The position numbers and the translations under genes were made by a program. The notes under the pieces are model-generated. The model ran no database searches and was not told the origin of the DNA. It worked only from the letters and a program-made list of their open reading frames with translations. Of a stretch of 64,000 nucleotides of DNA, positions 1 through 64,000 are shown in pieces (position 1 is the stretch's first letter; the number at the start of each line of letters is the position of its first letter). This DNA is from Malacoraja senta (lineage: Eukaryota), in the NCBI GenBank assembly GCA_038087875.1, contig CM075992.1, positions 1,552,001-1,616,000 on the forward strand. Direction: 5' to 3'.

Positions 1-1780
1 TCTCCGTTCTAAATGGCTTAATCCTTATTCTTAAACTGTGGCCCCTGGTTCTGGACTCCCCCAACATGGTTCCTGCCTCTAGTGTGTCCAAGCCCTTAAC
101 AATCTTATATGTTTCAATGAGATCCCCTCTCATCCTTCTAAACTCCAGAGTGTACAAGCCCAGCTGCTCCATTCTCTCAGCATATGACAGTCCCGCCATC
201 CTGGGAATTAACCTTGTAAACCTACGCTGCACTCCCTCAATAGCAAGAATGTCCTTCCTCAAATTACGGGACCAAAACTGCACACAATACTCCAGGTGTG
301 GTCTCACTAGGGCCCTCTACAACTGCAGAAGGACCTCTTTGCTCCTATATTCGATTCCTCTTGTTGATCTTTCATTCATCATTGTAGGAGCAAGATGGAA
401 AGGCCATATGGAGCTGGTGTTTGAGGTAACACTTGATTTATTAAGTCTGGTGAGCTCCCTCTCCCACCAGTCAAGGCTGATCTGTCAAGTGTGGCTTTGG
501 TACATTGATAATATTTTCAGATGATGCGGTTTTGCACACAGACTTGATTAACAATAAAACAAGGTCTTGATTACAGAATGGAACTGAGAAAGACTTAATC
601 AGGTGACATGGGATCAGGGATATGGATGTCAGCAATACATGAACTGAGACAAAGATGGAATCAGGAAATATTGCCAAGATAGAATCATGCTGTCCTTGAG
701 ATAAAACAGATACATGATCCAAAACTCACCTTAGTTCATGCATGTTTATTCCAGCCTTGGAAAGGACTGTTGAAGATGGTCAAGGACTTGAGTTTTAACA
801 GAACCCAAAGAGAATGGCTTCAGATTTATCCATATATAGTAAGATGATTTTTGTGCACTCAGCAGTGGATGCCAGGTACGACTACATAGAAGTCAAGTCA
901 AGTCAAGTGAAACATAGAAACATAGAAAATAGGTGCAGGAGGAGGCCATTCGGCCCTTTGAGCCAGCACCGCCATTCATTGTTATCATGGCTGATCGTCC
1001 CCAATCAATAACCCGTGCCTGCCTTCTCCCCATATCCCTTGACTCCACTAGCCCCTAGAGCTCTATCTAACTCTCTCTTAAATCCATCCAGTGACTTGGC
1101 CTCCACTGCCCTCTGTGGCAGGGAATTCCACAAATTCACAACTCTCTGGGTGAAAACGTTTTTTCTCACCTCAGTCTTAAATGGTCTCCCCTTTATTCTA
1201 AGACTGTGTGTGGCCCCTGGTTCTGGACTCGCCCAACATTGGGAACATTTTTCCTGCATCTAGCTTGTCCAGTCCTTTTATAATTTCATTTGTTTCTATA
1301 AGATCCCCCCTCATCCTTCTAAACTCCAGTGAATACAAGCCTAGTCTTTTCAATCTTTCCTCATATGACAGTCCCGCCATCCCAGGGATCAATCTTGTGA
1401 ACCTACGCTGCCTCAATCACAAGGATGTCCTTCCTCAAATTAGGAGACCAAAACTGTACACAATACTCCAGATGTGGTCTTACCAGAGCCCTATACAACT
1501 GCAGAAGAACCTCTCTACTCCTATACTGAAATCCTCTTGTAATGAAGGCCAACATTCCATTAGCTCTCTTCTGAACCTGCACGCCAACTTTGAGTGACCG
1601 GTATACAAGGACACCCAGGTCTCGCTGTACCTCCCCCTTACCTAACCTAACCCCTTTGAGATAATTATCTGCTCCCCTGTTTTTGCCACCAAAGTGGATA
1701 ACCTCACATTTATCTATATTATACTGCATCTGCCATGCATCTGCCCACTCACTCAACCTGTCCAGGTCACCCTGCAACCT
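1..1780 (-). mobile_element. CR1-clade (HER1-like) LINE 3' fragments (1-360 and 911-1780) separated by a degenerate L2-like segment
   Basis: [39 protein letters not shown] and [13 protein letters not shown] motifs; (TCTATGTT)n-type tail at ~911-930. Confidence 0.88.
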
Positions 1781-2105
1781 CCACATACAGTTTAGAAACT
1801 GTGCAGGGTCAAGAAAGATGATGAGGTTTATCTGGCTGATATCAGCATATAAATATAAATTGATGCAGTATTTCTGGAAGATATTCTGAGGGATAGCATA
1901 TAGAAGAGAAGCAGGAGAAGACTAATGTACATGGGGTCACCAGAGATAATGGAACAAATGCAGGATAATTTTTATTTTCAGATAGGAGACAATAACTGAA
2001 CTTTCTATTTCAGGTGAAGATGAAATACTTATCCGATTTGGAAGAATTCTGGAGGAATTTTCTCCTCTGATGCCATCATCATATACTCTAAGGTCAGATG
2101 CAATA

Positions 2106-2636
2106 AAATGCAGAACATTCTCAGGATGCATCACAGCTTGGTTTGGGAACATCTCCACCCAAGAACGCTAGGTATTGCAGTGAAGGTGGACGCAGCCCAG
2201 ACCATCACACGAACCAACCTCCCTTCCATTTATACCTCACGCTGCCTCGGCAAGGCCAGCAGCATAATCAAGGACCAGTCACAACCCGGCCAATCCCTCT
2301 TCTCCCCTCTCCCATCAGGCAAAAGGTACAGAAGTGTGAAAACGCACACCTCCAGATTCAGGGGCAGTTTCTTCCCAGTTGTTATCAGGCAACTGAACCA
2401 TCCTACCACAACCAGAGAGCAGTGCTGAACTACTATCTACCTAATTTGTGACCCTCGGACTATCTTTGATCAGACTTTGCTGGCTTTATCTTGCACTAAA
2501 CGTTATTCCCTTATCATGTATCTGTACACTGTGAATGGGTCGGTTGTAATCTTGTATTGTCTTTCCGCTGACTGGTTAGCACGCAACAAAAGCTTTTCAC
2601 TGTACCTCGGTACACGTGACAATAAATTAAACTAAG
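2106..2636 (+). mobile_element. Rex1-type LINE 3' fragment
   Basis: LPSIYTSRCLGKASSIIKD..HP..LFSPLPSGKRYRS..TSRFRGSFFP, homologous to the C-terminal part of the 23.4-25.0 kb element. Other fragments at ~4003-4195(+), 9215-9520(-), 13215-13640(-), 32960-33300(-) and 40005-40370(-). Confidence 0.8.
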
Positions 2637-2811
2637 TTGCTTGTCTGAAGGCAAAGGAGATTACAGATGTTGACAACAAATATGTCCTAGCCGTCCCAAC
2701 CTCTCCCTATGGCTTATACCCTCAGGTCCTGGCAGTCCTCATATGACATGTTTTTTTAAAAGAAATAGCAGCTTTGGGGATTCCACGAATATTGCTTTGT
2801 TTACAAAATTC

Positions 2812-3735
2812 TTAAGGGGTTGGACAGGCTAGATGCAGGAAGATTGCTCCCGATGTTGGAGAAGTCCAGGACAAGGGGTCACAGCTTAAGGATAGGGGGA
2901 AATCCTTTAAAACCGAGATGAGAAGAACTTTTTTCACACAGAGAGTGGTGAATCTCTGGAACTCTCTGCCACAGAGGGTAGTCGAGGCCAGTTCATTGGC
3001 TATATTTAAGAGGGAGTTAGATGTGGCCCTTGTGGCTAAAGGGATCAGAGGGTATGGAGAGAAGGCAGGTACAGGATACTGAGTTGGATGATCAGCCATG
3101 ATCATATTGAATGGCGGTGCAGGCTCGAAGGGCCGAATGGCCTACTCCTGCACCTAATTTCTATGTTTCTATGTTTCTATGTTTAAATTTGAATTTTCAT
3201 GGATTTCAATTGACATTTAGGATGAATAAACAGAGATTAGATTAAATCAAAATGCATGGAAATCACTAAAAAAAAGTGACTGGGTGATCAAAGCATTGTA
3301 ATTTTAAATTAAGAATTTTCACTGGAATTTAGGATGAGGGGGATCTTATAGAAACATATAAGATTGTTAAGGGTTTGGACATGCTAGAGGCAGGAAACAT
3401 GTTCCCGACGTTGGGGGAGTCCAGAACCAGGGGCCACAGTTTAAGAATAAGGGGCAGGCCATTTAGAACTGAGATGAGGAAAACTTTTTCGCACAGAGAG
3501 TTGTGAATTTGTGGAATTCTCTGCCTCAGAAGGCAACTGGAGGCCGATTCACTGGATGCATTCAAAAGAGAGTTAGATAGAGCTCTTAGGACAAGCGGGA
3601 ATCAAGGGGTATTTGGGAGAAGGCAGGAACGGGGTACTGATTGTGGATGATCAGCCATGATCACATTGAATGGCGGTGCTGGCTCGAAGGGCCGAATGCC
3701 CTACTCCTACACCTATTGTCTACATATCTATGTAT
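2812..3735 (+). mobile_element. Two CR1/HER1-like LINE 3' ends (2812-3183, 3324-3735)
   Basis: Same conserved 3' end (gaatggcggtgcaggctcgaagggccgaatggcctactcctgcacc) with a ttctatgt tail. Further copies at ~4203-4590(-), 7333-7825(+), 8141-8615(+), 11370-11595(+), 11820-11990(-), 12950-13215(+), 14180-14580(-), 20985-21600(+), 27710-27960(+), 28966-29195(-), 35676-36090(+), 39285-39605(+), 43045-43437(-), 45990-46262(+), 49430-49755(-), 55785-56327(+), 57000-57358(-), 60617-61050(+) and 62235-62540(+). Confidence 0.88.
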
Positions 3736-5129
3736 CAATGAGTATATATTTTTAAAAACTTCATAAAATTGCCCACGTTTTTATTGATTGCAAGGTAAGG
3801 TAAATGTAAGGATGAATTTTGGTAGTACCATGGACACAGAATACAAGCAAATGCTGGCTTGCAAACTGAGGAAGGCTTAATCAAATTTTAGTGAATGAAT
3901 AATGGCCCCATTAGAATGATGCAAATATCTGAAGCATTATTTGACAGGTGAGGTAGCATCTCAGGAAAGAGGTAAATAGAGTTATTGTTTTAGTTACTGT
4001 AAAGCTGAACTACTATCTACCTCATTGAAGATCCACAGACCTTCTTTGATCAGACTTTGCTGGCTTTAACTTGCCCTAAATGTTATTCCCTTATCATGTA
4101 TCTGTACACTGCGAATGGCTCGATTGTAATCATGTCTTGTCTTTCCGCTGGCTCGTTAGCATGCAACAAAAGCTTTTCACTGAACCTCAGTACACATAAG
4201 AAATAGACAATAGGTGCAGGAGTAGGCCATTTGGCCCTTCGAGCCAGCTGGCCTACTCCTATTCAATGTGATCATGGCTGATCATCCCCAATCAGTACCC
4301 CGTTCCTGCCTTCTCCCCATATCCCCTGACTCCGCTATCTTTAAGAGCCCATCTAGCTCTCTCTTGAAAGCATTCAGAGAACCTGCCTCCACCGCCCTCT
4401 GAGGCAGAGAATTCCACAGACTCACCACTCTCTGTGAGAAAAAGTGTTTCCTCGTCTCCGTTCTAAATGCTTACTCCTTATTCTTAAACTGTGTGTGTGG
4501 CCCCTGGTTCTGGACTCCCCCAACATCGGGAACATGTTTCCTGCCTCTAGCACGTCCAAGCCCTTAACAATCTTATATGTTTCAATGAGGGACAATTCAC
4601 ATTGTACAATTTACAAGCCAATTAACCTGGAAACTTGAATGTCTTTGGCATGTGAGGAACTGAGATCTCGGAGAAACCCACGCGGTCACGGGGACAAGGT
4701 ACAAACTCCGCGCAGGCAAGCACCTGTAAATCGGGATCGAACCCGGGTCCCTGGTGCTGTGAGCCCAATATAGAAAATATAATAGCACAAAACTCGAATT
4801 TCGCAAATGTTTTTATAAATATCATAAATATTCCAAAAGATGATATTTGTAAATAAAATTATCTCATAAACACAAGCAAAACATTAGTGCAAATAAATTA
4901 CATTCAAATGAAAATATTCCATTAACTTTCTGTAAATGTGGTGATAGCATCATTCCAATGGAAATGGGTAAAAACGACAGACCACGAGGTGATTTAAACA
5001 GTGATCCTCACAACAGTTCATAATACTTGAGGACTGCATGGTGCTCCAGTCACCAGCTCTCTTTTTTAATCTCTTTTAGTTTTTGCAAATCAGGAGAGTT
5101 ACAAAGTTGAAATCCTCTTCACAGAGAGA

Positions 5130-5660
5130 GCAGAGACACGAAATGCTGGAGTAACCCAGCGGGACAGCAGCATCTCTGGAGAGAAGGAATGGGCGACGCT
5201 TCGGTCGAATCTGAAGATGGTTCTCGACCCTGAAACGCCATCTATTCCTTTTCTCAGAGATGCTGCCTGTCCCGTTGAGTTACCCAGCATTCTGTGTCTA
5301 TCCCCTCTGGGTAGCCCCCACCCTACATTCTGTGTCTATCCCCTCTAGGGTAGCCCCCACCCTACATCAGTCTTAAGAAGGGTTCGGCCCGAAACGTTGC
5401 CTATTTCCTTCGCTCCATAGATGCTGCTGCACACGCTGAGTTCTCCAGCATTTTTGTGTACCTGCTGGAGAAACTCAGCGGGTGCAGCAGCATCTATGGA
5501 GCGAAGGAAATAGGCAACGTTTCGGCCCGAAACCCTTCCGGGTTTCGTCCCGAAACGTTGCCTATTTCCTTCAGGGTTTCGGCCCGAACGTTGCCTATTT
5601 CCTTCGCTCCATAGATGCTGCTGCACCCGCTGAGTTTCTCCAGCACTTTTGTCTACCCCC
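5130..5660. mobile_element. Cluster of Penelope-derived short inverted-repeat elements
   Basis: Repeated arms gctggagaaactcagcgggtgcagcagcatctatggagcgaaggaaataggcaacgtttcgg and their reverse complement. Similar copies at ~11015-11160, 12455-12690, 13780-13955, 15410-15830, 16480-16605, 20000-20110, 20585-20775, 25020-25170, 26155-26330, 26970-27040, 28490-28650, 28810-28960, 29690-29822, 29945-30070, 32815-32950, 36295-36420, 49225-49300, 55635-55730, 57378-57465, 60280-60600, 61995-62190, 62798-62968 and 63961-64000. Confidence 0.8.
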
Positions 5661-5737
5661 TCTGAAGTATTGGTTTTCTCAGCTCTTATGAGTGTCATCA
5701 AACTCTTATGTTCACTATTCTTTTTAGATATTGTTAT

Positions 5738-6259
5738 TTTATTAAGGGAATAACCAAGTAAGCTACTGACATACTATTACAATCAATGCTGGATTGGGGG
5801 CCACAAACAAGGCAGATGAAAGCTTCCCACCCAATTTCCTTTCATCTTAAACTTAAACTATCATGAGCTTTCTTTTGAAGGAGTTTGCTTGCATGCACTA
5901 ATTCACTGCTGTAAGGATACTGTGCTGTTAACATGTCTCTATTTTCTTCTCTTCCCAATAGACTCGAGGAACGGCACTTCACCAAACAGTGCAATACAAT
6001 ATTTATGTTAAATATTTCACCTCTTAAGAAAAGAGGCTTAGTTAAAGAATCCCACGTTGGGACTATTGTGATCTGAACATCAGACAATGAGGACATTTAC
6101 ATATCCAGTCACCCACTTCTTGCTGATTGAAACATTGTACCTCAGGGACCAAATGCTCGTGTATATATAGAGTAGTGAGACAAAAGCAATCGCCCTTTCT
6201 CCCAACCAAATGAATCAACCAAGCACAAAGTAGGAGGGGAACCGCGTAACAATAAATAA
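5738..6259 (-). promoter_or_regulatory. 3'UTR signals of the TNFSF gene: AU-rich element UUAUUUAUU (6251-6259) and candidate polyA signal AATAAA (5738-5743)
   Basis: Forward aataaataa at 6251-6259 is TTATTTATT on the minus strand. Forward tttatt at 5738-5743 is AATAAA on the minus strand, ~620 nt after the stop. Confidence 0.55.
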
Positions 6260-6361
6260 CTCACACCAGTAGCATGGCCAGTCCTTGTACACTACACAAA
6301 TTGTCCTTCCAGGATACATGAAGCTTGTTAAAGTGCTGCCAGTGTGCAGATCGGAGGGATT

Positions 6362-6765
6362 CTAATTCCTATCAGGAAATGCCCCAAAATATATGTGTTC
6401 ATGATCCAGGGTGATGTAGTTCTGCTCCAGTCCGTGGATTCTGACTTGAAGCCAGCTCTTGGCTGTGATGTGGACTAGTGTGCTTGACTGATCGAACGCA
6501 TCCTCTGCATCCGACAGCATCTTCACTTCCATGCTCAAAATGGAGGCACATTCATTAGTCCCGGTGCAGCGGGAGAGTTCCAACTTGATGGGCGAACTGT
6601 TGTGCCATTGGTTTGCAACAGAGCATATCACTTTCAGCTTGGCATAGATGTAGTACATCCCATCCCTCGTGCTGTGCAGCTCCTGGTTGTCGAAACGGAA
6701 GCCAGCACCCAGGTAACTATTTCCCAGTCCATTGGTGGCTGCCCATGTTACAGTTCGGTTGTAAT
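6362..6765 (-). CDS. Terminal exon of a TNF-superfamily ligand (TNF homology domain), TNFSF9/4-1BBL- or CD70-like; upstream exons not visible
   Basis: Acceptor tttctgtctgtag| at 6767/6766, phase 1. Reads (D)YNRTVTWAATNGLGNSYLGAGFRFDNQELHSTRDGMYYIYAKLKV...LQVRIH...HIYFGAF*. This has the THD hallmarks: early W, L-x4-G-x-Y-x-I-Y strand and C-terminal FGAF. Confidence 0.88.
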
Positions 6766-7131
6766 CTACAGACAGAAATGAAACAGTCATTAATTTAAGT
6801 GCATTTAGAGACATAGAGTGATACAACGTGGAAATAAGCCCTTCTGCCCAACTTGCCCACACCGACCAACATGTCCCAGCTACACTAGTCCCACCTGCCA
6901 GCATCTGTCCATAACCCTCCAACCAGTCCTATCTATGTACCTGTCCAATTGTTTTATAATGCTGCCTCAAATACCCCCTCTGGCACCACCCTTACCTCAT
7001 ATTACCTCCATCTCTCAATGTTATGAACCAGTGTGTGAAAGTTGTGTGACAAGTTCATGAAACTCACTTGCTCCTAAACTGGTTATAAGTGATAGGAGCA
7101 GATTAGGCCATTCGGCCCATCAAGTCCACTC

Positions 7132-7331
7132 NNNNNNNNNNNNNNNNNNNNNNNNNNNNNNNNNNNNNNNNNNNNNNNNNNNNNNNNNNNNNNNNNNNNN
7201 NNNNNNNNNNNNNNNNNNNNNNNNNNNNNNNNNNNNNNNNNNNNNNNNNNNNNNNNNNNNNNNNNNNNNNNNNNNNNNNNNNNNNNNNNNNNNNNNNNNN
7301 NNNNNNNNNNNNNNNNNNNNNNNNNNNNNNN
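7132..7331. other. Assembly gap (200 N, probably a fixed-size placeholder)
   Basis: Exactly 200 Ns, flanked by oppositely oriented CR1-type fragments. Confidence 0.98.
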
Positions 7332-7836
7332 CCACACTGTCCGAAATACTCTGATGTGAGATCTGTGCCACTTAGTCTGGGGCAACATATGATGAGCGTT
7401 TGATGGACGGCCTCCACTCGCTGGAGTTTGGAACGATGAGGGGAGACCTCCATGAAACTTACCAAATAGTGAAAGGCCTGGGTAGAATGGACGTGGAGAG
7501 GATGTTTCCACTAGTGGGAGAGTCTAGGACCAGAGGTCACAGCCTCAGAATTAAAGGACGTTCTTTAGGAAGGAGGTGAGGAGGAATTTCTTTAGTCAGA
7601 GGGTGGTGAATCTGTGGAATTTATTGCCACAGAAGGCTGTGGAGGCCGTCAATGGATACTTTTAAGGCAGAGATAGATAGATTCTTGATTAGTACGGGTG
7701 TCAGGGGTTATGGGGAGAAGGCGGGAGAATGGGGTTAGGAGGGAGAGATAGATCAGCCATGATTGAATGGTGGAGGAGACTTGATGGGCCGAATGGCCTA
7801 ACTCTGCTCCTATCACTTATGAACTTATAAACTTAC

Positions 7837-10800
7837 AACTTGCATGTGTTGCATCTTGTCAGAGATGTGCTCCATGCCAGCTTTAGTGGACAGAATGATG
7901 CGGTTGACGTATTCAAGATGCTCTATCGATTTATCCCGTCGGGTTTGCTCATCCTCCAGGTGAGCTTGCAGGTCTGTTAACAATTTCTGCTCGCTGTGTC
8001 AAAATCCAGGAGGAATGTGGAAACATTTTTACGTCAAGCAATTATTTAGAAATAAAGCCGGACAGTTCATGGGCAAGCCTTGAGCCACTTCTTGTTCCGT
8101 TACTTCAATTACTTGCCTCCCTATACAAAGATCATCTAAACTAGGTGATTCCCCGGATGGCGAGACTCATACGCTGAGAGAAATGGAGCGGCTGGCCTTG
8201 TACACTCTGGGAGTTTAGAAGGATGAGAGGGAATCTCATTGAAACATATAAGATTGTTAAGGGCTTGGACACGCTAGAGACAGGAAACATGTTCCTCGAT
8301 GTTGGGGGAGTCCAGAACCAGGGGCCACACAGTTTAAGAATAGGGGTCAGCCATTTAGAACGGAGACGAGGAAACACTTTTTCTCACAGAGAGTTGTCAG
8401 TCTGTGGAATTCTCTGCCTCAGAGCCGGTTCTCTGGATGCTTTCCAGAGAGAGCTAGATAGGCTCTTTAAAATAGCGGAGTCAGGGATATGGGGAGAAGG
8501 CAGGAACGGGGTACTGTTTGGGGGATGATCAGGCCATGATCATATTGAATGGCGGTGCTGCTCGAAGGGCCGAATGGCCTACTCCTGCACCTATCGTCTA
8601 CTGTCTATTGTCTTTACTCCAGTTTTCTCCAGTTTACGGTGAACAGTCATCGCACTTCTTAAGAGTTAAACCTTACTCAAAACTATAACTTGACACCTAT
8701 TTTATATTTTTTTCCTTTCGGTCAGTGAACTTTGATATTTATGAAAGGCAAGAGGGGGAAATACAGCCTAATTCTACTGTCAGTAAATGCTAGAGCGTTA
8801 TTGAGGATAGAGGAACTGAATACCTGGATATTTATAGGTCATTGGAAGCAAATTCTGACTGAATCTTTTGAAGAAGTGAGTAATTAGTGGATTGGGGGAT
8901 ATTGATGGATGTTATTTACATGTCCTTATCCAACTCTTTGTCATTGAAAGTGTTTGAAAAACGTTGCCATTAAGTATGTTAACCAAAGTAAAAATTCATG
9001 TAACTGAAGGCAATTAATGATCTAGTAACGAAGTTAAATGAACAGCAAGAGACAGAGAGGACAGATAATGGAGGTTCTCAAAATGGCAGGATATATTTAG
9101 TTGCTGAAATTATTCAATACATTGACAAATCACTCATAGGATAGAATAGAAAACCATGTATCAAATCTACAGAATAGCATTGTTAGCAATGTGGATGGCA
9201 GCGTTTGTTTAATTCCGTTTATTGTCACGTGTACTGAGGTACAGTGAAAAGCTCTTTGTCGCATGCTGACCAGTCAGAGGAAAGACAATACATGATTATA
9301 ATCGAGCTATTTACAGTGTATAGACACACGATGAAGGGAATGAGGTTTAGTGCAAGAATAAAGTCCAATACAACCCGATTAAAGCTAGTTTGAGGGTCTC
9401 CAATGAGGTAGATAGTAGCTCAAGACAGCTCTCTAGTTGTCGATAGGATGGTTCAGTTGCCTGATAACAGTTGGGAAGTCACTGTCCTGAATCTGGAGGT
9501 GTGTGTTTTCACACTCTATTATATGAATCTGGGGCCGGTCCCAATCTTATTTAATTGTGAAAATGATTTCAAAGGTCTCCAGCTGTTTCTACATTGTAGA
9601 TCCAGTGTAGGGGTGTTGGGAACAGAATAGTGAGCTACACATGTGTGCAGGAAATACAATAATATTCTTCATACCTGGAGAGTTTGGTTTCACCAGAATA
9701 TTTCATGTGATCATACAGTGCTTGCAGCTTCTCTTCTTCTCCTTCAGTTGTACCAACTGGTCCTTATTCTCCAGCTCCAGTTGCTGCAAGTGCTTCAGAG
9801 TCTCTCCCTGCAGTATGTAGTGTTTCACGATATCCTGAGGTCAAAAGCAAGGCAAGCTGAGTGAAGCCAGAAAACCTCAGTGTTCTGCACATTTCGATTA
9901 TCGCACTGACAAAGGGTGACATGGTGGTAGAGTTGCTGCCTCACAGGGCTTGCACCGCCAGAGACCCGGGTTCAATCCTGGCTACGGGTGCTGTCTGTAC
10001 GGAGTTTGTACATTCTCCCTGTGGGATTTCTCCGGATGCTCCGGTTTCCTCCCACATTCTAATGCATGCAGGTTTGCAGGTTCATTGGCTCCTGCAAATA
10101 CTCCCTGGTGTGTTTGGATAGAATTAGTGTATGGGTGATTGCTGGTCGGTGGGCCGAAGGGGGCCTGTTTCCATGCTGTATGTCTAAACCAAACTAAACT
10201 AAACTGAACTAAACTGAACTACTGAGTTCATCTTTTTGAATTCAGATAAAGCATATAAAGCATCAGAAATACATGATGTCATTATTTCGTAAACCCCTGC
10301 CCCACGGTACGAGTTCATTCCAAGAGCTCTCCCGAGATTTACGGTAATGGCCGCTCGTCGGTACTCGGGGCTCTCGTGGACATTTTTCATCGTGTTCAAA
10401 AATCTTCACGAGTCTTCCCGTGCTTACCTGCCGTTAGCGAGTCTTCCCGAGTACCTGCCGTTAGTGTTACGAGCCGCTAAGAGACGTCCCCGAGCTCCGA
10501 CGTACCCGCTACGTTCATTCTCCGTCCTACCACGAGTTAGATTTTTTAAAACTCGGGAGAGCTCTTGGAATGAACTCGCACCGTGGGACAGGGCTATTAG
10601 TGTTATAGTTAAACAAGTAGTAGTGACATAAATACACATTTATCGTGACCTACCCTGATAAATAAGGAGAAAGTGCTTTTGTGGATGCCATTTATTTTTA
10701 CAGAATATCAAATATTATGAGCACCATTGAATAGCGTTAAGCATTGACCAGCACACAATGACTGACTGGATTACAGACAGTTCTCTCTCACAAATGGCCC

Positions 10801-13800
10801 AGGTACCTCACCTGGACATCAGTGACGCCGGTAACTGCTTTAATGTATTGGAAGGATTCTTGTAGAGTGTTGTTGGACCTCTCCTCGGTTGCTGTTTCCG
10901 CGGTTTCCGGTCGCTCGAAGTGGAGCTCGTCGGAGTGGGCAGCTGCTCGCAATGCCTGAGGGAACCACCCCAGAAAAAGGTCAGATATTAGAGGTTCTCC
11001 AACAGTACAAATTACAGCAGGAAGGAACTGCAGATGCCGGTTTAAACCGAAGATAGACACAAAGTACTGGAGTAACTCAGCGGGACAGGCAGCATCTCTG
11101 GAGATAAGGGATGGGTGACGTTTTGGGTGGTCACCTATTCCTTTGCTCCAGAGATGTATCTTCAGTACAAATTACAGGCCATGTTAAACAGATGAGTTGT
11201 AGCAAGCATTTTATCAGGATGCATCACAGCTTGGTTTGGGAACAGCTCCATCCAAGACTGCAAGAAACATAGAAAATAGGCGCAGGAATAGGCCGTTCGG
11301 CCCTTCAAGCCATTCAATATGGTCATGGCTGATCATCCAAAATCCCGTTCCTGCAGAAAAGATTTAATAGGAATCTGAGGGGTAACTTTTTCACACAAAG
11401 GGTGGTGGGTGTAGGGAACAAGCTGCCAGAGGAGGTAGTTGAGGCTGGGACTATCGTAACATGGATAGGACAGGGTTAGAGGGATGTGGGCCAAACACGG
11501 GCAGGTGGGACTAGTGCAGATGGGGCATGTTGGTCAGTGTGGGCAAGTTGGGCTGAAGGGCCTGTTTCCACACGGTATTACTCTATGACTCTATGAGAAT
11601 GATTGTAAGTTGAAGAGCAGTGTCGTGCCTGGGACTGTTGGAGTTGGCCACTGAAAGGTTGGATTAAAACACTGCCTTATCAGATGAAAAGAGAGCGAGA
11701 TTGATACCTGAAAGGAAATAATTTTCAGGGCTATGGGGGGGGGAGAGAATGGCAGTGGGACTAGCTGGATTGCTTGCACAGAGAGTTGGTATGAACACGA
11801 CAGAACAAAAGGCCTTTATAGAAACATAGAAAATAGGTGCAGGAGGAGGCCATTCGGCCCTTCGAGCCAGCACCACCATTCATTGTGATCATGGCTGATC
11901 GTCCCCTATCAATAACCCGTGCCTGCCTTCTCCCCATATCCCTTGACTCCACCAGCCCCTAGAGCTCTATCTAACTCTCTCTTAAATCTCTTAATTCATG
12001 TTGCAACCATTCTGTGATTCTAAATTTGCAGTTGCATTGATAAAAGACCAATTTTGAGAGTCAAGAGTGTTTTATTGTCATATGTCCCAGATAGAACAAT
12101 GAAATTGTGACTTGCAGCAGCACAGCAGAACATGTAAACATGCTGCACTGTAATCTATATAATAAATGATTGAGAATGTTTAAAAGAAAACATTTGGTGT
12201 AATTCCTACCCGTCTTTCAGCGCGCTCTGCTTGTGTTCTCTTCTCCTCGGCCAGCTTCTTGTACTCACTGAGGATCTTTTCCCGTTCCCGACGTTCCTTA
12301 TGCATGACCTCTTCCTGCTGACGCAGCTCACCCTGGCCAACAACATCACGCAAACACTGGTAACCGTTTCAACGCAAAAAGCAGTGGCGTCATACCACAC
12401 TCACTGGGCTGTTGTTGCACAGGACATTAACAAAACTACCAGAATATGGGTTTAAGAAAGAACTGCAGAGGCTGGAAAATCGAAGGTAGACAAAAATGCT
12501 GGAGAAACTCAGCGGGTGCAGCAGCATCTATGGAGCGAAGGAAATAGGCAACGTTTCGGGCCGAAACCCAAAGGAAATAGGTAACGTTTTGGGTCGAAAC
12601 CCGAAGGGTTTCGGGCCGAAACGTTGCCTATTTCCTTCGCTCCATAGATGCTGCTGCACCCGCTGAGTTTCTCCAGCATTTTTGTCTGCCAGAATATGTG
12701 GTTCTGCCACTGACTACATACATGACAAGTGGAGTTGAGCTTATTGTCAAAGGCACAAGCATGGTGAGGTGCGGGTGCAATGAAGTATCACAGCAGTATC
12801 ACAGGCATATAGACACAGATATCGTATAGAACATACCTTTTACATAAAGATAGCGGAAAGAAAATGGCTGTGCAAAAACAGGACGCAGGTGCAAACAAAA
12901 TTAAGAAATAGCGCAAAATGTGGTCTATTGTGTTCAATTGTAGAGACAGGAATAGGGACAAAAGTTTAGGGGTAACATGAGGGGGAACTTCTTTACTCAG
13001 AGAGTGGTAGCTGTGTGGAATGAGCTTCCAGTGGAAGTGGTGGAGGCAGGTTCGATTTTATCATTTAAAAATAAATTGGATAGGTACATGGACGGGAAAG
13101 GAATGGAGGGTTATGGTCTGAGTGCAGGTAGATGGGACTAGGTGAGAGTAAGTGTTCGGCACGGACTAGAAGGGCTGCGATGGCCTGTTTTCGTGCTGTA
13201 ATTGTTATATGGTTATAGGGGTGTGTCGGTTGGTTCAAGAACCTGATGGTTATAGTGAAGTAGCTGTTCCTGAACCTGTTGATATTGGACTTCAGGCTTC
13301 TGTGTCTCCCAGCTGATGGAAGCAATGAGCGGAGCAAGAAGAGATGGGGCAGATGGTGGGGATTCTTCATGGTAGATGTTGCTTTCGTGAGGCAGCAACT
13401 CGTGGAGATGCTTTTGATGGTGGGAAGCGCTGTGCCGTGATGGACCAGAATGAGCCCACCACACTCAGCAACCTCTTGCGTTCCTGTGTATTGGAATTAC
13501 TGCACCAGGCCATGATGCAACCAGTCTGGTTACTTAACGCAATGCATCAATACAAGTTTGTTATAATATTTGGCAACATGCCCAATCTTCTTAAACTTCC
13601 AAGAAAGTGGCGGCACAGCATGCATTTTTCACGATTACAGGTCATGTCATCCGAGGAGTAACCCAGCAGGTCAGACAGCATCTCTGGAGAACATGACTAG
13701 GTGATTCACACATTCCTAATCAATAAGCTTTTTATTTGCCCTTCCAGTCTGAACAAGCAAACTTCTCTTAGATGTTTCAGAAGGAACCGCAGATGCTGGA

Positions 13801-16800
13801 AAATCGAAGGTAGACAAAAATGCTGGAGAAACTCAGCGGGTGAGGCAGCATCTATGGAGCGAAGGAAATAGGCGACGTTTCGGGCCGAAACGTTGCCTAT
13901 TCCCTTCGCTCCATAGATGCTGCCTCACCCGCTGAGTTTCTCCAGCATATTTGTCTTAGATGCCTTGATTTGTCCCAATCTGCTCCACCTATTTTTACAC
14001 CAATTGCCTCTCCCAGTCTTTTGTGCCTTATTTCTCCATTTTGGTGTAATTCTTTGCTCACAGGGCTAATTAACCGTGATAGATCTGAGGGGAATTGATG
14101 GGAATGAAGAGATTACAGGGAAAATCGGTGACAGCTCTTTCACCAGGCATAGACCATGGGTCATGAGGAAATATCGGATCAATAGACAATAGACAATAGG
14201 TGCAGGAGTTGGCCATTCAGCCCTTCGAGCCAGCACCGCCATTCAATGTGATCACGGCTGATCATCCCCAATCAGTACCCCGTTCCTGCCTTCTCCCCAT
14301 TTCCCCTGACTCCGCTATCTTTAAGAGCCCTATCTAGCTCTCTCTTGAAAGCATCCAGAGAACCTGCCTCCACCGCCCTCTGAGGCAGAGAATTCCACAG
14401 ACTCACCACTCTCTGTGAGAAAAAGTGTTTCCTCGTCTCCGTTCTAAATGGCTTACCCCTTATTCTTAAACTGTGTGGCCCCTGGTTCTGGACTCCCCCA
14501 ACATCGGGAACATGTTTCCTGCCTCTAGTGTGTCCAAGCCCTTAACAATCTTATATGTTTCAATGAGATCCCCTCTCATCAGTGCCCTATACTACAAGCA
14601 AGCACAGGACTCCAAGTTTTCAATGCTGATTAATTCCGTATTGTGTGTGTGTTGGGCATGTTATGACGTACCTTGGCATCGTCACGAGAGAGTTGAGCAC
14701 CTGTGTTCATGACCTGCAGCTCCTTCAGCTGTTGTCGTTGTTGCAGGATCTCAGTTTCCAGCGTGTCCAGTTGCTTCTGAAAGGTCACACTCTCCTCCTG
14801 GATCAAAAAGAAGTTTCAAAACAATTAGGATATCCAGATAACATCCCGTAAAGGATGGAACAACACAAGGGACACAATATCCCAGATCCGATAAAGCCAC
14901 CAAGCGTTCACTTTAATACCTCACTAAGTAAGTAAGTAAGTAAGTTTATTGGCCAAGTGGAATTTGCCTTGGTGCTCCGCCCACAAGTAACAACATGACA
15001 TACAGTGACAGTTACGAATGACTCAGAAAACACTACACATTATTAATAATAAAACATTAATGATAAAACACCATTGATCAAGCATGTGAACCAACAAAAT
15101 ACCAGATCAAAGGGAGGCTACAGATTTTTTGGCTGTTGAGTAGAGCAACTACTCGTGGATAAAAACTGTTTTTATGGCTGGCCGTGGCAGAGGACATAGG
15201 ACATGTCCTATGACCAGAGGACATAGGCAGAGACCAGAGGACATAGGTTTAAGGTGAAGGAGAAATGATTTAGTAGGAATCTGAGGGGTAACTTTTTCCA
15301 CACAAAGGGTGGTGGGTGTATGGAACGAGCTGCCAGAGGAGGTAGTTGAGGCGGGGACTATCCCTTTTAAAAAAATGAAACAAGTTAGACAGGTACATGG
15401 ATAATGTAAGGAGGAACTGCAGATGCTGGTATAACCCGAGACTGGAGTAATTCAGCGGGTCAGGCAGCATCTCTGAAGAAAAGGAATAGGTGACATTTCG
15501 GGTCGAGACCCTTCTTCAGACCACTGTATTGTGTGCAGAGCGTCAGATCCCTGATGAAGGGTCTCGACCCGAAACATCACCCCTTCCTTCACTCCAGAGA
15601 TGCTGCTTGTCCCGCTGAGTTACTCCAGCATTCTGTGTCTATCATCGGTGTAAACCAGCATCTGCAGTTCCTTCCAACACTCTCCTACACTCTCTCTATG
15701 CTGAAGAAGGGTTTCGGCCCGAAACGTTGCCTAGTTCCTTCGCTCCATAGATGCTGCTGCACCCGCTGAGTTTCTCCAGCACTTTTGTCTACCTTCGATT
15801 TTCCAGCATCTGCAGTTCCTTCTTAAACACTCTCTCTATGCTAATGGATTGCTGAGACCTTTTGCTTCATCTACCCTTTCCTTCCAAATTTCTCCCCCTT
15901 TGAAGGTACCCTACAAGGATTGTCATGGTGAATATTGTTCAGAGACATGGAACTCATGCTGATGACCAGTACGGTCTGTATGAACAGAACAGTGGGTATA
16001 TGAGCAGCACAGTGGCGCAGAGGTAGCATGCCTCAAAGCACCAGGCAACTGGGTTTGATCCTGAATGTACGGAGTTTTTACGTTCTCCCTGTGACCATGT
16101 GGGTTTTCTCTGGGTGCTCCGGTTTCCACCCACACTCCAATGACGTACAGGTTTTGTAGATTTATTGGCTTCGGTAATTTGTAAAGTTGCCCCCTTGTGT
16201 GTTCGGATGGTGTTAGTGTATGGGGTTGATCGCTGGTTGGTGCGGACTCAGGGCCTGGTTCCATGCTGTATCTCTAAAGTCTCACCCTCCTAGGAATTGC
16301 AAGGCATCAGCAAAAGAAAAACGACCACACCTGCAGATGGGCCTTAAGTCGTAGATACACCTTCATCACATGTGTGGCCTCAACACATTTCAGCTGTGTT
16401 TTCTCCAGTCGATTCTCTAGCAGCCTCAAGGTCTGAAACACAAAAGCCAATGACATACTGTATGATGACAGAGAGCAAGCGGAAGAAGGGTTTCGGCCCG
16501 AAACGTTGCCTATTTCCTTCGCTCCATAGATGCTGCCTCACCCGCTGAGTTTCTCCAGCATTTTTGTCTCCCTTCGATTTTCCAGCATCTGCAGTTCCTT
16601 CTTAAACAGAGAGCAAGAGGATATCATTTTGCAAAATACTGTGCCATGCAAAGCACTTTAAAGAAACTCACTATCATTTAGGGCAACCTGGGGTAAATTT
16701 CACCTACCCAGGGGGTAAATTTGTCGATTCTGGATTTGTACATATGTTTTCTCATCGACTGACTGTGTTTGGTTCTGGTATACCACCGGATCTGTTCATC

Positions 16801-19800
16801 ATTAGCTGTTCACAAATAAGTGAAATAACATTGTTATGTGCTATTAAAGTTGCCTGGGGTAAACGGGACGAACAAGGTTGGGAACCCCTGATTTAGGACA
16901 ATGACAAAATATGGAACTAAAGATTATTTGATGGTTTAAGCCAATTAGAAAGTCAAGCATTCTTATGCATCGTGGCGGACTCTTCCATCATTGATATCAG
17001 TGTCCTTACTACAATTATTCAGGAGATATTTTTTAAATGGCGGGCGGCACGGTGGCGTAGCGGTAGAGTTCCTGTCTCACGGTGCCAAAAACCCGGGTGC
17101 TGTCTGTAAGGAGTTTGTACGTTCTCCCCGTGACCTGTGTGGGTTTTCTCCGGGTGCTCCGGCTTCCTCCCACATTCCAAAGACGTACAGGTTTGTAGGT
17201 TATTTGCCTTTGGTCGAATTGTCCCTAGTGTGTAGGATAGCGTTAGTGTGCAGGGATCGCTGGTCAGCGCAGCCTCAGTTGGCCGAAGGGCCTGTTTCCA
17301 CGCTGTATGTCTAAACTAAACTAAATGAGACTGCTGTCTCTTAGTCCCTATCACTCTGCCAATCTTTTTTTCACTTAATGCTTCATTTCTAATTACATAT
17401 GAACAAAATGATGTTTGCAAATCCATTTTAGACGGTAGTTATGAAACAATATTATTTCAATAGGTCTACAATTATAAGCACATGCCAGGCCAGAAAAGAG
17501 CAGTCTACAGATATCCTTGTAGAACATCAGTGGATTGTTATGGCATTTTGCTGGTTTCTTAATTGCATTACTGATATTAGCTATTGATGCCCAATGTATT
17601 TAATTACTGCAATATCAAATGTCTCCAGAGCAATAATGGCTTGTGCATATGTACAGCCGAATATTATATTACAAATCCCTTCACTGGCATCAACCTTTCT
17701 TTTACACGGAGTGTCTTGTTTAAAAATAAGTTACAATTTATAAAATTCTAAATGACATGGGCCTCAGCGGTAGAGTTGCTGCCTCACAGCGACAGAGACC
17801 CGGGTTTGATCACGAATACGGGTGCTGTCTGTACGGAGTTTGTACGTTCTCCCCGTGACCTGCGTGGGTTTTCTCTGGGAGCTCCGGTTTCCTCCACACT
17901 CCAAAGACGTGCAGGTTTGTAAGTTAATTGGCTTGGTATAATTGTAAATTGTCTTTAGTGTGTGTAGGGTAGTGTTAATGTGCGGGGATCGCTTGTCGTC
18001 GCGGACTCGGTGGGCTGAAGGGCCTGTTTCCGTGCTGTATCTCTGAACTGAACTAAATTGGGCTGATTTTTCCATGTGATTTTTCCTTTCTCACCTGTGC
18101 TTCCTCTGACGTGCTCTCCTCTACCTCCTGCAGGAAGGCAGCCTCCCCCTTGAGCTTAGTGTACTGTAGATCCAGATTCATCTGATGTTTCTTCTTCATT
18201 TCTGTCTCATGTTTAAGAGCATTTAGGCGCTTAGACTTCTCACAAACCTTCTGATCCATAACCATTACGACATCCTGGCAAATGCATGAGTTATGATAAA
18301 CACAGATTGTCAGAAATCAAAAAGTTACATATATCAAGTCTAAACAGAAAAATTGTAATTCATTTTGGCACAAAACAATAGCATTCCTGCAACTTTAGAG
18401 TCTGAACCACAGTACTATATTAATCAGATATTAAACCTGATAAAGAAGACACGAAATTGCTTGGATGTTCCCTGAAAGTGGCATCACAGGTAGATAAGGT
18501 GGTAAGGAAAACATTTGGCAAGCTGGCCATCATCAGTCAGGGAACTGAATATAGAGTTCTTTCTCCTGCAGAATACCAATATGTCTCACTTGTCCATTTG
18601 AGCTCTTGTTGGATTTTCCTTCTCAACCCCATTCTTCTGCCTATCTCCCATAACATTTGACACCCTTACTAAATGTGTCAATCTCTGCTTTTACAGTGGC
18701 TCAGGTCTAGATCTGAACAGTTTCCGGCTATGATGCAGGAAACAAGATTGTTATGAGATAGGGACAGAGTGTGTAGAGTTCCTGATGTCAAGCAGAGATT
18801 ACCAGTCGCAAAGTCTGGCTCCCAGTTTAATTAATGTCAATAGTTACCCAAACAGTTAGCTTTCCACAGCACTTGTGGAACACAGTAAACCTCCGAGTCA
18901 ACACTAAAGACTGGTCAAGACCCTTTTGGTTTCTGACCGATCTCAAATCACCACCCCTCTATCCAGGACATTGGAATTAAAATCAGATCTCCACTTTCGC
19001 ACCCTCGAGCACTTGCAAAATGTTTGGGCAATGGTCAAAGAAATTCAATAAAGGGGTTTACCTTTCCACTCTTGTTTCTCAGCGCCATTTTCTCATGATG
19101 ATCTGGAAATGAAACTTGATCTAGTTTCTCATCACTCTGAAACACAAGTTACAAACTCATTACACCATCTGTCAATGTTTACAGTGGCGGTGCCATTAAC
19201 TTGAACAGATGCATATGGACACAGGGTAGGGATGCATATGGACATTGGACATATGGACACACGTCTTTTCCAATAGTGTCTTAAATTTGCCAAAGTAACA
19301 CCTTGGCTCGTTCCGAGTATTTTTGACAGCTTACTTACCCTACCCTTGATCTTCCAGGTGTTTTCTTTGCAAAATCAAAATGAAAATGAAATATTGTAGT
19401 CACAGATCCAGCTAAGTAGGACAGAGCTCGATCACACTGAAAAATGCTTGTCCCATATTTTGTAACTTTGCTTACTTTGTAACTGTGTCAGCGCCCCTTT
19501 ATGTGTCGACTATTTGCATACCTTGGGCGTGCAAGCAAAGAATTTCACTGTGACTTGTCACATGTGACAATAAAGTAATCATTCACTCATTCATTAATCA
19601 ATTAATTATTTAACTAATTCATTAATTAATTCACTCATTCATTAATTAATTCACTCATTCATTAATTCATTCAATCATTCATCCATTCATTCATTCAGTC
19701 ATTGATTCATTCAGTCATTCATTCATTCATTCATTCAATCATTCATCCATTCATTCATTCAGTCATTCATTCATTAATTCATATCAAGACTTCCATGTCT

Positions 19801-21922
19801 GAGAGACTTTCTAAGGTGTGCAGTCAACAGGTGCTCCAACCTTACCACCAATGTTCCTGCCAATACTTTATGCAGTTGTTTGTTCTCTTGTCTCAGGTGT
19901 TGAATGTTCTCCTTGTTTTTTCTTGATTTTATCCTGCGATGTTTCATAATAAGCCTTACGATCGCCCTCTGAAAGATAGCAAAGAGTAAGGTAAGTAAGG
20001 AAGGGTTTCGGCCCGAAACGTTGCCTATTTCCTTCGCTCCATAGAGGCTGCCTCACCCGCAGCACTTTTTTTATCTACCTTCGATTTTCCAGCATCTGCA
20101 TTTCCTTCTTGAACAAAGGTTAGGATATACCTCACATAGGCACCATGTCTCCGCTTGGATGCCCGTGCAGCTGGCATCGTAACTAGCTAGCAAAGCGGGA
20201 GTGGAAGCTCACAGCCTCACTTATGTTGCAGCAACATTCACAACTTGCAGCAAAATGTGAGTCTTTTGGTCGCCATTAAGTGCAGTCTGCCTTTACAAGG
20301 TATCATCTCAGGAAATAAGTAGCGTTCAAAATATCTTCTCCCTACTCCCCTAACTAGAGCATCGGATAGATCTGCGAAAGTGGCCCCTCATTTCGACATC
20401 TGCTAAATCAGACACTCATCCTTCCCTACATCTCATCCCCTTCTCCCTTTTCTTTGTTACCCCTCACACCCTTTTAACATAGCCTCATTTTACCCCTTCT
20501 CCTAACCCGATCTTTTAAACAGTTGTCTTTCTTTTTCCTTCTGTTCACACATCTCTCTCCCTGAACCTTGTACTTTCTTGCGCGGGAAGGAACTGCAGAT
20601 GCTGGTTTACACCGAAGATAGACACAAAATGCTGGAGTAACTCAGCGGGACAGGCAGCATCTCTGGAGACACGGAATAAGTGATGTTTTGGATCGAGACC
20701 CTCCTTCAGTCTTTTATTCCTTTTCTCCAGAGATGCTGCCTGACCCACTGAGGTACTCCAGCATTTTGTGTCTGTCTTCCTTGTACTTTCTTTCTCACCT
20801 TTCTAATCCACATTCATTCTCTCAGAGAGAAGAAGAGTCCACAAGGGACTCAACATATGAACATTTCTCAACAGTAGACGTGGCTATTTCCAGATTGTGC
20901 TCGGGGAGGTAGAACCCTTTGTAGTGTGGCACAGTCCCAGGTCACAAACCTGTCTGGTCATTTTCCACACTCGATTTCAAGAGAAAGGCCTGGATAGAGT
21001 GAGTGGAGAGGATGTTTCCACTAGTGGGAGAGTCTAAGACCAGAGGCCATAAAAGGACATTCCTTTCGAAAGGAGATGAGGAGGAATTTCTTTAGTCAAA
21101 GGGTGGTGAATCTGTGGAATTCATTGCCACAGATGGCTGTGGAGGCCAAGTCAATGGATATTTTAAAGATTTAATATTGACAGATTTTTGATTAGTGCGG
21201 GTGTCAGGGGTTATGGGGACATGGCTGGAGAATGGGGTTGAGAGGGAAAGATAGATCAGCTATGATTGAATATGTTCCCGATGTTGGGGGAATCTAGAAC
21301 CAGGGGCCAGTTTAAGAATAAGGAGTAAGCCATTTAGAACGGAGACGAGGAAACACTTTTTCACTCAGAGAGTTGTGAGTCTGTGGAATTCTCTGTCTCA
21401 GAGGGCGGTGGAGGCCGGTTCTCTGGATACTTTCAAGAGAGAGCTAGTTAGGGCTCTTAAAGATAGCGGAGTCAGGGGATATGGGGAGAAGGCAGGAACG
21501 GGGTACTGATTGGGGATGATCAGCCATGATTACATTGAATGGCAGTGTTGGCTCGAAGGGCCGAATGGCCTGCTCCTGCACCTATTGTCTGTTGTCTATT
21601 GTCTACGGCAGAATAGACTTGAAGGACCGAATGGCCTAATTCTGCTCCTCCTATCACTTCTGAACTTATGAGACAGAAGGGAAAGGGGGGGAATAAAAGG
21701 AAAATTAGGGATTCAGGGAAGGGAGGTGAGTATATGGAGGCGGGGATTCTGCTCCTAGCCACAAGGTGTACGTTAAACAGGTACCCATTAATCCAACCAA
21801 ACGCGATTTATAAACTAGTATTCCTATTAAAGCAAGCACACACCCAAGAGCTGGATTTTTTTCTGCAAATCCCAGATCTGATCCTGTACAGGGACCCGCA
21901 TCCGTGAGCTGTGTCCCGGCAT
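7837..21922 (-). CDS. ODAD3: Outer dynein arm docking complex subunit 3 (CCDC151), exons 1-10; two apparent 1-nt frameshifts; last exons missing, probably in the gap
   Basis: GT-AG exons: 21922-21844 (MPGHSSRMRVPVQDQIWDLQKKIQLL, in-frame upstream TGA); 19968-19846 (EGDRKAYYETSQDKIKK/NKENIQHLRQENKQLHKVLAGTLV, one extra A); 19136-19062 (SDEKLDQ..RNKSGK); 18274-18095; 16432-16331 (TLRLLENRLEKTQLK..VYLRLKAHLQ); 14797-14672; 12332-12210; 10955-10812; 9834-9675 (one nt short; ..KYSGETKLS); 7993-7837. The peptides match recalled CCDC151 motifs (KKIQLLEGDRKA, LENRLEK, KYSGE). Confidence 0.92.
10293..10596. mobile_element. MITE with long terminal inverted repeats (PIF/Harbinger-like termini)
   Basis: The left arm ccctgccccacggtacgagttcattccaagagctctcccgag matches the reverse complement of ctcgggagagctcttggaatgaactcgcaccgtgggacaggg on the right. 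Internal direct repeat gagtcttcccg..tacctgccgttag. Confidence 0.75.
15551..15578 (+). ncRNA. Minimal type-I hammerhead ribozyme-like motif in a Penelope-derived short element
   Basis: CTGATGA-A-GGGT(CTCG)ACCC-GAAA-CATC. Confidence 0.55.
15701..15728 (+). ncRNA. Minimal hammerhead ribozyme-like motif
   Basis: CTGAAGA-A-GGGT(TTCG)GCCC-GAAA-CGTT. Confidence 0.6.
16680..16890. mobile_element. Small hAT-type MITE remnant
   Basis: Right end aggttgggaacccctg (CAGGGGTTCCCAACCT-type TIR); degenerate left end gggcaacctgggg; atttagg on both flanks. Confidence 0.5.
19580..19781. repeat. (TTCA/TTAA)n tetranucleotide microsatellite
   Basis: cattcattcattaattaattcactc... over ~200 bp in ODAD3 intron 2. 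Confidence 0.9.
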
Positions 21923-22103
21923 GGTCGATCCTAGACTTTCTTGGGTTCAGTTTGCCTGTCCGGTCGAATCTCCCGGTGCTGTTGCGTCTGCTGAGTTTTC
22001 AGCCTCTCTGTTCGTCCGCGGATGGGGATTCCTCACCCTTCCAGTCCCGGGGTCCCAAACCTCCAGTCTCCAAGCTTATCACCTCGCCTCTCAGTCTGAT
22101 CTC

Positions 22104-22292
22104 TGTATCTCTCGCCAGGCAAGCAGTCAACAAATGTATCCCTCGCCAGGCAAGCAGTCAACAAAAGCAGTCTGAAGAAGGGTTTCGGCCCGAAACGTTG
22201 CCTATTTCCTTCGCTCCATAGATGCTGCTGCACCCGCTGAGTTTCTCCAGCACTTTTGTGTAAAGCAGTCAACAAACCCGTTGCTGTGAAAC
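22104..22292 (-). promoter_or_regulatory. Putative ODAD3 proximal promoter: RFX X-box-like site and three forkhead-like GTCAACA sites
   Basis: GTTGCTGTGAAAC at 22280-22292. GTCAACA at 22126, 22157 and 22268. All lie 200-370 nt upstream of the ATG of a motile-cilia gene. Confidence 0.45.
22172..22199 (+). ncRNA. Minimal hammerhead ribozyme-like motif (in ODAD3 promoter region)
   Basis: CTGAAGA-A-GGGT(TTCG)GCCC-GAAA-CGTT. Confidence 0.6.
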
Positions 22293-22445
22293 CGCAGTTT
22301 CCTGTTCCCGTTCACTGAGCGGACCTATTCCAGAGTTTAGTTCTCCGGGAACTCTGATGGTGATATATATATCTATATATATATATAACACGAAGATAGA
22401 CACAAAATGCTGGACAGGCAGGATCTCTGGAGAGAAGGAATGGGT

Positions 22446-22473
22446 GACGTTTCGGGTCGAGACCCTTCTTCAG
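22446..22473 (-). ncRNA. Minimal hammerhead ribozyme-like motif with GUC cleavage triplet
   Basis: Minus strand CTGAAGA-A-GGGT(CTCG)ACCC-GAAA-CGTC. Confidence 0.65.
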
Positions 22474-22493
22474 ACTGATATATAACACGTTAC

Positions 22494-23355
<862 letters not shown>

Positions 23356-23416
23356 ACAAAAGCTCTGAAGATAGGCACAAAATGCTGGAGTAACTCAGCG
23401 GGACAGGCAGCATCTC

Positions 23417-25020
23417 AAGTTCAAGTCAAGTGGGTTTATTGTCATGTGTCCCTGGTAGGACAATGAAATTCTTGCTTTGCTTCAGCACAACAGAACATAG
23501 TAGGCATTGACTACAAGGCATTCTATAAATATATACACACATGAATCAATATACTGATAAAGTGCAAATAACAGTTAATTGGCTAATAAAGTTCAGTGTT
23601 ATGTCCGAGCCAGGTTTAATAGCCTGATGGCTGTGGGGAAGTAGCTATTCCTGAACCTGGTCGTTGCAGTCTTCAGGCTCCTGTACCTTCAACCTGAAGG
23701 TAGTAGGGAGATGAGTGTGTGGCCAGGATGGTGTTGGTCCTTGATGATACTGCCAGCCTTTTTGAGGCAGCGACTGCGATAGATCCCCTCGATGGAAGGG
23801 AGGTCAGAGCCGATGATGGACTGGGCAGTGTTTACTACTTTTTGTAGACTTTTCCTCTCCAGGGAGCTCAAGTTGCTGAACCAAGCCAGGATGCAACCGG
23901 TCAGCATGCTCTCTACTGTGCACCTGTAGAAGTTAGAGAGAGTCCTCCTTGACAAACCGACTCTCTGTAATCGTCTCAGGAAGTAGAGGCGCTGATGTGC
24001 TTTCTTAATAATGCCATCAGTGTTCTCGGACCAGGAAAGATCTTCAGAGATGTGCACGCCCAGGAATTTGAAGCTCTTGACCCTTTCAACCATCGACCCG
24101 TTGATATAAACGGGACTGTGGGTCCCCATCCTACTCCTTCCAAAGTCCACAATCATTTCCTTGGTTTTGCTGGTGTTGAGGGCCAGGTTATTGTGCTGGC
24201 ACCATATGGACAGTTGCTCGATCTCTCTTCTATACTCTGACTCATCCCCATCAGTGATACATCCACAACAGTGGTGTCGTCAGCGAACTTGATGATGGAG
24301 TTCGCACTATGTCCGACTACGCAGTCATGAGTATAGAGTGAGTACAGCAGGGGGCTGAGCACGCAGCCTTGAGGTGCTCCCGTGCTGATTGCTATCGAGT
24401 CTGACACATTTCCACCAATACGAACAGACTGTGGTCTGAGAGTGAGGAAGTCGAGGATCCAATTGCAGAGGGATGCGCAGAGACCCAGTTCTGCGAGTTT
24501 GGTAACCAGCTTGGAGGGGATGATTGTATTAAATGCCGAGCTGTAATCGATGAATAACAGCCTGACATATGAGTTTTTGTTGTCCAAGTGGTCCAGAGCG
24601 AAGTGGAGGGCCAGCGAGATCGCATCCACCGTTGATCTGTTGTGGCAGTAAGCGAACTGCAGTGGGTCCAGGTTTTTGTCGAGGTAGGAGTTGATCTGCG
24701 TCATGATCAACCTCTCAAAGCACTTCATCACCACAGACGTTAGTGCCACAGGTCGATTGTCATTGAGGCACGTCACCTTACTCTTCTTGGGCACCGGTAT
24801 AATTGATGCCCTTTTGAAGCAGGTGGGGACCTCAGACCTCAGAAGTGAGAGGTTGAAAATGTCCGTAAAAACTTCAGCCAGTTGGTCCGCACAGGTTTTT
24901 AGAACGCGACCAGGTATACCATCAGGTCCAGGCGCTTTTCGAGGGTTCACCCCTCTGAAGGATTTCCTGACGTCGGCCTCTGTGACTGAGACTGAAATAC
25001 CATCACAGCGAATGGAGCAA
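23417..25020 (-). mobile_element. 5'-truncated Rex1/Babar-type non-LTR retrotransposon (reverse transcriptase, one frameshift near 24260)
   Basis: RT motifs [53 protein letters not shown] and KFADD. C-terminal ORF 23689-24156 (KAHQRLYFLRRL). Short tandem tail at ~23417-23430. Confidence 0.9.
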
Positions 25021-25194
25021 AGATCTGGAGAGAGGGAATGGGTGACGTTTCGGGTCGAGACCTTTCTTCGCCACCCATCCCTTCTCTCCAGAGATGCTGT
25101 CTGACCCACCGAGTTACTCCAGCTTTTTGTGCCCATCTTCGGTTTAAACTAGCACCTGCAGTTCCTTCCTAACAAAAGCTCTGCCCTGCTTTGG

Positions 25195-25833
<639 letters not shown>

Positions 25834-26356
25834 GAACGTGTTTTATATACAAACACATTGCCTTTCTTGATACAGTCATGTTCCATAATATTAATGGTCT
25901 ACCCCCCCCCCCCCCCCCTCTCCCGGATGTCTCAATTCACCACATCCTCCCTCTACCCATACCACATGGCTTTGCACATCTTTCCTTTCCCATCCCTGAG
26001 GTACTTACCTTTTCGCTAGCTACCCTCTCTTGCTTCTAATATACTTATTAACAGGTTTAGTCTAACCATTTTTACTACCAGCCACCATAGGGGCACATGT
26101 GTTGTTCCTGGGCTCTGTCAGACTTGGAGAAAATGTATATTTCCCAACAGTATGCAGGAAGGAACTGCAGATGAAGAGAGACACAAAAATGCTGGAGTAA
26201 CTCAGCGGGACTCTCGACTCGACCAGAAACGTCACCCATCCCTTCTCTCCAGAGATGCTGTCTGACCCACCGAGTTACTCCAGCTTGTTGTGCCCTTCTT
26301 CGGTTTAAACTAGCACCTGCAGTTCCTTCCTAACAAAAGCTCTGCCCTGCTTTGGA

Positions 26357-26968
<612 letters not shown>

Positions 26969-27380
26969 AGAGGAATGGGTGACGTTTCGGGTCGAGTCGA
27001 GAGTCCCGCTGAGTTACTCCAGCATATGTGTGTCTATCTCCTAAGGTCCATTGGTGGCCAGAAGGGCTCGGGTCTTAGATTATTCTGGTGGGAAGTCTAT
27101 ATATATATATTTTTTAAACCAGAAAGCTATTCCAGAAAGAGTGAAAGGACATGCAAGGTTTAGAGCGCAAGGGGGACGTTTACGTGTTGTGTGGGGGAAT
27201 CATACAGCCTGCCTGCCTCTGCCTGCTTGCTGAATGTTGGTGTTTTTGCAGTTTACGGAACTGCAGGAGGCGGAAGCTGCAGCGGCTCAGCTCGGAACAG
27301 ATTCGACGGGCCATTTAACCGGGTCACTGATCTGGGCACGATGCCACACGCAAAGACAGCGTGATCCGTCCTGTGTTCTT

Positions 27381-27631
27381 TATAAAGGAGCAGGGTGGAG
27401 CAGAAAGGCATCGCGTAAGATTCAGTATAAGGGGGTAGAAGGTGAGACCTGGGTCCCACACGGCGAGGTGCGAGAGGGAGGAGGTTGGTGGGTAGGAGAT
27501 GTTTACACTTACACTTAAGGCAATCTGGCTTTCTTTTCAGGTCGCGGGCTGATCGGTCTTTTGGGACTTTCTAAGGCAAAGCTGGGAGTTGGAGAAGCAT
27601 TAAAACCAGATTCCAGACGGAGGAAATGGAG
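27381..27631 (+). promoter_or_regulatory. Putative ACP5 TATA box and 5' exons (non-coding exon ending 27441; exon 27541-27631 ending in ATG GAG)
   Basis: TATAAA at 27381-27386. Donor AAG|GTGAGA at 27441/2. Acceptor ttcttttcag| at 27540. Kozak-like gaaATGG at 27626 followed by donor |GTGAGG. Confidence 0.55.
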
Positions 27632-30600
27632 GTGAGGTCCGGGAAGGGTTGGGTGTGGGTCTCAAAATAATTGGTGGCTCAGGTGTGAAACCTGTGCATG
27701 TTCAGGTACAAATTTTTCACACAGAGAGTGGTGAATCTCTGGAACTCTCTGGCACAGAGGGTAGTTGAGGCCAGTTCATTGGCTATATTTAAGAGGGAGT
27801 TAGATGTGGCCCTTGTGGCTAAGGGGATCAGGGGGGTATGGAGAGAAGGTAGGTACGGGATACTGAGTTGGATGATCAGCCATGATCATATTGAATGGCG
27901 GTGCAGGCTCGAAGGGCCGAATGGCCTACTTCTGCACCTATTTTCTATGTATCTATGTAAATGCTGTGATCTTGACAGATTTCCTTACAGATACGTTTTA
28001 AAACCTTCGGATAGCCTATTCTATTCTCCTTTGGATTAAGTGTGGTCCATTATTTAAAAAAAAACAGGAGGTGAGGGTGACACATTCTGGCCCATGTTAA
28101 TGATAGCGTGCCAATCTATTTCACTCACCCTAATATTTCCATTGTTTTAACCTCAACAAAGTGGACAGATTTCATATCTCTCTCCTGAGGTTTACTCTCA
28201 CCATTGTTTCAAACGATCACTGCTTATGCCGACTAGTGTATACAGTGAGTAAATACTGTTTGCAAAATAGTGATTGTGCAGGAAACCACTTGAAATGTTT
28301 AGCAGGTTGTGCAGTGTCTGTGGTGAGATTTAAAAAATATATATAGTTTAAATTATGATTCATAAGTTAATGATAGATGCATTTTAAACAATGAAGCAGA
28401 AGAGAAACTGGAAAAGGAGAAAGAACTAGTAAAATGTTTGGAGCTAAACAACTTGCAATACCTGGCTTATAACTTGGTAAAATAATAAGACAGACACAAA
28501 ATGCTGGAGTAACTCAGCGGGACAGGCAGCATCTGTGGAGAGAAGGAATGGGGAGATTCCTTCTCACCTGAGACTTTGCCTGTCCCGCTGAGTTACTCCA
28601 GCATTTTGTGTCTATCTTCGGTTTAAACCAGCATCTACAGTTCCTTCCTACACATTTGGTAAAATAATAAATTGTCCTTGGATGGAACCTGATGCAGGTT
28701 CATTAGATTAGTACCAGGGCCTCTGGAGGATTAAGGATATAAACCTGGCCTATCATTCCTTACATTGAGAAGACTGAGTGTGGAACTATTTAAGATGTCT
28801 GAAATTATTAGGAAGGAACTGTAGAGGCTGGTTTATACCTGAGATAGACACAAAGTGCTGGAGGAACTCATCGGGTCAGGCAGCATCTCTGGAGAAAAGG
28901 AACAGGGTTGGAAAGTCTGATGAAGGGTTCCAACTCCAGAGATGCTGTCTGACCCACTGAGTTAACAGACAATAGACAACAGGTGCAGGAGTAGGCCATT
29001 CGGCCCTTCGAGCCAGCACCGCCATTCAATGTGATCATGGCTGATCATCCCCAATCAGCACCCCGTTCCTGCCTTCTCCCCATATCCCCTGACTCCGTCC
29101 GCTATCTTTAAGAGCCCTATCTAGCTCTCTCTTGAAAGCATCCAGAGAACTGGCCTCCACCGCCCTCTGGCAGAGATTTCCACAGACTCACCACTCCTCC
29201 AGTTCCTCCAGCACCTTGTGTCTATCTTCTGACTAAAATGATAATGGTTTGATACAGTGGACTGAGATAAACGATTTCCTTTGGAGTGGGAAATTGGAGC
29301 AAAAATGCATTATTCTTGAAATTGTAGCTGGGTGGAAGTCAGTTTTCGAGATTGAAATCCCTAGATTTTACCAGGTAACAGCATGAGAGAAAAATTAGAT
29401 AGAGAGGAACAGAAAATGAAACAGACTCATGGGACTAAAGGACTACTTCCCGTTCCAAGCTCCCTTAGTGCTGACCTTGTATATCTAAAATGAAAACTGT
29501 TGCTTTACTCAGCAGGAACAATCCATGGAAAAGCTGGGCTAATCAGCAAGAGATGTGATTAAAGTGTAAACAAAGCAAGTTAAAACCTGTTCCAGGGCAG
29601 AGTCCAAAAGCTCAGCCCTGGTTTGGATCAGATCAAATTAAGTGAATTGGGTCACTCGTACAAAAACCCACCTGATAACTAGAAATGATCTGAAGAAGGG
29701 TCTGAAGAAGGGTTTCGACCCGAAACGTTGCCTAATTCCTTCTTTCCATAGATGCTGCTGCACCCGCTGAGTTTCTCCAGCACTTTTGTCTACCTTCGAT
29801 TTTCCAGCATCTGCAGTTCCTTGAAAAAAACTATAAATGATCCTGGGTCTGGGTATGTTGGGGAAGGTTCAGTTCTCTAAAGCACAGGACACATCCTGTA
29901 AATTGCTGAAGACTCACATACAGTATGTACACTCAAAGTGTGTGGGAAGGAACTGCAGGTGCAGGTTTAAACCGAAGATAGACACAGAATGCTGGAGTAA
30001 CTCAGCGGGACAGGCAGCATCTCTGGAGAGAAGGAATGGGTGATGTTTCCGGCCGAGACCCTTCTTCAGACTGAACCATATTCAAAGTTGTTGAATATAG
30101 ACCGGTGGGAGGGATGGACAGAAGAACCCGGCATATTAGAATTATAACAGGGTAAATTCCACAGGGTATTAACCAAAATGTGTGTCAGTTTCAGGTTGCA
30201 ATATTTGTTCAAGTTGCATTGATGTTCCCAGTCATTCTCCATGAAGTAATGGCAGGCCCCAGTCCTGCTGCTAAGATGGGTAAGCATTCTTCATTTGTGT
30301 GGATGTAGGAGCTGACTTGCACACCTTCATGGTCAGAGGGAAATATTTAAATCTGATTCCTATAGAATGCTGTACTTAGTGTTGTTACCAGTTGGTCTTA
30401 TTTCTTGTGACTCTTTGTCATGTTCTGCATTGCCTTCCCTTGTGTTATCAGTGGATGTTGTACTGATAAATGTAATGCCAATGAGAGTAAGGTTGACGGT
30501 ACAGGTGGCGATCCAAGACGTCTGCAAGTGCAGAAACCCTTTTCACTTTCATATTACTTTCAGGTTTGTATGAAAATGTGGGATTTGGTGGGATCTACTG

Positions 30601-33600
30601 ATTTTTTTTTTGGACTAGTTCAAAGGTTTGTGAGGCTGAACCCAATTCATGGTATCTCTGTACCATCTGCTCATAAGCTTTAGTCAGAGAACCACTGCTG
30701 GCTACCAGGGTGTCAAGTCAAGTCAAGCCACATTTATTTATAAACATTTAAACAACTCTCGTTGGCCAAAGTGCTTTACATTTGTTATAAGAATAATATA
30801 AACAAACAAACTACATACATAGATACATGTAGCCCTCACTCAGAGGAGTCAAGAAAGGCTTGGGAGTATAGATAAGTTTTTAGTCTTGACTTAAAGGAGT
30901 CGATGGAGGGGGCAGTTCTGATGGGAAGGGGGATGCTGTTCCACAGTCTAGGAGCTGCAACCGCAAAGGCCCGGTCGCCCCTGAGCTAATGCCTAGACCG
31001 TGGGATATTCAGCAACCCCAAGTCGGCCGCTCTGAGGGACCTGGAGGTGGAGTGGTGGGTGAGAAGACTTTTAATGTAGGTGGGGGCAAGCCCATTGAGG
31101 GCTTTGTAGACATAGAGGAGGATCTTGAAGTTTATACGGAACCGCACAGGGAGCCAGTGGAGAGAGGCCAGGATCGGGGTGATGTGGTCCCTTTTTCGGG
31201 TGCCCGTCAGGAGTCTCGCTGCGGCGTTTTGGACCAGTTGCAGGCGGGACAGGGAAGATTGGCAGGGAAGGGTGGATGTTCAGCATGGGGGAATGTGTCC
31301 ATGTGGGATGGGATGAGTGGTCTGTATTTCCGAGCAGTTAATGATTGGATTAGAGTACTGGATTAAACATGTTTGCTCAATGATGTTATTTTGGTTAGTT
31401 TTCTGGATGGGCACTGATGATCTTCCTTTGTGTGAAGGATGGAGTGATATTCCCAATCTCAACATGGCGAAGTGCAGTTTATCAGTGTGAGGGCTTGTAC
31501 ATCATTCAAATTCTGAAAGTGGTGAGGAGAAAGAAACCGGAAGGGGTGGGGGAAGATGCGTTGTTGGATAGCAATATCAAAAAGTTTGCCTTTTGAGACT
31601 AAAGCAGACGAAAAGGCCATTCAATCCATTACGCCTGTGCTGCTTCTCGTTCTTTGACTGTGTGTTTCATCCGTCCCGACGTCGGAGCTTCGATTGTCCC
31701 GACGAGAGGGCTTGCACATCGGGCCGTCCGCAGCGGCAACTGCAGAGGGTCAAGGCAACAAACACGGGTGAACTAAAGGAGGAAGACTGATTGAACTTTA
31801 TTGCCTTCCGTCACAGTGATCACTGCGGTGGACCTTTATGTTAAGTTCTATCGTTCTTTTAATTATGTTGTGTTCTTTTAATTGTATGGCTGCATGGTAA
31901 CCCAAATATCACTGTACCTTAATTGGTGCACGCGACAATAAATGTGAACGTGAATCTGATATTTGTATAATCTGTGTGAATCTTTGCTTTCTTACTCTTT
32001 TCAGATAGCTCCAAATCTGTCCGTTTCTTGGCACTCGGTGACTGGGGTGGGCTCCCATTTGCACCGTACACAACACCGGTGGAGAAGAGTACAGCCCACC
32101 AAATGGGGGTTGTTGCCGAGACAATGGGCGTCGACTTCATTCTGGCGTTGGGGGATAACTTTTATTTCAGTGGAGTTAGCGATATTACTGACACCAGATT
32201 TCAGGTATGTTGGAGTTCCCATAATTCTCATAATCCGGTAGTGGCTGGAGCAAGTCTAGTGAATGTCCATCGCCTGATGTAGCTTGAGGCCAATAGCTTG
32301 ATGTTCAGAGGTTGCAGTTGTTCTTTGTAATCACAGGAAACGTTTGAGGAAATCTATTCTGCCAAGTCACTGAAGGATGTACCCTGGTTTGTTGTAGCAG
32401 GAAACCATGATCACTCCGGCAATGTAACTGCACAGATCGAATATTCCAAAGTATCCAAGCGATGGTGAGATGGGTTATTTCCTGCAGTTTCCCATTTCTC
32501 CAACATCTTCCAGATGCATTTCACACTAAATGACACGCTGTTTGATTTTTTGCAGGAATTTTCCACATTATTACTATGACCTGAATTTCACCATAGCAGG
32601 CACCAATATCACCATTACAATACTCATGCTGGATACAGTTTTGTTATGTGGAAACTCTGATGATTTCTCGGGAATGGAACCAGAAGGACCAAAGGATTAC
32701 AATGTGGCTAACACACAACTGAAGTGGATTCAGGATAAGTTGAAGGGTTCCAGGTATGTAGACTTGCTTCATTCTAAATCAAATAAGCAGTCTGTCCAAG
32801 CTGTTCTCAAATAAAGACACAAAATGCTAGAGTAACTCTGTGGGTCAGACAGCTTCTCTGGAGAAAAGGAATAGGTGATGTTTTGGGTTGAGACTCTTCT
32901 TCACACCCAAAACGTCACCTATTCCTTTTCTCCAGAGATGCTGTATGACCTACCTTCGGTTTCAATTTCAATTTTCAATTTCAATTCAAATTTCAATTCA
33001 ATTCAACTTTAATGTCATTGCACAAAGACTGAGTATGCGTACAACGAAATGCAGTTTTGCGTCAGTCCGTAGTAGTAGTGCAATATAGAAATTTAAAAAA
33101 AAAAAGAGGATACAGAATAATCAAAATACAGAATAATTAACAATGGGGACGGAGGGACCGGAGGAATCTATCGGCGGGTATGCGACGGTATAATTGTAGA
33201 AGCTGTTCCTCATCCTACTGGTACGAGACTTGAGGCTCTTGTACCGCCTCCCTGATGGGAGGAGGGCAAACAGTCCATGGTTGGGGTGGGAGGGGTCTTT
33301 AATGCTAGTTTAAACTAGCATCTGTAGTTCCTTCCTATACACTAAAAGTTTGCAATATAGTTTAGCTGTTCAGACACAGAACAAGATTGCATTTGTAAAA
33401 TATCTTCAACGTCTTTGGAATATATCCTAAGTTTACCACAGCCAATCAATTATTTCATTAAATGCAACCACTTACATAATGCAGATAAACATAGCAGCAA
33501 TTATTGTAGAACAATTAAAAAAATGACGAGGTAATCTACTTTGGTTGACAGATAAATGTTATACAGCTCACCAGGAAATCTTTTCTTGCTCCTCCTCAAA

Positions 33601-36600
33601 AGGCTCTAAATAATTACAAGAAATCTTCAATACTCCAGCATCTGATTGTTCAGAAATTCTGATAGTTTGTCATCTGGCTCATTATTAGTTCAGTCGGGGT
33701 ACAGAATGCAAGCTGGTGGGGCTAGTGTAGCTGGGACATGTTGGCCAGTATGGGAATGTTGGGCCAAAGGGCCTGTTTCCACAGTGTATCACTGTATGAG
33801 TGTGTAGAATGCACCTTGTAGTCTAGAGCTGGGGGTCAGGGTCTGGAACACTGGAGGTGAGGAAAGTAAGTAGGTTTGCAATCGGACCCGGGGTCTGGAA
33901 TGCTTGTATTTCCACCTACCTTTAAACTCACAGGGTTCTCTGGAAAATGTATTACCTAGTGGTAGGCTCCCCTCGGTCATGACTGACCACGGGTGATGCA
34001 TCTTAGTTTGCAGGTGATGTGTGGTCGGATGCAAGCCTGGGTGATGTCATATGGAGGCTGTTGCCCATGCAGCACGTCCCCCCTCTCCACGTCGCTGATC
34101 GATCCAAAGGAACAGCAGGGCCGTTACAGTTTGGCACCAGCGCCGTCGCAGGAGCGGCCAGAAGTTGTAGACTGCCTTAGGGGCTCCGATTTTCTTGAGG
34201 TTTACTCCAGGAGCCTTTTCCATGACTGGATACGGCCACAAGGCAGTGGAGGTTTTAAATCAGAGTTTTCCCTCTCCTAGATGGACTGCCTTCCCAGGCT
34301 GACGAGCCCCATCTGCCCGAGACTCGTGGGGGCGGGAGCGTCTACCTTCCCGTGCAGGTCTATAGCACCTGCCCGCTACCCATAGCAAAAAAATATATAT
34401 ATATTATACTACTGTGTAATATGTATCAAAAATGAAATAAGTGTTTTGGGGTATTACATCACTTGGAGGAACATCCAGTTGTCCGAATAATTAAGGGTCT
34501 CGGTTTTGAATTGTATATCAATGACCCAAAAGATGCAGTGTTTTCCTAGAAATGCTGAAATGGTTAAAGTTCCCTCCATACACATCAGGAAGTTCACCCA
34601 TGCACATCAGGAAGTGCAGGTGTACACTCACGTGGAATTTCCAAACATCCTGAGAGGTACTTTCCAAAGAGTAATTTGAGGTTTTTGAGTATATGTACTT
34701 ACAAGCATTAGAACGCTTTAACGACTGTTTTAGTCTGAGAACTTGGCTTAGCCAGATGTCAAATCACGTCAACAAACAGGGCTTGTGCAAATACTGCCAT
34801 GTGATGCCGCATGCTGGCCCAGCTTTCCCACTTGAACGTTCACACAATGTAGATCTGAGTTTGGACTATGGTAAACTGAGGACAGTCCCTGCTTCATGGA
34901 TATTCCGAGCCATGGTATTCAGTACTGTGCTACCTCATGCAATCAAGTCCGAGAATGGGGGCTTTAAACCTATGACTTTCCAAATTGGGCAAGAGTCCAA
35001 TCTTGACAATTGAACAATCACAGTGACATCGCACAGTCAATATATAGTCAGGATAGGGCATTAGTTCTCTGTGCTCTTTGTCTCTGTCTCATCCATTCTA
35101 ATAGTTGAGGGCTGAATTAACAGATGCAGGAGAACCAAATGGCTCTACCTTTATAGACTTGTATCTGGCATCCTTTTAATGTCATTTTATATAGCATCCT
35201 CAATGCAGAAAATGTCTTAAGAGTTTGGAGGTGGAACTAGAGAAAATTAGAGAATGTTTTGCTTCTGATTAATTATTCCTTCTTTCTTACAGGTCAGACT
35301 TCCTGATTGTGGCCGGTCACTACCCAGTTTGGTCAATTGCTGAGCATGGACCCACCAAGTGTCTGGTCCAGAAATTGTATCCCCTGCTCACTCAGTACAG
35401 GGTCAGTGCATACTTCTGTGGACATGACCATAACCTGCAGGTAGGGAGCAGAAAACGCTAGAGATGTTATTAGCATGTTACTGTTAACACTTGGACTTTC
35501 AAAAATCTATTGAGTATTCTGCTTGCAACTTGCTGTGCTGTTACTGCAAGTATGAATTTCATTGTTCTGTTTCAGGACATATGACAATTAAACACTTGAC
35601 TTTTGACAATAATTTAAGATGAATAATATGATGTATTGGTAGATGGTATAGAGAATTTTCTATTGATGATCAAGTATTGGAATTCAGAAGATTGAGGGGG
35701 GATCTTATAGAAACTTACAAAATTCTTAAGGGGTTGGACAGGCTAGATGCAGGAAGATTATTCCCGATGTTGGGGAAGTCCAGAACTAGGGGTCACAGTT
35801 TAAGGATAAGGGGGAAGACTTTTAGGACCGAGATGAGGAAATCATTTTTTTACACAGAGAGTGGTGAATCTGTGGAATTCTCTGCCACAGAAGGTAGTTG
35901 AGGCCAGTTCATTGGCTATATTTAAGAGGGAGTTAGATGTGGCCCTTGTAGCTAAAGGGATCAGGGGGTATGGAGAGAAGGCAGGGATGGGATACTGAGT
36001 TGGTTGATCAGCCATGATCATATCAAATGGCGGTGCAGGCTCGAAGGGCCGAATGGCCTACTCCTGCACCTATTTTCTATGTTTCTATGTTACTATTGCC
36101 GTTCAATAAGTCGTTGGTAGATTTTTGGAGCATTCCCGCAATAAACAAGTGCGATTTGGTTGAACCTATGCTGCCTTGATTTTATATTTATATAGGCATA
36201 TTGTAACATTGGATACTGTTGTGTGAATTCTGGCTATCCTGGCTGTGATTCATAAACAGAGGCATGGAGTACAAATCCAGAGAGGTGTTGTGTAAGTAGG
36301 AACTGCAGATGCTGGTTTAAACCAAAGATGGGCACAAAAAGCTGGAGTAACTCAGCGGGCCAGGCAGCATCTCTGGAGAAAAGGAATGGGTGACGTTTCG
36401 GGTCGAAACCCTTCTTCAGAGTTATGTTGAATATGTATAAAACACCGATCAAGCCACAACTAAAGTATTGTGTCCAATTCCTCCCATTTATTTGGGAATG
36501 ATATGAAGGTCCTAGAGAATGGTTCCAGGGAAGTGGGATTTCAGTCATAAAGTTAGGCTGGAGAAGCAGGTATTGAGAGGAGACGTTAGAACTGAGCATT

Positions 36601-37590
36601 TCCGTTGATGCTTCGAATAGAATAAATAATTGTTCCAATTACTGAATGGGTTAAGAACCACTGATACAGATTTAAAGTTTTGGGTACAACTTCTGAATCA
36701 AGAGGTTTGGTGGGCAAAAGATGAGGGGAATGTGGGGATTTTCTTTTAAGAATATTTACAATTTGGAACTTACAATCTATAAGGTTAGTGGAAACTGCTA
36801 ATCTGGGCTTAGAAAAGGAATTGGAAAGATACCAAAGGGAAATTGCAGGAGAGCAAAAGAACAGGAATGTGGTGTGATTGTTCAACAAGGATCTGACACA
36901 GTGGGCCATAAGGTCTCCTGTGTTTTTGACTGTTGGATTGTCCCTCTTCCCAAGGTCAGTGGACCAAATCCAATTGGAATGTCCATGATTATTCTCTTGG
37001 TTTTGACTAACTACCGCAGTAGACTGAGATTTAAACTTGCCATTTAAATCTTATCATGCAAATTAAAGAACGTTACCAGAGCATTTGTCCCATACCAACC
37101 AAATAGACATACGTACATGCCAGACAGTAGTTATCCATTGAACAAATGGCAACATGCTGAACTATCAGCATGCGACATTGACAGTTTATTGTATGCAGTG
37201 TCTTTAGTTGTTGCTTGCCTTTCCAACCTTGCTCGGTAATGAGCAATGACATTGGGTTATCTATAAATATGAGTCTCGAGATATATAGAATGGGTGGGAT
37301 TCATTTAAATACAAAGATTAAGAATTTCCTCCTCTCCTTTGTTTCAGTTTATTCAGGATAGCAATGGGATTGGCTATGTCCTAAGTGGAGCTGGAAACTT
37401 CATGGAATACTCAACCAAACATAAGCATCTTGTTCCAAAGGATTGGTTGAAATTCTTCTATGCAGATATTAGCTCCTTAGGGGGCTTTGCTTATGTGGAG
37501 ATAACGCCGGAGCAGATGATCATCACCTTCATCGAGGCCCATGGTAAATCGCTGTATCAGACCTCCATCCCCAGGCGATCAGACAGATGA
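27626..37590 (+). CDS. ACP5: Tartrate-resistant acid phosphatase type 5 (purple acid phosphatase)
   Basis: Secure exons: 32005-32204 ([20 protein letters not shown]), 32337-32464 (VAGNHDH), 32556-32753, 35293-35440 ([14 protein letters not shown]), 37348-37590 (stop). All are GT-AG and phase-consistent, and all seven metal ligands are present. The 5' exons 27626-27631 and 30392-30486 are tentative (see findings). AATAAA at 38296-38301. Confidence 0.95.
29702..29729 (+). ncRNA. Minimal hammerhead ribozyme-like motif (sense orientation in an ACP5 5' intron)
   Basis: CTGAAGA-A-GGGT(TTCG)ACCC-GAAA-CGTT. Confidence 0.6.
30716..31265 (-). mobile_element. L2-clade LINE 3' fragment
   Basis: Minus strand reads [44 protein letters not shown]; (GACTT)n tail at ~30713-30726. 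Confidence 0.8.
33960..34380 (-). mobile_element. GC-rich interspersed-repeat-like insert in an ACP5 intron (unclassified; possibly the 5' region of a non-LTR element)
   Basis: Abrupt GC/CpG-rich block in an AT-rich intron. The minus strand gggcagatggggctcgtcagcctgggaaggcagtccatctaggagagggaaaactctg resembles retroelement 5' leaders I recall; the family is uncertain. Confidence 0.4.
36392..36419 (-). ncRNA. Minimal hammerhead ribozyme-like motif with GUC cleavage triplet
   Basis: Minus strand CTGAAGA-A-GGGT(TTCG)ACCC-GAAA-CGTC. Confidence 0.65.
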
Positions 37591-38979
37591 AGCTTCAGCC
37601 ATTTTATTGTTTGAAGAGGAAACAGTGCTATATTACAGACCTTGCTAAATTTAACCGAATTGGCTTATGCGATTCAGTCTCTTGAAGCTGGTTTGTTTGC
37701 TGAAGCTTTGTTCCTATTAGCCCAAATCTGTGAAATGGAACAGTCACCAACTTCCTACCCATACAAATGTTTGAGTTCTGTTGCTAATTGCCACACCTAG
37801 GCAGCAGAGTGCCAACGATTCCTTTCCTTCCAACTTAGCAATGCAATACTCTCATTCTCAGGTTTTGGCAGCTCTCAGATCAATTTCATATTTGATATAC
37901 ATATCAAATTGCATTTGCAATTATTGAAAAAACACAAGCAGAGTGGCTCACTGTAAGGAGATATGACCCGCCATGCTTCTCTTAGGAGTTATGACCCGAT
38001 AGGCTTTTCTGAAACACAATTTTTAATGTTAGAAAACTTCATTTGCAGAGATGCCAACTTTTTACTGCGCAGGTAGCAGCATACAAGGACAAGCGTGTGA
38101 ATCAGCTACTGGCTGCTGGTATAACAATCACAACAAAACCAAAACCATCACAAAAACAATGTCAAATAATCCATGACTGTGTTTGTTGCAGCTGATGTTT
38201 GAACTTTTTATATGTTTGTAAATCAGTTTTTGGGATGTGAATTGTTCCAATTTCTCTGGTATTCTTTTGTACAATTCTGGACTATTGAGCTTTTGAATAA
38301 ATATTAAACAAATGCCATATTTTGTCACCTCTAAATTAAAACTGCACATTGCAGTGGTCACACTTGTTTATTTGCACTTAAACCCCAGTATCAGATCTTG
38401 CAGGTGCAGCATTTCCATGTGTTGCTGTGGGTGCGCTGAGCTCACCCATATGCTGTATGTGGCCGCAACTCTTTATAAACTGCACAGCTAATTTAAATGA
38501 TTCTTTCATTTTTATTGCTTCCACATTTCAGACCACATGTAACGAAGATTGAAGAATCAAAAGTAGCGACAATCTCATTGCTTTTACAGAACTTCCTGGT
38601 TGTTATAAATGTATCTGCATACATACTGTGTTGAGCCAAAAACACTTGTCATTTGGAAAATGCTGACAGCCAAGGTTGTGGCGATGGCAATACTGTTTAC
38701 ACTCTTGCACAATAAGCTGAAGGAACTTCATATGCATATTTACTTTAACAGCCACGCAGTAACCAAGGAAGTAAACCTCTCGCAACAAACTTTGCATAAA
38801 AGAAAAATCTGCTTCGCTATTTACTAAGGGCGGCAAGGTGGCGCAGCGGTAGAGTTGCTGCCTACAGCGTCAGAGACCCAGGTTCGATCCTGACTACAGG
38901 TGCTGTCTGTACGGAATTTGTATGTTCTCCCTGTGACCGCGTGGGTTTCCTCTGGGTGCTCTGGTTTCCTCCCACACTC

Positions 38980-39230
38980 CACATCTCTGTCCTCCATGCA
39001 GCTGGCAAGCTCCTCTTTGGTCTGTCTTGCTTGGCCGTCCCGGGGCAAGTCGTTCATGGGTGGCTTCCTACAGCACAACCTTGTTTGCTGGCATTTCTGG
39101 GTGACGGAGGCAGTGCCAGCGAGCCTCCTCGACCTGATCTTCTTGGTCAAAGGTGTAATCTCCTCATGGAGCTGGGCCATGTAAGGTACCATTGAGAGAC
39201 TTGGACTAATGCTCGAGTGAGAGTCCATGC
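38980..39230 (-). mobile_element. RTE-clade LINE 3' fragment abutting a truncated SINE
   Basis: Minus strand EEITPLTKKIRSRRLAG..EELASCMEDRD, typical of the C-terminus of RTE ORFs. Confidence 0.6.
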
Positions 39231-39626
39231 CTCACACCCGCACAATAATATGATCTCTACAGTTGCATGGAAGAATCTCAGTTTGAGATCTTGTAGAAAC
39301 ATATAAAATTCTTAAAAGGATTGGACAAATTCGATGCAGGAAACATGTTCCCAATGACGGGGGAGTCCAGAACCAGGGGTCACAGTTTAAGAACAAGGGG
39401 TAGGCCATTTAGGACTGAGATGAGGACAAAACCTTTTTACCCAGAGAGTTGTGAATCTGTGGAATTCTCTACCACAGAAGGCAGTGGAGGCCAATTCACT
39501 GGAATGTTTTCAAGAGAGAGTTAGATTTAGCTCTTAGGGCTAAGAGAATGAAGGGATATGGAGAAAAAGCAGGAAAGGGGTACTGATTTTAGATGATCAG
39601 CCATTCGAACTCGAAGGACCTACTTA

Positions 39627-39997
39627 CTAACTCAGCGGGACAGGCAGCATCTCTGGAGAGAAGGAACGGGTGACGAGATATATATACGCATACATTGGTA
39701 CATATGCGTGGACTGGTTCTTGGTTTCTTGGTCCTCCAAAATATTCCAAATGGAATTTATACTGGAGGTGGTGGAGGGAAGAGGGAAGTGATGGAGGGAT
39801 AGAGAGAGAGAGAGAGAGAGGGAATGTCGGGCTACTTGAAGTTAGAGAAATCAAAATTCATACCACTGGGCTGTAAGCTAGCTGCCTACATGCATTGTTC
39901 TTTATCTTTCCACATCTTAGTCTATATCTCTCGTTTTCCCCATCCCTAACCAGTCTGAAGGGTCCCGACCCAAAACGACAACCATTCCCTCTCCAGA
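39627..39997 (-). mobile_element. Penelope-like element 3' remnant (end of GIY-YIG ORF plus inverted terminal repeats)
   Basis: Minus strand 39879-39832 encodes SLQPSGMNFDFSNFK*, which resembles the C-terminus of Penelope-like ORFs. It is followed by a CT-rich tract and the same terminal sequence as the hammerhead-bearing short elements. An inverted copy sits at ~39895-39997. Confidence 0.6.
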
Positions 39998-40554
39998 GAA
40001 GGGTGTTCAATTCAATTTTTTTTTCAATTCAATTCAATTTTATTGTCATTGCACAGATACAAGTATGGGTACAACGAAATGCAGTTTAGCGTCTGTTCAT
40101 AGTAATATTGCAATATAGAAATAAAAATACAGAATAAGAATAATATACAGAATAAAAATACAGAATAAGCAAACAATGTGGACGGAGAGACTGGAGAAAT
40201 CTATCGGGCGGGGACTCCGAGTTCAGCAATGTGATAGTGTTGTTGAAGAAGCTGTTCCTCATCCTACTTGTACAAGACCCGAGGCTTCTGTACCGCCTCC
40301 CTGATGGGAGGAGGGCAAACAGTCCATGGTTAGGGTGGGAGGGAGGGGTCCTTGATGATCTTCCCGGCTCGTCAGTTTGGAGGTATTGAGGGAACAGGAC
40401 AGATCCTCCGAGATATGTACCCCCGAAGTGAAGGGATTGCGAGGGAAGAATTCTGCTTCTTCTTGTGTATGACGCGCACAGCCTAAAGTTGCAGGGGCAA
40501 CTTGTTCTATTTGATCTTATTTGATTGTGCGTGCCGGGTTGATCGCATTATTAG

Positions 40555-41585
40555 TAGGTATGTTACAAAACTTACCTTCAGTCGCGCTGTAATTCTGCCA
40601 CTGGCCGTGTGCGCGATTTTGGCGCCTTTAGGGGGGGCGGGGTTAAAACGCGGGTTTCTCCTACCTTGTCCTGGTTAATATTTTGTTGGAGTACAAGCGT
40701 TGGCTGACAAATCGTTCCTAGTGGCGATTTGTGAATTTTCTATTTTTATTAAATCGTCAATGTCAGCGCTAGAGTAATTTTAAAAGCAGCTCCTGAAGCG
40801 TCAACGCCGATAACGGGGACGGATTTCACACACGGGACAGGTAAACGAAAGTGGTTTCTTTAAATGTATAAAAGTGCTTCTTAAGAAGCCTTTAATTCAC
40901 ATTTTTTCATGCGACACGGTGATTTTATTCCCCGAATTAACGGCAGTATTTTTCATGCCAATACGGGGTTAAATTCACCGCAAATGAACGTTCCAAATGA
41001 TCGCGTTCCAGAAATCCTCACTCGCAAGATGAATTAAATGCCCATTAATTTACAGGTATTAAACATTCAATTCCTTCCATTTGGCCTGTAAATTCATGAA
41101 AATTAGATTTAAAAATTATGTTATATTGTGAATTATTGTGTGAATGTTATTTGGACACTTAGGTTATTTAAAAATGTTAATCTATTCTTAAGAAATTGAT
41201 AGATGTTTAGATCTAGTAATTGAATTTTGTCAATTAGGTAACTAACTAATTATATGCTTTACTTTCATGTCTTCGAAGTAAGATTGTTTCATATTAGTTT
41301 CAGAATGCTTCAATCTATAATAACTGAAAATTTCTTTCAGTTATCATAATTTTTAAGAAAGTTATGGGCTTTTGACTGTCCTCGATCACAGCTTTTGTGT
41401 TAAGTCAATGGAAAAGCAATAGGGAACTAGATGCTAATTTCTGAGTATGATAATGGCCATAACTTTTTTAATACTGAAGATATGAAAGTGAATTAAGTGT
41501 CAAATTAAACTTATTTTTATGCTTTATCTGATGGGATAAATTGCAGACTTTATTTTTTAAATCTCAAAATTTTGTAACATTGCTA
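40555..41585. mobile_element. ~1.03-kb non-autonomous DNA transposon with TIRs and target-site duplication, nested in an older repeat
   Basis: Left TAGGTATGTTACAAAA vs right (reverse complement) TAGCAATGTTACAAAA. ATTATTAGT is repeated at 40547-40555 and 41585-41593. Confidence 0.8.
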
Positions 41586-41678
41586 TTATTAGTGGAAACC
41601 CGTCACAGGGCGGACCACATGAAGGTTGCAATCTCCCACCCCAGGTGAGAAATGAAGTTGTCTGAGGTAAAAAGTTCG

Positions 41679-42600
41679 ACGACCGACCGACGACCGACGA
41701 CCGACCACCGACCGCCGACCACCGACGACCTCCCTCGCGCGCCTGCAATTCAAAAGCAACGGTCGGGCGGCCCCGCCCCCCCGCGGATGAATGACAACGA
41801 CCCTGACCAATCGGCGCGGGGTCTACGCGGCCCGCGGCCAATGGGCGGAGGGGATAGGCGGGACCTCCGGTTTGTGCAGCGGTGCCTGGCGGATAATTGA
41901 CAACCTCCCCCCGCCAATCAGCGCCGGGTTTAGCAAGCCGGCAGCCAATGGGCGGGGAGGGAGGCGGGACTTCCGGCGTGCGGAGCAAAGGCCTGTCGCT
42001 GCTCGGAGGGGCAAAGCGCGGGCTGGAAGAGCGCGGGAGCGGCTGGAGGAGGCGGAGGCGGCGGCGGCTATACCTGGAGCACAGGTACCGGCCACACAAA
42101 CACGCACACGTCTTTGCTCTCCCACTTGGTGGACAAGCTGTGGGCACCCGGTGCGCGGCCATTGCGGTCGGGGCGAGGGGGCGAATGCGTGTGATGGACG
42201 GCACCGTTAACCTGTAGGATGCAGGGGCGGGATCTAGCGAGGGGGGGCGGGCGCAGCCCGATTGACGGGCGCGACAGCCAATGAGAAGTCGGCTAGCAGA
42301 TGAATGGGCGGGTTCACCGCGATGGGCAGACCTGGCAGCCAACGGGACGCGAGTGAGCGAATAAGGGGCGGGTGGACGCCGTGATCGACTGTCGGAACAG
42401 CCAATGAGAAGGGGGGCCAGCTAATGAGGGGCGGGGAGAGTCGTTGACTGGGATGCGTGGCAGCCAATGGGAAGCGGGCTAGTTAACGAGGGGGCGGGAT
42501 GTCACGGTGATCGACAGGCCGGGCGGCCAATGATCGGTGCAGCAACCAAATGGGCGGGGCGAGCTGACAGCGTGGCCTGGAGTGAGTGGTCCAGGCTCGC
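41679..42600 (+). promoter_or_regulatory. CpG island / ELOF1 promoter and non-coding exon 1 (donor CAG|GTACCG at 42084/5)
   Basis: Very GC- and CpG-rich. CCAAT at 41807, 41838, 41914, 41945, 42278, 42401, 42464 and 42527. Many GGGCGG boxes. ETS-type ACTTCCGG at 41969. Confidence 0.8.
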
Positions 42601-42611
42601 CTATAATCCCA

Positions 42612-42833
42612 GCTACAGGCAACAGGCTACAGGCTACAGGCAACAGGCAACAGGCAACAGGCAACAGGCAACAGGCAACAGGCAACAGGCTACAGGCTAC
42701 AGGCTACAGGCTACAGGCTACAGGCTACAGGCTACAGGCAACAGGCTACAGGCAACAGGCTACAGGCAACAGGCTACAGGCAACAGGCTACAGGCTACAG
42801 GCAACAGGCTACAGGCAACAGGCTACAGGCAAC
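42612..42833. repeat. Heptamer tandem repeat (ACAGGCW)n, ~31 units
   Basis: Mixed acaggca/acaggct units directly after the CpG island. Confidence 0.95.
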
Positions 42834-45800
42834 CATCCGTGTACGCTTCAGGTCCAACGCCCCATGCTCAGACTTGCTCTTCCTTGTGACAGCTGAGGCC
42901 CAGCTCTGCTTCTTGGCCCGGGTGAGCTGCGTCTGGGCGCCTCGGCCTTTAATTCAGTTTATTATCACGTGCAACGAGGTGCAGTGGAAAGCTTTAATTG
43001 CAGCGGAAAGGCAATACAATCGAGCCATTCACAGTGTACAGGTAGATACATAGAAACATAGGTGCAGGAGTAGGCCATTCGGCCCTTCACCGCCATTCAA
43101 TATGATCATGGCTGATCATCCAACTCAGTATCCCAACCCTGCCTTCTCTCCATACCCCCTGATCCCTTTAGCCACAAGGGCCACATCTAACTCCCTCTTA
43201 AATATAGCCAATGAACTGGCCTCAACTACCCTCTGTGGCAGAGAGTTCCACAGATTCACCACTCTCTGTGTGAAAAAAAAAATTATCATCTCGGTCCTAA
43301 AAGACTTCCCCCTTATCCTTAAACTGTGACCCCTTGTTCTGGACTTCCCCAACATCGGGAACAATCTTCCTGCATCTAGCCTGTCCAACGCCATCAGAAT
43401 GTTGTAATTTTCTATAAAATCCCCCCTCAATCTTCTAAGTGATACCTGATGATATATCTTTAGGTCTTCTCTATGATTCCTCCTGATGACCTGAAACATT
43501 AGCTCATTTTGTCTTTCAGGAGAAGTTATCTGACCAGTTGAATGTTTCGAGCTTTATTATTATTATTTCAGTGATTCCAAAGCTTGTTCCCCCCCATCTC
43601 CACATCAACATCACAGTTTCAGAGGTTAATGTAACGTTCCTGCACTGTACCCACAATAATCCTTTGGCACATGCCATCAACGTTAGTGAACCTCTTACTT
43701 GGCTGTCCTTTTCAAGAAAGAGTGAGATTTAGCTCGTAGGGCTAAGGGAATCAAGGGATATGGGGAAAAAGCCCGAATTTTGGATGATCAGCCATGATCA
43801 TATTGAATGGTAGTGCTGGCTCGAAGGGCCAAATGGCCTACTCCTGCACCTATTTTCTATGATTCCCTCTCTGGTGTCCTCCCATGATGACTACTCTTCT
43901 TCCATCCCTGGGTTATGTTGGTGTTCTCCACTGTTACATCCGTTTGGCCCTGTCGGCTCCATTGCATCCAAATGTCCATCCAGCGTGTATTTTTATAATC
44001 CGAATGAATCCTGAGGAGGGCAATTTTTATTTGATTACAATTTACTTTATATGGGTGTGACTGCAGGTTCGCTTATTTATGTTCCTTTTAAATATATAAT
44101 ACTTGTTTTATTTGGAGGCTAGTAATTGACCAGCACAGAGGGCACCTGTTGGTAATATAATCTAGGTAATCTGTCTTGTTGATTGCGTGGGGGAAAAATG
44201 CCTTGGCTAGAACATGGAGGCTAACTCCTGGGCTCGTATTCAAGATGTTGCTTCTGAATGATGGCCCCTGTGACAATGTACCCAATCTGTCCCTTCCACT
44301 GAGTACTGTCCCTCTCAGCCTCTCTTCCCCTGAAGGTGTTTGTGTCCAATTTTTGTATCAGAAGTGCCACTTGCATGCACTGCAGCTTTGCCTTGGGGTT
44401 ACATGCAGCATGGCATATCAGATTATCAAACTTGGGCAATGCCAAGGGGGGGGGGGGGGTTGTGAAGGAAGGGGAAATAAGATAATCACCTTCCATTTTC
44501 TGTTGGAAACATGGTTGTGTGTCACGCCACACATGTACTCATTGAAATCCCTGTCTTTTCACAGGGAGTGGAATGCTGCTGGAAAAGTTTACAGCTATGA
44601 GTTGCTGATATACTGAACTGAAGCTGACATTTTGAACCTTGGGTGGATTTGGCAAAGTGTTGAGGTGTTATTGCATTGCTGCACAGGTCAGTACTGCCAT
44701 TCACTTGGGTTGATTCTCCTCGAATGGCCTGACGGCAATGGCTTTTCCACTGCACCAAATTTCTGTGACGTCTCAATGTATTAGAGATCAAGCAGGTGAT
44801 AATTGTATTTTTGCACTGGTAGAAATTACCGACTGTTCACACTGATGGGGGAAACCCTCACCACGTAGTGCTCTTTAGGGCAAGCCGGAGTGTGCTGGTC
44901 CACTTTCACCTGTGTACGCCCCTTCACTAAGACTCCCTTCGTTTGTGGGATTCGATAAATCTATGAAACTCAGAACATTTAACAATTCTCAAAGTGCTTT
45001 TTTTTATTGTGTTACAGGTCAATGTATTTACCAGAACCAGTAAAACCAACCATGGTTGTTGAAAGATTATTCTGTGGATATTATGATAACAATGCTGCCG
45101 TTTATAGAGGCTTTAGCTGCAATTTATAACTTGGACTTTAACCTGAATTAGATGGGGCTGTTTGATGCTTGGGTTCTTCCCTTTTTAACCTTGATAAACT
45201 GGTTTGTGAGTTGATATCGCTTCAAGATGTCACAACTCCATTGAATGTTTGCAGTAAAATGGCACATTGGAAAAGCTAATGTTTGCTGCAGGCAGATCTG
45301 GTAGGAGAGGTTGCCTGGGTGATCACTCCATTTGCACAGGACTATGTATCACTCCCAGCTAAATCTGCAACCCCTAACCTAATCTGGATAATTTCAGATA
45401 TCAATGTTCTGATAACGTTGATGCTAAAGTTGCATATTTTAGTTGTGTAAACTAGTGAAGTACCTAAATGTGGAGGCCTTAAACTTGTTGTTTCTTCTCC
45501 ACCTTCTAAGCTCTGGTATTGGCTCTAAATAGTTGGAGAAAGTGTGTTCTACATTTGTACAGGGTCTCAATTTGTGGTTTAGAGACTCCACATAGTTAGT
45601 CAGATAGGTTATTTTAAAAAGGCTGTGGGTGCCCAGAACTATCTATATAGTAATAGGGTTCTGCTCCATGTTGGCTTTTTTCACTCACCTGAAGAGTGTT
45701 ACAGATGTTGGTGTAACCGCAAGGCCAGTAATTGTAGCTTATCACCAAATGCCCTTGAGAAAGTGTGAGGTGAGTCACAACTTGGAACTGATGCAGTCAA

Positions 45801-46917
45801 TCTGCTGAAATTATTTCTACACTTTGAGGCAAGGCATTCCGTGAATTAGATCTAGGAGTACTAGGTATGGTGATGTACTTGCATGTCACACTGATGTGTA
45901 CCTTGGAAAGAAACACGGGAATTGTGTTGGCAGTTCTCTGCTGCTCCGGCCTTGGGGTGGCAGGTGCTACCTGAATAATTCTGATCCTTTAGGATGTTCT
46001 TTTAGGAAGGAGATGAGGAAAAAATTCTTTAATCAGAGGATGGTGAATCTGTGGAATTCTTTGCCACAGAAGGCTGTGGAGGCCGTCAGTGTATATTTGT
46101 AAGGCAGAGGTGGATAGATTCTTGATTAGTACGGGTGTCAGAGCTTATGGGGAGAAGGCAGGAGAATGGGGCTAGGAGGAGAGATAGATCAGCAATGATT
46201 GAATGGTGGAGTAGACTTGATGGGCTGAATGGCCTAATTCTTCTCCTATTCCTAATGATACTTGTGCCTGTTGAGTTTGTAAAACCCTTTTATTTTCCAA
46301 ATTCCATTTGCCAATCCAATTTAATATTGAAATAGTTTCTGCTTCAGTAACTAACTATAGTCTTGACTATTTATTATTTGGATAACTTAAAAAAGGATGA
46401 TTCGATGTCACAAAATACACAAGCCCTCGAGTTCAGTAAGTATTGAGTTAAGATTCCCATCTTATATAATCTTTCTGAAAGGACGGGACTTACAGTAGAG
46501 TTGCCTTGCTGAACCTTTTTATAAACTTATCATCCAAAATCTTGCTGCTTTCTTAACTTGGATCCAGTTTCATTTGTCTCTACCTAAATATACTCCCAAT
46601 CTCACTTGATTTTTATAATTCTCAACCTAGTTTCGAAATTCTCTTTACCCATGGACTTTCCTATTTCTAATCACTAGCTGTGTAATGGAGGTCTCTGATG
46701 GTTTTGTGGGAGATGTTACATTTCCCTCTGCCCAAGTCATGACAACATTTCAGTGATGTTTGTGAAGGGCATACTGTAACCCCGTGACCCAACAGGGTGC
46801 TCTTAATTCTCCGCAGATGTGGAGCAAGCAGCCATGCCAGCCTTTTTATTACTATGTATGGTTACAATATTATCAGAAGTTTTGAAGTATTTCCCACTGT
46901 GTCTTGCAGAAGTTCCA

Positions 46918-50006
<3,089 letters not shown>

Positions 50007-52729
50007 TTTTGCCTCAAGTACTGTGTGTTTTACTTGGCAGTGCTTTTTTTTTTTGCTGACTGTAAATAATAGTTAATGTGGAATCTTCTGTAATACTTTG
50101 GATGGTTTCAGGGTGTTATTAAAAGTTTAGAATTCTTCCATTCACTTTGTGTGCTCTTTCATTTTAATAGGTTATCATTGCCCTTCCAAAATGGGAATGG
50201 TTGGTTGCTATTCAGATTCTATCTTCTTGGGGTGAGGATGACTTGGTTCCATTTTTGTTTTAAGGTATGGAAGATGTCTGTTAATCTTGATGTTGGGTGG
50301 TCATTTGCATACTAGCTGCCACAGATCTTGACAGAGTGAGGTCTTGGTTCAACGGGATGGACATCCAAATGTGGAACATTTCGTGGATAGTCAGATACAT
50401 AAATGCACAACTGTGCTTCCTTCTCCTTGCCCCCAACTTGCATCCTGGTCAGGTCTATTTTTAGTCCATTCTGCTTCCTTCTCTAGCACTCTTATCCCTC
50501 CTTTCTTAGTCCTCCTATCTCTCAGCTCCTTCTTCCTTTCTTTCCTCCTCCATTTTCCTTGTTTACTCTTGACCTTCCCTGAACCTTCGCCCATTCTTCA
50601 GGTGTTACATTTTGGGAAGTCAAACCCAAAAAAACAAAACAGAGCAGGCCCTTCTCGGTGTATGGTTTCCTTGCCCAATGCTATTGTTGGGTGAATAGAT
50701 ATCTCCATGACATGTTGGGTCTAATGCAATATTGTTCCAATGTAGCATAATGGAAGATGCAAGTCTTGTTCTGATGCACGGCTGTTAAGGGTATGTGATG
50801 TTGTTCAGATGTGATTTAGTGTGGGAGTGCCTGTTCCAATATACAGTTCGGATGACATACCTGGGGATTGCAAGACGTATGTTAGTCGGGAGTCTTTGTG
50901 TAACACTGCACAATTCAGCCTTTTGTGGAGTGGTCCCAAAGTGTTGTGTAAAATAAATGATATCCGGTTGTTCCAATGTAGCCTGGAGAAAATAGACTGG
51001 AGCCACGTCCAATTCAAAATGTACACTCTGAATTTATTAACCAACACTGAGTGATGTGGTATGCTATGGATTTATTAAATAGTGTATGCTTTGGATTCAT
51101 TAAGCTTGATGCACTCTAGTGTAGAACAACAAGACATTTCACATTCAGTTTACTGCAGTAAAAGGACTTTTAATTAGTCACAGGAGATTAACAGTTCAAC
51201 CACTGCTGTCAAACTATCACATGCCTGAACATCAAACAAAGAATTGATAGCACCTGAAGGTTTCCAGATATGTTTGGTTAAACACTGGTGTAATTTTGTT
51301 TACCACTCTTTCATTACCCATTGACTTATTCTGCAGTGGCAGCCAGGTGGACATTAAACTGGGGAATTGATACCGAAACTTGTGCCCAGTGTTAGGTCTG
51401 TGCAGGGAGGCAGGGCACAGCTGAAGCTCAGCCTGAGAGACTTGGTTATAGATTTTTTTTAAAGCTAATAAGAGTCTTTTATGAAAGATGTGCTCCTTGG
51501 CTGAATCTGATTTCAGGCCTTGGTCTGCTACATTTTTGCATCTTCACAATGAACGAAGTAAGAAAATAGTTGCCCATGTTACAGTTGATGCTGTCACAGT
51601 TTTATTGAATATAAATATTATCCTCCGTTTACCTGTGTAAGGTTTATCACAAGTCCTTTGGTTGGATGTGGTTCTGTACAAAGAGTGAGCCAGCTAAAGT
51701 TCCAATAAAGCCTGATCTCAGCCTTTGCCGTTCTTGCAAAGTTCAACTCTGATGTTTGTCTAAATCTGGGAGGGTTTCGAGTTTGAAAAGGCAAGTGTTT
51801 TGGAGCAGATTCAATTCTGGATCTCCAACTGTTAGTTATGCTGGATTTAGATACTTGATGCATTGCTTTAAAAAAAAAAAGCATCTCTAAATGAAGAAAC
51901 TAATCTAGGCGCTGCTAAAGTCCATCTATCGTTTCCTGCTTTTACTGTAGTTACTGGATTAGTGCTGAGTTGGTTAAGATGGTTTAACCCTTAGTGATGG
52001 TTTTCTCAGTTCTTGTTTAGCAGCATAAACATTTAACTATGATGGAAACTCAACGTTATCAAAGTTGGCTTAATGAAACACCCCACATTCCCAGTGACAC
52101 CGGGCATTTCACGGCTCCATATTTTACAAGAGTTGTAATTGTATATTTAAATCCACCAGTATCCATGCTGTTAATCATACAACATGGCAATGTTGGAATA
52201 ACCGATGGTTCAGGTGGAGAGGGTGGGAATGAATGTTGAATCGGTAAATTACCTTCTGGTATATATTGGAATTGGAAATCCAGTCCTGTACAACATATAT
52301 CAGTCTGATAATAGCATTCATGAAACTCATTCTGAGTATGTGACTGAAGATTTGGGATTGTTCTATAAGACCTGATATGTTTAAGCTCTTTAAACCAGAT
52401 CTAACCCAATCGTTGCATAGCCTTTTGCCAATTATTGCATTTTCTTGCTTTCTCCCATAATTTCAAGTTCATTGGCCGGCCCATCACTGGCTCGGGTGGA
52501 TAGCAAAATGGGGTGCCTGCCTACTCATTTTTGGTATTGGTGCTGGCCATGGGTTTCTGCAGCAGTGTGCATTGGCAGGGAAGTGTTCTGTGTAGCAGTG
52601 CCCAGGGTTAACACATGGGTATAGATGGGGGGAGGCTTTCACTGAGCATAGGGTTTTGTAGTGAAGGGATACGTAAGGCTGCAATGCACATTTACACAAG
52701 TCAGTCCATTAAGCAGTGTCGCTGCGTTC

Positions 52730-55700
52730 TTACTCAAAGTCCTGATAGATTTGCCTTGGACGGTTGCCATCCGTGGACTGGATTTGTTGGTAGTCGCACT
52801 CGCTGTATTCTGAGTCGCCTGCCAACTGGATGCCGTCTTCGTTGGGGAAGTTGGAAGGGGAGCAGTACTTTGGGTCATATACCTGCCGGCTCAGCCCATA
52901 CACAGTCATTCCTTTCTGTGAGGCCCCCAGATTTGTTCCCATCTGTAGTGACACGATGCTGGAGTCACATTTTTCAGTGCCCAGCTTGTTATCAACAATG
53001 TGTCTCCGTGTCCCCGGTGCTGTCATTCCAGCCTAAAAACAGCAATCAAATAGGTTGGAAAAAGATCAGTGTAAACTGTATTATTTCTCACCCAATCTTC
53101 CACATCCATTGAGTTACCATTGTGACCTTGTTCATAACCTGCAACATCTATATAGTTCTTCCAACCTGCTCCATCCCCTGCCATATTCTCCACTCCCATT
53201 CAACCATACCAATATCCTCCACTATCACCTTTTCCATTAGTGTCTATCGGAATTATAGGAACAGCGCACTGCAATAACATGATTCTTCCACAGCTCTGAA
53301 TAGGTTAACAATTCTATTGAAGAATTGGAGGATGATGAGATTCCATTGTCACACAAGTAGAACTGCTACCTCACAGCGTCAGAGACCCGGGTTTGATCCC
53401 AACCTCTGGTGCTATCCGTGTGGAGTTTGCACGTCCTCCCTGTTTCCTTCAGGTGCTCCCACATCCCGAAGATGTGCGAGTTTGTAGTTTAATTGGCCTC
53501 TGAAAATTGCCCTAGTGTGTCCGGAATAGACTAGAAAGTGGGATAACATAGAATTAATGTGAAGGGATGACGGACGGTTGGTGTGGACTTTGTTGGCTGA
53601 AAGGGCCTGTTTCCATGCTGTATCTAAAATGTTCATTTGAACGCGTCTTTCTGATCTCATTCCTGTGCATGCTGTTCCCCGTACCTGTGATGCCCCTTTG
53701 TTGGTTCCCATTTGGAGGCTAATGGTTGTCTGGTCAAGAGGCTTCTCCACTCCGGTTTTAGAATCATACAGATGCCGTCTGGTACCGTAGGCTGTCATAC
53801 CTTGCTGGCTGGCAAATTTATTTGTCCCCATCTGAAGGAAAAAGAACAAGTGAAAAATATACATAAGATGGAATGAAAACTTGCCATGTTGGTGAATACA
53901 ACGTCTTGCGAAGAACCCAACTGATGGAGTGAAGTTTGTTCACTAATTGGTTAGTCCCTCCTTTTGAGAGCAGAACATTAAAAAAAATAGGTGCAGGAGT
54001 AGGCCATTCATGGCGGATCATCTAAAATCAGTACCCCCTTCCTGCTTTTTCCCCATATCCCTTGATTTGGGGAAATCAAGGAACAATATCTGCCTCTTGT
54101 TTAACGCTAATAGAATGATCTCAATTAAATCAAAACTCTGCATTGGTTGTCTCCACCCTCCTATTATCATTGCCTGCTGTTACCCTCTCTCCCATCCATG
54201 TGGTCTCAGGTGATTGCTCCCACGGATCTGCCAATGGAATAGCCATCACTAATTCTCTCCACGTCACCCTCCACAATAGCTGTTCTTACGAACAAGACCT
54301 GCATTATGGATAATTTAAACAGTCTCCTAATGATGCCTTCCTATGCCTGGTTATAGCTTCCCACCACCTGGCTCACTCAACATCAGTGGCCGCTCCCGAT
54401 GGCAAGGTCAGTCCATACCTGAAGTCCAATGATGTTCTGTCCTGCTTTCAGTGTCTCATTATTAAAAACGCGTTGCTGCTTCTCTGCATATCTGATACCA
54501 ATATCCGATTTGGTGTGGTACCCTTTCGTCTTTGCCTGTGTGAAATAAGAGATTACCTTAGCCGCAAGAGAAGAGTGGGTCAGATGTTCTATTAAATAGT
54601 TGCGGAGCTTTTTGATTAAGGTGGTCACTGTAGAGGCACTCACCAAACTGGCTAGGGCCATGAGCGTGGTCTGAACTTGAGTCAAGTTGCAATTCTCATA
54701 CAAGTCGTTGGCCTCAAAACTGTCATGAAGCTTCACGCCATATTTTGTCATTGCTTTGAGGAAGTTTCCGATATTCTCCAACTGTGTGGAATAAAAGCAA
54801 TTGTGATGACCAAGCTGCCGATAGCAATTGGCTGCACATTCTAGCAGTTGTGAATACCCAGTATTAGGGGCTGTTTCTACCAGAGAATCGCCTGCTGCCA
54901 CGCAAGTTTAGAAAAACTAGAGCTTGAGTTTTACAATTTTAACTATTTTTTAACAAAATGGATAAAAGTCCAAATCTCAACATAGAAATATTTTTCATTG
55001 GTAAGATTTATACCAATACTAAATCTTAAGCTTGCAGAATTAGTTTGGCTTTCAGATTGATGCAAGTGAACTATTGATCAATCCATTTATTTCAAAACAA
55101 AGAGCTGGAGGAACTCAGTGGGTCAGGCAGCATCTGCAGGAGTGGGTAGGCAACGTTTTTAGTTGGGACAGTTCTTCCAACACTATAGTGGTGTGATAAT
55201 AATAATAATAATAATCATTTTATTTACTGGCGCCTTTCTAAAACCCAAGGACACCTTACAATGCATAGAATCACAAAAAAATACAAAACACATAATCGGA
55301 ATAAATTAAATATAAAAACACCACAGTACACAAATCAAGGACAGAATTCAATTTCAAGAGCAAAGACAATCGGAAGAGTATAAAGGCAGGTGAAAAAAGT
55401 GGGAAAACAAAGCTGTGTGCAATTAAAACCATAGGAAATTAAGATTTCTGTTGAAGATTTTCACTAGAAATATTGTAAAGATTTTAACTCAATGGGTGCT
55501 TCAGGCAAACATCTAGTTATCCTCGGTAAATGGAAACCATCTTGAACTCAACCACCCCTTTCTAGCTCCAAACCCCCTATCGACTTCAAAGAAACATTGT
55601 GACTGTTCCTGTCCCCCCCCTCTCCCCCCCCACATCAGTCTGAAGAAGGGCCTCGACCCGAAACGTCACCTATTCCTTCGCTCCATAGATGCTGCCTCAC

Positions 55701-58700
55701 CCGCTGTCTTTCTCCAGCATTTTTGTCTACCTTGTAACTGTTGGAGTCACTTCCAGCGCTGAACTCATTCTCTGGCAGATTGGAAAGACTGCATTTAGCA
55801 TATTGTGTTCAGTTCTGGGCACCATGTTAGAGGAAAGATATTGTCAAGCTTGAAAGGGCTCAGAAAAGATTTACGAGGGTGTTGCCAGGACTAGTGGGTG
55901 TAAGCTATAGGGAGAGATTGAGTAGGCTGGATCTCTATTCCATGGAGTGCAGGAGGATGAGGTGTACAAAATCATGAGAGGAATAGATCGGGTAGATGCA
56001 CAGAGTCTTTTGCCCAGAGTAGGGGAATCGAGGACCAGAGGACATAGGTTTAAGGTGAAGGGGAAAAGATTTAATAGGAATCCGAGGGGTAACTTTTTCC
56101 ACACACATGGTGGTGGGTGTATGGAACAAGCTGCTGGGGGGTGTAGTTGAGGCTGGGACTATTCCATCGTTTAAGAAACAGTTGGACAGGTACATGGATA
56201 GGACAGGTTTGGAGGGTTATGGACCAAGCACCGGCAGGTGGGACGAGTGTAGCTGGGACATTGTTGGCAGGTGTGGGCAAGTTGGGCCGAAGGACCGGTT
56301 TCCACACTGTATCACTCTATGACTCTGTGGTAGTGTTTCTGGAGATTGAAAATTAATGCATCTTATTGTCTTTTTATTTTAAAAAAACTGAAATTACAAA
56401 TTCTTTCCAAAAACTAAAGAAAAAAATAAAACACCAAAAACTCGAGCCCCAGCGTGGGACTAAAAATAATTGGGCCCAGTCAATTTGGATCAATGACGCA
56501 AACAGAAGGAAAAGCAAGTTATACCCTTAGGTAAATGCCAGTAATGATACATCATTACCGGTATAAAAAATGTCAAGGATGGGGTTAGATTCTTCATGTG
56601 TACCAATGGGGACTTTCTTAGAAATAGATATTTCTGGTTATAAGGTTTGATTATTATCTACAGGGACCAATGGTAAGTCATTGTTGCTATTTATGGGGTT
56701 GCTATTCATTGGAACTGCTTTGAGTCTGCTATTCATTGGAACTGCTTGATTTGTATGCAAAACCAAATACTCCGGATGCTCGAAATCTAAAATAAATACA
56801 GAAGCTGTTTATTTAAATATTTAGCATAATCTTTCCAGTGTTTTCACATATGATTTACACCAGTCGATTGCTGGTAATGAGGGTTAGTTGCTGATCTACT
56901 GGGTCTGTAGGGAGTTGTGATTTGTTGTCTTGGGTACATCGTTTGCTTATAGAAACATAGGGATAAGAGTGATAGAGAGGGAAGCAGAATGAACTTTTAG
57001 AAACATAGGAAGTAGGTGCAGGAGTAGGCCATTCGGTCCCACGAGCCAGCACCACCATTCAATATGATCATGGCTGATCATCCTAAATCAGTACCCCGTT
57101 CCTGCTTTTTCCCTCATATCCCTTGATTCTGTTAGCCCTAAGAGCTGTATCTAACTCGCTCTTAAATATCCAGTGAATTGGCCTCCTCCACTGCCTTCTG
57201 TGGCAGATAATTCCACATATTCACAACTCTCTGGCTGACAAAGTTTTTCCTCATCTCAGTCGGAAATGGCCGACCCCTTCTTAAACTGTGACCCCTGGTT
57301 CTGGACTCCCCCCAACATCGGGAACATTTTTCCTGCATCTAGCCTGTCCAATCCTTTAAGCGAATCCTTTAAGGGAAGCAAAAGTGCTGGAGAAACTTCA
57401 CCCGCTGAGTTTCTCCAGCACTTTTGTCTACCTTCGATTTTCCAGCATCTGCAGTTCCTTCTTAAATCCTTTAAGGGAAGCTGCAGGTTCGGAATGGCTG
57501 AGAGTATAGTGGTAATCAAAGATCATGGAGCGGAGCTATGATCTTTGGTGGTAATCGTAAAGATTGTGTATTTAGACCACTGTTTACGTGGCTATGCTGT
57601 TTAGACAGATTGAATTTTGATATGGTAGTAAATCACGAGAAGGACATTTGCATGCCTTGCATATCATTCTGTAGTTATAAACATGTCCACAATTTCGTCA
57701 TTGCTCCTACAATCTTTCTCGCCACAAGCTTGCACCTTATCTCCAACAAGCCTCCCATTGGCATGGAATTGATCCACAGAACTAATAGGAAACCATTATT
57801 TGAGAATAGTTGGAATAGAGACAATCATTACTGCGAAGAGCCGTCTGCTCAGACACTGAAATGCTAAGTTAATTGACAAAGTAGCAGAGTATTAGTTAAA
57901 TGCTAAACAGTGGGATTATTTACTTCAGTATGAAGAATAGAAAAACAATGTATATATAAATGGAGAAAAACGTTTAAATGTTAGTTTATAAGCAGCAAAT
58001 ATTAAGGCACATAGAGGGGTTAAGAATTTGTGGAATATTGGCCTTGGTTATAAGAGTTAAGAAAAGTGAAACTATGTGTCTGAGCAGACTTCTCAGTAAT
58101 GATTGTCTCTATTCCAGCTATTCTCAACTAATGGTTTACCTTTAGTTCTGTGGATCAATTCCACTCCAATGGGAAGCTTTGGGGTACAGCACCTTGAGTA
58201 TTGTGTGCAGTTTTGGTCTGCAGGTAGGATATATTTATCTTGGAAGCTATGCAGCTTCATTAGATCAATGCATGCCGGATATGTCGTATGCAGAGAGTTT
58301 GGGTAAGATTAGCCTGCACTCACTGCAGGTTTAGTTTAGAGATACAGAGCGGAAACAGGTCCTTCGGCCCACCGAGTCAGCGCGGAACAGTGATCCCCGT
58401 ACATTAACACTATGCTACATACTCTAAGGATAATTTATATTTATACCAAGCCAATTAACATACAACCTGTACATCTGTTCTATTCTGTTCTGTAGATTTT
58501 TGCACAATCCGCAGGCATTGTATGTAACAAATAAACCTGACTTGACTTGGTCTTTGGAGTGTGGGAGGAAACCGAAGATCTCTGATGAAACCCTCGCAGG
58601 TCACGGGGAGAACGTACAAACTCCGTACAGACAGCACCCGTAGTCGGGATGGAACTTGGGTCTCTGGTGCTGTAAGCGCTGTAAGGCAGCAACTCTACCG

Positions 58701-61700
58701 CTGCGCCACTGTGCCGCCAATGATGAAAACAAAATTATCTTTGATTCTGGAAAGGAACTGTCAAGGTCGAGCTTGGGGGATTATTTCCTTTAGTTTAAGT
58801 GTAGGGCATAAAATCAGGACAAGTGGTTGGTTGTTCAGAATAGAGGATATATTCTGTTGTTTCCAATGATTTTAATGATACTTTGTTGTCACATGTACCT
58901 AGGTACAGTGAAATGCTTTGTTTTGCATCCAACCTGGTAAAGCCGTATGGCAGACCTCATCTAGGCAGTGCACAACCTATCTACAGGTGGGTATGGGAGT
59001 GGGAAAGGGAATTAAAATGGCTTGCAGGAGAAAGCTCCAGCTAGCTCTTTTCCACGAGTAGTAGCTCTACTCAATAACCAAAAATCTGTAGCCTCCTTTT
59101 GCTCTGGTATTTTATTTAATTCACATGTTTAATCAATAATGTTTTATTGTTAATGTTTAATGTGTCATTCCTAACTGTCACTGTGTGTCATGTTGTCACT
59201 TGTGGGCGGAGCACCAAGGCAAATTCCTTGTATGTGGATATACTTGGCCAATAAACGGATTCATTCATTCAGTTCAGCGAAGTAGTTGCCTTGCCTACAC
59301 ATTAACTCACTGATGTAGAGGAGGCCATTGAATGCAATAGATAGGTTAAGTGGGGGGGGGGGGGGAAGCAGAACCATCTTTGCTGAAGAAAGTGGACATG
59401 TAGGATCAGGTGGAAAAATGGAGGAGCATAGATTCCGCTGTAATTTTACAGTTTGGCCAAGCGCGATTATCACCCCAGTTTCTGTTCCTGGAATGTTTTG
59501 CTTTGTACGTCATTCTGTCTAACAAAATCTTTCTGAAAGTTAAAAAATTCGTATCATTCTGCTAACATTCTTAAAGTACGACGCATAGTATGACAGATAT
59601 TTGCTTTCTGATTCCACGCTGGTTGTTTGTGTTGCTCCCTAGATACTGTCTTGACCTTGGGACGATTTCTATGCATTGCCTAGTTTTGAAATTGGGTCTG
59701 TAAGCCTGCAAGCGAGTCTAGAATAGATATGTTCTCTCCATAAAGAAGTAACTGATATCTATTTTGCTGGCCTGCTCTTGGCAATGTTGCTGAGGTAGCT
59801 TCTCTTCTCGAGCATTAGACTTGTTAACTAATCTCAAGCTGCTCTTAAATTATTGCTCACAATCAGTAGTAATATCCAATAATATTTCTGCATTACCAAT
59901 ATACAGTAACTGCAGTTTCCACCCACTACTGTCAATCTGTACTTAAAGCTGTGGAAAAGCATTGCCTTTTTTGGGTGTATAGCTATGAGCTTTTGTATAT
60001 CTTATCTTCAGACTCTTGTTGAGGTTTTGTGCTGAGCATGAGATGGAGAATGTCTGTTACATTCAGGGACATCCTCCTAAGCAGAATGCCCGCCAGATGC
60101 TGTGCGGGAGTATGCCTGGTTTCCATCACCCACCACTATGTTCTCATGTAGACAGATGGATCAGGAAATATGTTCACTACCTGACCCATTATTGTCATGG
60201 AAGAATAGGCCTCATCTTTCCTGAACCAAGGTTAAATGGCAAGATAGTCAAAATTGAAAAGTCCAAGCATGTAAAATGAATGAAGGGTCTCGACCCAAAA
60301 CATCACTTTTTCCTTTTCTCCAGAGATGCTGCCTGACCCACTGAGTTACTCCAGCATTTTGTGTCTATCTTTGGTGTAAATCAGTTTCTGCAGTTCCTTC
60401 TTACACATGTAAAATGCAAGTTGTAGGAAAGAACTGCAGATGCTGGTTTAAACAGAAGATAATCACAAAATGCTGGAGTAACTCAGCGGGATAGGCAGCA
60501 TCTCTGGATAAAATGAATGGGTGACATTTTGGGTTGAGACCCTTCTTCAGACTAGAGATGCTGTCTGTCCCGCTGAGTTACTCCTGCATTTTGGGTCTGT
60601 CTTCACGTTACAGAAGATGAGGGTTGGTTGTGTAGGCTGGGACTCTATTCCTTGGAGCACAGGAAGATCAGGGGTGACCTTATAGAGGTGTTTAAAAGCA
60701 CGAGAGGAATAGATCAGGTAGACACACAGAATCTCTTGCCCAGAGTAGGTGAATTGAGGACAAGAGGACATGGGTTTAAGGTGAGGGGGGGGAAATAATG
60801 AATAGGAATTTGAGGGGTAACTTTTTCACACAAAGGGTGGGTGTATGGAACGAGTTGCCGGAGGATGTCGTTGAGGCTGGTACTATTGCAACGTTTAAGA
60901 AACATTCAGATAGGTCCATGGATAGGCCAGGTTAGAGGGATGTGGGGCAAAAGCAGGCAGGTGGGACTAGTGTAGCTGGGACATGTTGACCGGCATGGGC
61001 AAGATTGGCCGAAGGGCCTGTTTCAATGCTGTATGAATCTATGACTATGACAGTAAAGCACAGAACAAAATGCAGCATTTATAGAGCCTTAAGGGTTCAA
61101 GGGGCATTTTCAATGACATTTTGAAACCAACTACAAAACGGGAGATTAAGACCATATATCAAAGATTGGTCTCAGAGGTCAGTTAGAAGATCTGTATTAA
61201 GAAAGAGCAGAAAGGCAGAGAGATTCAGGGAGGGATTTGCAGAACGTCAGGATGTTGGAGGCTGAACATATGGCCACCAGCTGGGAAGTGATTAAATCCG
61301 GGTCTGCTGGAATGGAAAAGTAGCAGGGAATGTTGGAGGAAGGATTGCAGACTTGCAGGGGGGTTCATACATGGCCTGTAGGAGTGGGAGCAGACGTGCA
61401 GATGGGGCAGAAAGAGAACAAATCACACCAGTCCACGCAGAGTGTAAAACCCCAGAATGTTTGTCCACTTGTCTCGATTCACACTGATCCCACGCACCGT
61501 TTCAATTTGTTAACCCTACCTGATGCCAGTTCTGTGGGGAGGCACTAATCTTCTTCACTGAGCCAGGTTGTAGTTTATTAATTAGGCTTAAAGAGAAGGA
61601 AATGCAAGATGAGAACTTTAAATATGAATACAATAATTCCCTGATTTATGAATGCTTAATTTTTTGCAATAACATTATTGACTATGTACCTTCAGTGTAC

Positions 61701-63515
61701 GAAGCAACTTTTCACTGTAATGAATAATGTGCCATTATTTGCGTATAACAATGTGTTGTACCAAAAAAACCACAGTGTATTTTACCCAGTCTTTTAGTTT
61801 ACAAAACTTTCACTTAATTAAATACATTTCAGAATACATCCGTTTTGTACATCAAAGAATTGCTGTGTAACAAAGGGCAATAGTGATGAAGCTTTTTTGT
61901 GAGATAATGTTATCCCAAAGTCACTGTGTGGTTGGCTACTCACTGAAGGAGAGTATCACTAGCACAAGTGATACAGACTAATTCGGATAAGCAAAGGTAC
62001 ACAAAAATGCTGGAGAAACTCAGCGGGTGCAGCAGCATCTATGGAGCGAAGGAAATAGGTAACGTTTCGGGCCGAAACCCTTCTTCAGAAACGTTACCTA
62101 TTTCCTTCGCTCCATAGATGCTGCTGCACCCGCTGAGTTTCTCCAGCATTTTTGTGTACCTTCGATTTTCCAGCATCTGCAGTTCCTTCTTTAACAATTC
62201 GGATAAGCAGTTGGTTAGACACACATTGGTGGCAGAGAGTAGGGAAGATTCAAGCAAGAGGACATGATTTGAGTATTAAGGGACAAAAGTTTAGGGGTGA
62301 CATGAGGGGGAACTTCTTTACTCAGAGTGTGGTAGCTGTGTGGAATGAGCTTCCAGTGGAAGTGGTGGAGGCAGGTTCGATTTTATCATTTAAAAATAAA
62401 ATGGTTAGGTATATGGATGGGAAAGGAATGGAGGGTTATGGTCTGAGTGCAGGTAGATGGGACTAGGTGACAGTAAGTGTTCGTCACGGACTAGTAGGGC
62501 CGAGATGGACTGTTTCCGTGCTGTAATTGTTATATGGTTATATCAGGGCTGGGATGCCTGGTTGAATAGGTCTGGGTAGAGATGTACTGAAATGGACGGG
62601 TGAAATGGGTGGAGGTACATTGGTTACACGACGAGGAAGAACAATGCTGGATAGGGCTTTTCCGGGTAGGAAGACCATAACAGTGGTCGCACCCACCCAG
62701 AAGGTGGGTATTGGAGGCTGGTGGTACAGTGTAGGATTCAGTAGAATTGGTGTGGTTGGTAATTCATCACACACTATGAGGCTGTGTCCAAAGGCTTTAA
62801 GAAGGAACTGCAGATGCTGGAAAATCGAAGGTAGACAAATCGAAGGTGGACAAAAGTGCTGGAGAAACTCGGAGGGTGCAGCAGCATCTAAGGAGCGAAG
62901 GAAATAAATTTCCTTCGCTCCTTAGATGCTGCTGCACCCTCCGAGTTTCTCCAGCACTTTTGTCTACCTGTGTCCAAAGTCTCGTGGGACCATTAACCCG
63001 CCACAAGGCTCATTGGGACTGGGAGGGCGCTGGAGCCATCAGATGTGAGGAGTGGGCCGGTAAGAGGGTGAACCAGGGTAATGCCTTCAGCGCCTTCAAT
63101 GTCGGCTGCAGGAGGCGTCCCTGAGACACAAAGATGGCTGGATGAGGATAGGAGAGGGACGTCGGTTCTCGGGAACTGCTCTGCTACTCTGAGCGCGCGG
63201 GCCGACCCGGACTTTGAATAATTGCGCCAAAAACTGCATATGTATAATATAATGTAAAAAATATATGCAAAAGGAATTTCGCTGTGCAGTTGCATATGTG
63301 ACAAATAAAGCTCCATTGACCATTGTGTACTGGTTGTGAGTGCATTCTCCTCTTGAACACTCGGTTCCTGGAATAGTGTGTAGATTTGCTTACTTGCACA
63401 GTACAATTCCATTCTTCAGCCCATCCATTAAGGTTTCAGGAAGAACGACTCCAATGACATCTTCAATCCATCTCCGAATATCCTCATCTTTTTGTGGGTC
63501 GTACTTCTGGGCAAT
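52730..63515 (-). CDS. CNN1: Calponin (calponin-1-like), exons 2-7; exon 1 lies beyond the window end
   Basis: Exons 63515-63394 ([26 protein letters not shown]), 61586-61520 ([17 protein letters not shown]), 54781-54644 ([16 protein letters not shown]), 54535-54419, 53831-53685 ([23 protein letters not shown]), 53032-52730. CH domain plus three calponin repeats. The CNN1 call rests on [17 protein letters not shown] and on adjacency to ELOF1-ACP5. AATAAA on the minus strand at 51601-51606. Confidence 0.9.
55640..55667 (+). ncRNA. Minimal hammerhead ribozyme-like motif
   Basis: CTGAAGA-A-GGG(CCTCGA)CCC-GAAA-CGTC. Confidence 0.55.
62061..62088 (-). ncRNA. Minimal hammerhead ribozyme-like motif (sense orientation in CNN1 intron 2)
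   Basis: Minus strand CTGAAGA-A-GGGT(TTCG)GCCC-GAAA-CGTT, at the centre of an inverted-repeat element (~61995-62190). Confidence 0.6.
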
Positions 63516-64000
63516 CTGTAGGTCACGAGGAAAACCAAGTGAATTCTCTTGAAAGTGCGTCCCTTGACTGGGCTAAAATATTCCCATGCCTCTTGACTTC
63601 TTGGACCAGCTGAAACCACTTCCCTATGACATCCGATGATACTAAAATGGCCGGTATCACAGATAATGTTATCAAAAATTGCAGCAGGATCTTGATCAGC
63701 TGCCAAAGTAGGCCGAAGACTGATTAATGCAGATATGTGCGTGATGTTCTACTTCGGGAAGGACAGGACCTTCACAATGAACAGTAGGCCCCTGGGGAGT
63801 GTTGTAGAGCAGAGGGATCCAAGAGTGCAGGTACATAGTCCCTTGACAGTGGCGTCACAGGTATATATGGGTGGTCAAGTCAGAGATAGGGAGGGATTTA
63901 ACCAGGGGGGATCGGATGGAGTCGAGGTATGTGGAAATAAGTTCGGTGGGAGTCGAGGTATTCGGCCCGAAACGTTGCCTATTTCCTTTGCTCCATAGAT

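Follow-up and report, generated by a model that had tools for sequence, protein, structure and literature searches.

The short repeat units of about 95 or 130 nt scattered through this 64,000-nt stretch of the Malacoraja senta genome (the window) come from the terminal repeat (pLTR/leader) of a ~3.8-kb Penelope-like element (PLE). A hammerhead-like motif lies at the 5' edge of the unit, and the motif family is an ordinary yet very numerous case of the hammerhead type already described for PLEs. The motif is probably a mark of PLE end-pieces that matches the minimal type-I hammerhead, with any cleavage predicted to be dimeric or helped by protein.

When up to 2 mismatches are allowed, a hammerhead-like 27-mer matches the window at 12 sites, against none in 100 dinucleotide shuffles (mean and maximum 0); allowing 3 mismatches gives 14. 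All ten sites that an earlier note had called intact were among the 12: 15551-15577, 15701-15727, 22172-22198, 29702-29728 and 55640-55666 on the plus strand, and 15493-15519, 22447-22473, 30043-30069, 36393-36419 and 62062-62088 on the minus strand. The further matches are at 16480(+) and 60524(-). The seven sites described as decayed (5211, 5372, 16480, 20683, 39955, 60279 and 60523) are all real as well; that at 20683 is the 5' part of a copy at 20586-20709(-), and that at 39955 carries a deletion. The density given in the note, one element per 2-3 kb, proved too low, as blastn with one 126-nt copy as query returned 45 fragments in 64 kb. In an unbiased 264-kb sample surrounding the window, 210 fragments make up 6.9% of bases and divide into the two subfamilies previously recognized, type A (77 fragments) and type B (133). 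Genome-wide, a degenerate 28-mer occurs 41,995 times in 1.94 Gb (reversed control, 0), and the extrapolated genome total is ~5 x 10^5 fragments. The copies in the window are these:

5141..5657, unstranded: cluster of decayed and composite zig-zag copies, with a duplicated 33-nt core fragment at 5534-5605; its composites are without the CUGA box.
12450..12690, unstranded: composite inverted pair (minus arm with unit positions 9-128, duplicated 33-nt core fragment, plus arm with unit positions 6-93), flanked by AGAATATG.
13772..13956, unstranded: head-to-head pair of a long-form and a short-form arm, both from unit position 11, overlapping by 15 nt.
15407..15519, minus: unit of subfamily B, forming the left arm opposite 15551-15679 in a head-to-head pair; inter-arm gap 31 nt.
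15551..15679, plus: long-form unit of subfamily B, forming the right arm opposite 15407-15519.
15701..15829, plus: long-form unit, subfamily A; core 15701-15728, leader to the second 3' end; flanked by duplication ACTCTCTCTATG.
16480..16608, plus: long-form unit, subfamily A; CGGA replaces CUGA; flanked by duplication ACAGAGAGCAAG.
20586..20779, unstranded: subfamily-B pair, head to head; the minus arm is complete and the plus arm begins at unit position 33.
22167..22262, plus: short-form unit that runs to about unit position 91 and has 5 additional bases (AGCAG) upstream of the T at -1; flanked by duplication AAGCAGTCAACAAA.
22391..22476, minus: short-form unit, subfamily B; core intact (22447-22473); flanked by duplication CGTGTTATATAT. 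It adjoins an 856-bp (AC)n array.
29702..29822, plus: long-form unit, subfamily A; core intact.
29946..30069, minus: long-form unit, subfamily B; 2 changes in the core.
36289..36427, minus: long-form unit, subfamily B; core intact; upstream spacer of ~8 bases.
39929..39995, plus: decayed copy with an upstream spacer; the deletion lies within the core.
55631..55733, plus: short-form unit with a C-rich spacer of ~10 bases upstream; C:A mismatch in helix II.
60277..60408, plus: decayed long-form unit, subfamily B; flanked by duplication CATGTAAAA(TG).
60424..60604, unstranded: head-to-head pair; 60424-60550(-) is a full unit, 60554-60604(+) runs from unit position 46.
61985..62196, unstranded: head-to-head pair; 61985-62088(-) covers positions 1-104 and 62088-62196(+) positions 21-129, with one junction base common to both arms; AATTCGGATAAGCA flanks the whole pair.
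62796..62969, unstranded: head-to-head pair whose arms are cut off at unit positions 32 and 35; core absent from both.

No head-to-tail tandem array was found in the window, and its sole tandem with a period above 38 bases, at 15551-15834, is two independent adjacent insertions. Copies had been placed in sense orientation within introns of ODAD3, ACP5 and CNN1. A calponin-repeat gene lies on the minus strand at 52733-53939, but the copy at 55640(+) is antisense to it; among 100 ORFs scanned, none had a match naming ODAD3 or ACP5.

The full unit runs from a core (28 nt) through a leader of ~100 nt to an ATG ~35 nt on, an ORF containing a DKG motif, RT and GIY-YIG, a stop, a spacer and the next core. 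From stop codon to next core the spacer is about 100 nt and C/T-rich. The suspected link to Penelope ORFs is upheld, the motif lying on the ORF strand ~100 nt past the stop of an RT + GIY-YIG ORF. At L003/L016 a GIY-YIG ORF (PF01541, 30.5 bits) stops 107 nt before a same-strand core; the order of ORF then core holds in 14/14 ORF-bearing loci (L016-L029) and likewise in L030-L036, and a core plus leader stands immediately upstream of the unit body in 12/12 loci. None of the ORFs in the loci examined is both intact and full length. The longest, 634 aa at L030, matches RVT_1 (E 7e-6) and then GIY-YIG (E 9e-4) and has a KPADKGG motif; both matches are below Pfam curated cut-offs (RT 26.2 vs 29.6 bits; GIY-YIG 19.9 vs 22.6), the EN piece of L016 being the only one above. 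Counts fall toward the 5' end, from 105,480 for the EN end to 10,752 for the RT N-terminal piece and 3,459 and 2,222 for the 5' pieces, all of these being first-look candidates and not copy numbers. Partial tandems, head-to-head inverted pairs, target-site duplications and two alternative 3' ends are PLE signatures present here. Units of both subfamilies find their match in the terminal repeat of copies with an ORF, which speaks against the separate non-autonomous family that the earlier note had proposed; given this match, the short units may be by-products of run-off or truncation.

Placed on a full-length reference, the fragments give a coverage of 7-8 at -150 to -20, 51 at core base 1, 122 at +10, 155-174 at +20 to +80, 81 at +100, 64-75 as far as +120, and 5 at +130. 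The 5' boundary is sharp, with ~95% of copies ending at the motif's 5' edge, and short copies are ~20 times commoner than longer ones. The 5' ends of 134 of ~190 fragments fall at -8 to +22, the 5' two-thirds of the core, and only 2 of ~190 fragments start at positions 29-30, the predicted cleavage site. Since so few copies start there, copy ends are probably not set by the ribozyme. Solitary fragments account for 112 of the 210 in the 264-kb sample; 65 of them begin within positions 1-6, and their 3' ends lie at 85-100 in 49 cases and at 119-130 in 46; these two 3' end positions, ~33 nt apart, are the PLE "tail" signature. Neighbours in the same sample are head-to-head in 52 cases and tail-to-tail in 11, and the arms of a pair are unequal, typically one long form and the other short form. 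Elsewhere in the genome some pairs are perfect palindromes with 1 nt between arms. Exact target-site duplications of 9-16 bp were found for 15 of 60 tested copies. The 5' junctions scatter from -13 to +7 and conservation of the upstream bases at -1 to -6 is 79, 67, 57, 51, 44 and 49%, a gradual pattern looser than a single RNA start site would give; CAGT is kept immediately upstream of the core in every spacer variant seen.

The motif combines CUGANGA, one unpaired A, a 4-bp helix II with G10.1-C11.1, GAAA and the palindrome ACGU followed by U or C. Helix II had been described as mostly paired and capped by a UUCG/CUCG loop: the pairing is kept in 10/12 sites and fails at 55640 (C:A) and 30043 (G:G), and the loop is kept in 11/12 and lost in one. 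The helix I of ~2 bp is evident by eye and is a contiguous 2 bp in the full-length context too. Searching with hammerhead models, as had been suggested, gave no match to the motif: no Rfam hammerhead family reached gathering score across the whole window, or E up to 10 in 15400-15900. The hammerhead was not the minimum-free-energy fold in either of two contexts folded, where imposing helix II together with an open core carries a penalty of 4.5-5.1 kcal/mol. Both subfamily majorities have every core base and the ACGU palindrome intact, and the three subfamily differences within the core are all hammerhead-compatible; their rate (3/28) is not clearly lower than the ~20/100, by eye, outside it. 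In scattered copies the core erodes at the same pace as the flanks, contrary to the expectation that it would outlast its surroundings, so these copies are not kept as ribozymes; CpG sites decay faster. Because this decay is neutral, most scattered copies are likely inactive as ribozymes, in agreement with the caution that many might be.

We propose a model where target-primed reverse transcription would start inside the RNA at either of two sites, and where both DNA strands would be primed, giving inverted pairs. Most template RNAs would begin at the core's 5' edge, from a promoter within the repeat, so the enzyme would run off after ~95-130 nt. Such run-off is most likely what places ~95% of ends at this edge. 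A "tail" signature of this kind, with two internal start sites, was measured in vitro on PAc of Anolis, according to the available portions of that study (PMC11167929).

The sharp boundary and the excess of short copies would also suit a self-propagating, SINE-like non-autonomous lineage with an internal promoter within ~130 nt and the PLE enzyme borrowed in trans, a reading we consider rather unlikely. The CAGT conserved just before the core would fit such a promoter, TCAGT resembling an initiator. The promoter would be like the Inr/DPE-type internal one of D. virilis Penelope, keeping new copies transcribable, a detail we hold equally doubtful; excerpts of Schostak 2008 (PMC2377424) describe that internal promoter as TATA-less. 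Composite inverted variants with identical breakpoints occur at 9 places in 264 kb, with flanks differing in at least some, which suggests that some non-coding variants were copied as such, but three of them (c3, c4 and c9) have flanks in common at 97-98% identity and some of the nine may be segmental duplicates. Moreover, copies decay neutrally, and no short-only lineage is apparent because both subfamilies match the ORF-bearing terminal repeat. A roadblock, at which RT usually stops on the hammerhead fold or a bound protein before the cDNA is linked to the target, is improbable. It would account for 5' ends spread over -8 to +22 and not at one base, and the PAc hammerhead cleaves only with protein in the sections available of Frangieh 2024 (PMC11167929), implying that protein binds it. 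However, in 8/12 full-length copies read-through of the upstream core extends 54-502 nt, very unlikely if only ~5% could pass; a stem-loop stop is expected 3' of helix II, yet most copies hold the whole helix (122 at +10 vs 155 at +20); and inverted pairs, whose ends were trimmed by the junction, supply many of the +6 to +22 starts.

It is possible, though we doubt it, that the motif does not work as a ribozyme in this family at all, and that it is kept in master copies as a protein-binding or promoter element with the core retained by descent. The 2-bp helix I, the missing Rfam match, the unfavoured fold and the indifference of copy ends to the cleavage site are consistent with this, as are the very low in vitro activity reported by Cervera 2014 (PMC4209133) and, from a partial view of Craig 2021 (PMC8557442), PLE clades that proliferate well without hammerheads, whose function is unclear. 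The intact core and palindrome in both subfamily majorities and the hammerhead-compatible nature of all three core differences argue otherwise, and PAc, with the same GAAACGUC arrangement, cleaves with protein and responds to core mutations as a hammerhead should, in the sections seen of PMC11167929. We give almost no credence to the view that the inverted pairs are foldback/MITE-type DNA transposons whose long terminal inverted repeats flank a motif present at the centre by chance. The 52 head-to-head pairs and the perfect palindromes recall such elements, but more than half of the fragments are solitary, arms are unequal, duplication length varies, this same sequence runs without a break into an RT-EN ORF, and inverted 5'-truncated neighbours are a PLE feature in the part consulted of PMC8557442.

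Like the SINE-like Sm-alpha/Sj-alpha elements of schistosomes, as covered in part of a review (PMC6765202), the units are short interspersed retroposons carrying a hammerhead. Those have a promoter and then a canonical active hammerhead, whereas the hammerhead here is minimal; for a small-RNA head, no Rfam family reached gathering score in the whole window. Short non-coding units with type-I hammerheads are also common to animal non-LTR retrozymes (Cervera and de la Pena 2020, PMC7229834), which, in the excerpts available, are related to PLE pLTRs and have monomeric dispersed derivatives (also Li, Clavereau and Pollet 2026 preprint, likewise in excerpt). What defines retrozymes is the head-to-tail tandem array, a source of circular RNAs; the window contains none.

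Closer relatives are the minimal hammerheads of metazoan PLE pLTRs, for which Cervera and de la Pena 2014 (PMC4209133) described mostly solitary motifs, opposite-strand motif pairs and, in D. virilis, a 2-bp helix I. At the level of sequence, the motif here shares with them type-I order, CUGANGA, an unpaired base ahead of helix II, G10.1-C11.1, placement in the sense direction within the terminal repeat, mostly solitary copies numbering in the thousands, opposite-strand pairs, and a tiny palindromic helix III, which implies dimers; dimer cleavage was reported by Lunse et al. 2017, via part of the review PMC6765202. Helix II is 4 bp with a UUCG/CUCG loop here vs 7-8 bp in Schistosoma families, and the 41,995 exact 28-mers far exceed the 4,000-9,000 copies of coelacanth and Xenopus. 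D. virilis Penelope (PMC2377424, in part; PMC4209133) likewise has a 2-bp helix I and, directly before it, a pyrimidine-rich stretch ending CAG, there the 3' end of an intron. Its promoter within the terminal repeat is comparable to the one proposed here, but its RNA starts ~120 nt upstream of the hammerhead, whereas copy ends would place a start within ~10 nt of the core here.

A further parallel is Poseidon PAc of Anolis carolinensis, known biochemically where the skate element is read from DNA (Frangieh 2024, PMC11167929, to the extent available for all that follows). Both have a hammerhead followed by two RT start sites around a tail, in PAc an optional 30-40 bp bracketed by two internal start sites, here 3' end clusters near unit positions 85-100 and 119-130. 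The PAc ORF starts inside the hammerhead, with start sites 111-118 nt into it; here the second 3' end precedes the ATG by ~35 nt, which would put the RT start sites in the 5' leader. PAc nicks both strands and extends both, in keeping with the inverted pairs. The two also have in common the GAAACGUC arrangement and copy ends independent of the cleavage site. PAc hammerhead mutants insert unchanged in vitro, and in the sections available no PAc RNA-seq reads end at that site.

The dispersed repeats of the window belong to a real and very abundant family. All ten sites that the earlier note had called intact, and all seven that it had called decayed, were recovered by pattern search and blastn. 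The 27-nt hammerhead-like pattern matches the window 12 times with up to two mismatches and 14 times with up to three, and it has no match in 100 dinucleotide shuffles. A longer repeat begins with this motif, and blastn with a 126-nt copy (15701-15826) as query finds 45 fragments of it in the window. Across the 1.94-Gb genome, the exact 27-mer of subfamily A occurs 19,354 times and a degenerate 28-mer 41,995 times, with zero occurrences of either reversed control. As an unbiased sample we took the window with 100 kb on either side, 264 kb in total, in which 210 fragments of the unit (the repeat of about 95 or 130 nt that opens with the core) account for 6.9% of the bases. Type A contributes 77 of these, with a median identity of 94% to one representative, and type B the other 133, with a median of 87.5%. 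The same sample holds 16 exact 28-mers, about 2.8 times the whole-genome density, and scaling the genomic 28-mer count by its ratio of fragments to 28-mers (210/16) gives an estimate of some 5.5 x 10^5 fragments genome-wide. Thousands of contigs from four runs, which carry the labels of four organisms, map to three repeat copies and leave the unique flanks uncovered. Those of runs X1, X5 and X6, labelled as three other organisms (A, B and C), cover the copies at 90% identity or more, and the family is therefore common to related species.

The earlier note had also proposed that the repeat derives from Penelope, and this is borne out by an ORF with reverse transcriptase (RT) and GIY-YIG endonuclease (EN) domains that lies upstream of the core on the same strand. 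A genome search with the GIY-YIG family found a locus, L003, where the repeat lies 3' of a GIY-YIG ORF on the same strand, with 107 nt from the ORF end to the CUGA box. With the L003 ORF as genome query, 150 matches were scored among 105,480 first-look candidates, and each of the 14 loci examined next (L016-L029) has the repeat about as far past the ORF end as L003. The single ORF has the order of an EN+ Penelope-like element (PLE), RT followed by a C-terminal GIY-YIG endonuclease: in the 634-aa ORF of L030, residues 118-289 match RVT_1 (E 7e-6) and residues 538-570 match GIY-YIG (E 9e-4), and the 572-aa ORF of L031 has the same order, with the scores of both domains in the long ORFs falling below the Pfam curated cut-offs. 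The EN piece of L016 reaches 30.5 bits, above its cut-off of 22.6. The ORFs of L030 and L035 carry KPADKGG N-terminal of the RT, and Craig 2021 (PMC8557442) gives a DKG motif in this position as diagnostic of canonical EN+ PLEs. The linker before the GIY-YIG domain, C-x7-C-x2-C-x2-C, recalls the Zn-finger-like linker described there for Neptune and Nematis. A tblastn search of the EN-bearing ORF against phage records, an ill-suited collection, gave no match.

Seven long copies compared pairwise share about 3.6 kb of sequence, and the core-to-core distance in L036 is 3,786 nt. At 12 of 12 loci, a core with a leader of about 100 nt stands directly upstream of the start of the unit body, in a partial copy whose start varies between -502 and +57, counted from the core; this upstream copy is the partial-tandem pseudo-LTR of PLEs. 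Because the body start is preceded by core plus leader, and a core follows the ORF, the order of the unit is core (28 nt), leader (about 100 nt), ATG, ORF, C/T-rich spacer (about 100 nt) and next core. We place the ATG about 35 nt past the leader. An ATG at unit position 50 was rejected as the ORF start, as its frame stops within 41 aa in eight of the nine copies that have it and at 69 aa in the ninth, and this short frame makes a start about 35 nt after the unit more likely for the main ORF. The 5' third of the ORF contains an internal array of 27/54-nt repeats (L033:3000-3800, L034, L036), encoding a peptide with RRLTG, whose copy number varies between copies.

The scattered copies have a sharply bounded anatomy, as seen when the fragments of the 264-kb sample are laid on a full-length reference.

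Coverage along the full-length reference in the 264-kb sample, by distance (nt) from the first core base
-150 to -20, upstream of the core: 7-8
0, first core base: 51
+10: 122
+20 to +80: 155-174
+100: 81
up to +120: 64-75
+130: 5

From this profile, about 95% of copies end at the 5' edge of the core or within the core, and the 3' ends form two classes. Solitary fragments (n=112) behave alike, 65 starting at unit positions 1-6, with 3' ends at 85-100 in 49 and at 119-130 in 46. Exact flanking duplications of 9-16 bp were present at 15 of 60 copies tested; by these, the 5' junctions range from -13 to +7, and eight copies have their 3' end at 88-99 and seven at 126-133. The two 3'-end clusters, about 33 nt apart, have the spacing of an optional 30-40-bp tail. 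Upstream of the core, base conservation among 63 copies is 79% at -1, drops to 49% by -6 and is 29-41% further out.

Neighbouring copies in the 264-kb sample lie head-to-head in 52 cases, tail-to-tail in 11 and in direct orientation in 34. The head-to-head pairs typically join one long-form arm to one short-form arm, and at least one such pair, at 61985-62196, has a single duplication around both arms. They are adjacent inverted 5'-truncated copies, and longer inverted arms also occur in L003 and L033, two of the loci with ORF-bearing copies. TRF found no tandem arrays of the unit in the 64-kb window; the head-to-tail arrangement of retrozymes is absent there.

Composite zig-zag variants with identical breakpoints occur at nine places in the 264 kb (window 5141-5657 and 12450-12690; L037-L039 and L056). 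Each consists of an inverted arm, a duplicated core fragment of 33-34 nt and a forward arm from unit position 6-9, and the CUGA box is lost; some have differing flanks and duplications of their own, others have common flanks at 97-98% identity. A small tandem array at about L039:7322-7460 repeats unit positions 5-38, a 35-nt stretch of the core region, at least four times. Long (AC)n/(TG)n microsatellites at 22496-23351, 25196-25825 and 26357-26968 of the window lie 23-24 nt from three PLE fragments; a bias of PLE insertions to microsatellites is reported in Craig 2021 (PMC8557442). On their right side, the fragments at 25080-25172 and 26219-26333 are flanked by identical sequence, which suggests a local duplication of about 1.1 kb.

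The earlier note had held that these elements carry the known minimal hammerhead, and the match to the published features of PLE minimal hammerheads bears this out. Those features are the core, one unpaired base before helix II, a G10.1-C11.1 closure, and a palindrome at 15.2-16.2 or in loop 3 that would allow dimers (PMC4209133). Arranged in type-I order, the core CUGANGA ... GAAA ... UH is preserved without change at 7 of 12 window sites and in the majority sequence of both subfamilies. In CUGAAGA-A-GGGU(YUCG)RCCC-GAAA-CGU-Y, helix II has the G10.1-C11.1 closure and the single unpaired base between 9 and 10.1, and both majorities have the palindrome ACGU after GAA. A dimeric helix III is predicted from this palindrome and not from a cofold of the 57-nt core segment, which is identical in the two contexts used. 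Helix I falls short of 4-6 bp: a U:G/A and a G:C pair are followed by two mismatches, in the full-length context as well, so that the stem of about 2 bp noted before stands. A 2-bp helix I is found in a minimal variant of D. virilis (PMC4209133), and PLE minimal hammerheads are mostly solitary, occur as opposite-strand pairs and show very little in vitro activity (Cervera and de la Pena 2014, PMC4209133).

Other tests were less favourable to a working ribozyme. The Rfam hammerhead covariance models, which had been put forward as a check, gave zero window matches at gathering score, and a search of 15400-15900 at E up to 10 returned six Rfam matches, none to a hammerhead family (type I, HH9, HH10, II or III). 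The three-helix motif of a second PLE family goes unmatched as well, so that these models say little about PLE variants. The minimum-energy fold in two contexts pairs the purine-rich core with a downstream pyrimidine run, and forcing the hammerhead costs 4.5-5.1 kcal/mol. Subfamilies A and B differ at three places inside the core (loop U/C, U:G to U:A and H17 U/C), all compatible with the hammerhead and not statistically distinct from the flanks. The earlier note had named core decay at the rate of the flanks as evidence against its proposal, and this is what the scattered copies have undergone: core bases are lost as fast as flank bases, CpG sites faster, with no stronger conservation of the core.

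What, then, sets the 5' ends at the core? Self-cleavage would place them at the predicted site, and starts at unit positions 29-30 are found in only 2 of about 190 copies; because they are so rare, cleavage does not define the copy ends, and we reject this explanation. If the enzyme generally halted at the core, the boundary would also result, but read-through of the upstream core, by 54-502 nt in 8 of 12 full-length copies, makes this unlikely. We also reject splicing at the CAG that precedes the core as the source of the 5' ends, as about half of the copies keep CAGT and coverage of the spacer is flat. The simplest account that remains, we infer, is run-off on short RNAs followed by turnaround. 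Most template RNAs would have their 5' ends no more than about 10 nt from the CUGA box, the enzyme would start about 95 or 128 nt downstream and run off the RNA 5' end, and the product would often be turned around or met by a second-strand product, giving inverted pairs centred on the core. CAGT before the core is conserved in all spacer variants seen, and an internal TATA-less promoter within the repeat is described for D. virilis Penelope in Schostak 2008 (PMC2377424). The scatter of the 5' junctions is greater than a single start site would predict.

A further version of short-RNA run-off, which we consider improbable, is that the hammerhead region has been taken over to fix the template's 5' end. 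Short RNAs would start at an initiator-like CAGT before the CUGA, driven by an internal promoter in the 130-nt unit, and the enzyme would bind and start about 95 or 128 nt downstream; the result would be a self-copying, SINE-like retroposon made of the pLTR alone, about 20-fold over its parent and at an estimated half million copies, with the core kept for binding or transcription and not for cleavage. A DPE/MTE-like reading of the GAAACGU region is about 3 nt off the consensus spacing, and we keep it only within this template-end proposal. A Pol III origin was rejected by eye against the consensus, as the helix II hairpin is only loosely B-box-like and too near the 5' end, and no A box was seen; no Rfam family reaches gathering score anywhere in the window, and no tRNA-, 7SL- or 5S-derived head is seen there. 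The short unit may carry a promoter and spread by itself as a SINE-like lineage, or it may be no more than a dead by-product.

A second, unrelated PLE family is present in the same genome, at L014 and L015 (G000:C5485:1-10000 and C1804:1-10000), at L002, L004 and L005, and in arrays on C14 at about 18.24-18.41 Mb. It has a 759-aa ORF (RVT_1 E 3e-6, GIY-YIG 27 bits) and forms tandem arrays in which the spacing ranges from about 1.5 to 7.5 kb. Its three-helix, hammerhead-like motif has a helix I of 8 bp (in L015), a helix II of 4 bp and a helix III of 5 bp, and has no Rfam match. At five loci, what the copies have in common breaks off exactly behind GTC, the predicted cleavage triplet, as though self-cleavage had set the unit ends at that site.

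Other features of the window were observed alongside the repeats.

6365-6928, minus strand: ORF with a TNF-family domain (E 2e-7)
23692-25148, minus strand: LINE-type RT ORF (RVT_1 E 3e-24), then an ALKBH8_N match (E 1.5e-12); unrelated to the PLE
42428-43050, plus strand: overlapping frames with a DUF6944 match that spans a 7-nt repeat (GCTACAG, 31 copies); the match is probably a low-complexity artefact
52733-53939, minus strand: two calponin-repeat ORFs (E 2e-21 and 3e-15), which support a minus-strand calponin gene

The literature searched, outside Repbase and Dfam, included work on cartilaginous-fish PLEs and gave no account of this particular family; a full-text search for three stretches of the element found no paper. 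That PLEs carry minimal hammerheads was already known; this family adds a sharp boundary on the 5' side, at the core, and a clear signature of a tail with two ends. The pile-up of 5' ends at the core edge is unaccounted for by published models and offers a concrete handle on the role of PLE hammerheads. For annotation, the hundreds of thousands of hammerhead-like matches in this genome are dead retroposon ends and not ribozyme genes.

PLE insertion has left a very large natural record in this family. Its fossil copies bear three signatures for which the only measurements so far came from in vitro work on one lizard element: two internal starts separated by the length of a tail, priming of both strands, and copy ends that take no account of the ribozyme cleavage site. 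That element is PAc, the Poseidon element of Anolis carolinensis, and Frangieh 2024 (PMC11167929) reports that it nicks and extends both DNA strands, that two internal reverse-transcription start sites bracket the tail, that hammerhead mutants leave insertion in vitro unchanged, and that none of the RNA-seq reads end at the cleavage site. The hallmarks given in Craig 2021 (PMC8557442), namely strong truncation at the 5' end, partial tandems, a neighbouring inverted copy that is itself 5'-truncated, an optional 30-40-bp tail and pLTR hammerheads, are all found in the present family. The PAc findings have their genomic counterpart here in two 3'-end classes that lie about 33 nt from each other and in an excess of pairs in head-to-head orientation.
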